61,116 nt of DNA, filler included, from 7 parts of 7 records of this genome joined end to end with filler, not necessarily neighbours in it; one strand, 5' to 3'. Positions 1-61,116 are shown, numbered from the whole stretch's first letter. Notes: generated from the sequence alone by a model not told the origin. Program-made: numbers and translations.

Positions 1-159
1 CAGCCTCAGGCTGAAGGTTACGGAATCCCTAAATGGAATGGCAGGCAAGAGTATTTGTTCGAGGACGATCTGCGCGCCACCGCGACTACGAACATTGACG
101 TGCATGGTGTTGGAATTAATTCAAGCGTATCCGACAAACGAGATTGGGAAACAACATGA
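1..159 (+). CDS. 3' end of an unknown protein (partial)
   Basis: Open frame from base 1 (QPQAEGYGIPKWNGRQEYLFEDDLR...WETT) to TGA at 157-159, followed by AT-rich spacer typical of gene 3' ends in this window. Confidence 0.45.
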   Translation, partial: QPQAEGYGIPKWNGRQEYLFEDDLRATATTNIDVHGVGINSSVSDKRDWETT

Positions 160-445
160 ATTGACATAATTATGACATAACCGTGCGTAAAGAATGTTCA
201 GATATGGCCTGAGCCCAACCCGCAGGCACCCCGGCCCATGCACCTACACCGGTAATTATAGCACCTATAGGCCTAAGCTTGGCACGGTGTACATCTCCAT
301 TCGGCGGCACTCGAGATAATTACGAGACAGTACGTACTGTATGTGCCGGCATTACAAGTCATGTATACATGTACACTTTTTGTTCCCGTGTTCCCGAGCT
401 CATTAATGAATAAGTTGGTCATTTGCGCCAGCTTAAGTAATCCGA

Positions 446-1339
446 TCATTGATCTGGCGGCGCTGGCTTCGACGGGATGCCATGCCACGCGCTGACTCGG
501 CTAGAGCTCACGATCTCTCCATCCTCGGACAGCTTGAAGGACTCAGCTGCCACGTATCTGTTGTAATGGACCTTGGCCATTTGGAACGGAAAGAACACAA
601 GCACCTGCACTTGGTCCAACAGCCCCCGGTGCTGACGCAGCATCAGGTTCTTCCCCAGCCCAGATCGTGCCACGCCCTGTCGGTCGCCATCAAGCGAGGT
701 CCCGAACTGGTAGCTCGTGCTGTCCACTTCGGAGGCGCATTCAGTCTGGGTAATCGCCAGTCCCCCCACTACATTAGTGTTCTTACACTGATACCAGCCG
801 TTGAATTGGCCCAGGTTTTTGTCCAGCGTACCGGTCACGATCGTGTGCACCGCGCCGCGCTCATACCAGGCTACCTTCCTGTTCCGCGGATTGAACCATC
901 CGGAGACCACAAACCCGCCGTCGCAGTCCTTGCCCCGCCCAGCCACCCGGCCGTCCTCCTCGAATTCCAGGTAGTACTCGGACAAGCCCGTGTGCCCCTC
1001 CTCATCGTACGAGCCGAACCAGGCCATGCCGGACTTGGGGAGCCGGCCGGGGCCCATGGGGCCAACGAACTGCTTCTGCTCCAACTCCCAGGCCTCCCGG
1101 TCCACCACCATATCCCCCGGCCACCGCCCGGTGACCATCGCGTGCCCGAAGGCCAGCGTGGTGTACCCCAGCCCCACAAGCGCACCGAAACCACTGCCCG
1201 ATTCGCCACCAGATCCGCCAGTGCCACCAAAACTGCCGCCACCACCGCTTGCACCGCCGCCGCCCTTGTGCCGGAAGCCCGCGCCCCGTGGCCTGAAGCC
1301 CCGTGTGCCCGAAGCCCCGAGCTGCCACACCCGCCGCAT
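446..1339 (-). CDS. Hypothetical protein, probably mitochondrion-targeted (Arg-rich presequence, Gly-rich linker, hydrophobic segment, beta-rich domain)
   Basis: ATG at 1339 within ORF 446..1498 gives MRRVWQLGASGTRGFRPRGAGFRHK then GGGG linker; head-to-head with the GH27 gene. Confidence 0.6.
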   Translation of the reverse strand: MRRVWQLGASGTRGFRPRGAGFRHKGGGGASGGGGSFGGTGGSGGESGSGFGALVGLGYTTLAFGHAMVTGRWPGDMVVDREAWELEQKQFVGPMGPGRLPKSGMAWFGSYDEEGHTGLSEYYLEFEEDGRVAGRGKDCDGGFVVSGWFNPRNRKVAWYERGAVHTIVTGTLDKNLGQFNGWYQCKNTNVVGGLAITQTECASEVDSTSYQFGTSLDGDRQGVARSGLGKNLMLRQHRGLLDQVQVLVFFPFQMAKVHYNRYVAAESFKLSEDGEIVSSSRVSAWHGIPSKPAPPDQ

Positions 1340-1390
1340 GCAGACGGCCGACGTACGGCCGCACGACCGAGGCTGCAGCTGGTTAACAAG

Positions 1391-3356
1391 ATGCCACCAT
1401 GGATCTTGCTGGCGCTGGCGCTCCCGGCGGCGGCGCACCCCACGTCCTTGCCGTCCGAGGACATCGTGCCCGAGTGGCCCAATGACCTCGCGGGGCAAGC
1501 CGCCGACTTGTTAGACCTCGAGGCCGAGTACCAGAGCGCCCAAGCAGGGCTCAGCCAGCCGCAGCACGCGGCGCACCTCTTCCCTCCCGGATGGAACGGC
1601 CGGGCCCGCACGCCGCCAATGGGGTGCGGATGGCCTCTAGGCAGCGGCGGGTTGACCCATGTGCAGGTGGAGGAGCTGGAACGCATTCGGGGCTGCGATC
1701 AATACCAGCATAATACTTGCCAACATCCAGGCCATTACCGCGGGCGGGGCCGACAGCCTGGCCGGGCTCGGCTACACTGATTTCGGGATAGACGAGGGCT
1801 GGGAGAGTTGCTCCAAGGGTTCCCCACCGGGCAGACTCAACCACGACCGAGCTGGCCAGCCAACGATCAACAGCTCCCGCTTCGGAGACCTGGCCGGCTT
1901 AGTCCAAGCGGGGCACAACGCCGGGCTGCAGATGGGCTGGTACTTGGCTGGATGTGCGTGCGGCGAGACGATTGAGCTTGAGCGGAACTACGCCGGGGAC
2001 ATTGATGCGCTGTCGAGCCTTGGATTCGATGCTGTTAAATTCGACAACTGTGGCGCGATGAAGAATTTGACACTGTACGCTGAGCTCATGCAGGCCACCG
2101 GCAAGAGCTACACCGTTGAGGCCTGCCACTGGGGGCACTGTTGGGACCAAGACGGCGACCCCGACGCCTCTGGCTGCCCCACGCAGGACTGGTGTCCATT
2201 CAATCTGTTCCGAACCTCGGGCGATGTCGCGTCCGTCAGTTCATCGTGGCTTCACAACCTTCAGACCACCAGCGCGTACAGGGACCTGCACCAGCCGCTC
2301 TCGAGGCCGCACTGCTGGGCATACCCAGACATGCTCGAGGTCGGGATGGTCGAAGAACCTGCTGGCTCAGCCGAGCTGCGCTGGAATCGTGCGCACTTTG
2401 GAGGCTGGGCAGTCTCGTCTTCGCCGCTGGTGATAGGCGCCGACGTGTCCGACAGCGCGCTGCTCGCGCGGATTATGCCAATTGTTGGGAACAAGGAAGC
2501 TATCGCGGTGAACCAGGCGTGGCACGGTCACCCAGGCCGGCTGGTGGGTGGCTCAGGGTATGAAGGTAAATATCCGGTGGTGCGCGACTGCCTGCCTAAC
2601 GACCCGACTCAGCAAGATTGGTCCTGGAACCCAGACTCCGGCACGGTGCGCGGTCCCGGCGGGCTCTGCTTGGACAACCGGACGATTGGGCCGTACCACG
2701 GAGCACCGATCCCTGACCCAGAGGCCAACCAGATGCAGCTGCGCGAGTGTGACGGGTCGGATTACCAAAAGTTTATCCTCAACAGCAGCCTTGGCGACTC
2801 ACCCTGGGCCGTGCTCCAGAGCAACCAGGTACCAATCGGCAAATCAGACCGGCCACTGCCGGGTGTGTGCTCTGCTGGAGTGGGCATGACCGGCCCGTGT
2901 TGCGTGGCCACCAATGGTTGGTGGGACTGGAATGTGGGACCGGTTCAATGCCAGAGCGGCGACTTCAACGCGATGCTCCAGTTTAAGAGTGGCAGAGTCG
3001 AAATGCGCCCGGACGACAAGGCAACCACCCGGCGGTGTTGGTCGCTCTGGGATTTCCCGGCCAGTGGATATGAGGTGCAGCACTGGGCCAAGCCGGTCGG
3101 GCTGAGGCAGGTGGCTTTGCTTGTGATTAACAGCAACGCAACGCACAGCAAGGAGGTCTCAGTGCCGCTCAGCCAGATGTTCGTGTTTGGGAGTGGTGTG
3201 GTGCCAGAGCAGGTAGATGTTCGTGACATATGGGCGCACACTGAGAATGGGACGGTCCACGAGGCGGTTGAAGTGACCGTGCAGCCGGCCGACTCTGCTT
3301 TTCTTCTCGTCACGACCACGGACACCCCACTTGACCCAGTCAACATGGTACAATGA
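1391..3356 (+). CDS. Secreted GH27 alpha-galactosidase/alpha-N-acetylgalactosaminidase-like enzyme with ricin-B (CBM13-like) domain; one 43-nt GT-AG intron at 1624-1666
   Basis: Signal peptide MPPWILLALALPAAA; NGRARTPPMG|WRSWN restored by splicing; IDEGW, AVKFDNC, FRTSGD and WAYPDMLEVG motifs; GLCLD/QDW ricin-like repeats. Confidence 0.92.
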
Positions 3357-3732
3357 TAGTACAATGAATAATGCAAAAGAGTAATTCGTTTATTTAGATT
3401 AGACTCTGTTAATTATACATTCCATGATATTATCATGTACACGTACCTGCCGCTTTCGTGTTCGCCTCCTGAGTCAGTATGACATTGTACTTTTGTACTG
3501 TCTAGTACGAGTACATGTACTCTCTCAGTGGTATAGGTGCATGCGCCGACGATGTGGTATCGTGGCAGTTGTCAATGAAGGGGGAGCATGCCCGGTCGCG
3601 GCAACAATTAATCGCCGTTCCAGCCACGTGTGCATGGCGGGTGGTAATGTAGAAAATATGCATCATTGTAGCCTAATAGTACTATCGTAGGATTGTAATA
3701 ACTATGCAGTGCTAATCACTTATCTAGCATAA

Positions 3733-5154
3733 TTATGCATGCCCATTGCTTGCCATTTGCAGCGTGGCCATGGCGCATATCTGGCCACACATTTGTCCCC
3801 ATACCCATAGCTGCCGCTTCTCCGTCTCAAGCTCAGCACCAGTCGGCATCGCGAGCCGCCCTCCCGGTTGCTCTAACGGCCAGTCCGGTCCACCAGCAGT
3901 GTAGAATAGATCAAGCAGAAGCCTGCTCTGCCGCATCCCTACCGCAGCCCCTGCACAGAGCCACCCCCAGGCCCGGCTCGGGTCCGGGGGCAGCCCTTCA
4001 GCCCCTTGCATGTACACGGCGGCGAGCACCATACTGGCCTCCGGCTCCCCATTCGCAACCGATTGCTCGCCCCAACTCAGAGCCTGGCTAGCCCGACCCG
4101 CCTCGAGCTCCTGCCACGCCCGCCGCGCCTGCGCCTGCGCATGCCCGAGCTCTGCTGCCAGGTCCAGCCAGCGCTGTCTGTCCGCCTCCCTGCTGCCCTG
4201 CCGGGCCGCGTCCTGCCAGAGCAGCCACAGCGCCTCGGCATCCTCATCCGCCGCTGCCATCAGCAGCCACTTGTGCGCCTCCTCCGACCGGTCTCCTTCC
4301 TTGATCAGCCGCCTCGCCACGAGCACCTGGGCTGCCGGCTTCCCGGCACCAGCCGCCCTCGTCCACCAGTGCATCGCCAGAGATTCACGCCAACTCGGCT
4401 CGAGTGTCGTGCATCCATCCCCCCGTAGCAGCATCACACCGAGGTTTAGCATAGCCTCCGGCTGCCCTGATCGCGCCGCCTGCTCGTACCACCGTATCGC
4501 CTGCTCAGCCCGCCCCTCCATAGCCAGGCCGAGCGCATAGCAGTAGGTGCCCACAGGCTCCGACCTCTCAGCCGCCTGTTGGTACCAAGGGGTGCTATCC
4601 TCCCGACAGGACACAGCCGAATCCTTCAACCATACCACCAACGACACCCGGGCGCCCCGCCACACCCGGACCCCGTGCCGGCAATCGTACCGGTGGCACA
4701 CTCCATCCCCCTGCCTGAGTCTCACCCAGTGCCGCCCATTCCTCCGCCCGGGCTGCAGATAGAGCCCACCGCTGTACTGCCCAGCTCTCGATAGCGAGAC
4801 CACCACCGTGGCCAGCGCATGCGCGTCGTAGTGCGCTGGGTGCACCCTCCGCTCGTTCGGCAGGTATCGCCGGACCAGCGCGGTGCACACGCATACCGGG
4901 CGGCCGCACAGCCCGCCAGCCACTTTCTCGGCCCGCGCCAGCAGCCGGGCGAGGAGCGGACCACATCGCCAGGCGGCAGGGCGCGGGACCGCCCGGACGA
5001 TAAGGTATTGTTCGTAGGCGGCCGCCTGGTCGACGCTGTCCGGTCGAAGGCTCCAACCGGGCACCGGGAGCACCGCCCTCCGAAAATGTTCGGCCTCGGC
5101 TGGGCTGGCCAGTCGCGGAACCAGCCGCACCTCTCCGGGTGGGGCATGTCTCAT
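3733..5154 (-). CDS. 2OG-Fe(II) oxygenase domain plus Sel1-like repeats
   Basis: HxD...H triad (AHYD...HGV), YSGGLY, RVSLVVW; C-terminal AxxWYEQAA..G.PEAMLNLG Sel1 repeats. Confidence 0.85.
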   Translation of the reverse strand: MRHAPPGEVRLVPRLASPAEAEHFRRAVLPVPGWSLRPDSVDQAAAYEQYLIVRAVPRPAAWRCGPLLARLLARAEKVAGGLCGRPVCVCTALVRRYLPNERRVHPAHYDAHALATVVVSLSRAGQYSGGLYLQPGRRNGRHWVRLRQGDGVCHRYDCRHGVRVWRGARVSLVVWLKDSAVSCREDSTPWYQQAAERSEPVGTYCYALGLAMEGRAEQAIRWYEQAARSGQPEAMLNLGVMLLRGDGCTTLEPSWRESLAMHWWTRAAGAGKPAAQVLVARRLIKEGDRSEEAHKWLLMAAADEDAEALWLLWQDAARQGSREADRQRWLDLAAELGHAQAQARRAWQELEAGRASQALSWGEQSVANGEPEASMVLAAVYMQGAEGLPPDPSRAWGWLCAGAAVGMRQSRLLLDLFYTAGGPDWPLEQPGGRLAMPTGAELETEKRQLWVWGQMCGQICAMATLQMASNGHA

Positions 5155-5174
5155 CTGACCGCGGCCACACCGGC

Positions 5175-5369
5175 TCAGGCGGTGATGATGTCGCCCGGGT
5201 ACGGCTCGTCTTGAGAGCTCATGTCCTGGGCGGGCGAGGACGGCTGCGAAAGCGGGTTGTGGTGCTTTTTGACCGGCACCCGATTCTCAGCGATTGCAAC
5301 TGTCATCTGTGCGTCCAGCTCCTCGGCCTTGTCCTGCGCCCGCTCCTCCGCACTCGGGCGGCAGCCCAT
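5175..5369 (-). CDS. Small 64-aa protein with MGC N-terminus (possible myristoylation/palmitoylation)
   Basis: MGCRPSAEERAQDKAEELDAQM...; coding-like composition; two YAACGG motifs just upstream; ends 20 nt before the ATG of the oxygenase. Confidence 0.5.
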   Translation of the reverse strand: MGCRPSAEERAQDKAEELDAQMTVAIAENRVPVKKHHNPLSQPSSPAQDMSSQDEPYPGDIITA

Positions 5370-5690
5370 TTGACGTCAACCCCGCGGCCCCGGAAACGGC
5401 CAGATTGACAACGGTCAGCTCAATGTCCGTTACCGCTGCAGTTGCGGATCTGTCTCGATGACCGTTATAATGATCCAAGAATTTTATATTACAAGTAGCT
5501 CTACCAGACCTAGACTTGTACTTGCAGATAAGCGCTCTACTTGATTTGTATCGACTACGGCCGTCTCTACAAATCAAGTAAAACTAGGTATAGGAGGTTA
5601 CTAGGAGGGTAAGTGCGAAAAGAGCGATCAAATGCAATCTGTGCTATAGACACAGGTCTATGTACACTCGCGAGCGTTAATACGTGCTGT

Positions 5691-7172
5691 TTAGATTTCC
5701 CACGCCACGGCTCGTGGTCTTCCATCCCGCCCAACCGCTGCTTGCTTGCTTGCGTGTGACGGAGCATCCACTTGAGTAGTGCTGCCTGGAGGTTTTGCAC
5801 ACGGCACTCGTTCTGTTGGTGCAGGCCGGGCTGGTCTTGCGGATCTGCTGACCGACTCGTCTGGCAGCCTGCGACTTGGCCCCAGCTCCCTGGAGCCGGC
5901 ACCGCCTTGTGGCTCAGTGCCCCAAGCTGGCCGCGCGGCAGCAAAGTGCCGCACAATACAGGAAGCCGGGCCCATCGGCAGCCCTATCTGCCTGAGGTCC
6001 TCCTTGGAAAGGAACGGCAGCTCGGCTGCTGTGATCTCTTCACGCTGCAGTGTACCCAAGTGCTTAAGCAGCCCTAGCTCTCCCAGCAAATGCTCCAACG
6101 GATCGCCCGGCCCGGCGGCTTGCGCAGGGGCAGGTGATTGTGTCAACAGTTGCTGAACAAAGCCTTCCAGCACGGCGGGTGTGATATCCTCTCCCACTTC
6201 CTCGATCGCAGCTGGCCGATGGCTAGGCGGACTGGGCCTCTGCTCGACAATCGGCCTGGCCGGGTTACGGTCTACGCAGTACCGGCAGGTAGGCAGCCCG
6301 TTGCCACCCTGAAACATCACACTCCGGCCATACTCGTCCACTGGCTTGTGGCATATGCAGCACGCAAAGCACGCTTGGTGGAAGCTCAACTCTAGCCAGT
6401 CGACGCCGTTCTCCAGAACAGGCTGCTCGCACCCGGGGCAGGTGCGGCAAAACCCGCGCCCAAAGCAGGTCGGGCACAAGAGTCCCACCGGCTCCTGGTC
6501 ATAGTATTTGCCACCTTTGAGCGAATGGCCGCACTGTTCACAGCTGAAGCACTGGTCGTGATACCGTCGGCCCTGAGCGTCGGTGATCCAGCTGGCTTGG
6601 CTGATGATCTGAGAGCACCGGGCACAGCGCAGCCCCCTCCGCTCGGCGGCACAGCCCACGCAGAGTGGCCCCTCGCCATCCATCGCCGTCTGCTGGCCAC
6701 GTGCTATTGGCTGCTTACAGTCAACGCAGTCGTACAGCCTCTCCACCTGCTCGCAGCTGGCACAGCACGGCTCGCCCTCGCGCGCGTGATCCCAGGTGAT
6801 AGGCACAGCCGGGGCAAGACTGTCCATCCCGTCCGTACCATCTGTGATCTTCGACTGTCTGTACAGCCCGCCCTGGCAGTAGCTGCACCGCAGGCACGCC
6901 CGGTGATAGAGCTGGCCTCCCCACCGCACCGACTCCCCGCTTGAGCACGCCTTTCCGCAGCCGGCGCAAGGCCAGTCGGGCGCGGGCGGCTGGTAGCAGT
7001 TAAGGCAGTACAGCCGCCGGTCTTTGGATTGATAGAACTGACGGCCGGCCAGCGGGGAGAGGCAGTCTCGGCAGACGAAGCACTGCGGGTGGTAGACGGT
7101 GCCCCGCTGGTCGACCGGGGCCGGGCCTTGCTGCACCATCTTGGAGCAGCCGCCGCACACCGGAAAGCTCAT
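5691..7172 (-). CDS. Multi-LIM-domain protein with C-terminal SAM domain
   Basis: ATG 7172 (MSFPVCGGC); four clear CxxC...HxxCxxCxxC...CxxC LIM units plus one partial; LEHLLGELGLLKHLGTLQREEI...LSKEDLRQIGLPMGP is SAM-like. Confidence 0.85.
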   Translation of the reverse strand: MSFPVCGGCSKMVQQGPAPVDQRGTVYHPQCFVCRDCLSPLAGRQFYQSKDRRLYCLNCYQPPAPDWPCAGCGKACSSGESVRWGGQLYHRACLRCSYCQGGLYRQSKITDGTDGMDSLAPAVPITWDHAREGEPCCASCEQVERLYDCVDCKQPIARGQQTAMDGEGPLCVGCAAERRGLRCARCSQIISQASWITDAQGRRYHDQCFSCEQCGHSLKGGKYYDQEPVGLLCPTCFGRGFCRTCPGCEQPVLENGVDWLELSFHQACFACCICHKPVDEYGRSVMFQGGNGLPTCRYCVDRNPARPIVEQRPSPPSHRPAAIEEVGEDITPAVLEGFVQQLLTQSPAPAQAAGPGDPLEHLLGELGLLKHLGTLQREEITAAELPFLSKEDLRQIGLPMGPASCIVRHFAAARPAWGTEPQGGAGSRELGPSRRLPDESVSRSARPARPAPTERVPCAKPPGSTTQVDAPSHASKQAAVGRDGRPRAVAWEI

Positions 7173-7177
7173 CCGAT

Positions 7178-7229
7178 CCGCCACCGGTGCAGACCGGCCG
7201 CCTGCCGCCACCGGTGCAGACCGGCCGCC
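7178..7229. repeat. Two copies of a 25-nt unit, period 27, just upstream of the LIM gene ATG
   Basis: ccgccaccggtgcagaccggccgcc at 7178-7202 and 7205-7229. Confidence 0.9.
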
Positions 7230-7338
7230 GCCCGAGAGCCAATCTGGGTGCGTGGCGCCGCCGCCGCTGCTCCGGCCCTCGTGCTGCCGCCCGGGCGAGC
7301 CTGCACGGCGGCCTGAGTCCCAGTGGCATTGCATCAGT

Positions 7339-7356
7339 TCCGTTGTAAAATAACGG
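7339..7356. promoter_or_regulatory. Paired MYB-type sites in the LIM/channel divergent promoter
   Basis: TCCGTTG-taaaa-TAACGG. Confidence 0.5.
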
Positions 7357-7460
7357 CGGGGCCCCAAGAGAAGCGCCACGCCGCGTTCCCGCTGGGCCGT
7401 GCAGTCGGGGCGACGCCAGAATACGGTCCACCTGCCTGAATGAAGTCCGACCTGCCCAGG

Positions 7461-9118
7461 ATGGGCAACCTGCCGCTCTGTGTGGAGACCGGCCAGGAGA
7501 GCGGCCATCCCGAGCCGGAGCAGACCGCCGCGCCACCGCACGCGAGGCATGCGATCGGCCGGGCCGTGATCTCCGGCTGCCTGCTGCTGCTGCACCTGAC
7601 TACCTGCGTGCTGTACGGGCAGTGGAATCAGGCCGCGGTGCTGTATTATTACGACGTGTCCAAGGCGTGCTTTTACGACTTTGACATCCAGCGCTGGGAG
7701 CAGGCAGGCAACGATGCGTTGTGCGATAGTGATAAGATGCTCAATTACTGGAGCTCCCGGGCCGAGTATCAAACCATCACTGGGCTGAACGCTGTTCTGT
7801 GCGCTGGTTATGTGGGCGAGCTGGCCTATATTGCCTGGGTGCTCGGCTGGAAGATGTTGTACAAGAAGGAAGAGGACACCCGGCCTGAACCGTGGCTAGT
7901 CCGGCCCGGTGTGCAGGTGCTGAACGTCTGGAAAGTGGCGTTGCTTGTGCTTGCGATAGTCATCGCTCTGGTGATGTCGGCGACTGGCGATACGACTTTC
8001 ATCTTCTTTTGCCTGATTGCTTCTCCGCGCATGCTTGATCTGCTCCTGTCAATTCCAGGATTCGACGTTTTCTTCCGTGCCCTTATCGAGAGCTGCGTGT
8101 CGATCTTGATGCTCCTCTCGCCGTTCATTATGTTCTTGGTCGTGGGATCGTGCTTAGGAATGTTGTACTGGGGCAGTGATCTGACTAAATTCCCATGGCA
8201 GCACGGCAAGTATACCGTGACAGTGCCCTGCTTGTACTACCAGATGGTGCAAGCCTCGAACAACAATACACTTGGCTGCTCGGGGTCTGAGCTCATTGCT
8301 GCGCAGTATGGGACTACAGGGATTGTAGCTGACAAACAGCCGAGTCTTGACAGCTGCGACGTGCTCCGGCTGGCTTGCATCGACTACTGTCTGGAAAAGA
8401 ACCAGGCACACTGTTGCTACGAAAGTTTGATCGATACATTGTGCGGCTCCTCCGCTGCAATTGCAGGTGCCACGTTCGAGTACTCCAATGCGACCTGCAT
8501 GCTCTCTGATGATACTTCTACGCTGTTCACTGATGTGACAGTCACTACATCTCTGAGCAGCGGCGAGAGCACAATGCTCAAGCAATACATTGGCATCAAG
8601 TCCAGTACCGAAATACTGCCAAACAATTACTTTTACTCTGTGTTCCCGGGAGTGCTCACACTTTTCCAAATGTTCACCTGCGACAGCTGGTCTTCAGCGA
8701 TTGTGCGAGGGCTGTTGTCGCAGAGCGATACGTTCTCTGCTGACTGGTGGGACACCGGCCTGTGGCAGCTCGCTCTGAATATTGTGACAGGTGGGGCACG
8801 TATATTCTCAGCTTGCTCTACATGTTCGCTACTGTTCTTGTGATTGGAAACTTTTTTACAGGTATGATCGTGGACGGCGTCATGAAACAGCTAGCCAACG
8901 TACAGCAAGCCGACCCTGCATGCACTGAAGCCGGCACCGACGTCGACGAGCAAACAAATCCGCTGTACAAGACGTCGACGGATCTGACGGCTCAAGTTTC
9001 TGAATTGCAACGTGAGGTCGCATTGATGAACAAACGGATGAAACTGTTGTGCGATAAGCTCGGTGTCCGCGAGGATGAGCAGCTGGGAGAGCCCACATCG
9101 GATGTTTTGAACATGTGA
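7461..9118 (+). CDS. Single-domain cation channel (Ion_trans fold) with a large Cys-rich extracellular loop; intron at 8747-8790
   Basis: Several TM helices; pore helix and filter YFYSVFPGVLTLFQMFTCDSWSSAIVR; S6 LVIGNFFTGMIVD; C-terminal coiled coil. Start could be 7440 or 7461. Confidence 0.8.
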
Positions 9119-9319
9119 TTCTATTGCACCAAGTGTGGGACGTTGACGAGAAGTACGGGTACATACGAGCGCAGTACATGTACACGCGGTACGCGGTCAA
9201 GCGCTAAGCTTTGACGCACGAAGTATATTCTCGTATATGTTTACCGTTTTACATTTTATATTCAGCTTTATATGCTTTGAATTAAACATATCCCTGAAGC
9301 GACATCAGCTCGGGCCGCG

Positions 9320-9741
9320 TCAGGACTTGTTGAGCGAGGCTTGCAACACTTTGAGCCGGGCCTCGGCCGACTCAACCGGCTGGCCCGTCCAGTACCGCAT
9401 CCACTCGCCCGGCTCCATCCCTGCCTGGTCCACAGCCCCCTGGACGATCTCGGCCGCCGCCTCGCTCGGTCCCACAGCGGCCAGCGCCCTATCCAGCTCC
9501 AGCCGTCCCTCGCCGAGCAGCTGGAGCACCGCTCTCGCCAGCCGCTCCAGCGCCACAGCATCCGCACGCGCCTGGAGAAGCCGGACCTGCTCCAGGTTGA
9601 TTGACGCGGACTCGAACGCCTCTTCCCGGGCCTGATAGTACCTGGTGGCGGCCAGCGCCGCCGCCGTCTCCTGGGCGTCCGGGCCACAGTCCTCGTCCAT
9701 GTGGCTCGTCCCTGCGCTGGGGGCTTCTGTGCTCGGAGCGG
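9320..9741 (-). CDS. Hypothetical protein, possibly 5'-truncated at the contig end
   Basis: ORF 9320..9700 with helical Ala/Glu/Leu-rich sequence, convergent on an AT-rich spacer. Confidence 0.5.
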
Positions 9742-9841
9742 NNNNNNNNNNNNNNNNNNNNNNNNNNNNNNNNNNNNNNNNNNNNTTAATTAATTAANNN
9801 NNNNNNNNNNNNNNNNNNNNNNNNNNNNNNNNNNNNNNNNN
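9742..9841. other. Artificial contig linker
   Basis: 44 N + TTAATTAATTAA (stops in all six frames) + 44 N. Confidence 0.99.
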
Positions 9842-10012
9842 AGGGTGCAATACAGATCCTTGATTGATTGAATCTGGGATGTGTCTGAAAAGGCTCCGAC
9901 AATCTTCAGTTTGCATGGTGGCATTATGGTGGCATAGAGTCACCAACAATAATCCAGAGTTTGTATGATTGAGTGCCAATTGCAATCACATATCTCAGAC
10001 CTAGACATCTTA

Positions 10013-13000
10013 TTAGATCCGAGGTCCTTGAGAGAACTTGTCCAGCAGTTTGACCAAAAAGTGGTCCAGTAATTCTGGATTTGTTTTGATCTTGAACCTG
10101 CTGTCGGTGCTATTTGCCTTTACTTGCCAAGCAAGATGGATCATTGCAGTCTCAAACTCACGGAAGTTCATTTGAAGCAAACCTGAGAACGTGTGTTAAA
10201 AAAAGGATTAGTCGATGCAGACCTTGAAGGTCTCCTGAGATCCACCCAGCAGTGTAATTCTCTACCTCCTCCACATTTGAATTGATGAATACCTAAAGCA
10301 AATTCACCACACAACAGCACAGAAACTAGCAGCACCTGCAACAGTATATTTGAGGAAAGATTGAAGTTTCGGGCCATGTCGAGTTCCTGGGCAAGATCAT
10401 TAGGGTATCCAATAAGCTAACTGGCACCTGGCCCATCCAGAGAAACTCGACCACAGACATCTCATCTGCCTTGGTATCTGTCAGTCCTTTGCCCATCTGG
10501 CTCTTCACGCGCTGGCTGACTTCTTTCATACTAGAGCCAGAGTCACAATAGTACTGGTACAGCTTCTTCAGCCCAGTCCGGTGTTCTTGTAGGATGGCTT
10601 GCTCCTGCAAGACCCAGCTCACACAGACCATTAATTTGCATATCTTAACCTCCTCCGCAGTGTTAGTATTATTCTCCATGAAGTGATTGGCAACCAGATC
10701 TGGCGAGTCTTTGATATGTGGCAGGATGTACTCATGCACTAACTTTGTGAAGCACACCTGTAGAGGGTACGGCGACAGCACAAGACCACCCAGCCCATAG
10801 TCTGGCAGCCCCAACTGCCAATACCTTGCACCGAGCCAAGCAGCCTCTTCGCTGCTTCCATGCCGAGCAGCGCCACCAGTATGTAGATAGAGATGGATTG
10901 AAACCAGTAGTAAAGCTTCCACAAACCCCTCGAGGAGCAGGGTCCCCTCTTCCTTCTTGTCTTTGCCCGCGCCCCTCTTGGGCTCTGGGGTCTTTACTGC
11001 CTCTGCAGCCCTTGATTTATTTTTATAACTGAACGGCCGCTTCTTGGCCCTCCTTCTGAAGGCGCGGGCTATCTGCTCACCTGAGCCCAGACTCCACCCA
11101 GGTGGCTCGGGAAGATCTGTGAACCAGCACTTAGCAGTCACCAAACCACCTCGTATACCCTTTTGATTGGGAGGCAAGACTGTTGAACTCACCCAAAAGA
11201 TCTGTTTAAGGCTGGTCAGACTCACTGTCTGGCATGGCTCAGCACCTCGTCGAGCAGTGGAGAGCGAAGCTTGGCAGACAGTCCTACTGCTTGGCACATC
11301 CGATGGAACTGAGCCTTGTCGAACCGGAAGGCCTTGGATGGAACTACCCCGATCGATTCAATCACCTGACTCAGCTGACAACGCACCAGAGACCATGTGC
11401 GTAGAGAACTTGAGGAACGCCCTCCGGAGCACCACTAAGTAACTCTCAGGTTCGCGGCCAGGAGGTTGTAATCCTTGGTGTATGGCGTGGAAGAGTTCGA
11501 GAAATTGGATTCGAGGTAGAACCTTGTCCCCCCTCCAAAAGAACCGCTTGGTCAGCACGCGGGTCAGCTCTGGGAGTCGTGCTTCCTGGTGCTTCGCCTC
11601 GAATTGCAACGTAAGTACATAGTCTTTGAGATTGAGCCGGAGAACGCCCCATCGGTAGGCGACACGCTGCTCCAGGACCTTGCGGAGGAAGATCTTTGCC
11701 CTGCGCTGAATCACCCTAGCTGAGTGCTGCTGGAGGATCTTTATCATGATATTCTGGGCCTCTTCTTCACGGCGCCGCTCTGCCGCTTTCCCCCTCAACC
11801 TGTGATCGACAGCCTCTCATGGATCAGGCATAAAGATAGCATACACCTTTCTGTTTTCCAGACAGCAAGCGCCATTCGCCACACCTATGATGGATCAGCA
11901 CTTAGTGGGATCATGGCTCCCACCATCTGTATCTGCAAGGAACGCGCTGCGAGGCCTCGCTGAGCCAGCCTGTGTCGCCAGATGAAGTTCTTGCCAGAAC
12001 GAATCAATATCAATGCAGCCTTCCACTCCTGTGACCATGGCTCAGCTACTAAGTGAGTAACAATAAAAAACCTGCACTCGACCCCGGAGGTTTCGGAGCC
12101 ATTTAATCATCTGCCACCACTGCGATATATGATATATTGCCTTGCATTTTCGCGAATAATCACGCCGAGCCAACATACCACGGGCCTGTTAACACAGCTG
12201 GCAGCTTGCCCCGACCTAGTTATTACCATGCACTGCAAAGGTAGGATAGCCCGCTTGATGAACGTGTCAAGCAAAATCAGAGCCACATTGCACCTGGCGC
12301 AGTGCCCCCGGTACACCGACTGTATCTTCGTGGCCGCCCGCCGCCGGCTGACCAACAGCAGAACAAATTTGACGGGAGCAGCCAAAGTTACCCGCACCTG
12401 TTCTTTCTTCACCCAATGCAGCGCCCAAGTGCCACCTTGCGTGTAGCTCGACGGACAATGCGCATCCGCGACCGGCATAGCTTTGCTTGCCTGGCCGCTT
12501 CCTTTTCCTTCCTGAGCAATTTGTGCCCAATTGAGCTCACTGCCGCCCTGCCAAGACGTCAACCAGGTTTCTCTGGGTGCTTACTCTTGGCACTGCCGCT
12601 GGTAACTTTTTACACGGGTGCGGAGAGCACTGTAGGCTTCTACCGCGTTTCCTCCATCATCAGTGCACAACATCGACCGTGGCATAGCCAACTTGGCATT
12701 GGCAGCTGGAAGCGCCAGTGCCTGGTCCACATTGCAGAACTGGTCAAACCCAACTCTGGTCGGCCACTCTATGAAGCTGGCCAGGTGTTGTGCCACTGCA
12801 CGCGGGCCGTGCATGGACTCGAGGCAGCGCACCACCAGCATAGCCGGCGCAGTACCGCCCTTGGTCGCCTCACACAGCTGCTCCAGGCTGGTGGTGCCTT
12901 GCAGTGCTGTTGCCACTGTCACAGGGCTGGTTTCTTCAGAGCTGTCTGCCCTGCACAGCTCCTCGATCTGACGGGAAATCCGTGGGTTTTCCCGTCGGTT

Positions 13001-14386
13001 GTAGAAAGAGTAGGCCAGCTCGTCGAAATCGATCTGCCCGTCTCCATCCTTATCAAGAAATCCAAAGAGCACGAGTCGTTCTTGTGGCCCAACAGGCACG
13101 CCCAATGCTGTCAACCCGAGCTCCAGCTCGGCTACGCTCAGAGAGCCAGAAAAGTCATCATCGAGTGCAGAGAACAGACCTCTGCCATACAGGAGCTCAC
13201 CAACCGCGGGTCAATGGCTGACGGCAGACCGTAGGTTGTAGCGCCGGTCAGCTGGGGCAGTACAGGCTGCCCGAGCTCGGATTCGCTCCATCACGGTATG
13301 GAAACTGTCGTAGCACTGTTGTAGCGTGAGCCGTCCGCCCCGTGGCCCCACATACTCCAGCCCATGCACCAGCTGCTGCTCCAGCAGCCCCACCCACTGG
13401 CACAAGCGGTACAGCCCCCGCGGCCCGGCCTGCCCTGCAATCAGCCAGCTTCTAGCCTCAATCACACCGTCCGAGGCCCACCTACTTCGGCAGCGCACCA
13501 CTCGGCCGCCCTTTTCAGCTCTTCTGGCCCAAAAGAGTGATTAAACCGCCGCTGAAGTGACTGGCACTTCTGCTTCTGGAGCAGCTGGAGAGAGCTGCCA
13601 CCCTGTGAGACCCACAGGAGGGATCAGCACGCACCGTTTCCCCATCACTAGACTCGGGTCGCTCTGCTGCTGCTCGTCCAACGTCCAGATCATCACCTCA
13701 GCCTCTGCCCGCTCCAGCTCTCTGCCTAACAGATGGTACCCAGCCAGCAGACCCAATGCTGTCACACGCCAGCCATCTTTTACAGGATCCAGGAGTGCCA
13801 GCATCTCAAACGCCCGTCCGACCGTCCCAGGCAGTGGCTCGCGCCCGGCCAGCTTCGCTCCCGCCGGCTGCACCGAGCCCATCTCCCCTTGCTGACTTGG
13901 GGCTGGTGCAGTGGCCGGTGGCTTCATGCCGCGCCGTTCTGCCGACCGCCGGGACGGCCGGGCGGCAGCCGGTAGACTCTCTGCTCGGTCGGCGAACTGC
14001 TGGAGAGCGTGGGCGAGACAAGGTCGGTCGAGTGCCCGGTCGGGCCCCGCCATCTGGTCGAACCGCCGGCCGCAGGTGACCCAGCGGACAAACTGCTGGT
14101 GGTCCGGGTGATGGGCAGCGGCCTCGCGCAGCTCCGGCTCGGTGACCGCGCCAGTGCCGCTCCAATGTCCGCACACCCGAAGCAGCCGGACCGCCGCCTG
14201 CTCAGCTTGGCTCGCAGGCCGGTGAGCCGCCGGGGTCCCCGATTTGGGTCGGCGGGGGGCTTTGGGCGGCCAACAGGGGCTGGACAGTTCTGCTGGCGAG
14301 GAGAGCGGACTCACAGCTGGACTGGCGCGCTGGTTGGCCCACGCTCTCCACTCAGCCCCGGCTGGGGTCCCATTATAGGCCCACAT
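10013..14386 (-). CDS. Large multi-exon protein with EF-hand and IQ motifs (exon structure only partly resolved)
   Basis: EF-hand LDKDGDGQIDFDEL; IQ motifs AATKIQSVYRGH and ARVIQRRAKIFL; successive ORF pieces joinable by ~40-nt introns; stop TAA near 10013. Confidence 0.6.
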
Positions 14387-14480
14387 TAGTGTACTGTACG
14401 GTACCGTATAGTACATACGGCTATACTTGAATATTAGAAAATTATAAATCTCCATTGAATTTGAGTGGTACCTAAGGTCA

Positions 14481-14580
14481 NNNNNNNNNNNNNNNNNNNN
14501 NNNNNNNNNNNNNNNNNNNNNNNNTTAATTAATTAANNNNNNNNNNNNNNNNNNNNNNNNNNNNNNNNNNNNNNNNNNNN
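14481..14580. other. Artificial contig linker
   Basis: N44-TTAATTAATTAA-N44. Confidence 0.99.
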
Positions 14581-14839
14581 ATATTCAGGAGAGGCTGCGT
14601 TTTTCGCTGCGATAAAAACACAAATGAACAATATGCGTAACTAATGCGTAACTATGCACTTATTATATAATGGTCGTGAGTATTAGTTTGAACAGGTGTG
14701 TTCATTTGTATAGCTATAAACCATGAACCGTATACATAGCAGCAAGTGCACCCTCGTGACCTCCCTTTGCTCGTGAAGATCGTAGATGGAGTGGCCGGCA
14801 AGTGGCTGGCAAGTGGAGCCCTTGGAACGGCTTGGTTGA

Positions 14840-17800
14840 TCAGTACCATTTGAGATGCTTGAGCTGGTCGGACATCGTTCGGAACAGGTGCCGCAGCCTC
14901 TCGCGCCTCTGCGGGTTGAGGTTGTTCTGATTCCGGTCGATCACCCCAAATATCTCGTCAAAGTCGATATGAGCCGCCTGAAACCCCAGGCTCATTAACG
15001 GCCGTGCCCAGCAAGAGCCGACCTGAAGCATGTTCTGGTCGCTCCCCAGAGGTGAAGCGAGCCAGCCCCGGAGCAGCAGCCCCATTGCCCCCAGCAAGTG
15101 CACCTGAAGCAGCTGCCACTCGAGCCGCGGATCCCGCAGTAGGTACATGTACGCCTGGTGCAGCTCCTGATAGCTGGCCCGGGTGCTCTGCTGCATCTGC
15201 TGAGCCACCCAGCCGCTCTCCTCAAACTCCAGTCCAAGCGTATCCATCGCTTGCATATGCTTCTGCTCGAACGCCAAGATGATATGATCGAGCGGGAACA
15301 CGGCGCTGTGTGGTCGGAGTTCCATCACCTGCCACCTGGGGCTCGCCACCAAAGCCCAACCACGCTGCACCTGGCTGATGTGCTGCACCGAGCCAGTTAT
15401 GCCGTGGAACACAGAGTCTCGCCATCGCTTGGCCCCACTAGCCGACTCGAGGGTGCACGGCATGCCACGATTGTCTCTGCAGTCGGCCAGAAAGCTCCAT
15501 ATGGCGCGCACTTGCTCGTTGAATCGCTCGTTCTCCCTTTCAAACTCGAGCAGTTCCAAGATCAGCAGGCACTCGCTGCCAGCACTGTCAGCCCACGACC
15601 AGGCTCGCAATTCGGCACCGGAACAGCCGCTCGCGCTTCCAGAGCTCCTGAGGCCCGGAGCTGGCCTCAGCCGCATGTTGCTCCACAGGCAGCGAGACAG
15701 CTTGCCAGAGCACAGTGGTGTCGCACACCTCCAGCTCGAGTTGTCTGCTGAGCGGCTCGAGCTGCAGCCCACAGTCACGCACGTGGCCTAAGGCAGCCGC
15801 AGCCCACCTCAGGCGAAAGTGCTGCCCCACCGCTCTGAAGGATTGCCCTGATTGCATCTCGAACGTGTTTCTGCACTTGGAGTACCTGCAGTGCGCCATA
15901 AGGCCCCTTAGTGGAGGCAGGCCGCACCTCCTTGCGCTCCTGCAGCTGAGCCAGCAGGTTGGGTACTGCTGCCTCAGGGCGTGCTCTCATTCCCATCCCC
16001 TGCAGATCCAAGGTAGCCTGCGCTAGCCACAGGATTCGCGTCTCGACAAGGTCCTCCGCCTGAAGTCAGAATCAGTGCAAATGTGCAAGCAACTATGATG
16101 CCTGCTCAGCATTGCGAAGTTGTCGGGCTTGGCTGGTCTCAGTTGACAGGTGGAACAGCTCTTCAGCCGATTCCTGAAGCAGCCCTGCGGCCCGGTATGC
16201 ACGGAACAGATGCTCCCTATGCTCCCTTTCCAGATACTGAAAGAGGGTCCCCTGCACGAGGTTGTAGTGCTCTGCTGGGAGCCCGATGAGTTCGTCGTGG
16301 CCAGAACGTGGCGGTTGCAGCTGGAACAGCAGATCATACAGAGTGCAGTGGAAAGCCCCATTGTCACGGAGCAGCTTTGGCTGACCCAGATCGAGCGCCA
16401 CTGACAGGCATTTCTTCCATTCCCTGTCCACGGCTTCGGGGCTCATGCGTGGCCCAGCGTGCATCCTCTCAGGCATCATCTTGCGCTGCCAGACCTGGTT
16501 CATCACATCAACGACATCTGACAGTGCCTCGTCCCGCTGTATCTGATCTGGTATGCTCCTCGCTTTGATCACAATCAGTTCTACAGTGGCTGCATAAAGC
16601 CCAAAGCTCGGCAGTCCAGTGAAGTTGTCCAGGATGATGTCTCGTTCTATATACCGGCCCACCTCCCTGTACAACGAAACGGCCATCTCCAGCAGCTGTT
16701 CCCTTCGAGGGTCGTCATGCGGCAGCCGCGCAGCCTGAGTGAGCATCTCGTCAGCCTGAAGCCGCTGGTGATCCTGGTGCCCAAAGAATGACGGGCACTC
16801 CACCTTGAGCACGGCGGCCAGTTCCCGGTGTGACGGACTGAGCACCAGCTGCTGCACCAGCTTACGGAACACTGGCTTACGGTTCTGCACCATCTGTCGG
16901 CACTCAGACTTTGTCACCAGCTGCCGGAAGCTCAGCTCCGACAGCTCCCGCTGCTCAGCCGGATCCAGAGCCCCCACGAGGTCCACAAACCGGCATCTGG
17001 GCACTCCAGGCTCAGGTGGCTCGAGGGTGTCAATCCGCGCGAGACGGAAGAAGAGCTGTGCGCCCTCGCGGGCCAGCTGTAGCAGTTTGTACATGGCAAA
17101 CACTACACTGATCTCGGCATGCTGTGCTTCGAGCACGGCGTCAGCCTGGTGCTGGACTCGGTCCTGGTAGTACTCGATCATCGAGCTGTACCCATTAGCA
17201 CCCGGTTGCTGCGCTGTTTGGACTGGGTTGACCAAGTCGCCGGGGTAGAGGTGCTGCAGTAGCTCAATCAGCTTGTCCAGGGCAGCCACGACCCCTTTCC
17301 AGTGCTGGGGCGAGGAGAAGTTTAGGTCTTGCATTCCGTTCGGGTGCTGACGAGTGATCGGGTGCTCCCACACCCCCCCGAGAAGCCTGGCAGCATACAG
17401 CCGCAGCCCGTTGAACCGATCTGAGTATGACCTGGTCCACTGTGGCACTGCCAGCCCCGCTGCTCCTGCCACCGACACAAGCCCTTGTTGCCCGGGCTCA
17501 CTCCCAGGGACCGGGCTGCCAACAAGTGCCTCGCCAAGCTCCATCCCTCCGTGAAGTAGAGCAGTGGCGTGCTTCCGAACGGCCTCCACGTCCACAATCC
17601 GGAGCACACTCTCCCGAGGCAGTGAGCCAAAGTCGGTGCAGGCCAGTGAGTAGCACATGGCGCAGCATTCGTCGCGGCCATATTCTTCAAACATCTCTAG
17701 CAACACCGGATGGTAGCTCGGATCGTCATGCTGCAGGTAGACGGCCAGCCAGTCGACGGGCCTGAGTTTGAGGTACGACTGCAGTCCGTCCTCCATCAAC

Positions 17801-19900
17801 ACGAGCAGTTCCCGCGGCCAGTGATCATGCTGACTGGCCAACTCGTTCAAGTGCACACTTGGACTCGCTTCATACAGCGAACGGCCAAACGGATAGCCAG
17901 ATTCAGCCACGGACAGGATGCGCATGGCTAGCCCCTCGGAGTCCACGTCGTCGAGCACCACCGCCTCTACATTCTCAGCGGCTCCACGGAGCGAGACCTG
18001 CTGGAAAGCACTCGGCTGGCCAACCTTGAGCAGAGAGCTGCTGCGCGCCATCGCCACCATCAGCTTAGCGTTGGTCTCACTGTTGGAGCTCTGCATGGTC
18101 CCGTCTGCCGCGTGGAGCACGCACAGAGTCGGGGTGAGGAACGACCGGCCGGCCTCCGGGTCCACCCTCAAGTTGGTGATCCGCATGCTGTTATCCAACT
18201 GCCGCGAGAGCAAGTCGTTGGTCGGGGGCGCGGCCACATGCACCAGCTCCATCTGGTCACTCAGCGAGCCGTCCGGCTCGGTGATCGTCCGAAGGAATAT
18301 CCTCATCCCGGAGCCAGACAGCAGGATGAGATGCACCTCGGTGTGGTCGTCACCCCGCCGTGGAGGCCCCGGGCAGAGCGCCACCAGCCCTCCAGGCGTG
18401 CGGACTTCGTCGGCGTTGACCCCAGGGCATTGCTTCTGCTGGAGCATCCGGTACAGCGCATCGGCTCGCAGCGTGCAGAAAGAGGTGATTCCAGTGCCCT
18501 CACGCACTCGGAACCCCTCAACAGTGCAGCCCTGCTGGTTCTGGACCAGAAGGAAGAGCAGGTCCCGGCTCGGGTCGAAGCAGAGGTCCTTGGCTTCCTG
18601 GTCAGCCGGTCCGAAAACCTGCGGCGCAGCTCACCGGGCATCTAAAGGCTACGGCGCACCTTATCTGCCAGCGCCCCCGCTCCAAGGAAGCGCATTGTCT
18701 CAACAACCATAGTCCGGCCTGTCCCCAGACTCGATGACGGCTGGGCACCGGCCCGGCACCTGATCGATACGCGTCGCCACGAGCGGAATGATTCACCTGT
18801 CGATAGCAGCTCTTGGGCTGTTGGGCGGGCTGCGGCGGACCTTCCGGCACTTGCGAGCAGTGCCTACCCAATTGGACTCTACCCCATAGACCAGCTCGTA
18901 CAAGCATCTGCCAGCCACCACTCAGCGACACGACTCGAGCCTGAAAGGCACCCGTCTCTGCCTCCCATGAAAATCCTGCCCGAAGGGGTCCCAACTACTC
19001 TGAGCATCATTACATTGTCCGACGACACGCACACCGCTGTCGCCGCATCCCACCGTGAGCCGGCCGCCGGCTGGGCTGACCGGACCTGTTGGCTGCAGCA
19101 CTAAGCGGCTCTTTGCAGGGATTGAGCCTGTGAGGGCTGCAGCACCAGCTGTGAGGGGAGGCACTCGCAGCCGGAGGGCACCGTCGTAGTCGCTAGGTGT
19201 CTCGAACAGCAGGGCCAGCACCACCACCTCGGTCGGGGTCGTGACCACCAGCAACCAGTCCGTTCTCTCAAGGAAGACGCCCTCTCTGGCTCTCACCAGC
19301 GCCACTGTAATGATCAGCTGATCCAGCGCGTCATAGACCTCGTACTGCTGGCCGTCGTTGTAATTCCACAGGTACAACACGTGGTCTATCGATATCCAGG
19401 CCCGATGGATCTCCGGCAGCAGTCCGCCGAACATAAAGTTCTCCTCCCGTAGCGCTGCACCCAGACCGGCTCAGCCCCGCTGTCGCCCGGGGCAGCGGGC
19501 ACTCTGGATCCGGTGCAACAGCCGCTCGGGGAACATCCGTTTCTTGCCCTTCTGCAGCACGTTCCCGTGTTTGCCCCCCCGAGCGAAAAGATGCTCCGCT
19601 GTCTTCAATCCTCGATAGTGCCGCGGATCTTGCCCGGTGGCCCGATCCATCTCTTGCAGCGTGCGCCCGAGCTTTGTGGCTTCGTCGTCGCGGATCAGCT
19701 TGTCCGTGAGCATCTCCGACACATTGCTGCCACCAACCCGCCCGGTCAGCGTCCGAGCCGGCCGGCCTCGCCCACCTGAGCCTGTCCTGCTCCTCCTGCC
19801 GCTGGCGAGTGGAAAGCTCCTCGCCGGCGAACCGGGGCTGCTGATCCAGAACCCGGGTTCGTGCCGGCTGGGAACGCCCCACGATCTCGCTCGCGAGCAT
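14840..19900 (-). CDS. NUP155: Nuclear pore complex protein Nup155/Nup170 family, about 13 short introns
   Basis: GLLPEIHRAWISIDHVLYLWNY; GRIFMGGRDG|CLYEL after splicing; NELASQH; LRPVDWL; YGRDECCAMC; SDRFNGLRLYAARLLGGVW; LKVECPSFF. Confidence 0.92.
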
Positions 19901-20259
19901 CCTACCAACCTCGCCGGGCCCCGGCCACTGCTCGGCAGTCGAGCTTCGAGAGAGGCCCGAGCCGAGTTGTCTACCAACGGCACGAATCCTGTCTCCTCTG
20001 CATCGAACTGCTCCGTCTCAGACTGCTACAGCTGTACAAGTACGACTGTAGATGTCATGTTTTATGTCACCGGTGATATGTACATTGAGAGGCGGTATTT
20101 TAATTTGTCGTAACAATTAGTTGCATTCTCTTAAAAATCGTTAATATGTCTTAAAAGCTTATGTACAATCCCAGTTGAAGCTCCCGGTGTGAGCTAGTGT
20201 GAGCTAGCTCGCTTAGCCGGTTATTGCCAAAGTCCTGCGTCAGCTAGCCGTGATGTTAG

Positions 20260-23200
20260 CTAGCGCAGTGGCTCGTCGGTATTCTTGTTAGCCCACTCTA
20301 CAAGCTGCTCAAAGTTGAGTCTTGACGGAGTGGAGAGCGGCCCATTTCCAGGCTGCGGTGGGGCCGGCTTCTTCCCATCCAACACACGCCCTGCAACCCC
20401 TGGTGGGACCGGCAGGCTGTCCACCCCTGCCGCCCACGCCCGCAGAGTGCTATAGTTGGTACCAACGCCGCTCTGACCAGAGCCTTCATCTTCCGCGGGT
20501 GGGCTGCCCGGAAGCACGGAGGGCGTCTGGGCTGTAGCAGGTGCTGATGTCACCTCCTCTTGCAGCGGGGCCTCGCGGTAGCGGAGCACATCACGGAGAT
20601 TCGTCAGCCCCGACTGGCCGTCCAGTGACGAATGCAGCGCGATCGCCCGGCTTATGGCAGTAGTGACGTCCCCAGGCTGGCTTGCCAGCGCGGCGTGCAG
20701 CTGAGCGAGCACCATGGCCCGGGCAGCGTTGCTATTCCACTGCTTAATTGCAGTGTAGCACTTGGAGTTGGGTCGAGGCAGCAAGGCGAGCCGCGAGGCT
20801 TTAATCTCGAGATCCTTCTGCAGGTGCTCGCGGGTTAGGTAGAGCATGCGCCGAATCCATCGATGCACCGCTCGGTGGACAGCTTGCTGGTGCCACCGGC
20901 TCAATACATGCTGCGCGACGCGCCCGCCAGCCTGCAGACCCTGCATTCGCGTGGTCCTAGTGTGGTGCATCGCACTGTTGCTTCGCCAAGCCCTGGCGAA
21001 TGCCCGGGCGTCTCTCAGCTGAGCGTCCCACATGGCATCGACGACCTTTCTCACTGCTAACAACTGTGATGAGTCTCGGAGAAGGTTCTTCACCCAGCAC
21101 ATTATGCCCTCCTGCTTGGCGGCGGCCTTCAGCACAGATGCACGATACATGGACGCCACGCCGGTGAGCTGTATCATGCCCTTGGAACGGATTGTCCCTC
21201 GCAGGATCTGCCTCACTGCGCGCTGGGCTGCAGACACTCGAAGCTTGATTGCGGCCCGGAGCAGTACTGGGGCAGCCCGGGAGAGCCCCACCTGCTCTAT
21301 GTGCTTCTCGGCCTGCACTCGGGTGGCCGTGTGGTGTGCCGCGTCCACCTGCTGAGCCAAGGCGTGCTCGTTGAGCAAATGCGACAGCTGCGATGCATGC
21401 GTGCCAGCGTGCCAGCCCGACACAGCATGCCGAAGCCGCCGGCACCGCCGCTCGCGAGTCTTCCACTCGAGCACAAGGCGCACAGCAACCATAGTAGCCT
21501 TACTGTGGCTGGCTGCGGCGGCCCAGCCTTGCAGGGCCAGTTGCATCCGACGGCTAACTCGCTGTTCGCTGTACAGCCCGACCAACGCAGTGAAGCACAC
21601 TCTTCTGCACTTGGCGTGATCTGAGCTGCGGTGCAACCCCGCCAGTACCGCGCTCGCCCTGGCCCGATACAGGTTGTCTCTGCTCTTGGACCCGAGCCAA
21701 GTCAGCACCGCCGCTCGTGCCGCGTGCAGCGTCAGGTGCCACAACGCTCGGCGAATCCGCTCCATCGCAACCCCGTGCGCACTGAAGACTTGCTGTGCGT
21801 TGGTTCGCCATCGGCGGACAACAGATCTCATCAGACTCTGTCTAGTTGCAATCCGGCCCTTAGCAGCCAGCAGAACCAACTGGCCGCCGTAGCCAGCCAT
21901 GAGCATCTCGGACTGCCAGTCGTGTACGATTCGGGCCAGTAGCAGGCTCTGGTGCAGCGCCAGCCAGCCTCGCAGCGTCCTCGCCCCGGCCTCGCTTGCA
22001 AAAGAATCCAGCTGCGACTGGGCCATGCTGTGCTGATGCATGCTCTCTTGCTGCTCTCGGGCCAGCGCCAGGTCTGCTCTGTGCTGCAGTGTCTGCTGCC
22101 GCCAGTCCCTCAGCAGCACACTGGCCAGCGGCACCGCACTGTCTGTTAGGATCCGGCCCAGCGAGCCCAGCCGCTGCTGCTGCTGTCCCGCCACAAACCG
22201 GCCTATCATCTGGTTGTGCTCGGCGTCGCTCTGAGCCAGGAGCAGGCGGCAATACCAGTTGTGATGCCAGTGCCACAGCGCGTTCTGGGCCGCCGCCCGA
22301 GACCGTGCCATCACAAACCAGGTGATGGACCGCGCGGCCGCCTCCTTCATGAAGATGTCTAGTTGCTGCTGGTCCTGTAGCTGCTGCTGGATCATCTCGT
22401 GCTCGGCGTCCTGCATCTCTGTGGTCAAGGAGCCGGCCACATGGAGACACTTCCAGCTCCGCAGCACAGCCACCAGCGACGCTCTGTCCCACAGCCAGAC
22501 CATCCCTTTAAGTCGAGACAACCCGTTGCAGACCTCAGACCGCCAGAGCACGCTGATCGTAGAGGCCATCTCGCTCTGGTGCCGCTGCTCGTACGCGCGC
22601 TTCATGTTCTGCCTCCACGCAGTTAGCAGCCACCGTGTGGCCTCCTGCTGCCATCTGTGCACCTGCCCGTCCAGCCCGTGCATTGCCTGCAGGTTGGTGG
22701 CTCGCATCGCCGTGGTGGCGCTCAGCCCGTCGGCCCAGCCGCGGAGCAGCTCTCGCAGCTGCTGCTCTGAGGCCCGGTGCCACTCATCCACCCAAACCCG
22801 TCTCACTCGCCGGAGTGCCATCTGCCTGCCTGCTCGCTCTGCCTGGATATTCGCCCGCCAGATCATAACCCCCTGCCGGCGGGCGGCCGCCCCAGCCCTG
22901 GTGAGCACCCACTGAAGGGTCATAACCCCCAGCCAGAGCAGCTGCCCTCTGAGCTGCTCCAAGGCGCCATGCAGCTCCTCCTCAGATGCACAGTGTCTGT
23001 CCATCTCACGAGTGCTGCCCTGGAGGGCCTCCAGCCGCTCTGAGAGCAGCTGGCCCTGCAAATCGCGTACCTGGGCCGCGCGCATCCGCCGGCTCCACTG
23101 CTGGAGTGACCTCGCGCAGCGCGTGTCCAGGCCCCAATGCCACAACGTGAAGAGCATGCCACCTGCCGCTTGCCGCGTGCGGGCGCGCACAGCCTGCCGA

Positions 23201-23922
23201 CTCCATCCACGGACCAGCCCGGCGACCAGGCTCTCTGCCGCCCTGGTCGCCACCCCGGCAGCCGCGCACGCCAGCCCTCGGCAGCCCATCGCGCGCCGCT
23301 CTCTCCAACTCCAGCTCGATGCCCACCAGTCACGCACCAGCCGCGCCGCCGCCCAGACCAGCCGGCGGGCCTCCAAGTTGAGCAGCTGGGCCGCCGCCCG
23401 TTGCTGCAGGTACCGCTCCAACCCGACGGCGTACTCGCTCAAGCTATCGGCCCGGGCTTCGGACTGGGCGACAGCGTGGTTGAGTTCCGAGCCGGCCGAG
23501 GCCACCAGCTCGGAATGGCGGTGGCGCCAGAACCAGGCCGCCGCCGACCACCCGGCGACCGCCCGCGCCAGTCGGGCGTTGGTGCCCCGCTTGGATATGG
23601 CGCGCATCATCCTGGTGCCGGCCCCTTGGACCAGCCCCAGGCTCTGGGAGATCTCGATTGCCGCCTCGGCCGCCACCTCGCCTCGGGCGATGCTGGCGGC
23701 CACCCGGCGGAACTTGACCCGCCAGCAGGTCAGGCACTGCCGAGCCAGCCCGCTGCGCGACAGGCAAACCGTCAGCAAACGGGCCCCGGCCCGGTGGGCG
23801 ATCCGGCTGCCCCAAGCTGGGTCCGGAGCCGGCCGGAGCGGCGGCGGGGAGGCGGAGGGCTTGGGCGGCCCACCGAATACGGCCCGCTTGGGTGGCACCG
23901 GCCATGCCCGGCCGGTCTCCAT
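20260..23922 (-). CDS. 1220-aa Sfi1-like Trp-repeat helical protein (candidate centrin/EF-hand-binding scaffold)
   Basis: Long ORF with regularly spaced xxxW(R/K/S/Q) repeats in Ala/Arg/Leu-rich helical context. Confidence 0.55.
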   Translation of the reverse strand: METGRAWPVPPKRAVFGGPPKPSASPPPLRPAPDPAWGSRIAHRAGARLLTVCLSRSGLARQCLTCWRVKFRRVAASIARGEVAAEAAIEISQSLGLVQGAGTRMMRAISKRGTNARLARAVAGWSAAAWFWRHRHSELVASAGSELNHAVAQSEARADSLSEYAVGLERYLQQRAAAQLLNLEARRLVWAAARLVRDWWASSWSWRERRAMGCRGLACAAAGVATRAAESLVAGLVRGWSRQAVRARTRQAAGGMLFTLWHWGLDTRCARSLQQWSRRMRAAQVRDLQGQLLSERLEALQGSTREMDRHCASEEELHGALEQLRGQLLWLGVMTLQWVLTRAGAAARRQGVMIWRANIQAERAGRQMALRRVRRVWVDEWHRASEQQLRELLRGWADGLSATTAMRATNLQAMHGLDGQVHRWQQEATRWLLTAWRQNMKRAYEQRHQSEMASTISVLWRSEVCNGLSRLKGMVWLWDRASLVAVLRSWKCLHVAGSLTTEMQDAEHEMIQQQLQDQQQLDIFMKEAAARSITWFVMARSRAAAQNALWHWHHNWYCRLLLAQSDAEHNQMIGRFVAGQQQQRLGSLGRILTDSAVPLASVLLRDWRQQTLQHRADLALAREQQESMHQHSMAQSQLDSFASEAGARTLRGWLALHQSLLLARIVHDWQSEMLMAGYGGQLVLLAAKGRIATRQSLMRSVVRRWRTNAQQVFSAHGVAMERIRRALWHLTLHAARAAVLTWLGSKSRDNLYRARASAVLAGLHRSSDHAKCRRVCFTALVGLYSEQRVSRRMQLALQGWAAAASHSKATMVAVRLVLEWKTRERRCRRLRHAVSGWHAGTHASQLSHLLNEHALAQQVDAAHHTATRVQAEKHIEQVGLSRAAPVLLRAAIKLRVSAAQRAVRQILRGTIRSKGMIQLTGVASMYRASVLKAAAKQEGIMCWVKNLLRDSSQLLAVRKVVDAMWDAQLRDARAFARAWRSNSAMHHTRTTRMQGLQAGGRVAQHVLSRWHQQAVHRAVHRWIRRMLYLTREHLQKDLEIKASRLALLPRPNSKCYTAIKQWNSNAARAMVLAQLHAALASQPGDVTTAISRAIALHSSLDGQSGLTNLRDVLRYREAPLQEEVTSAPATAQTPSVLPGSPPAEDEGSGQSGVGTNYSTLRAWAAGVDSLPVPPGVAGRVLDGKKPAPPQPGNGPLSTPSRLNFEQLVEWANKNTDEPLR

Positions 23923-24006
23923 CCACTCCTAGTCAGTAGAGGTGGGGCCCCTGGTAAGCCTGGTTGCCATCTGTGAGCTGCTGGACTCGCTCACACAGCT
24001 GCAGCG

Positions 24007-27000
24007 ATGCGCAAGAAGCCGGCCGCGGCTACGCGCAGCAAGCCCGGCCGAGCGGGCAGCTCGCCCAAGCCCTGGGACAGCTCCTCGGGCCCGCCGGACC
24101 TGCCTCCGCCGCCGTCCGACGACGACGAAGCCAGCACTCTGTACCACCAGGCGATGGCCGGATCCCCGGGCTCACCGGCCGTCCCGTCGGCTGTGGCCGC
24201 GCTGCCCGAGCCGGAGCCGATGCCCGCCAGCGTGTTCGAGCTGAGTAGGTTCGAGACGGTGCCGGAGCCGTTGCTTCGCCGGGTCCTCGCTGCGGAGAGC
24301 CGGTCTGCCCGGGTAAGGGCCGCAGAGTTCGTGAGGATAGCTGAACAGCTCCTCCCGGCCACGGCGAGCGGTGGCAGCCCGGCTCGGCTGAGTGGGGGGC
24401 AGCCGGCGAGCGGGCTGGAGCAGCTGTTTGTGCTGTTTGACGCGGAGGGCCGTGGCTGGGTGGGGGTGGAGCAGCTAGGGTGCGGGCTGGGGGCGCTATG
24501 CCGGAGTGCCGCCCGGGACCGGCTGGCTGTCGGGTTTGCTGGGCTGGATCGGGACGGGGACGGGCGGTGGCTGTGCGGGCGGGCGGGCGAGTGAGGCTGG
24601 GGCAGGCTGGCGGAGGAGCAGGCCACGGCGGTGCTGCAGGTGCTGGGAGGAGGGAGCGTTCCACACGGCACTCTGCGGAGGGTGTGTGTCTGTGACCCGA
24701 CAGACGGGCGGGTGACAGTCGACGGGCTGCTGGACGGGCCGGAGAAACACCGGTGCGCGCCGGGCCGGGTCTGTCTGAGCGGGCGTAGGCTAGTCGGGTG
24801 GGTTGCGAGCTTCGCCGAGCGGATCCGCGCGAGATGTGAGTCGCTCCGACGGGCCGAGATAACCGCATGGAGACTCCAGTCGGGGATTCCCGCACTCGAG
24901 ACGGCTGCCGGCCGTCTGGAAGAGCTGGCTCCGGCGGTGGCGCAGGCCGATCACGCGCTTGGCTGCGTTCTTGCTATCCACAAGCCGGCGGGAGTCGATG
25001 AGGCCGTACAACATCTAGCACAGCTCAAGAGCATCTACCAGTCGGCTGCAGCCGCGGCGTGTGGCCGGAGGGCGGGCGAGTACGAGGCCAAGGCGCGGCG
25101 GATGGAGAAACGAATGTTGCAGGACTTCCCTTCAATCACAGACCTGTCAGCCGCCGTCACCCGAATCCAAAGGCACCTCATAACCGACGTTAACAGGCTC
25201 GGCCGGCCGGCTGGGCTCGGGCTCAGCCGAGACGGCAGGCAAGCCGGCGATATGGCTCGGTTTGGGCTGAGTCCAATGCTCGCCGCGCATCAAGCCGAGT
25301 GTGAGCAAGCAATAGTTCAATTAAGCAAGGCAGGCTCTGTGCCCGGCTGGCCTGAGCTGCGTCCAGATGATCCGACCCATCACCGCCGAGATTGTGGCCC
25401 TGCATCAGCGGTGCGACCCGACAGCCGCGATGGCCGCAGCACTCCGGACTCAGTCAGTGGCGGCGGAGCTCAGCGAACAGGCGTTGCCTCAGCCCCGACT
25501 GGCTTACCTGTCGTGGCAGGTGGATGGGCTGGCTGTGGGGCTCGGCAAGACGAGTGCGAGTGCGGCGGGGCTAGAAGAGAAGCTGGGCCCGATGGAGACG
25601 GCTATGCACCAGATCCAGAAGGCGCTCGAGGCCCTGGCAGGCACGGCCAAGAAACAGGCTGCTGCTGTCGAACAGTCGCGCACTCGGGAGAACGAGCTGC
25701 AGGCGAGCGGACTGGGCGGCGGGCAGGCTCATTCGTGCTGCAGGAAGCGATCGAGAAGCAGGCCACTGAGCTGCGTGCAGAGATGGAGGGCTGGGTGTCG
25801 ACGGTGGCGGGCAGGCGGCGGTCTGGCCGGATGGCTGGTAGGTGATGGAACAGCTCGGCGATAAGCTGGACGCGCTGGAGGATAAGCTCAACGGGCTGGA
25901 CCGGAAGGTGGCCGAGCAGGGAACTCAGTTCGAGCGCAAGCTGCAGCTGCAAGAGGAGCGGCTTCGGGCCGAGTTTGAGGCCCGGTGCGTGGCGGGTGAG
26001 GCCGGCGGCGAGTGTTGGCAGGTGGGGAGCACTCGATGGCCGAATCGAGCAGTGCCAGGAGGTACTCCAGCTGCGGGCGGACGCCGAGGGCTCCAAGCTC
26101 TCGTCAAAGCTCAACAAGATCGAGCGGCTTGAGAAGGAGCTCGGAGGAAAGATCAGCAGGTTGGACAAAGAGCAGCAGCAGGTAGCTCGGCCGGCGCCTG
26201 CTGGCTCTGACGGGCAGCCAGGCCGAAGCAGCGCTTCGGAGGGAGCTCAGCCAGCTTAGCGGGACCGTTGGCAGCCAGGCAGATGCAGTGGAGGCGAATC
26301 TGAGGCGGCTGACTGGACAGCTGGAGGAATTCGATGGCCAGCTCCGTCTTAAGGCTCCGATTCTGGCGAGTCAGCAGGCTGAGCTTTGGATGTAGGTCGA
26401 GGCCAGCGGGGACAAGCTCAGAGAGACGATTAAATCAGGCGCCGACGAATTCAGCACCAAGCTCGAACGCAGAGCTGGCGAGTTGCAGAGCCAGCTCGGG
26501 CTATGCTGCGACGACGTGTTCCGGAAAGCGGCGGAGGCTCAGCAGGCGCATTCTGGAGCTGAGCGCTGGCTGATGGCTTGCAGGCATTGGAGCGACAGGT
26601 GGTGAGCACTCAAGCACACTGGCAGCACGAGCTGCACGAGCTAGGCTCCAGGTGCCGGGGGTATGTCTCTGTGATCGGGTGGGCAGGCTCGATTGCCAAT
26701 TGGGCCAGCGGATGGGAGCAATCGAGCATCGCACTGGCGAGCAAGTCAAGCAATTGGAGGCGCGCTGCCCGGGTTGCCAAGACTAAGCCCGGCACAGGAG
26801 GCGGACGCTAAGCTGCTGAAGCAGCTGCAGTGCGCTTGGACGCACAGCGAGGCTAAGCATCAGGCCAGCAGCAAGGCGATGGCCGAAGAGTCCAACACGA
26901 TTCGAGCGCTTCTAGAGGACGCCAAGGCAGAGTTGCGGGCCGGTGCCAGAAGGGAGAACCAGCAGCTTGCGGACAAGGCCGGCCAGCGGGCGGATGAGGT

Positions 27001-27445
27001 GCGGGACACACTCGAGCAACGGTTAGAGGCGGCCTCTAAGCAGCTGGAGGCCGTTGGTGAGGAGATGCGTGGGGCGGACTCGCTTGCCGCCAAGGGCCTC
27101 GAGGCCACCAAGCTCGAGATGGGCCAACAGCTCCAGAAGGTGGCCACAATGGTGCGAGCCGGCTGCTTCCAGGAGGTGGCGCGGGTGGCGCATGAAGCCA
27201 GGGACGCGCGTGCGCAGCTGCAGAGTCAACTGCAGCAGCTGCAGCAACTTATCGAGCAACACAAGGAGGTGAATCAGGCTGCCGTGGATCGGGCCGAGTC
27301 GCGATCAGAGCGGTTGAGTGCGGGGCTTCGGGACAGCCTGGATGCCATGTCGGCTAGTCTCGGGGTGAGGGAGGCGATGGGAGGGCTTGAAGGACTGGAC
27401 GAGCTCGGAGTCTCCCAGCATGACTTCCGCCTAGTACAAAGTTAG
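24007..27445 (+). CDS. EF-hand plus long coiled-coil protein, about 13 mini-introns, several GC-AG
   Basis: FDAEGRGWVGVEQL and LDRDGDGR|L EF-like loops; heptad-rich exons that join in frame after removing 35-43-nt introns. Confidence 0.75.
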
Positions 27446-27662
27446 TCGGTTCAGTATTGACTCACTTATTCAGTGTACAATAGTATGTCGAACACTCTTC
27501 CTTCTTTAACATGAATTTTATAATGGATTAAGGTTGTATTAAGGTTGGCAATCAAGCGCAACGGGAGATAGACGAGCGCCGTTTAGAGTCGTGAAATCTT
27601 GAGTCCTGATCACGATTGCTTGTTGTCGATGCAGATACCGTACCTGTGAGTAAGTAGCGCTT

Positions 27663-28296
27663 TCAAGATTGAACTGTAGAGTCGTACTGAGTCGCAGCTG
27701 CCGATTGCGCCAAGCTATGCTGGCCGTCTTGCTTAGCCTCCGGGGCAGTCTCGGCTTGCTGGCCTTCAGTCTCGCTTTGCGCCAGGCTGCGGAAGTGAAG
27801 CACGGCGCACACGTTGATCACGGCGGAGCACAGCGAGCAAAAGAAGAACGAATTGCCGTTCTTGCCGTAGTCTGTCCAAGCCCACGGGTTCATCTCCTCG
27901 TTCCACAAGCAGATGGCCGCCACCATAAACCCAATCTCGACCAGCACCGACACCCCGGCAACAACGCACACAGCGTGGCACCAGCATTTGTAGCGCGGCT
28001 CCTCCGCATACCCGGCAGCCTGCTGCTGCTGGTGCGCCTTCCACTGCATCACCCCGAGCAGCCCTGCAGGATGGATCAGCAGGGGACTCGGATGGAGCTG
28101 GATACCGAGCACGAAGGAGGTTGTGAACGAGGCGCCGTCAAAGCTCCAGTACGGCGCGAAGAAGACCGCCCCGGAGATGACGAACACCACCGCCGCCACC
28201 GCCATCACCGGCAGGAGCACCTTGTTCCGACATTCCAGCTCGCAGCACCCTGCCCGCCCCGCTCAGCCCAGCCGCCCAGCACAACCACCCACCCAT
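27663..28296 (-). CDS. Small ~4-TM membrane protein beginning MGCC (4-nt first coding exon)
   Basis: ATGG|gtgggtgg...gggcag|GG TGC TGC joins to ORF 27663..28220; probable second in-frame 42-nt intron; four hydrophobic segments. Confidence 0.65.
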
Positions 28297-28503
28297 TCCA
28301 GCCGGTGCCCTCGTCAGGCGCGTTGACCCTTCAGCCTTCGTAACGGAAGCGCGAGCAGCCTTCGGCCCTCGTCCAACGGTCCCTCACCACCACCAGCCTC
28401 AGCACCCCCGGCGTTCGCCCGCCCTGAGCCAGCTCGGCCAGCATCTCACCCGCCGCTCCCCCCCGCACGCGACCACAGCGCAGCAGTTCAGGGCAGCTGC
28501 AGG

Positions 28504-30316
28504 ATGGAGCTCAACGAGGCGCCGATGGAGGGCAAGGAGGCCCCCAAGGCCGAGGCGCTGCTGGGCGACTACCACTCGAGCGAGACGGTGTTTGACCTGG
28601 CCGAGGCTGATGTCCCCCAGAGCGTCGGGTGGTGCCAGTGCGCCTTCATGATCATGGTGCCGCCGCCTCCGCCGGGGCCGAGACCGGTGGCAGGCCTCGA
28701 TCGTGGGGGTGGGTGTGTTGGGCCTGCCGTACAACTTCATGAAGGTCGGCTGGCTGCTCGCGCTGCTCTTCCTGCTGCTGGGGGCGATCTCGGCCACGTA
28801 CTCAGGGCTGCTCATCTATGAGTGCTGCCAGGAGATCCACCGGGTGGGCTAGTTCGCCCCTCAGGCCTGACTGCCGCGGCCAGGTCTCCGGGACAAGGGT
28901 CCAGAGCTTTGCGGACCTCGGAGCTCAGGTGTTCGGTGAGAACACACGCTCGGCGTTCAACGGAATCTGCTACACGTCGATCGCGATGGCTTTGATCATC
29001 CAGCAGCTGGTCCTCACTCAAAGTGCGCAGGCGGTGGTGCTCACACAGCCCTCAAGCCCCGCACTAAGCACGCATCAGGTGAGAAACGCCGGTGGCGACC
29101 CGACCAGCTTCTGCCTGTACACAGCCTCGGCGGTGGTGGCGGTGCTCATGCTAAGTTTCACCCAGGTCTGTGTGCCACGAATCGTGCGCTGGAATGGCTG
29201 CAGGTGCGCTCGCTGGCAGAGATGGGCTGGACAGCAATATTTGGGGTGTCCTCGATCGCTGTTCCTCTGATTATTGTGTTTTGTCACGCAATTTCGAGCC
29301 CCACTCCGTGAGCCGATCTGTTTATAGAGACTTGCTGCAGCACTCGCCCTGACAGTGGTGTGCAGTCAAGGGGACGATACGCTGCTCAACACAGAAACCT
29401 CGTGGTCGCATTTCTTGTCGAATTTAGTTGGCGGTGTTGTTTTCGCCTTCTCAGGCCAAATCCTGTTTCCGGAATTCATATCCACGCTCGAGAACACCCA
29501 TGACTTCCCGAAAGTGAGCCAACCGATGGCCGCGCTGTGCTGATCAAAACACGGCAGGCAGTGTATCTATCCTCTGTGGCAATGACGGCTATCTATCTGC
29601 TGGTGGCTGTGCTCGGGTCAGCTGACTATATAGCCGGCTGATGAGGGCATAGGTACGCGCTGCTGGGCTCTGCAGTCACCTCGCCCATCACCAATGACTT
29701 GCGCCACGGCGGGGCCTCCGTTACTGCTGAGCTGGTGCTGATTTTCCACGTGGTGGTCGGGTGACCAGCCTGCAGCCCTTGCTCTGAGCGTGGCAAATCA
29801 GATACGCGATCGGGGCAAATGTTTTCAACAGCTTCGTCTGGACAATTGTGACAGACTCTGTGCTTGTCGGTTGACTTGGAGGGGCAGGTCTTCCCAAAAA
29901 CCGATAAGATGACAGATAACACTGAGACTCGCGTCTGGTGGTTTCTGATCACTCTGGCCACAATTGCGGGTGCATTCCTGGTGCCAGCATGGCGTAGAGA
30001 GCGGTACTCATTGTATGGGGCACTAGGTGGCAAACCTGATTCCAGTGTTTTCTGACATTGTGAATCTCAATGGGTCGACGCTTGGGGTGGCGCTCCGCCA
30101 ACCTGGCAGCTGACCTACGTCCAGGTGCTGATTACATACAATCTACCGGCCATCATGTACCTCAAGCTCAAGGAGCCCCAGGGCCCGGAGCGGACCAGGA
30201 TCTGGCTATTTTTTGGGTTTGGGATAGCGTTGATGCTGTTCGGTACGCTGGGGAGCGTCGCATCGCTTATCGGCGACTTGGGCTCGTCCGGCGTGTTCCC
30301 TTGTGTCACGAAGTGA
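28504..30316 (+). CDS. Amino acid/auxin permease (Aa_trans) family transporter, about 11 GT-AG introns
   Basis: Spliced ASIVGVGVLGLPYNFMKVGW, VFAFSGQILFPEF, GYALLG, LIPVFSDIVNLNGS and ITYNLPAIMYLKL. Confidence 0.9.
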
Positions 30317-30696
30317 GCTATTATAGGTACTGTAGTAAGCTTAATAGGATTCTCGTACCTATGATGACTTGATGATCGTGAGGGATTACATACCGTAGCT
30401 CTTAGACTATAGCTAAATGATTTTACGGAGCTCGAATAATTCAACTTTAGCACAATCCGAACTAGGCTCATTTTAATATAATTGATATCATTCGCGGAAC
30501 TCCCACAACTCAGTTCGCCCCCGGACGAGCGCTCCAAGAAGCTCCGACGTATCTACCCGTATCCGGCGAGTACCGATGAGGTATAATGGTGTAGTGATCT
30601 GAGGGAAAGTGTCTTGCACCGATGCCCTTGGGATTCCTTGTGGCTGATGGTGCCATGGACCGGAACCCAACTGATCGGTGGGGCTGATTAGCCACC

Positions 30697-31668
30697 CTAT
30701 TTGTGCTGCTTCCTCAACTTGTAACCGGTCCAATCAATGTCCGTTCGCTTCTGGTTATTCTTCATCCCGGACTTCTTCTTCTTGTTTTCCCCATAGTTCT
30801 TCCCCCAGCTCTTCAGACTCTCCAGCTCACGCTTCTTATCCAGCTTACGCTTCCTATCCAACTCACGCTTCTGCTCCAGCTCAAGCTTCCTTTGCTGCTC
30901 CTTGAGTGCAATCTGCCGGGCCGCTTCAGCCGCTTCCTTTGCCATTCTTTTCTGGTTGATTCCTGTGTAATCCTTTTGCCTCTTCTGCTTGTTCATCTTC
31001 CGATACTCCTTTTGAGCCCATTCTCGCTGCCGTCTGTGCCTTCGTTTCAGCGCTTCTTCTTGTTGCCGGTTTCGCCCCGTGCGCTTGTCATCCATCTTCA
31101 TCGCCCATTTGGCTCTCTTGTTCAGCTTCCCCTTCTTCGGCTTCTTGCGCTTCTTGTATGACGGCTCCTCGTTGTCAGCGAGTCGCGGCGAGTGATATTT
31201 CTTCTGTTCGCGGCGCATCTTAGGATCATACGGCTCACGAATTAACGCATTTGGATTAATGAGTTTCTTAAACCAATTCTTGACCCGGTCCCTTTTGCGG
31301 TTGCCGATCCATCTGCTTTTGTCCACCGGAACATTTGCGTTTGGTTGGGCGCTTTGTAAGTTGTCATCCTGATCAAAGTCATCCAGATCAAAGTCTTCCG
31401 AGTGCAAAGTATGGACCGAGTCATTCAGCCGATCATCGAGAGTAGGAGCGATTTGATCATCGTCCGAGTCGATCATCGGCACCAGTTCGTGCTTCTTTTT
31501 CAGGTCCACCGGCTTTGAAGGCACCGGCCCGCGCTTCTTTTGCGGTTTACGGCGCCGGACGCCCACGACCACGAACTCCTGTTCCGGGCGCCCGGCGAGC
31601 CCGGCGAGGGCAAGCCTCGGCCCGGCGATGTCCTTGCTGGGCCGGGAGCCCAGGAACTGGCTGAGCTC
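30697..31668 (-). CDS. Lys/Arg-rich low-complexity protein, 5'-truncated
   Basis: ORF 30697..31572 with coding-like sequence continuing toward the linker; basic and coiled-coil composition. Confidence 0.6.
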   Translation of the reverse strand, partial: ELSQFLGSRPSKDIAGPRLALAGLAGRPEQEFVVVGVRRRKPQKKRGPVPSKPVDLKKKHELVPMIDSDDDQIAPTLDDRLNDSVHTLHSEDFDLDDFDQDDNLQSAQPNANVPVDKSRWIGNRKRDRVKNWFKKLINPNALIREPYDPKMRREQKKYHSPRLADNEEPSYKKRKKPKKGKLNKRAKWAMKMDDKRTGRNRQQEEALKRRHRRQREWAQKEYRKMNKQKRQKDYTGINQKRMAKEAAEAARQIALKEQQRKLELEQKRELDRKRKLDKKRELESLKSWGKNYGENKKKKSGMKNNQKRTDIDWTGYKLRKQHK

Positions 31669-31768
31669 NNNNNNNNNNNNNNNNNNNNNNNNNNNNNNNN
31701 NNNNNNNNNNNNTTAATTAATTAANNNNNNNNNNNNNNNNNNNNNNNNNNNNNNNNNNNNNNNNNNNN
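31669..31768. other. Artificial contig linker
   Basis: N44-TTAATTAATTAA-N44. Confidence 0.99.
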
Positions 31769-32193
31769 CTGTAATTACAATTGTAATGCCAGCCTTGGCT
31801 GAAGCATGACTTCATGCAGGGAGGAGCCAAGGAGGACCGAGCATATTCACGGGATCGGCTCATCTCGAACGCTAGCCGTGCGCGAAAATGATCACCAAGC
31901 TTGGGAGTCGGGACGACTTACGCGCCCGTATCAAGATTGCGGTTCAATGGTCTGACCTCACGATTTTTTTTTATAAATTTGTCGCGGTTATACAACTCGG
32001 GAATGTGCCCCTCGCAAGCATGGCCAGACGCGCCGATCGTAGCTGTGCTGTTATATTGTACAATAATTATTAAAACAGGACTATCACAACCGAACACAGA
32101 ATACAGTCCGACAACCGATCATGCGGCCAACCTCCACACTGCTCCACCAGCAGCCCCAAACTGCGACAGCCGCGCTGTCGGCACTCACGGCGG

Positions 32194-32718
32194 CTACTTG
32201 CTGTAATGGATGTTCAGCGCCACTGCGGTCTTATGCATCACTAGAAAACGTTCCCGGTCGATCACCTGCCAACGGCTCCAACGGAAGCAGCCGGCCCTAC
32301 CGACCGCCATCGCGTCCAGCAGGTCGGTCAGCTCGCCAACGTCGATCTTCTTCTTATTCCGCGGTGAAAAGTTGCCTACGAACCGCCGGGTGTCCTGCCG
32401 CCGCCCTCAGCCCGCTGGGGCGCCCACGGCGCCGGGCCTTGTCATTTGGCGCCAGCTTAGCGACCTGCCGGTGGGGGAGTGAGGGCGCGGGCCGCAGTCG
32501 GCTGGCGCCTGGTCCATAAATCCGTTGAACCGCTCGATGCTCACCTCCCCGCCCTCAGCACCGATTGCCTGCCGCCGGCCGTCGCCCGGGCGGCCGCGAG
32601 GGCGCGACCTTGATGATAGCTTGGACAGGTCGGAGCCCGTCCGCTGCAACGGACTTGACCTGCGCCCGGTCGCCCCCCGGCCCGACGCCCACATCCTGAC
32701 CTGCTGGTTGGGCTGCAT
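32194..32718 (-). CDS. Small ~105-aa degenerate EF-hand-like protein hidden by five mini-introns (two GC-AG)
   Basis: Spliced product MQPNQQ|VKSVAADGLRPVQAIIK|AIGAEGGEVSIERFNGFMDQ|VAKLAPNDK|DTRRFVGNFSPRNKKKIDVGELTDLLDAMA|VIDRERFLVMHKTAVALNIHYSK*; all introns phase 0, 39-44 nt. Confidence 0.65.
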
Positions 32719-32773
32719 CCGCCTGCTGGTTTTTGGTTTGGCGAAAACGTCAACGGACGATCTGCTGGTCTCG

Positions 32774-33625
32774 ATGTTGCCGGCGGCGCTCGCCCACATC
32801 CTGACACTGGGGCACATCCTGGTGCGCAAGGCTCTCGGGGCGGTGGGCGAGGGGCCGGCGCTCGCACTGGGGGCGCTCCTCAGCCTAGCCCTGGCCATGC
32901 TCGTCTACCACGCCCTCACGCAACCCGGCCGCCGCCGGCGCGATGCCGAGCTGCACCTGGCGGCCGGCCGGGCCGATCCGGTGGAGGTAGTCCGGTTACT
33001 CAAGGCCGGCGCTGACCCTTCTGCCTGCGACAACCCGCGGGGCGAGACGGCGCTGCACGCCGCCTGCCGGAGCGATGCTACCGGCGAGTGCTGCGCGGGG
33101 CTGTTGATGGGAGGCTCACCGGTGGACGCTTTGTGCGTGCACGGGGGGAATCCGCTCCACCAAGCCGGGCAGTTCCTCAGGGCCCGGGCAATGATCGCGG
33201 TGCTCGAGGCGGCCGGCCCCGGTAGCCCGGCCGTCAACCGGCAGGACAAGAACGGATGGACGCCGCTGCATTCCTGCGTGTACAAACCGGCAGGGACGCC
33301 CGAGCTCAGAGCTGCCAGGCGGGAGATGATCCAAGCGCTTGTCCGTTGCGGGGCCGATCGGATGCTCGCAAACAAGGAGGGCCGGACGCCTGTGGGTCTG
33401 GCCAAGCTTCACGGGCATGACGATGCAGTCGAGGCGCTGGAGAGGGGATCGAGAGTGAAGGCGGGTCGTGAGAGTGAAGAAGCTGAGCGGGCTGCCGAGG
33501 CCGGTGAGATGATGTCGGCCAAGAGCGCGGTGCGCCGGCTGTTTCTTGAGATGAAAAAGTCCGGGGTTCACTGCAGGAACAAGGCGACGACGCCATTGAA
33601 CGATTTCATCATGAAATATCAGTAA
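32774..33625 (+). CDS. Ankyrin-repeat protein with N-terminal hydrophobic segment
   Basis: ELHLAA, GETALHAAC, GNPLHQA, GWTPLHSC and GRTPVGLA repeats; ATG at 32774. Confidence 0.85.
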   Translation: MLPAALAHILTLGHILVRKALGAVGEGPALALGALLSLALAMLVYHALTQPGRRRRDAELHLAAGRADPVEVVRLLKAGADPSACDNPRGETALHAACRSDATGECCAGLLMGGSPVDALCVHGGNPLHQAGQFLRARAMIAVLEAAGPGSPAVNRQDKNGWTPLHSCVYKPAGTPELRAARREMIQALVRCGADRMLANKEGRTPVGLAKLHGHDDAVEALERGSRVKAGRESEEAERAAEAGEMMSAKSAVRRLFLEMKKSGVHCRNKATTPLNDFIMKYQ

Positions 33626-33797
33626 AGCTGAATAAAGCCGGTGTGACATATCAGCTCTCGTAGCGACAATTATTGCCATAGAAGTACTATGTATCAGCCC
33701 TGAATTCGAGTGCCAGAGTAGGAAATAATTATTTAAGCTCAGTTCAACCAACAATACAGTTTCATTTCATATTAGCCCGGACGGCTCAACCGCCGAG

Positions 33798-35357
33798 CTA
33801 CATCTCGCGGCACCCCGGCGACAGCTCGTCCTGACCGCAACAATTCCATCGGCCTCTCACTCTCAGCGTGGCGCCGCGCTCGAACTTCTCAGCCTCGGTT
33901 GTATCGTATATATGACTATCATCCTTCCAGTGTCTCAGCCCACCTATATCCTTGTCCCTACACCCGGATAACGTACTCTCCTGAGTGCACCACAGGCATC
34001 TGTACACTCCAGGGCTCTCGGCCTCACCACACGGTGACCCGCGCCCGCATCCGCACCACTTAACCTCTCGCTGCGCTGCAAGCACCGGCAGCATGTGCTC
34101 GTAGTAATCAGCATGCTCATCCATAGTCAGCTGGCTCTCCTCGTGATCGTCTGAGTTGGCTCGCTCGTACTCGGCCAGCGCCGCCTCACGCTCCGCCTGT
34201 GTCTGAGCAGCCAGCTCGAGCGGCGTAACCCCGTCCTGTGACGCTATATTCGGGTCGGCGTTGGCTGCGACAAGCATCTCTACGATCTCGGTATGGCCAT
34301 AGTACGCCGCCCGATGCAGCGCCGTGTGTCCTCTCCGATCTATCACCTCCAGCACAACCGACGTGTCCTCGCTGAGCATCTGGCGCATCCAGTCAACGTT
34401 ACCGGTCTTGGCGGCCTGCCAGACGCCGGACTCGTTTGCAAACACGACGCCGAGCTCGTCCCAGGTGGCGTCGGTGGCGGCACTGGTGAAGCAGTCAAAG
34501 CACGCTGGCACCCGGGGAATGAGGCGCGGCGGTTTGAGCAGATGCAGCACGATTAGTGTATACGATGCTGTGCTGGGAGGGTCACCGCAGTGGTAGGAGC
34601 GCATGCAGAGCTTGAAGCAGGGGTTGTTGAAGACCACCAGGCAGGGCATCATCGAGCACCTTCCCACACTCATCCCCTGTACAAGCACAATACTACTAGT
34701 ATACTGTAGTACTACTATACTGTACTATACAGTTACTGCACACCGTTCCTTCTTGCTCTCGTCCATGCCAAAGCAGGGCGCAACACACGCGATAGTAAAG
34801 TACGGCAAGCAGCACAGCACCTGCCGTTGTAATCCGTTAGCGCCCGCCGGGCCGCGCACCATGATAACAGTCACGATGGTACAGTCCAGCGGGCAATATA
34901 CCAAGCACATCGGGTTCCATCCCTCGTCCACGCAGCACACAGTCTCGTACGCCGCCCACTCCCACCAGCCCGGGTGGAACATCGGCCCAAACACAGCCTG
35001 CCTACTCGCCCGTAAATGCTCGCGCACTGCCCGCCCGGCTGCGACTGCCTCCGGGATCAGCTGCAGATGCACAATCGCGCCATCCGCCAGCCCCTGCGAA
35101 GCCAGAGAGCGCCCGTCCTCTAACGGCACTTCCCCCAGTCGGGCTGAGAGCTCCGGCTCGGCGGGTCGGACGTCGGCCAGCGCGGTGGGGTGCCGCTCGA
35201 CAAGCCGTTGCTTCATCTGGCCGCCTGTGGCGTCCGGCGGGCACGCGAGGCTGCCATGGAGCGGGGGCTCCTCCAGGTGGTACTCGAGCACGAGCTCCTC
35301 GCCCCCCTGCCAGCTCAGCGCCACCCCCGGCGACTCCGCCCGGTCGCCCGGTGCCAT
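33798..35357 (-). CDS. Ubiquitin-like + Cys-rich + ankyrin + Btk-type zinc motif protein
   Basis: Ubl (LEDGRSLASQGLADGAIVHL); 60-nt AT-rich intron near 34680-34740 fuses ORFs 34725..35381 and 33798..34688 in frame; GHTALHRAAYYGH ankyrin; C-terminal GRWNCCGQDELSPGC. Confidence 0.7.
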
Positions 35358-35378
35358 CAGGCAGCCTTGTTGGAGATT

Positions 35379-35396
35379 CAACGGAAGGATCCGTTA
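35379..35396. promoter_or_regulatory. Inverted pair of MYB-type YAACGGA sites in a bidirectional promoter
   Basis: CAACGGA-agga-TCCGTTA between divergent ATGs at 35357 and 35490. Confidence 0.55.
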
Positions 35397-35489
35397 CAGC
35401 GAGTCAAGCGGTGAGAAAAAAGAGCCGATTCATCCACATCGGGTGAAAGTTGGCTGTGAATCCCCGGTATTCATATCTCGCCGGGCACC

Positions 35490-37112
35490 ATGGCCAAGTG
35501 CGGCGCTATCCTCGGGCACTGCATCCGGTTCTGCGCGGCGCTGGCTGCGTTCATGTCCCTCGTCGGCGGTGAGCCCACCGGCCCGCCCCCCTGCTGACGG
35601 GGGTCTCCAGCCTCGGCGCACGTGCATCAACTGGTCAAGAAGTGGTGTGACTCGGACGTCTACGGCCAGGCCCCCTGCATCGGCACATGGCTCTTGTGCC
35701 GGAACGGGGCGCGGCGGCGCTGACTAGGAGGGTGGCAGTTGGAACGACAACGGTGAGATCAGCGATATCTGGGACGATGGCAAAACCGAGCAAATCGATG
35801 GCACTGACATTTATTATGGCAACACGTATTTCCAGGGTAATTATGGCTCGGTGTTCACGGTTGTGCCTCAAGATTTCCTCGTCCGATGGGGCCCAATGTG
35901 CTCAACCGGATTGGTTAGGGGCTGAGCGGTAGGATTGTGCAGGCTGCTCTCGATCTTGGCTCTCGTGGAACATATCGCCCCAATGAGGACTGGCTTGCCG
36001 TTCAAATCTCCGGGCGGAATGTGCCTCTTCCACCTTTTCATGGGCTTGTTCGTCAACTTCACTTGCGGTTCGCCGGCACAGCCGGTCCACTTGACCCGGC
36101 GGCAGGTGGCAACTGGGGCATCTTGGCCGCGATGATCTGCTTCATCGTCTCTTTGCTGGCTTTTATTGCAATTTTCCTCAAGTCAGCTCATCACGAGCCG
36201 CTCACATACGGATATATGAAGGAAACATACAAGTGTGTCACTGGCATGTTTGGCCGGCCAGCGGCGGAAGGTGGATGCTGATGTGCAAGAGCGATAAGGC
36301 CTGCAAGATCCTCGGGATGATCATGAAGGTGGCTGCGCCGGTTGGTTGCTCTCAGCAAGGGCAGATTTCAAGTCTGATCTCAGCTTTTCTTATCTTCCTG
36401 GTGGGGGCTTTCCACGTTTTCAACCAGGTCATGCCGCTCTCTCGCTCGACTGACCACTTTGGTGAAGATCGAAACGTGGTGCGAGAACACCACCAACAAC
36501 GATACGTACTCGTGCTTCGGTCCTTGGATCTACTGGTACAACGAAGATTTCTTCAAGGCGCCCTTTTAGCCCCGACACAACTGACCCCAGCCCAGGAGCA
36601 CTATAACTGCTACGCAGAGCTTCCACATTGTGCCTCGCTGTATGGCTCTACGTTCACCCTGGACCCGACCAAGCTTTTCGGCATCTGGTTTCCGATGTGA
36701 CCCGTCGCCCACTGGCCGATTCTGATCCGTGCTGGTGGCAGCTTTTGCGGCCTGCTTGCAATTGCAGAGCACATCAAGTGCATCGCCCCCGGGTACGCCA
36801 CAAGGCCGGTTTCTTCCTTCTGGTTCCACTTTCTCTGCATCTTCTTCATCTGCTGGCCATGCGGTGCGCCCCCGTCTGATAGTATATCCCTGAGAGAGCT
36901 GGCATGAAGCTGGAAACTTTGGAATTGTGGTCGGATTCCTCCTGATGTTCCCTGCACTGATCGCGTTCCTGATGATCTTTGCTTGCGCTGGCTGCAAGGA
37001 CTGCAAAACAGTGTATGCATTCGGCCCGAGTAAGGTCAGCTGGGTCGAGCACTCAACCTCTGAGCACGATGGACACGAATACCATACTGTCGAGAAGGTG
37101 CAGACACCATGA
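35490..37112 (+). CDS. Uncharacterised multi-pass membrane protein made of two homologous halves, about 10 introns
   Basis: Spliced halves share WC...C(I/F)GxW..W, YGS(V/T)FT..P, LA(L/I)xEHI and CxGN(W/F)GI motifs. Confidence 0.65.
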
Positions 37113-37465
37113 GCTTGTGGTGCGGAGGCTTGAGTTGACCTGGCAGGTTGAAGTCGAGCGAGGACATGTGAAGAAGTCCAAGCACACCAAATCGTATCAA
37201 GGCTAGACTCGTCAACCCGTTCTGCAGTACTCCAGATTATTTGAAATGGGCCAGGCTGCGTTGCTGCATGTGGTGTAACCAACAAGGACTTTGACTCCTC
37301 GTACAGTCCTCATAATTCATAAGATTTGTAACCATCTTTGTAGCTCTGATTTCTGGGTCTCCGATGAACGAGGCTAGAAATCAGTTATCTAATAAAATAT
37401 TCAAGCACGAAACATCCCTCAATATGAGTGACACTAGGATTTAATGATGAACCACTTCTATGAAT

Positions 37466-38737
37466 CTAGAAGTCGTAAGACGAAGAAGACGACCCATAAG
37501 AGTGATAAGACGCCGGTATGCTCGAAAACTCACTGCTTGGACGGCCAATGATAAGATTCGGCGAACTTGGCTGCTTGGACGCCCCTTCCTTCGGCGAACT
37601 TGGCTGCTTGGATGGAGCACACCATCTCATTTGCCGAAGCACGTTCTTGGTGGCTCCTCTTTCAATAACCGGCTGCCAGTCCTTGAGGCCTTCACCAATT
37701 GAAATCGGTCTGCTCCGACTCTTGGCCCGCCTGGTCGCCGCCCAGCCACGGCCTTTGACCCAGTTGCTCCCTGTGGCAGTCTCCGGTCCTGTGTGGAAGG
37801 CACAGCCGGCCCCGGCAGGTCCAAAGCCAACTGGACCGAAGCAGGACTCTTCGGACGGCGAATAGCTGTACGGCCGCGGCCGCGAAGACGGCCCATCCGA
37901 GATCTTGTCACCGGGCAAAATGCTGAAGCAAGACGTCTCCGAAGGAGAGTACGCAGCCCCGGAAGGAGGAGCGGCCCCGCCTACCTGGCTCCAAGCCCGG
38001 CTGGAGACTCCGGCGTATCGGCGGTTCTGGTCCACCCGCTGCTGCCGGAACGCGGCGGCCAGCTGCTCGGAGGACACCGGGGCGTTCTCCTCGCCCTCGG
38101 CCTCCTCGTCCATGAACCGAGCGAGCTCCTGTTCATGGGCTTGCCATGTGAGGGCGACCAGGAAAGGTACCTCGCTGGCCAGGAACTTGGCAAACGGCTC
38201 CTGGAGCTGCTCCATCCCGGCGGCCAGCAGTGCGACCACCGCCCCGTTACTCACCTGCCGCCACGGCCCCGTCACAGCTCGGTTCAAGCCGGGAGGGGGC
38301 CTGGTGGTTGTAGCTCGGCATGGGAAAGGCCGGGGAGCCCAGCCCGAAGTGGTCGGGCGCGCCGGGCAGGAGATACTTGTGCATCAGTCCGTTGGTGAGC
38401 TCGGCTTCCTTGGGCCCACCGTGGTGCCGAACGCATCGGGACGCATCAAAGCAGAAGTTGAGCAGGCTTTGCTTCTGCGGGGCACCCCCCTTGTCTTCGA
38501 GCCCGGCAACGTACTGTCCAGACCGGTCAGGGCCGCCCCCCGGGGCCTGGCCACTCGGCAGAAATGGGCAAACCCGAGCGCGTTGTCGAGGATGGCGGGG
38601 AGGCTGGTTGGGGCCGGCGGGTCGGCGGCTTGGACCAGGCCTTCGTTGGTCTTCTTCCAGTGAACGTTCCGGGGCGGGCGGGGCGGCTGGGAGGCGGGCG
38701 GGGAGGCGGCAGGTGTCTCGAGATGGACCGACGGCAT
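37466..38737 (-). CDS. RGS (regulator of G-protein signalling)-like domain protein with low-complexity C-terminus; two introns (second GC-AG, 38255-38300)
   Basis: Spliced SLPAILDNALGFAHFCR|YV...LLNFCFDA...LMHKYLLPGAP...EQLQEPFAKFLASE resembles the RGS helix pattern. Confidence 0.65.
37557..37612. repeat. Coding tandem repeat, period 33 (SKQPSSP x2)
   Basis: ttcggcgaacttggctgcttgga at 37557 and 37590. Confidence 0.9.
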
Positions 38738-38807
38738 GTGTGCGGAGGGAGCGACGCGTCTCTCTCTCTTAACATCCCGAGCCGATTCACTCTGGTAACC
38801 GAGCGCT

Positions 38808-38827
38808 TCCGTTATAAAAGTCCGTTG
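38808..38827. promoter_or_regulatory. Tandem MYB-type TCCGTTR sites in a bidirectional promoter
   Basis: TCCGTTA 38808 and TCCGTTG 38821 between divergent ATGs at 38737 and 38841. Confidence 0.55.
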
Positions 38828-38840
38828 CCAGCGGCTCGCC

Positions 38841-40092
38841 ATGCGCCGTCTCTTCGGCCAGCTAGCGCTCGGCCAGCACCGGCGGTGGTGCAGCTCGGTA
38901 GCCGGTCCGGACGTGGCGCACCAGGCGCGCGGGGCGCTGGCCACCGCCGGGTACGTGGCGGCTGGGGCGGCGCTGGGGGCGGCCGGTGGGCTCTATGTCG
39001 GCTACGGACTCGGTGAGTTCCGGGATGCGACTCGTCGGGCCTGAGCCTCACCCCCGGCCAGGTCAGCGGCTGGCCAAGCACGACGCGGGGGTGGGGTACC
39101 AGAATTACAAGCAGACCATGGGTGCCCGGGCCCGGGCCCGGGGCAGACGGCCGGCAGGGGCCCGACTGGACAAAACTGTCGGCGAGGACGACCTGGCCAA
39201 ACTGATGGCCGACGAGAGGGTTTCGAGTGCCTTCTCGCCCAAGGAGGTCAAGATGCTGATGTCTGTGCTGCCCAAGTGGGCGGCCGCGAGGGTGGCGGTT
39301 GGGATTGGACGGGCGGCAGGTGGGACGTCACACTGTGGGAGTTCCAGACGGCGCTGAACAAGTTAGAGTCGGCGCCTCTGCATTGGAAGGCGTTTATACT
39401 ACTGGGCCGGGGGTGATTAGGTGGTAGGTGCCCGAGGCTGTGAACCAGACAATGGACAAACTTCATCGCCCACACGTGATGAAGCAAGGCCGTGAAGAAT
39501 TCCACAAAGCGCGCCAAATCAAAACGGACGAAGCGATCAAACTGTACAAGTTATTCGACCTGGACGATAACGGAAAAGTGAACGCCAACGAGATTATCAC
39601 AGTGTTCGCCGTCTTCTGCAACGGAACCGACAGGCAGAAGGCGGAGATGATGTTTCAGCTGTGGGATCATGACGGTCTTAATTAACTAGTCTGAACTCGA
39701 CTCGAGCTTAGAATCGAGCATAGAGTTAATATACTGGGCCAGGTGACGGCAAAGTGAGTCGCAAGGAGATGCGGGAAGCCTACAAGAAGCTTCATCCGGC
39801 GACGAACAAAGTTGCAAAGACCGGCTACGCTGCCGCGTTTGTGTCGGCGTTTTTCAATATATGCGATAAAGAGAAGGACGGGCTGGTGACTCGAGATCAG
39901 TTTGTTGAGGAGTTTGGGAACAAAAAGATGAAGGCGATTCTCAAACTGATGTGCGCACGGCCCGATCGAGTCGACGGATTGACTCGGGATGGCAGGCACG
40001 ACGATCAGTACCGGAAGTTCCTAAACAAGGAAGATTTCCCGGAGATGGCGCGATGTTTGACCGAAGCTTACACAGAAAGCCGAGCTCGGTGA
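38841..40092 (+). CDS. EF-hand protein with a mitochondrial-type presequence and TM segment; about 6 introns
   Basis: MRRLFGQLALGQHRRWCSS presequence; EF loops FDLDDNGKVNANE, WDHD|GDGKVSRKE and CDKEKDGLVTRDQF. Confidence 0.8.
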
Positions 40093-40400
40093 CCGGACGA
40101 TTGGTCGTTGTTAGATAGAAGTATCCGGGGCGGCGGTCGATCGACAGCGACCGACGAGCCGTAGTCGTACGAACTCGTACTCGTATAATTATAGAGGATT
40201 TATATAGGATTTATAGAGGACTGGTATCTGTGGCAGTGTCGTAGAGGCAAGGATCGATTACATGTCGATTATCTAGATCGATTCAACAATTCTCAATGCA
40301 CGTTATTTTACAAGTACATGACATTGTATTAATAACGCTTGACGAAAGGGCGGCCGAACAAGTTAGCCAGTCAAACGAGTCAATTAAGCTGTGGCTGTAG

Positions 40401-42176
40401 CTAAGCGTTTGCTGAGCTTGCGAGCTTGCTGCGAGCTCGCACCACGACAGCTTCGTCCGCCGCAAGACGCAAGGCACACGCGGCACCACAACAGCTGGCG
40501 CGGGTCACGCTGGAATGTGCTTCCACGATATCAACGCAGCTATTGTGAGTCGATGGATCGAGCGCCACCACGACAGATGCTTGATTGGGGTTCCAAAGCA
40601 AGAACGTCGGCCCATGCTCCGAGCCGGCCGAGGGATGGAAGTCAACGGCTCCGATATCTAGCTGCAGCACATTCGACACGTTCGTACGACGGACGACGGC
40701 GCCCAGTGCCGCAATAAAGTTTCCGCCGTACATGCCTTGAGAGCAATACTCTCCGAGACCCTGCGGCCCCCCATTGGCGTCGGTCTGTCCGAAAGGCCCA
40801 TACGAGTTGCCGTGCAGACACTTACCGGTGTTGCGGTCGAAATCGCACTTGCGACAAGACTCATAAGCCATCACGCGGTGCGGATCGTACTTAAGCCCCG
40901 TGGTGCTATTGCTGAGCTGCCGGGTGAGCTCCGCATTCAAAAAGAATCGCGACGACGAGGCCAGATGCAGAATCCACTTTGCGATCGCTCTGCTAAATTG
41001 GGGAATGTATCGTGGCACTGGAGCGAGCGCCAAAAGCCACCAGTACGTATTGCCACTGAAGGCGTATCCGCCACCATCCAGCGTGGAGCCAATGATCCCG
41101 GACACTGAGTCGGAGCCCCACGTGTCGCTGATCATGCCCCAGCCGCGACGGTACTCCGAGTCTAGGCCATCCCCCAGGCTCTGACTGAGCAGCATAGTAA
41201 CGTTCCAGTTGTGCCCGAGCTCTGAGTTCAGTCTAGCAGCAGCCAGCGCCCCGTAAGGCAGCAGAGTCTCGTAAAGCCCGTTGATAGGGTATAAATCGTG
41301 CAGGTACTGCAGGCACACCCTGGCCGCCTCAATCATCCCCGGCTCAGCCTCGTCCGCAGCGGCCAGACTGCCGTGCTTGAACACAGCTGTTACCACAATA
41401 AGGTAGGCATAGCCCGCAGCCCCGTCCTGCTCGCGCCATTGGGTTGGCGAAATCGGCCGCATCGAGCTCAGATTGAACCCGGTGAAGTTGAAGTCGCCGT
41501 TGGGGTACGCTCTCACAATCTTAGGCCACCACTCTGCCGCGCTGAGCATTGCGGTCTGCATCGACCGCTCCACTGCAGCAGGGGCCAGCCGGGCCCCGTT
41601 GTACGTGTAGTTCACAAGGTGCGAGAAGAATATATTCGGCGCCAGCCAGTACCAAATGCTCCTCGCTACCCCCGGCGAGTCCAGGTACCCCGGGTTGTCG
41701 CGCACCAGCCCCAGCCGGCTGACGTAACACAGTCCTGCGGTCGCGTAGTTAGCGGTACGATTACGCCGCATCGGCGCGCCCCGGTCCAGCCGAAGCAGTG
41801 CGGTCCCAAGCAGGGCGCCAAGCTGGGTGAGGCTCTCGCCCATCGCCGGCGGGCCGGTGCCGCCTTCAGGGCACGTGGGGCTCTCCTGAGTGCACGGCAT
41901 CCTGTTGAGCCCGGCGTTCCCGGGCATAGCCCACACCCAGGCGCCGGGGCAGGTGCGGTACTGCGACCGGCCCTCGCAGATCACACCGAGCCGCTCGGCG
42001 TCCGCGGCCTGTTCACCGAAGAAGTAGCGCTGCTGCCCGACCGCGTACCCCCGCCAGTCTACGACCCGGAAATTGGCGGGCACGTTGGGGAGCGAGGACA
42101 CTCGCGGGATGGGCACTTGGGTGCCCCGCGTTCCCGACAAGCGAACAGCACACAGCAACACCGCGAGCAGTCGCAT
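40401..42176 (-). CDS. Secreted, intronless, bacterial-type uncharacterised protein (putative carbohydrate-active enzyme)
   Basis: Signal peptide MRLLAVLLCAV; motifs IPRVSSLPNVP, YETLLPYGALAAARLNSELG, DGGGYAF, FSRAIAKW, MAYE and PTFLLWNP recall hypothetical proteins of bacterial polysaccharide loci (recall only, not searched). Confidence 0.6.
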   Translation of the reverse strand: MRLLAVLLCAVRLSGTRGTQVPIPRVSSLPNVPANFRVVDWRGYAVGQQRYFFGEQAADAERLGVICEGRSQYRTCPGAWVWAMPGNAGLNRMPCTQESPTCPEGGTGPPAMGESLTQLGALLGTALLRLDRGAPMRRNRTANYATAGLCYVSRLGLVRDNPGYLDSPGVARSIWYWLAPNIFFSHLVNYTYNGARLAPAAVERSMQTAMLSAAEWWPKIVRAYPNGDFNFTGFNLSSMRPISPTQWREQDGAAGYAYLIVVTAVFKHGSLAAADEAEPGMIEAARVCLQYLHDLYPINGLYETLLPYGALAAARLNSELGHNWNVTMLLSQSLGDGLDSEYRRGWGMISDTWGSDSVSGIIGSTLDGGGYAFSGNTYWWLLALAPVPRYIPQFSRAIAKWILHLASSSRFFLNAELTRQLSNSTTGLKYDPHRVMAYESCRKCDFDRNTGKCLHGNSYGPFGQTDANGGPQGLGEYCSQGMYGGNFIAALGAVVRRTNVSNVLQLDIGAVDFHPSAGSEHGPTFLLWNPNQASVVVALDPSTHNSCVDIVEAHSSVTRASCCGAACALRLAADEAVVVRARSKLASSANA

Positions 42177-42235
42177 CGACTATGACACCATCGACTGATT
42201 TTGAGAAGGTTGCTGGGCGGATTGTGTGGCTGCAA

Positions 42236-43864
42236 ATGGTTGCGTGGACCCGACGAGTGCTCGGCTTGCTGCTGGCCGTGGGCGCCGGCGGGTTCCTGTT
42301 CCCGGAGAGCCGGTACGCGTACGACAGCTGGCTGTACCACCGCTCCGGCTCCTGGTTTGCCTTCTTCATCGCCGGGGTAGTCCCAAACCGGGAGGGCGGC
42401 AACTGGGACCACGTTGCCGCCGCCCGCTCGGCCGATGCGGTGCACTTTGCACCCACCGGTCCGGCGGTCCACATGCCTCCTCCGATTGGGCGAGATCAGA
42501 CCGACTGGGTGGGCTCCGGCGCCGTGTGGCCGCTGATTGGAGCGAACCGCTCGCAGACCGGCGAGTTAGTGATTAACTACTCCGGGGCCTACTCGCGCAA
42601 CAACACCTGGCACGGGGCGATCGACTACCAGCGGATATACTTCGCGACCAGCGCCGACCTGGTGCGCTGGACTCCAAAGCCGTCGGCCACCTTCCCCATC
42701 GATGGCCGCTGGTACAATGATACAGAGTGTTGCGTCATGCGCTGGGACTGCATGACCGTGGTGTGCGAGGACGGGCGTTCGCCACCTGATCAGTGCACCG
42801 CCGGGTACTACGGTGTCTTCACGGCCTCCCCGCTCCCGACTTGCCCGAGCTGCCCTGATGACAAAGCAGGGTATGGACTGGCCCACAGCGAGGACGGGTT
42901 GGACTGGGAGGCGCTGCCACCACTCACCCAGGGAACGCTGGGTAGTCGCTGGCCGCAGGCAGCCCGACTCCCCGGGGGCGAGGTGGGCTCGGTGAGCTTG
43001 CTGGCTGGGCGCACGTACATTCATGCCAATGGAAGCTCGGTGCTGATGGCTGATGACGTGTTTGGCCCTTACTCTCTGCAGACCACTAACCCGATGCTGC
43101 TCAACCCACCTGTGTTAGGTTCTAATTTATGCACCAACGCTGCGTGCTCGAGTTTCGCTCGTATTTGGGACGTTGTGACCGCCGCTGGCCGGGTGGCCCT
43201 CTTGACTAACACTCGTAACGTTGGCGGGCACACGGCTTGGTTCGACATCCTCAAGCTGATCGAGCCGACACCCAACGGCACACTGTACGCAAAGTGGTGG
43301 CCAGGCAATGAGCAGGCGCTCAGAGGCCGCCGGCTGGCTATCTCTTCAGCTCGGTCACTCTCGGGGTTCAGTCTTGTCGATTGGGACATCACAGCGGGGC
43401 TTATGGTAGACGTGGCCCTGCCAGGCCGGCCAGACCGGTGTGTGGGCTTCATGGTGGCGAACGGCAGTTCCACCGGCTGGGTGGGATGCTGGCTCACAAG
43501 TGAGCAAGGAGGGCTGGTTGGGGCGGTGGAGCTCCACCGGTCATCTTACCGCTGGCAGTATGCTCCGATTAGAATCGAGCGGGGGCTCACCTTTGATTCC
43601 AAAACACCTCTGGCTTTACGGTTGCTAATGCGCACAGTGCCTGAATCGGTGGCGCCGCCAACCAGCGATTTTCCGCACAAGCCCGGGAACCACACTTTGC
43701 TTGAGATCTATGTGAACGATTACCTGCTGGCGATTTGGACCTTGAGCAACGCATCAGGCAGAGTTGGGCTGGTCGGCCGAGCCAGCAGCAGCTCCGTGGA
43801 GTCGTGCGTTGGGTGCTCAGCTTGGGCGATGAGCTTCCCGGCGATGGACGCCGCGCCCCAGTGA
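42236..43864 (+). CDS. Secreted, intronless five-bladed beta-propeller glycoside hydrolase (GH32/clan J-like)
   Basis: Signal peptide MVAWTRRVLGLLLAVGAG; YDSWLY, ARSADAVHF, WVGSGAVW, ATSADLVRW, RWDC and AHSEDGLDW; C-terminal LLEIYVND beta-sandwich; alternative start at 42182. Confidence 0.75.
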   Translation: MVAWTRRVLGLLLAVGAGGFLFPESRYAYDSWLYHRSGSWFAFFIAGVVPNREGGNWDHVAAARSADAVHFAPTGPAVHMPPPIGRDQTDWVGSGAVWPLIGANRSQTGELVINYSGAYSRNNTWHGAIDYQRIYFATSADLVRWTPKPSATFPIDGRWYNDTECCVMRWDCMTVVCEDGRSPPDQCTAGYYGVFTASPLPTCPSCPDDKAGYGLAHSEDGLDWEALPPLTQGTLGSRWPQAARLPGGEVGSVSLLAGRTYIHANGSSVLMADDVFGPYSLQTTNPMLLNPPVLGSNLCTNAACSSFARIWDVVTAAGRVALLTNTRNVGGHTAWFDILKLIEPTPNGTLYAKWWPGNEQALRGRRLAISSARSLSGFSLVDWDITAGLMVDVALPGRPDRCVGFMVANGSSTGWVGCWLTSEQGGLVGAVELHRSSYRWQYAPIRIERGLTFDSKTPLALRLLMRTVPESVAPPTSDFPHKPGNHTLLEIYVNDYLLAIWTLSNASGRVGLVGRASSSSVESCVGCSAWAMSFPAMDAAPQ

Positions 43865-43956
43865 TGAGCTCCTGACTTCCATCTACGTATGCTTCGTACG
43901 AGTACTCGTATATGTAAAGTAACATTGATTTCATTTGAAACGAAAGTTAGTTATGA

Positions 43957-44778
43957 TTACGCTAGCTCCAGCTTTTCAATGATAGTGCGCTTTTCCTGAC
44001 CGTCATGCCGAATCACAAAATAGGCCCGCCCGGCGGTCCGATCGATGTCCACCAGCTCCACCATATCGCCATAGTACAGCACCTGACTGCCGACTTTGAT
44101 GAACCGCTCCTTCTGCTCATTCTGAAAGTACTCCACCTGCTTGCCAGGAACCAGCGTAACTCCGTCGGTTATACCGGCCTGCTCCACAGTGCCCTCCATA
44201 CTCACCCGGACGGGCCGGCTATACCCGCCCGTGTCTGTATGCGCGTACCACGACTGGCCGACCATATTGGCCAGCCGGCCACGATCGGTCTCCCGCGACA
44301 CCTTCCGTACCCCCCGCGCCAGCATGGCGTGCACCGGCTCCCCGGCCCACACGCGCACTTTATCCGGCCCGGAGCCCACCATCCGGAACCCGCTGACCCC
44401 GTAGAACTCTACATGAATGCTGGATTGAGGCCAACTGAGCTCGACAACCGCCTCGGGGCACACTCCATACTGCTCCAGGGTGTTCGAGTCATCCAGCACG
44501 GTCCCGCTGAATTCGAGCGTGGCCACCGACGGCGGGGGCAGCTCCTCGGGCTGCCGGTCGAAAAGGTGCGCCTTAAGGTGCCCCGCGGTCCACTGAGGGC
44601 GCGCCTCCACCGCCAGCTCGTCCCCGTTGTGTAGCCGCACCTGGAGCGGGAGCGGGGGCCCGGAGGAGGGGGCGGGCGGGAGCGCGCTGGGCAGCCCGTG
44701 CCCGGAGAGGTCCACCGCTGGCGGCGGCGGCGTCCGGAATATTTGCTCCTCCGGCCCGCTGCTCCCGCCACACCCCAT
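43957..44778 (-). CDS. Ubiquitin-like domain protein with N-terminal MGCGGS lipidation motif
   Basis: LQVRLHNGDELAVE...TAGHLKAHL...LEFSGTVLDDSNTLEQYGV is Ubl-like. Confidence 0.75.
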   Translation of the reverse strand: MGCGGSSGPEEQIFRTPPPPAVDLSGHGLPSALPPAPSSGPPLPLQVRLHNGDELAVEARPQWTAGHLKAHLFDRQPEELPPPSVATLEFSGTVLDDSNTLEQYGVCPEAVVELSWPQSSIHVEFYGVSGFRMVGSGPDKVRVWAGEPVHAMLARGVRKVSRETDRGRLANMVGQSWYAHTDTGGYSRPVRVSMEGTVEQAGITDGVTLVPGKQVEYFQNEQKERFIKVGSQVLYYGDMVELVDIDRTAGRAYFVIRHDGQEKRTIIEKLELA

Positions 44779-44912
44779 GATGATGAACTCCGGCTTTAGA
44801 TCTATAACGGACATTCTCCGGTGACTTCAGCATGGCTGCCGGGCTGCAGCTCGCACTCTACTCGGCAGTCTCGTGCGTCAACCTGTGCCCCCCCCCCCCC
44901 CCCCCCCCCCCC

Positions 44913-45012
44913 NNNNNNNNNNNNNNNNNNNNNNNNNNNNNNNNNNNNNNNNNNNNTTAATTAATTAANNNNNNNNNNNNNNNNNNNNNNNNNNNNNNNN
45001 NNNNNNNNNNNN
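44913..45012. other. Artificial contig linker (preceded by a 25-nt poly-C contig end)
   Basis: N44-TTAATTAATTAA-N44. Confidence 0.99.
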
Positions 45013-45116
45013 TGAGGTGTTTTGGCTCGCACTGGCTGCATTGCCCCGCCTGGAGCATCTGGATGTTCGACTGTACAATTTTCATCGTTTTGGGTCGAGG
45101 CCAACGGGTGGGGCAG

Positions 45117-45236
45117 GTGCTGCCGTGCGGGCATTTGTTCCACAAAGATTGTATTGTCAAGTGGCTCTCCGAGTGCAATACTGCTTGCCCCAATTGCGGG
45201 GCGGATGCAAGCTCGCCCAAGATTACCAAGGAGTGA
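45117..45236 (+). CDS. Last exon of a RING-H2 E3 ligase (partial)
   Basis: cag|VLPCGHLFHKDCIVKWLSECNTACPNC...KE*; too short for the ORF track. Confidence 0.85.
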   Translation: MLPCGHLFHKDCIVKWLSECNTACPNCGADASSPKITKE

Positions 45237-45486
45237 AGGCACGTGTCAGAAGTTGAGCATAAGACTTCGTAATCTAAATGTTACTCGTATACAAGTACAA
45301 TCATGAACGTGCTTGATACTCGCACTCACACTGCTTTTTACCTAATCTAAGCTTGTGGATGGCCTCAGATTACCTTCAAAGAAAGCTCCTAGCGACTTTT
45401 AAATCTAAGCTTCGGTACAGTGCATCCGTACAAACTACACCCATCACTAACCCATCACAGAGTACTCCTAGAGCACCCACGGGGTC

Positions 45487-47838
45487 CTACGTAGTGCTCG
45501 CACTGAGCGACACGGCGCGCGCATTCACTCTCTCGCGAGCCAGCGCCTGGCACACGCTGTCAGGCCTGCACCGCTCGGGCGGCACCTGGCGAGCCTCGTG
45601 CCGCCGCCTCTCAGAGTCCACCCGCACCCAACTCGGGACAGGCCGGATCGCGACAGAGATGAACAAGGAGAGCAGCAGCAGAGCATGCTCGATCACGAAC
45701 ATCAGCATCAGCCCCGACCTGACCGGGCGTCATCAGCACAGCCCTGCCAGCGGTGGTACTTTCGGGCCCTGTGGTCGTACGCGCCTGGTCCATCCACATC
45801 CTGCCGCCGGTCCGGGTCTGGCCAGGCGAGCAGGCACCTTGAACGCCCAAGGGAACCAAGTCATCAGCTGCTCGGAGGCCATCCCCATGATGAACGTGTT
45901 GGTGAGCACCGCCAGCCAAGCCATCACCAGCAGCACCGACTGCCACGGCCCGATGTTGTCAGCTCGCCGACTTGGAGGCCGCTGGGTCACAAAGCACAGC
46001 TTGAACAGATCGGACCTGCCGGTCGCTCACAGGACGGCCAGCAGTGGCCCGCACTTCATCTCGATCAAGTTGCACCCAACGGAAAGAATAGAGGCCAGTG
46101 GGAACGCCGCGGCGAACAGCACCACGTATCCGAACTCAATAACCATCTCCAAATAATCGTCAAACGGCTCGTACTCACTGAGCGCCAAAGCGTCCTCGAC
46201 AGCGCCGGTGCACGGGTCGAGGTCCTCGTTCTTCTTGTGCTGAGACTCGCGGAGCTTGCTTGCCTTGCGCGAGGACCAGAGCCGGAGCAGGCCGGGCAGC
46301 ACACACCTGCAAACCGTCGGCCGGCCCGGCATGCCTAGGCACTCCACGACCACCCTGCGGGCCGAGTCGGCTGTGTAGACGGCGACGAGTTCACTCCGAA
46401 GCTTGAGTACATCCATCTCGTAGAAGGCAATGTAAAACAGTCCCATCTGGCCCGCGCGTCAGGCCTGTGCGAGATAGCCGGCACGTAGGCATCGAACGCT
46501 TCAAACAGGAACCTCTTGATTATCAGCGAGTTCTGGTGCTCTCTCTCGGTCTTGTGATTCTCGAGCCTGCCCCGCTCTCAACGAGCACTCAGCCTGGGGG
46601 CGACACCTGGTGAGCCACTCAGCCACTGCGCCGTAGACCGCGTTGAGCAGCATGATCACCGCCACGTGGATGAGCACCGGCACCAACGGCATCAGCATCC
46701 CGCCGTCTGGGTCGAAGATTGCCCCGGGCAGCGCGAGCGCGGCCACGGGCTGGATGTGGATCGGGGATTCAAAGTGCCTTCGGCCATGTTTATCAAACTC
46801 GTCGGATCCGTGCACGTAGCCCTGCAGGTTGAGCGAGACGCAAATAAAACCGAAGGCCACGGCCAGCATGCCGGTCGAGACCAGGACGCTCAGAGGATAC
46901 CAGTAGTACCATCGCTTCCAAGACGGGTAGTATGTCTCCCTCCATCCGGTGACGGGCGAGGTGCGTTCGGTCCCGTGGAATTCGATCCGGCGCTCCGGGT
47001 GCTGCTCACACTCGGTGGTGTCCCACCTGCACGCCCAGCCGGCCGCTGACCGCTTCCAAAAGGCCTGGAAAGTAATCGCCCAGAGTGCGACAAATGCAGT
47101 GAATGCGGGGATGCGGGATGAGTTATCCACGGAGGTGTTCAGAGGCCGGAGCAGCCAGAGCGCGAGCCCGAGCAGCCCGGGGGCCATCAGCCAGATTGTG
47201 AAAAGGTTGAGCCAAGCGAAGTAGAACGCCACTTCCGAGCCAAAGTAGGTTCGGATCGCGCCCACTGGGGCCAGCACCGACCACTTTGCCGCCCGCCACA
47301 CCTCGCGCTGGCCCGTGGGCTCGTGCAGCCCGCACACTCCTTCCAGCTGGCCGGCCCGCCGGAGCACCTCCACCATGCTCTCCTCGGGAGCCGCCGGCTT
47401 GAGCAGAGCGGCCGCCGGTTTGCCCAGCGCGCACGAATCTAGCAGCGAGCGGACCAGCTGCGTCCGTTCGAACGGCTCGAAGAACTCCGGCGTGCCGCAC
47501 CCTTGGAAGAGCTCCCGGGTGGCCCGAGTGAAGATCTCGTGCCGGAAGCTTCCTGAGAGCGAGTCCAGCTCACAACGGCGCTTCTGGAGCTCCTGGAGCT
47601 CGGCCTCCTTCTCGAGCTCGGTGGGGCTGGCCGAGAGGATGAGCACGCCGTCGGGCGAGTCGGCGACCAGATCCCGGGCCACTCGGCAGCGCAGGCCCGA
47701 CCGGCGGAGCTGGGCCGCGCAGCAGGCGACCAGCTCGGCTGGCGCGCCCTCGGCCAGCGAAAGGATCAGCTCGCCCTGCCAGGACTCGCACGGCTCGTCC
47801 TCTGAGCTGCTCGGTCGACGCACTCGTCGCTCTGCCAT
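45487..47838 (-). CDS. Anoctamin/TMEM16 family channel or scramblase, about 7 introns
   Basis: IRTYFGSEVAFYFAWL, ENHKTE...NSLIIKRFLF, FDDYLEMVIEFGYVVLFAAAFPLA, NLIEMK|SD and NIGPW. Confidence 0.92.
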
Positions 47839-47911
47839 TTGCCCGTGCCGAACGGCCGTCGGCGCGGGACGCAGATTCCAGGCCTGAGGGGCAGCCTCTC
47901 CGGCAAGGATC

Positions 47912-49561
47912 ATGTCTGAGGTGCCGTACGAGGAGGTTGCCAAGCACAGCAAGGCAGACGACTGCTGGATGGTGCTCGGCGACCAGGTGTTCGACTTGAC
48001 CGAGTTCGCGCCCGACCACCCCGGCGGCCCGGGCTACCTGCACGAGGTGGCCGGCACCGACGCCACCGACGAATTCCTGGAGTCGCACCCGCTCGATATC
48101 ATAGAGCGGACCATCACCGGGGCCAAGCTGGCCCGGGCGCTCAAGGGCAAAGTCAAGCCGGGCAGCCTGCCTCCGAAGCAGCCCAAGAGCGCCAAGCGTC
48201 CAGTGCCCGTGGTGGCCCCGCTGGCTGGCAAGCCGCCACTGGAGGCGACGATCAACATCTTCGACTTCGAGAAGATCGCCCGGACCGAGATGCTCAACTC
48301 GGGTAAGAAGGAGGGCTGGGACTACTACAGCTCCGGCGGGGACGACGAGATCACCCTACGCGAGAACCACAATGCCTACCATAGGATCTGGCTCCGGCCG
48401 CGCGTGATGGTCAACGTCAAGGAGGTGGACGTCTCGTGCGACGTGCTCGGGCACCGATGCCAGATGCCGGTCTTCCTCTCGGCGGTGGCCATGTGCGGAC
48501 TCGGGCACTCGGACGGCGAGGTCGCTTGGACCAAAGCTGCGGGCGCCGCCGGAGTGATCTTCATGATGCCCTCGCTCGCCTCGCGCTCGTTCGTGGAGAT
48601 GAGCGGGGCCCGGCTGGCCGAACAGCCGCTCTTCTTCCAGCTGTACGTGAACCCGGACCGTGAGGTGGCTAAGGCGATGGTCCAGAAGGCCGAGGCCGCG
48701 GGGTGCTCGGCGCTGTTCATCACATGTGACGCGCCTCAGCTGGGCAACAGGGAAAAGGACCGGCGGAACAAGGCGACCAAGTCGGCCGCTGTGCACCAGG
48801 GCGGCAGCCAGGACCGGTCGCAGGGCGTGTCCAATGCTCTGACCTCGTTCATTGACCCGTCGCTCTGCTGGGAGGACTTGGCCTGGTTTAGGTCGATCAC
48901 CAAGATGAAGATCGTACTCAAGGGGATCCAAACCGCCGACGACGCGCTGCTGGCGGTCCAGCACGGCTGCGATGGGATTTTGCTCTCAAACCACGGCGGG
49001 CGGCAGCTCGATACGGCCAGGTCAGCGATTGAGGTGCTCCCGGAGGTGATGCAAGCTCTCAAGGCGGAGGGGCTGGAGGGCAAGATCTGGGTGGCGGTGG
49101 ACGGCGGCGTCCGGCGCGGGACCGACATCTTTAAGGCGCTCGCGCTCGGAGCCCAGGCAGTCGGTGTAGGCCGGCCAGCGCTCTACGCTATGGCGGCGTA
49201 TGGCCAGCCCGGGATTGAGAGAATGCTCGGACTGCTCAAGAAGGAGCTGGAGATGGCGATGCGGCTGACTGGCTGCCAGCGCCTGGCGGACATCAAGCCG
49301 ACCATGGTGGACACGCACAACCTCAAGGATCATATCTCGATGGTGCCCAGGGACAATCTGTACAACGGCGTGTACATCCCTCCAGGCTTGCCGGAGTACG
49401 GGGCAGCCGTGGCCGCTGCTGTACGGGCCGAGGCCACCACTGACACGCCACCTGCGGCCGGCGCCGGGCTGCTAAGCTCATTTGGCGCGCTGCTGCTGGC
49501 AATCATCAAGAGCGTTGCGGGGACGGTGCTCGGAGCGAGTGTGCCTGGGATGCTGCACCGG
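47912..49561 (+). CDS. CYB2: Flavocytochrome b2 (cytochrome b5 heme domain + FMN alpha-hydroxy acid dehydrogenase), 3'-truncated, with C-terminal extension
   Basis: KHSKADDCW...DHPGG; YYSSGGDDEITLRENH; FFQLYV; VLKGIQ; SNHGGRQLD; DGGVRRGTD. Confidence 0.92.
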
Positions 49562-49661
49562 NNNNNNNNNNNNNNNNNNNNNNNNNNNNNNNNNNNNNNN
49601 NNNNNTTAATTAATTAANNNNNNNNNNNNNNNNNNNNNNNNNNNNNNNNNNNNNNNNNNNN
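49562..49661. other. Artificial contig linker
   Basis: N44-TTAATTAATTAA-N44. Confidence 0.99.
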
Positions 49662-49728
49662 GGGCACTCGCGGCGGCGGCCGGCGGGCGCCGCTGAGTAC
49701 CGGTATCGGCGGAGCGGCGCGGGGGCTG

Positions 49729-52374
49729 ATGTCACGGTTCCGGGCCGGGCTGCAGCCGGGGCCGAGTCCTGGGGAGCTCGCGGCGATGGTCAGATCCCGG
49801 TTGGGGCGCGGGCTGGCGCTTGAAGGGAGCGAGGCGGACCTGCTGCACCGGACCGAATCAGACCAGGAGCGGAGCACCGCCGATATGCTCCGGCGGCTGC
49901 GGGACAATGGGTTCAGCTGGGAGGAATCGGTAGACGCGCTGGAGCAGACCGCGTTCCGGGGGCTCGGGGCGGCGATGCGGTGGCTGGCCGAGCGGGAGGA
50001 GGAGGGGGAGCAGACGTGTAAGGTGTGCTACTGCGAGGTGGCGGTGGAGGAGCTGCCGCTTGGGGTCCGGCCGGTGTGCAGGCACTGGTTTCACAAGGAC
50101 ACCTGCTGGCTGCCCTACCTGCGGCAGAAGCTGGCGGAGGAGGCGCTGGCGATAGATCAGGTGAGCTGCATGGAGATGGACTGCGACCGATTGGTGAGCG
50201 AGGAGGAGTGGAGGGATACGCTCCCGAAGGATGAGTTCGACAAGTACCTAAGGTTTATGCTAGAAATCAACATCAGCCACAATCCGAACGTGACCCGCTG
50301 CCCCCAAGCCAACTGCGGCGCGCTCGTCACCGGCTACACAGACTATCCGGGGCCCATCGGGCTGTGGCGCACCGGGCTGCTGGCGCTGCTCGCCGGGGGC
50401 ATCGGTTTTGGGTTCCCCTCGCTTGGGCTGTTGGCGTCGTGCCACGACGCGTCGATTGGGCCGCGATTGCTCTTGGCAGCTGGTGCGGCGGCCGGGGCGG
50501 GGTACGCAGGCGTGCAGTCGCACATCGCGGCGGTGAAGCTGAAGCGAGCCAAGTGCGAGGAGTGCAAGTTTACGTTTTGCTTTGACTGCAAGGAGCCTTT
50601 CCACCCCAAGCGGTGCGCAATAGTACAGTATACTAGCATAGGTTAGTAGTGGTGGTGAGTGTCGGACCACAGGACCTGTGAGCAGGCCGAGGACCGATCG
50701 CTGGTCGAGTGGGCGAGCGGGGCCTACGACGTGGGCAAGTGCCCCTCGTGCAAGGCGACAATCCAACGGAACCAGGGCTGCAACCACATGACGTGCGTGT
50801 GCCGATACGAGTTCTGCTGGCTGTGCAACACAAAGTGGCACAACTGCAGCTGCCGCCAGTTCGGGGGCACGGTGACCAGCCCCTAGCCAGCTCGGCCGCT
50901 CACCCGGCTGCAGCCGTTCGGATACACTGTGGACACGAGCTTCAGCACACAGCTGCCCAGCGCGCTCTTCTTTGCCGCCGCCGTGCTTGCCTCCGCCCGG
51001 GAGCTCTGGCTGCGCAGGGAGCTAGTGCTCGCCGCCGTGCGGGTCCTGGATCCTGGGATCGGGCCTGAGGCTTTCCTGGGCAACATCTGCCAGATTTTCT
51101 TTGCCAGCGACGCTGTGCTGCTTATCCCAGGGCTTTGGCTGATCCTGACCGCCCCTCAAAAGGCCAAGGCAGCCAGGGCCGCGGCTCTGCACTGTAAACA
51201 CCACCGGCCTGCCCGGGCCTGATTGGGCTGGTGTGCAGATCTGGGCTCTTACGGTTGCTTTGTGCTGCTGGGTGGAGCCGTGATGCTTGCGGAGATGGTT
51301 GCGCGGTTCTTCGAGTCGTCGTGGGGGTTCTGGGGCTGGCACCTGGGCTGGACCCTCCTGTGCTTCCTCCCGCTGGGTTACCGGCTGCGATTTTCGAATA
51401 AGCGGAACAGGAAGTTTGTGCTCCCGGTGCTCTTCTATCTCACCAACAGCTTTGGGTTGGTCTCTTGGATTTCGCGCTGGGGAGTCTGGGGATTCATTTC
51501 GGAGTACATCATGCCCTGGCTGCTCCTGCCGTTCCGAGGATTCTACAACCCACTTGCCTGGGTAGCCGCTCCGTTCTTTATGGCCGGCAGGGTCGTCAGT
51601 TGGAGCTGGGGGACTCCGGCCGCCGGCACAATATCGATCACAATCGCCGCCGCGCTCTGGTTGTGCTGGGTTCTGCCCTTGAATGGGCCTCTCCTGCGCA
51701 GAGTTCATCAAGCGATCTGGTGGTTGAGCAGCATTGGGCTCGTCCTAATCAGCTTGTACTTCCTGATCAGCTGGTGGTGGAACCACAGCGAGCTCAACAC
51801 AGTCCGCACCGGCTGGTCGATTTTCGTGCTGGTAGGGTCGGCCCTCGCAACCGTTATCGCACTCGTGTTGCACGAGATAGTCCAGAGCGACCGGATCGGG
51901 CAGCACCCGCAGCTGCAGACTCGACGACTGCCCACGCCGTTCGGATTCGAGCTCTGGTACGATCAGATCTTCTCGCTGCTCCATAAGTTTAGGTCAGGCA
52001 GCATGGCGGTCGTGTTTGTCGTGCTGCTCCGGAGGTGGCTCGACCGGTGGCTGGTTCCGGCCCTTGGAATCCTGATAGGAGGCTTGACCCAGATGCTGTT
52101 CTTCAACCAAAACCACCACCTCCGGGACGCGCTTCGCAGCCTGAGCTGGTTCTCTATGCCGGCACAGTTCACCATGCTCGGAATCTACCTCGTGCCTCTG
52201 CTCCTCATCTGCCAGCACGACTTCAGCCGGCTCGACATGGCCGATGTCCGGCCGGTGCTGACCGGCTGGATGGATTGGGCCGCAAACTCGAGCTGGATTG
52301 CGCTGCCGACCGACTTGGCGCTGGTTGCCACCATCCCGATTGTCGTGCACAAGCGTGTCCAGGGAGAGCGTTGA
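49729..52374 (+). CDS. RBR E3 ubiquitin ligase (UBA-RING1-IBR-RING2) with a large multi-pass TM C-terminus; three introns
   Basis: UBA-like [19 protein letters not shown]1 CKVC...CRHWFH; IBR CPQANC...[21 protein letters not shown]2 [19 protein letters not shown]; long hydrophobic tail joined by 42- and 45-nt introns. Confidence 0.85.
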
Positions 52375-52697
52375 TGCCAACGGCTAGTATGGATGCCCAA
52401 ACGCAAGCGCAGGCTTGCTTCCGCCGAGCTCAATGAGAGAAACATTCAAGAAACATTAATTTGATACGTACTGTAGACGACATGAGACGTATCTACGTAA
52501 GACGTATCTATGATGAACTGACATGATTAAAACTAATCCGGCTAGATTAGATTGTACCAGGATTGTACCATGTGAGAACCAAAGCCGAGCGAGCCGAGAG
52601 AGACGAGCAAAGTCTGTATGAATACTGCCAGTGCCCGAGCAAACTAAGTAGATCGAGTCTAGATAAGAGTCCGAGGACGGATGTGTAATCGTGAACT

Positions 52698-53503
52698 CTA
52701 GTCAGCCGGTTGGGCCACTCGGACGTAGTCAATAAGGTGATAGGTGGGCAGCACCGTCTGGTTGCTCACGGGCTTTGGCCACGGCCCCCCAATTGCCGTG
52801 TTCAGTATCATATAGTAAGGCACATCATAAAACCTCGCATGCTGCCCGCTAGCAGTCACATTTGCACGTGAGATATTGTAATACACCCGCCCGTCCAACA
52901 GAAAGCTCACATGCCCCGCGGAGTACTCCACAGCGTATTCGTGGAACTCCCCGGCCCAGTCCCCCGCGACCTCCAAAGTCGCACTGATCGCCGAGTGAGG
53001 GTTACCGCACCGCCCGCCACCGTCTGGCCAGTGGTAGGTGCCGTGCAGCACGCCGTCGCCGTTGATCATTTCCATAATGTCAATCTCGCCGTTACTCGGC
53101 CAGCAGGCCCCATTATCAGGCAGCAACCAGTGAGCCGGCCAAATCCCATCTCCGCCCGCTGGCAGCCGAGCCCGTACGCACGCCCGCGTCATCCCCCGCC
53201 AGGCCCTCTTGCCCTGGCTCCGGACAGCCCCCGAGCTGTACTGGTACTGTCCGACCTGCTCCCTCCGGGTACGGAGCACCAGACTTCCGTTGGCCAGCCA
53301 GACGTTGTCGGCCGTGCCCCGGGCGCTCGGACCGAGGAGTCGTTGGCGGCCAGATCAACCGACCAGCTGGTCCGGTCGAGGGCCGGGCCGTCAAACTCGT
53401 CGGCGAACACCAGCCGCCAGCCCCCCCCGGGCCCGCAGAACGAGCCGCAGGCCGCCCCCAGCAGCGCTGCACAGAGAAGAAGCCCCACTGGCACCACACG
53501 CAT
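52698..53503 (-). CDS. Secreted GH16 beta-glucanase/laminarinase-like enzyme with an apparent frameshift near 53325
   Basis: Signal peptide; WRLVFADEFDGPALD; GIWPAHW; catalytic GEIDIME; FHEYAVEY; ILNTAIGGPWP; IDYVRV. Confidence 0.88.
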
Positions 53504-53578
53504 GCTTGCCGCCTATTCCAGTCCGCGAGGAGATCTTGAAAACAACGGAAGCGGTTGAGGCAATGGCGAGAGCGTGGG

Positions 53579-53678
53579 NNNNNNNNNNNNNNNNNNNNNN
53601 NNNNNNNNNNNNNNNNNNNNNNTTAATTAATTAANNNNNNNNNNNNNNNNNNNNNNNNNNNNNNNNNNNNNNNNNNNN
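53579..53678. other. Artificial contig linker
   Basis: N44-TTAATTAATTAA-N44. Confidence 0.99.
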
Positions 53679-53861
53679 AAGTCATCTACGGTGGTAGCAT
53701 CGCTCATCTGTCGTGAACGAGCCTCTTCGGGTTCGGCCTCAGGTTCGGCCTCCGGTTCAGCCTCCGGGCCAGTCAGCCAGTCCCTAACCGACACGCCGCA
53801 GAGTTGCACCGGCAGAGAGGCTACAGTAGCAGGGCGTAGCGGCTTGGCGCTCGGAGCACAG

Positions 53862-56800
53862 ATGCACTATGACGCGCAGAACGACGGCGGGGTGCACTTC
53901 GTGGACGTCGAGCGCTTCAAGCCCAATTACGACGGCACCTGCCAGCTGGCCCGGCGCAAGGGCCAGGAGTTCCGGCATCGGATCTACCGGCTGCGCTCCG
54001 GCTTCTTCGGGCTGCGCAAGTCGCGCGACTCGGAGTTGGAGGAGGAGTTCATCCTGGAGGGCGGCAAGGTGGAGCTGCACGGCGATCGCGTCATGCTCAA
54101 CCCGGCCCCGCACGCCGGCGCCCGGTACAAGCTCTACCAGCTCACATGCGCCTCGCTGACCGAGTCCATCATGCTGTTCAAGGCCCTCCGGCAGAACGCC
54201 GAGCCGGAGCACAGGATCCGGCTGCCCGATCGATTCGAGCAGGCGGTGCCCACCGGCCCGCACCTGTGGTGGTGCCAGCCCGGGATTGTGGCCGGAACCT
54301 CGTCGGGGGCTGGCACCGGCGACCGGATGGTGGACGGATCCTGGCAAAACGCCGAGGTGTGGGCGGCAGAGTCCGGCGACCGGGAGGAGTGGGCGGTTTT
54401 TGACCTGGGCAGGCCGGCGGAGGTCTGCCAGTTTAAACTATTCAGCACAGGCGGGCGCGAATGTCCAAGGGAGTGCGCTCTGCTCTTCTCGGACCGCAAC
54501 GAGCCCTGGGCCAAGTGGTGCCGGGCCGTCGACTGGCACGGCGATAAAGCTTGGGGCTGGAACAACCCGCCGGTCAGTTTCGCGCCCCGCGTGGCCCGGT
54601 TTTGGCGGCTCGAGGTGAGGAATACGTTCTCTGCTAGTGCGCCGGTCCAGATAGCTCAAGTGTCGTTCTATCTGTCATTCGATCACCAGGAGCGTGCGCC
54701 GGAGCAGAGCCAGGCGGAGGTGGTCAAGATGCTCGACTTTGACGGGAACGGGATCATCTCGCTTGACGAGGTGGGCGAGTATGTTTATAGTAGTGAGTAT
54801 GTACACAGGTGTTTGAGTATATGGATGGGAACCAGAACGGGCACATCGACCTGGAGGAGTTCACCCAGTTCTACATGGACCACGGCAAGGCGTTCAGGGA
54901 AGCTCTGGGAATGGGCTGCGCAATCGATCTCCCAGGCAGAGGCGCCCCCAGTGAGGCCGAGCAGCAGCAGTTGCCAGAGCAGAGCCAGGCCCACACCGGC
55001 GACTTGTTTAGGCCTGTGAGCAGCCAGCCGCGGACCGAGCCGCTGGAGCAGCACTCGGTGGCGGACCTCGTGCGGAGCATCAACGGGCAGCAGCTGGAGC
55101 GGCTGTTTGAGGATGTTGAGACCGACGCCATGCTTGTATTTGGGGCCAGGTGCACTGAGGAGCACGTCATGAGGGCGGTGCCTCCGGAGTTCTGGGATAC
55201 GAGGCCGATCAGCTGCCACACGCTCTCCTCTGACCGACATTTTGTCCCAATGACGCACATACCGTCAGCCGAGATGCTCGTGGTGCTCGATGAGGGCTCG
55301 GGCGCGCTTGCGATGGGCGATCAGTTTATGCTAGTTGTGGAGCTGCTGCAGTGCAGTCTGATCCGTCAGGACCAGCAGCAGCATCGGATCACAATCGCGT
55401 GTGTGCCGCGCGTTCCGACCAGCTGGGCCTTCTCTCGCGCCGTTCTAGACGCGCTGCGTAGGTTCCCTGGTGCCGCGTCCCGAGTGCGGTTTGAGTCGCT
55501 ACCAATCTGCCTCTCGCCGCATTCGAATGGGTTGATGACAATGGGGTTACCAGCCATGGGCCACACAGTCGCCCTGGGGTGTGGCAGTGGGCAGCAAATG
55601 GTGGATTCGGTTGTGCAAGCGATCTGCTCCATCGAGGAAATTGTCAACTCTATAGACATCTTGCAAGCCAAGGGCGATACTGCTGTGGCTATTGCCAAGC
55701 AGGTCATCAAGAAGCGCGCACAGCGACCAAACGCGGCCCGGCGATGTCGGTCGATCAGCCGTGTAGTAGTGTTGGACCGGACTGTGGACATGTTCACCCC
55801 TTGTCTGACTGAGCAATCTTACAGCGGGATGCTGAGCGAGCTGTTTGCCGACCTGGCTGAAGTTCGAGCGCTTGTAGCGCCGATGCTCACACAGCGGTCT
55901 GGCGGGGACGAGCAGATGGAAGAGCTGCTCACTTGGGATCACCGAGACCCAATCTGGGAGGATCTCAAGCACGGCTCGTTCGAGGGCGCCAAGCAGATGC
56001 TGGTCGAGACGTGTGATTACTACAACAGCATGCAGGTGTGCTGTGGCGCGTAAGCCTCGAGCCCGTGGGCGCAGGATAATCTGGACAACTCTCTTTCGGC
56101 AGCAAAGCTGATGGAAATGAAAAAAGATCACCAGAGAATCACTAAACATCGACCATACATCATGGCTCACATGGAGGTGAGCCGACCTGGGCTTTGGGAG
56201 CTCCAATTTGAGTGTTGGCAGGTGATAAATGCAGTCACTAAGAAGCTGAGTCAGCTGCTTGACGACGACTGCGATCTCGCCCGCAGCCTATCCAAGTCTG
56301 AGGACGGTAGCTACCGGCTATGTGACTCCGTGCACTTTCAGAAAGTCTTTTACCGCGACCAGCTTTATGAGCATGAACCCTCACTTGTCACTCAGTTTGT
56401 GCTCAATCGCATCGACGGGGGGACAGCTCTAGTTGCAATCCTTCGGTTGTTGGGGCTGATATCAATCAGCTCGCATGGCTTCCGGTCGAACGATATGCAA
56501 CAAATCCGGAGCAGCATTTTGCAGAAGCACGGAGCCGCGGCAGCGGCCTCCCTCGCAAATATGGAGCGCGCTGGGATGTTGAAACGTCGGCCTGAGAAGG
56601 GGCTGTTTGGGCTGGGTGTCACCAGGTGGGAGAAACTGAATCGCACATTCAACCTCTACACAGACACAAACAAAGACAGTGGCGGGCTGGCAGTTGGGTA
56701 TGATGGCTATGTGCCGCTGCTGGTCAGGACTTTGGAGCATGCAGTGCGGGATCAATGGCGAGACAAGTCACTTTCAATGCTACGAGGAGAGATATTCGAA

Positions 56801-57037
56801 GCGCGCCATCGGGATGCCAAAAAGTGGCAAGAAGCCTACCATGGCGAGTATGGCCTCGAGGAAGTCAAGCACGAGGCTGTGCTGGTCGTATGTGTGGGTG
56901 GGTGTTCGGTCACTGAATTGGCAAGCATTCGTGCATTGGCTCGCCAAGATGGCAGGCCTTACATTGTGATTACTACTGCTATGATATCGGGTCGTGACTT
57001 TGTTCGTTCGTTCAAGGCAGATTGGGAATCTGAATAA
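53862..57037 (+). CDS. Sec1/Munc18 (Vps33-like) protein with N-terminal PH-like, discoidin/F5-8C-like and EF-hand domains; three introns
   Basis: VVLDRTVDMFTPCLTEQSYSGMLSELF, YDGYVPLLVR, LVVCVGGCSVTELASIR and IVITTAMISG (SM family); EWAVFDLG...ARFWRLEV (discoidin); LDFDGNGIISLDE and MDGNQNGHIDLEEF. Confidence 0.8.
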
Positions 57038-57305
57038 TTGTCAGTGTAATCCATCGCCTACATGTAAGAATGCATGAATGTATCTAGCCTTTGCATCACA
57101 ATATTAGATGCATTGCTGCATAATTAAATGTATCTTCCGCAATACTGTACTAACACCGTTAACTTAATTAAGAGGTTAATTATTAATACTTTGAACGAGC
57201 TGCTTGCCGGATGCTGCGCAACATTTATTCTATCAAAATACCCTGCATCTAGCTCCGCATACCGCCCTCATGGGCACCGCCCTTTGATTTGTGCGGCACA
57301 ATACA

Positions 57306-59974
57306 CTAGGTGATCGTTCCCGAGACCCGGTCCTCCCGTGATGTTCTAAGGTCGTCCGAGTTGTCTTTGAGGTAGCATACTTTCGTGGACGGTATGTATG
57401 TGAAGGCAAAGCAGGCGTGTGTAGCCTCTATACAAGCTGCACAGCATTCTTTGTCAGTCTTTGCGGCGAGGGATTTGAAATTCCCGGTTCCTATTACAGC
57501 ACCCTGATGATAACTACAGCTTTTCGCCTCACTGTGCCCTAGTGGTAATGGTGGCAACGAGGAGCTCGAACCGTGGCTATTTCGACTGCTGTCGGTTTGC
57601 ACCGGTTTGGGCTTAGGCTGAACGTAAGATGGAACCCCCAATGGCCCAAGACCAGTCCAGCCTCGATGCGTGATGGGCAGCAAAGGTTTGTCTAGTACAC
57701 CACAGAGAACGTTGAAAGGCGCAGTCAGGACGTTCTTCTCCTTTTCTGTCCTTCTAATTAGATCGATCCACTTGGTCTCGGGAAACTTCTTCTTGGCGAA
57801 GCCGTCAGGCCCCCAAAAGAGCCCTCGGTTCTCTGCGAATTCAATGCCGTTGTTCCTTCGACTCGTGCCAGCCTCGGTGCAGTTTCGGTGCAGCTCGAAC
57901 AAGAAATCCAACCGCTTCTGCAGCTCAGCCGACTGTTGGTAGAGCCCCGGCCTAACCGCTACCATGCGCTGCAGCCAGCTAATGAGGAGCGGCCATGGCC
58001 GTGGGCAGGTAGCTGCTTGGTTCTGGATTCGCACGACGCCCCTGATTCGGGGGCCACGATGAGGGGGGAGTGTGAGATCATGGCCGTTGCAGGCTACTTG
58101 GCCAAAGATTGAGACAGCATAGTTCCGCTTGAGGTGTAAGAAGAACCCAGTCGTGTTGCTGTCCACGTGAATATTGAACGGCAGCTTCCTGTCCCAGCGG
58201 TGATTCCATTTTCTAGTTTGTGTATCCATCTTCCAATGCTTGCCACCTTTTCTAATCTCGTCAACTTTGAACTGGTACGGATAAAACACCTCCTTGCTGT
58301 AGTGCACCCAGTGCACCCAGATCCTGTCCGGCCTGAAGATCTCCTTCGTTTTGTAGGTTGCCGCTACCTGACGTGGCGGCCCGCAAGGCACCCTTGTCGC
58401 GTGCCTCAGAAGAGGCGTCCAGGCGTGTCTTTTCTCTTCAAGGCATCTGCCTAACTGCACCGGAAAGAACGTGAACGTGTCAGCCTCGGGGCGTCGCTGG
58501 TCTAGCTCGCGGAGCATAGCCGTGACCGTCTGATCTGGATGCGCGGTCATAAAGAACTCATCGGCGTCCATAACAGCCTGGCCGCCCAGGCTCAGCGACT
58601 ACGCACGCCCCCCAGGCTTACCAACCACTTGGTGCTGGCTGCGTACCGGCGGGCGCACACGCTCTCCTGGATGTACTGGCTGCTCCGCCGCCCGCCGCCG
58701 GCCACTTTGGCCAGGCGGATGGCTTCCCTGGACTGCGGGAGAGCCCCTTTAGGGACAGAGCGGCAGTGGGCGAGCGGCCAGTGATGGTAGATCACAAAGC
58801 CCTCCTCTATAAAGTCCCGAAGCGCGCGGTAGACCGGCAACTCAAGTTCGGTTTGATTCGGTTGCTGGCCTTGGGTGTTGTCAAACACGATCATCCTATC
58901 AAGCCCGGCTGCCTTGTGGTACACCACCCACTCCACCAGCCCCAGCTCAAAGTCGCTGTTGCTCACCTCGCGGTTGAGCTCGTCACGGTACGGATCGGCG
59001 GTCAGCATGCTGCAGCTGGTTAGGTAGGCCGCCGGCAGCTGCACCGGCAGCCGGATCTCGAGCCCCATCATGGAAGCTATCAGCGGGTTGTTGGACCGCA
59101 GATCAACAGCGAATGTGCGCTCGATGTCGGCCGGCTGGGCCTTGAGCTGCTTGTTGAGCTCTGCAGTGCCCGAGAGGAAGCAGCGCAGGTTCCGGACCGT
59201 GTGGTTCCCACTTAGGCTAGGCGACCCGATGCAAGGATCCCACGGGCTGGAGCCCTTGCTCCCCGTCTGCCGGAGCTCGAAGCTGTAGTCTTGGATGGTG
59301 AAGCCCTTGCTCCCGTCCCCGCAGTGATACATGTCGAAAAAGACCAAGTCGATCAACCCAGTGCGCGGGTCGTACACAGCGTCGTACACGCTGGGCACCG
59401 TGGCGGCCGCAAGACCCGCGGTCGAGCCGAACGGCTCGAACGGCGGCGGCCGGATGCGGCCGGGGGTTTGGTCTACAGGGAACGAGCTCCTGGGGTCTAC
59501 GCGGACTCGCACCTGGCGTTGCCCGCCCGTGTCGGCCGAGACCTCCGTAGGGGCCGGGCTCGGGGCGCCACTGGGGCGGCGGCTAGGAGTGTCACTCGGA
59601 TGGCGGCTAGGAGTGCCACGGGCCAGATGGGGGTGCCTGATTCGAGTCCGATGGAGGCGGCTCGGACCGCGGCTAGGAGTGCCACTCGGACCGCGACTAG
59701 GAGTGCCACTCGGACCGCGGCTCGCGGTGAGCCCTGATGCAGCCGGGTTGGTCTCGACCAGCGGCTTTGTGTCTAACATGTCTCGCGCATCTCGGGCCTG
59801 CCAGGCTCGCCAGTTGCCGGGCGTGGCCGCTGCTCCCTTTGCCCTGCGCGTGGTGGTAGCGACGTGCGGCTTGGCCGACGGCAGGTGCAGCATGGTCGAG
59901 CCTATCATCAGCGTGTACAGGGCCACCGGGACGAGCAGCGCCGCCAGACTCAGCACCACCCTCGCCGTAGGCAT
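57306..59974 (-). CDS. GT92/DUF23-like glycosyltransferase with N-terminal membrane anchor and C-terminal PAN/apple domain; intron at 58578-58621
   Basis: LVEWVVYHKAAGLDRMIVFDN; TKWL|AVMDADEFF (DxD); ECCAAC...CFAFTY...CYLK (PAN). Confidence 0.8.
59571..59725. repeat. Degenerate 24-nt coding repeats (SRGPSGTP-like) in the glycosyltransferase stem
   Basis: ctcggaccgc(g/a)gctaggagtgcca-type units repeated several times. Confidence 0.8.
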
Positions 59975-60125
59975 GCTGCCCCAACCGCTGCCTTGTAAGT
60001 TGCAAGCAGGCAAAAGTCTGCAAGTCGAGCTGCTCGAGCATGCAGTCGGGTGGTGGGGCGGGTTCCAGCTGACCGAAGGCTCGCCCGGCCAGACACAGCA
60101 ACACGAAGCAGCGCACCAGTCGAAG

Positions 60126-61116
60126 ATGGAGGAGGTGTGGCCGCCGGGGGATGGAGGAGGGATGGCGGAGGTGCGGGCCTCCATCCAGCGGGCGCTGGCC
60201 CAGCACCAGGCCCGGGTGAACCGCCTCAAGCGCCGGATCCAAGAGGAGGAGGACAGCGCCGCCGAGGAGGCCGCCCGAGCCCGCACCGAGAGGGCGGAAT
60301 GGCAAATGTTGCTCGAATGCTCCTTTGGGGCGCCGGAGGAGTCGCCGCCGGGGACACTGGAGGCAACGCCGCCTCAGGAGGGGGCTTCTTCTGCTCCGGC
60401 AGTGAGCCCGCCGGAGGAGAGGCTGCGGGAGGAAACTCCGCCGGAGCTAACCCGGGCCCTTGGGGGGGTGGCGCAGAACGCTGGCGCTGGCCAGTGGCAG
60501 CAGCAGGCCCAGCAGCAGCAGGAGGAAGAGGAGGTCACGCAGCTGCCGGGGCAGGAACCGCCGCAACCGGTGCAGCGGTACGGGGGGCTGGTCAGCAAGA
60601 GCGCCCGCGAGGCGGTGGCGGCCAAGTTCATGCTTCCCCCGCTGGCCGCCACCGAGGCGCTCGCCAGCGACGACGACGAACCAGACGAGCCTGAGCCGGG
60701 CGAGCTGGACGAGACCCGGGCAACCTTTGAGCGATGGACCGGATTCGACTCCCAGTTCTCCCAGCCCAAACTGGCCGAGCCTGCGCCGGCTGACAGCCCG
60801 GACGAGGCGCTGGCGTTCGAGACAGCGCCCAGCCAGGGGCACGAGCCCGGGCTGATGCGGCCACCAGTGGTGGTGATGGTACCTGAAACTCAGTTTGCAC
60901 GCACGCCAGGCCTGGGAGTGCAAGGAAGCCCTGTTCTGGGGGTTCACGGATTCGGGAGTCCTGTTGGAGCCACCCAGGGCGCCGAAACCCAGCTGCAAGA
61001 TGATGTGACCCAGGACTATTCGATCGATGGGCAGGAGGCCACGCAGGCACCACCATTGCATGGTCAGGAGGCTACACAGGCACCACAACTGCATGGGCAG
61101 GAGGCTACGCAGGCAC
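60126..61116 (+). CDS. Acidic low-complexity protein rich in S/TQ motifs, running off the window end
   Basis: Open frame from ATG 60126 to the end; N-terminal coiled coil; DSQFSQ, VPETQF, ATQG, ETQL, VTQD and EATQA repeats. Confidence 0.65.
   Translation, partial: MEEVWPPGDGGGMAEVRASIQRALAQHQARVNRLKRRIQEEEDSAAEEAARARTERAEWQMLLECSFGAPEESPPGTLEATPPQEGASSAPAVSPPEERLREETPPELTRALGGVAQNAGAGQWQQQAQQQQEEEEVTQLPGQEPPQPVQRYGGLVSKSAREAVAAKFMLPPLAATEALASDDDEPDEPEPGELDETRATFERWTGFDSQFSQPKLAEPAPADSPDEALAFETAPSQGHEPGLMRPPVVVMVPETQFARTPGLGVQGSPVLGVHGFGSPVGATQGAETQLQDDVTQDYSIDGQEATQAPPLHGQEATQAPQLHGQEATQA
61027..61116 (+). repeat. 33-nt coding tandem repeat (GQEATQAPxLH), at least 2.7 copies
   Basis: Units start at 61027, 61060 and 61093. 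Confidence 0.9.

Follow-up and report, generated by a model that had tools for sequence, protein, structure and literature searches.

Alternating gene strands and putative short bidirectional promoters in seven compact eukaryotic contigs

Introduction

How are two genes started when only a few tens of base pairs separate their first codons? The question is raised by the DNA described here, a window of 61,116 nucleotides made up of seven contigs. A preliminary description had proposed that transcription in it starts almost entirely from compact bidirectional initiation zones, possibly with overlapping 5′UTRs or trans-spliced leaders. Shared promoters are familiar from other eukaryotes; in mammals approximately 10% of gene pairs are head-to-head neighbours that are no more than 1,000 bp apart and have a bidirectional promoter in common, according to the part of PMC2194621 drawn on here. 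We therefore modelled the genes of the window independently and compared their strands, the gaps between them and the available RNA.

Methods

The contigs occupy positions 1-9741, 9842-14480, 14581-31668, 31769-44912, 45013-49561, 49662-53578 and 53679-61116, and are joined by spacers of N/TTAATTAATTAA. The window is GC-rich, approximately 83% coding with about 1.9 kb per gene, and of eukaryotic nuclear type. Plain ORF lists were rejected as gene models, being misleading here: genes are interrupted by tiny introns, and long ORFs on the antisense strand are frequent. Gene finders working on one strand at a time ran genes on through antisense ORFs and were dropped in favour of a joint two-strand dynamic-programming gene finder, independent of the preliminary description, that allowed GT/GC-AG introns of 32-62 nt. 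It returned 32 models of at least 60 aa and 92 predicted introns (about 1.5 per kb, median 43 nt). It was tested on protein homology and on a contig from a marine metatranscriptome; of the 13 introns with RNA support it recovered 9 exactly, misplaced the donor by 2-3 nt in 2 and missed 2.

Sense codon scores were 0.16-0.45 bits per codon for every model except one 74-aa end fragment (0.07), against at most 0.04 for any antisense frame, and because of this asymmetry the strand calls are robust. Gene strands are also backed by ordered nucleoporin homology, by the splice sites of two RNA contigs and by the Pfam families found on 20 of the 65 scanned ORFs. Rfam and tRNA scans of the whole window gave no match. 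The RNA data are assembled contigs, of which two transcripts match, both short of their 5′ ends, and their depth cannot rank genes; most bins of the window have no RNA cover and inference was restricted to the covered parts. A search of sequencing runs matched two, with shares of 0.05-0.06.

Results

The 25 neighbouring pairs within contigs comprise 10 divergent, 11 convergent and 4 tandem pairs, so that 21 of 25 neighbours lie on opposite strands (one-sided binomial p 4.6e-4), close to the 22 of 25 counted in the preliminary description. This count hinges on treating same-strand ORFs joined by predicted introns as one gene, and the plausible range runs from 20/22 (p 6e-5) to 20/28 (p 0.018) when all doubtful merges, five models, are split. 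Contig 31769-44912 has the strand order -,+,-,+,-,+,(+),-,+,-, and the nine consecutive alternating genes noted there earlier hold if 38841-39685 and 39769-40092 form one gene. The longest same-strand run in the window is 2-3 genes, and at least two same-strand pairs are arranged tail-to-head, the LIM and Sel1 genes and the 1205-aa gene and Nup155, with upstream gaps of 274-489 bp and 359 bp respectively.

It could be that alternation is a local or sampling effect in a compact genome whose genes are oriented nearly at random genome-wide, with ORF merging perhaps adding to it, and we regard this as unlikely. The sample is small, the 13-kb contig 31769-44912 alone supplies 8 of the 21 opposite pairs through its eight switches, and models longer than 800 aa are somewhat many (7/32). 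A metagenome scan with cytochrome b2 gave five loci with one close relative, L001, whose cytochrome b2 is 70% identical; its gene order is +,-,-,- (one of three neighbours opposite), and non-coding DNA extends for at least 299 bp upstream of its cytochrome b2 gene, which has no divergent partner. No relative turned up when genome_contigs was scanned with the nucleoporin or viral_contigs with cytochrome b2. Against a sampling effect, opposite pairs remain in excess even after the most conservative split, and the merges span 3-60 nt with canonical-looking introns, compared with hundreds of base pairs in the accepted tandem gaps. The nucleoporin merge is proven by homology, both ORFs aligning in order to one 1370-aa protein (P0124), another is backed by a split EF-hand pair, and the finder left the tandem genes of L001 unmerged. 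Alternation is real in these seven contigs and can be proposed at most tentatively for the whole genome, since the only related contig found reads +,-,-,-.

The divergent gaps measure 5, 51, 55, 73, 84, 84, 103, 132, 207 and 267 bp from ATG to ATG (Table 1). All ten gaps described earlier were recovered within the choice of start codon, because the earlier values of 59, 151 and 288 bp use alternative ATGs at 42236, 59974 and 7461. As several models just begin at the first ATG that their ORF offers, some of these lengths are minimum estimates that true starts further downstream would widen. The well-constrained gaps are those at 42176/42182-42236 (5-59 bp) and 47838/47912 (at most 73 bp), and the cytochrome b2 start at 47912 is matched by homologues. 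Convergent gaps had been described as AT-rich and generally longer, and they are: their median is 268 bp (range 78-520) compared with 84 bp for divergent gaps (Mann-Whitney p 0.003), with a mean GC of 0.44 compared with 0.64 (p 6e-5).

Table 1. Modelled genes and intergenic gaps of the window, in order of position
Feature	Position	Strand	Evidence or remark
Gene, 298 aa, no Pfam family	446..1339	-	model; sense 0.29 vs antisense -0.10 bits/codon
Divergent gap	1340..1390		51 bp, GC 0.67
Alpha-galactosidase gene, 641 aa, 1 predicted intron	1391..3356	+	Pfam Melibiase_2/Melibiase_C
Convergent gap	3357-3732
Sel1-repeat gene, 474 aa	3733..5154	-	Pfam + model
65-aa ORF upstream of Sel1 gene	5175..5369	-	model; separate small gene, first exon or uORF
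Tandem gap	5370..5643		274 bp; 4 AACGG/CCGTT sites by downstream start (cluster 5395-5466)
LIM-domain gene, 4 LIM stretches	5644..7172	-	Pfam + model
Divergent gap	7173..7439		267 bp (288 to next ATG); inverted CCGTT/AACGG pair at 7340/7352
Ion-transport-domain gene	7440..9207	+	Pfam + model
Convergent gap	9208-9319
Gene fragment, off contig end	9320..9739	-	model + codon score
Long model, 1282 aa, 14 predicted introns, IQ motif	10013..14479	-	possibly more than one gene
Nup155/Nup170-type nucleoporin gene, ~1556 aa	14840..19900	-	Pfam Nucleoporin_N and _C
Tandem gap	19901..20259		359 bp; AACGG at 19976
Gene, ~1205 aa, no Pfam family	20260..23922	-	model
Divergent gap	23923..24006		84 bp
Model, 1033 aa, 10 predicted introns	24007..27531	+	possibly two genes
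Convergent gap	27532-27609
Gene, 200 aa	27610..28296	-	model + codon score
Divergent gap	28297..28503		207 bp; AACGG at 28342 and 28375
Model, 453 aa, 11 predicted introns	28504..30316	+	3′ half weakly coding
Convergent gap	30317-30696
Gene, off contig end	30697..31668	-	model
Gene, 3 RNA-supported introns (1 GT-AG, 2 GC-AG)	32114..32718	-	RNA + model
Divergent gap	32719..32773		55 bp; AACGG at 32752
Ankyrin-repeat gene	32774..33625	+	Pfam + model
Convergent gap	33626-33797
Ankyrin-repeat gene, 504 aa	33798..35357	-	Pfam + model
Divergent gap	35358..35489		132 bp; inverted AACGG/CCGTT pair at 35380/35391
Expressed membrane-protein gene, 10 RNA-supported introns + 1 inferred	35490..37412	+	stop near 37171
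Convergent gap	37172..37691		contains mapped poly(A) site 37412
Gene	37466..38737	-	model; stop at 37466 or 37692
Divergent gap	38738..38840		103 bp; two CCGTT, 38809 and 38822
Gene	38841..40092	+	model; 38841-39685 + 39769-40092
Convergent gap	40093-40504
Gene, ~541-591 aa	40505..42176	-	model
Divergent gap	42177..42235		5 or 59 bp
Gene, 561 aa	42182..43864	+	model
Convergent gap	43865-43956
Ubiquitin-domain gene	43957..44814	-	Pfam + model
Convergent gap	45237-45486
Anoctamin gene, 719 aa, 5 predicted introns	45487..47838	-	Pfam Anoctamin, two ORFs in profile order
Divergent gap	47839..47911		≤73 bp; AACGG at 47851
Cytochrome b5 / FMN-dependent dehydrogenase (cytochrome b2 type) gene, off contig end	47912..49561	+	Pfam
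IBR (RBR-type) gene model, 855 aa	49663..52374	+	Pfam + model
Convergent gap	52375-52697
GH16 / KRE6-like gene	52698..53503	-	Pfam + model
F5/8 type C + EF-hand pair + Sec1 family	53862..57037	+	one continuous spliced frame; one gene or two
Convergent gap	57038-57305
PAN-domain model, 832 aa	57306..60041	-	two ORFs 20 nt apart, canonical-looking 44-nt intron
Divergent gap	60042..60125		84 bp (151 from ATG at 59974)
Gene, 282 aa	60126..61008	+	model + codon score

The pentamer AACGG is the top-enriched non-homopolymer among 512 5-mers tested in the 5′ gaps. These gaps cover 2,136 nt (3.5% of the sequence) and hold 16 of the 114 AACGG/CCGTT sites (p 2.8e-6), a density of 7.5 per kb compared with 1.6 elsewhere (4.6-fold) and 2.3 in 3′ gaps. 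Six of the ten divergent gaps contain the motif, as do both tandem gaps, frequently in paired copies, and the other four divergent gaps lack it; its distance and orientation relative to the ATGs are not fixed, and two further sites lie inside the intron 32266-32304. The tandem gap 5370-5643 is two-part, with a motif-rich side at the downstream start and an AT-rich half at the upstream stop. A longer word, AACGGAAG, occurs six times compared with 1.26 expected, once (53544) upstream of the GH16/KRE6-like gene. The AACGG core resembles, in sequence alone, Myb-type elements such as the c-Myb site YAACNG, the plant MSA element and the Trichomonas M3 motif; they share its core pentamer, which is enriched here beside gene starts. 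The enrichment is suggestive of shared promoter zones.

In the one mRNA with a mapped 3′ end, poly(A) is added after 37412, 15-20 nt past an AATAAA. As a general poly(A) signal AATAAA was rejected, being found on the plus strand in 2 of 11 convergent gaps and as its complement in 2. The distance from this poly(A) site to a possible stop of the gene on the other strand, at 37466, is just 53 bp, which makes an overlap of transcripts plausible at 3′ ends. This bears on a further reading, in which transcription starts inside or beyond the divergent neighbour, 5′ ends overlap extensively, as they do in other hyper-compact genomes, and what separates the coding regions is a mere leftover; gaps of 5-73 bp are indeed too short for two core promoters and two ordinary 5′UTRs. 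We consider it quite improbable, since the GC and AACGG signals are concentrated in the gaps, including the tandem gaps, where no coding region of a divergent neighbour lies upstream.

The only 5′ overhang in the RNA is 8 nt at 35610. As a spliced leader this loose end was rejected, because an ordinary cis-intron explains it: its upstream exon lies across a 42-nt GT-AG intron, 35569-35610. Neither an SL RNA nor any Rfam family was found in the window, and the trans-spliced leaders offered as an option in the preliminary description are therefore unsupported. Introns here are cis-spliced and 36-49 nt long, and the branch motif YTRAY occurs in 8 of the 14 read (13 RNA-supported, one inferred).

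A Euglenozoan-style arrangement, in which long precursor transcripts are resolved by spliced-leader trans-splicing and the gaps need no promoters, was also weighed. In a FastTree phylogeny of 47 rows, cytochrome b2 falls in a nine-row clade (support 98) in which the only rows with names belong to two diplonemids, Hemistasia and Lacrimia. The intron lengths also match the medians of 37-42 nt given for three diplonemids in the part of PMC12621601 consulted; the same part gives YTRAY in 2-16% of introns of six diplonemids, far from the proportion seen here. Nup155 has two relatives at 37-38% identity, after which scores drop to at most 80 bits, and no Euglenozoa are among the nine named of its best 20 matches, which are five early-diverging fungi, a malawimonad, a CRuMs member and two without a readable organism. 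A word-based homologue search gave no match for the IBR ORF and one for the nucleoporin, and an Atlas look-up of the alpha-galactosidase returned family names without a useful taxon. One gene tree thus suggests diplonemids, while the nucleoporin search and the branch-point signal do not.

Co-transcribed arrays moreover need co-oriented genes. In Diplonema papillatum loosely spaced genes form unidirectional arrays of 5-120 and essentially all mRNAs carry the SL, as stated in the portion of PMC10161547 drawn on here. The window shows the opposite, with alternating strands, tightly packed genes and no sign of an SL in the two partial transcripts or the window itself. Its likeness to such polycistronic systems, including those of trypanosomatids, consists of a possible link through one gene tree and of tiny introns as in some diplonemids, and we consider this reading very improbable.

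Discussion

The contigs come from an uncultured marine protist whose nuclear genome is very compact, and the short divergent gaps are probably the bidirectional promoters of its head-to-head pairs. Most genes are placed head-to-head around a short GC-rich region that would serve both, with neighbouring pairs meeting tail-to-tail across a longer, AT-richer region of presumed termination, a layout that by itself produces strand alternation. Each short gap would be a single zone, factor-bound and probably free of nucleosomes, in which RNA polymerase II initiates in both directions, 5′UTRs would be very short or overlapping, and AACGG may be a binding site that helps to define the initiation zones.

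The compact bidirectional initiation zones of the preliminary description fit the short GC-rich divergent gaps, the AT-rich convergent gaps and the 5′-gap motif. Its “almost entirely” is too strong, because the LIM/Sel1 and 1205-aa/Nup155 pairs have their own upstream gaps and L001 does not alternate. The stronger proposition that nearly every promoter is bidirectional and nearly every terminator zone shared, with near-obligate alternation genome-wide and AACGG-marked gaps often below 100 bp, is improbable.

The arrangement is a real, extreme form of a known kind, the bidirectional promoters of compact genomes. Like those of mammals, yeast, plants and compact protists, the ten head-to-head pairs have opposite strands and adjacent 5′ ends less than 1 kb apart around a short GC-rich shared region. 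They differ in that 10/25 pairs are head-to-head and 11/25 tail-to-tail, where about a quarter of each would be expected, and in that 5-267 bp separate start codons, compared with up to 1 kb between transcription starts. Hyper-compact genomes are known from small green algae, microsporidia, nucleomorphs, Giardia and Cryptosporidium. The window shares with them a coding density of approximately 80% or more, intergenic regions of very small size and, probably, transcripts whose ends overlap. It differs in its GC-richness, in the many spliceosomal introns that it retains and in coding for ordinary proteins of the nuclear pore and of trafficking. A literature search, mostly at the level of titles and abstracts, found no nuclear genome described as having near-strict alternation of strands.

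If alternation is confined to these contigs, the window remains a clear illustration of something ordinary in compact genomes. If it holds across the genome, it would reveal the extent to which selection for compactness can drive the sharing of promoters and terminators in a free-living, intron-rich eukaryote, and would provide bidirectional promoters that are natural and very short (50-130 bp) and carry a candidate defining motif, as a tool for studying polymerase II direction. A marine lineage that is poorly sampled would also contribute an unusual architecture, and should that lineage be related to diplonemids, this architecture would be the inverse of the unidirectional polycistronic one thought typical of Euglenozoa.

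Gene arrangement

Neighbouring genes in the window lie predominantly on opposite strands. The joint model, a gene finder of our own that treats both strands together and allows for introns, gives a small sample of 25 neighbouring pairs on seven contigs, made up of 10 divergent, 11 convergent and 4 tandem pairs, so that 21 of 25 (84%) are on opposite strands against an expectation of about 50% (one-sided binomial p = 4.6e-4). The preliminary description counted 22 of 25; our count is one lower and the strong excess is recovered, as is its run of nine alternating genes in contig 31769–44912.

The window itself comprises 61,116 bases in 7 contigs of 3.9–17 kb, separated by artificial N/TTAATTAATTAA spacers, with a GC content of approximately 61%. 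Of 65 long ORFs scanned, 20 carry Pfam families, which are plainly eukaryotic nuclear in content, including a Nup133/155-type nucleoporin, LIM, anoctamin, Sec1 and cytochrome b5 with FMN dehydrogenase; IBR, ankyrin, PAN, F5/8 type C and GH16/KRE6-like families are also present. The joint model contains 32 models of at least 60 amino acids, approximately one per 1.9 kb, and assigns 82.7% of the sequence to CDS and 6.6% to introns. One contig has a lower GC content than the others and more AT-rich predicted introns (Table); it may represent another compositional region or, with lower probability, a second organism within the bin.

Features of the window and their coordinates
Feature	Position	Strand	Observation
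Divergent gaps (ATG to ATG)			n = 10; 5–267 bp; median 84 bp; mean GC 0.64
Convergent gaps (stop to stop)			n = 11; 78–520 bp; median 268 bp; mean GC 0.44
Divergent starts shared with preliminary description	1339/1391, 23922/24007, 32718/32774, 38737/38841, 42176, 47838/47912
Tightly bounded divergent gap	42176 to 42182 or 42236		Coding signal up to both edges
Tightly bounded divergent gap	47838 to 47912		Anoctamin and cytochrome b2 genes
Tandem gap	5370–5643		Four AACGG/CCGTT sites
RNA contig, 1,417 nt	35610–37412	+	Ten small joints; poly(A) tail after 37412
RNA contig, 338 nt	32114–32535	-	Three small joints
RNA-supported short spliceosomal introns	35569–37146, 32266–32508
Inferred intron	35569–35610		42 nt, canonical, closed by CAG
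Expressed membrane protein gene	35490–37171	+	Multi-pass; looks internally duplicated, two similar halves
Nucleoporin ORF	16093–18447		Residues 240–1042 of 1,370-aa relative
Nucleoporin ORF	14840–15676		Residues 1160–1370 of same relative
F5/8 type C, EF-hand pair, Sec1-family model	53862–57037		38-nt intron (54771–54808) inside EF-hand pair
Direct repeat, LIM/ion-channel divergent gap	7176–7232		Unit of ~24 nt (CCACCGGTGCAGACCGGCCGCC...)
ORF open across LIM/ion-channel gap	to ATG at 7550	-
AACGG sites inside intron	32266–32304		Two sites
AT-rich word GTACAGTATA	34700–34725, 50623–50632, 57141–57150, 32052–32061, 14390–14410		Two introns and 3'/non-coding stretches
Low-GC contig	9842–14480		GC 0.51–0.59
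Run of 24 C	44889–44912		Terminates contig 31769–44912

RNA evidence and gene models

Small shares of contig 31769–44912 were recovered from two public runs, one a marine metatranscriptome and the other an aquatic metagenome; the run of 24 C at the end of this contig is a likely cause of the assembly break at 44912. The two RNA contigs support 13 joints of 36–49 nt, 10 of them GT-AG and 3 GC-AG. The branch motif YTRAY (CTGAC-like) could be read in 8 of 14 introns, these being the 13 supported by RNA and the inferred one. In the whole window 92 introns are predicted, with a median of 43 nt and a frequency of approximately 1.5 per kb.

Because simple lists of ORFs cannot be relied on here, we wrote the finder to be intron-aware and based it on codon usage. 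Single-strand versions were dropped for running on into antisense ORFs, which the joint two-strand version avoids. That version places 9 of the 13 RNA-supported introns exactly and 2 with the donor 2–3 nt off, and misses 2; the strand is correct for both expressed genes. Every model has a sense score clearly above that of any antisense frame, including 17 models outside the training set, and the single weak strand call is a 74-amino-acid fragment at a contig end.

The count of opposite pairs hinges mainly on whether a predicted intron between two same-strand ORFs is taken to lie within a single gene, and ranges with the merge choice from 20/22 (p = 6e-5) to 20/28 (p = 0.018). For the nucleoporin, alignment of both ORFs to one relative proves the two to be parts of a single predicted gene, and in the F5/8 type C model an intron unites the two halves of the EF-hand pair. 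The remaining joins span only 3–60 nt with canonical-looking introns, to be set beside accepted tandem gaps of 274–489 and 359 bp. The F5/8 type C model continues into a Sec1-family vesicle-trafficking domain in one spliced frame without a stop, and either encodes a fusion protein of an unusual kind or spans two genes without a detectable boundary.

It is also conceivable, though less likely, that the alternation is an artefact of sampling or of the models. In its favour is the metagenome contig L001 (1–10714, GC 0.66), the only close relative recovered, in which a full-length 760-amino-acid cytochrome b2-type gene, 70% identical to that of the window and without an upstream partner, is followed by three tandem genes on the minus strand with gaps of 190 and 309 bp. 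L001 has just 2 predicted introns in 10.7 kb, and the genes of this relative are laid out differently; its order of +,-,-,- means that alternation is not general among relatives.

Divergent and convergent gaps

The two classes of gap differ in both length (Mann-Whitney p = 0.003) and GC content (p = 6e-5), although some starts are merely the first ATG of an ORF, so some divergent gaps could be wider. Convergent spacers had been described as AT-rich and generally longer, and the joint model bears this out. Most starts also coincide with those proposed earlier, and the proposed gaps of 59, 151 and 288 bp are explained by alternative ATGs at 42236, 59974 and 7461. In one of the two tightly bounded gaps no alternative ATG within 450 nt could serve the anoctamin ORF, and the start of the cytochrome b2 gene opposite it agrees with homologues. 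That transcription starts inside the neighbouring genes, giving overlapping units, we consider improbable.

Bidirectional promoters between head-to-head genes are a familiar arrangement, and such pairs comprise approximately 10% of mammalian gene pairs according to the abstract of PMC2194621. The window stands out by its extent, with strand switching at 84% and start-codon gaps mostly below 135 bp, yet approximately 1.5 introns per kb. A literature search for near-strict alternation of nuclear genes found no description, which is weak evidence of absence. The simplest reading is that compaction of the genome has gone so far that the majority of promoter zones each serve a pair of genes and the majority of termination zones are used jointly, a layout from which alternation arises automatically. 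Transcription would then initiate in both directions inside the divergent gaps, and the 5'UTRs would be very short or overlapping.

Sequence motifs in the gaps

The 5' gaps (ten divergent and two tandem gaps, plus two upstream regions at contig ends, 2,136 nt in total) contain recurrent AACGG/CCGTT, often paired or as inverted pairs and in several cases as AACGGAAG. These gaps hold 16 of 114 sites, equivalent to 7.5 per kb compared to 2.3 in 3' gaps and 1.6 elsewhere, and AACGG/CCGTT is the top non-homopolymer 5-mer among 512 tested (p = 2.8e-6). In the enrichment tests of the 5' gaps the highest-scoring k-mer is accounted for by C-runs. The 6-mer AACGGA has 9 sites against 0.97 expected, AACGGAAG 6 against 1.26 and YAACGG 67 against 47.9. 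The motif occurs in 6 of 10 divergent and both tandem gaps; in one tandem gap four sites cluster beside the downstream start, and the half beside the upstream stop is AT-rich. Counting against this reading of the motif, its distance and orientation to the ATGs are variable, and two further sites lie inside an intron. The core presumably fits Myb-type sites, and its enrichment suggests that AACGG may have a role in the gaps.

AATAAA lies upstream of the single mapped poly(A) site (37412); as a general signal it was rejected, being present in 2 of 11 convergent gaps, with its complement in 2 of 11. The word GTACAGTATA, allowing at most one mismatch, is found at 7 places where 0.57 would be expected, and could represent either a small repeat element or a signal marking 3' ends.

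Lineage

Among named sequences, the cytochrome b2 protein best matches those from the diplonemids Hemistasia (67% identity) and Lacrimia (63%). A FastTree analysis of 47 rows places it with both in a 9-row clade (support 98), sister to a clade containing a choanoflagellate. The window introns fit a diplonemid placement because their lengths agree with the medians of 37–42 nt reported for three diplonemids (PMC12621601). In contrast, YTRAY is reported in 2–16% of introns in six diplonemids by the same paper, and its presence in 8 of 14 here counts against this placement. When the nucleoporin was searched exhaustively, just two full-length relatives (37–38% identity) came up before a drop to 80 bits or below, and the named sequences among the best 20 hits were early-diverging fungi, a malawimonad and a CRuMs member, with no euglenozoan.

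Euglenozoan polycistrons with a spliced leader would be another way to read the window, and trans-spliced leaders were an option in the preliminary description. Alternating strands, a sole 5' overhang explained by a cis-intron and a window in which no SL RNA was seen all make this unlikely. The overhang, an 8-nt loose end at 35610, was considered as a spliced leader and rejected: it follows directly after the inferred intron and its letters match the upstream exon with one mismatch, so it is the exon across a cis-intron and not a leader. Diplonema papillatum is reported to have unidirectional arrays of 5–120 genes and a spliced leader on essentially all mRNAs (PMC10161547). If the lineage is diplonemid, the arrangement found here would be in sharp contrast to those arrays.
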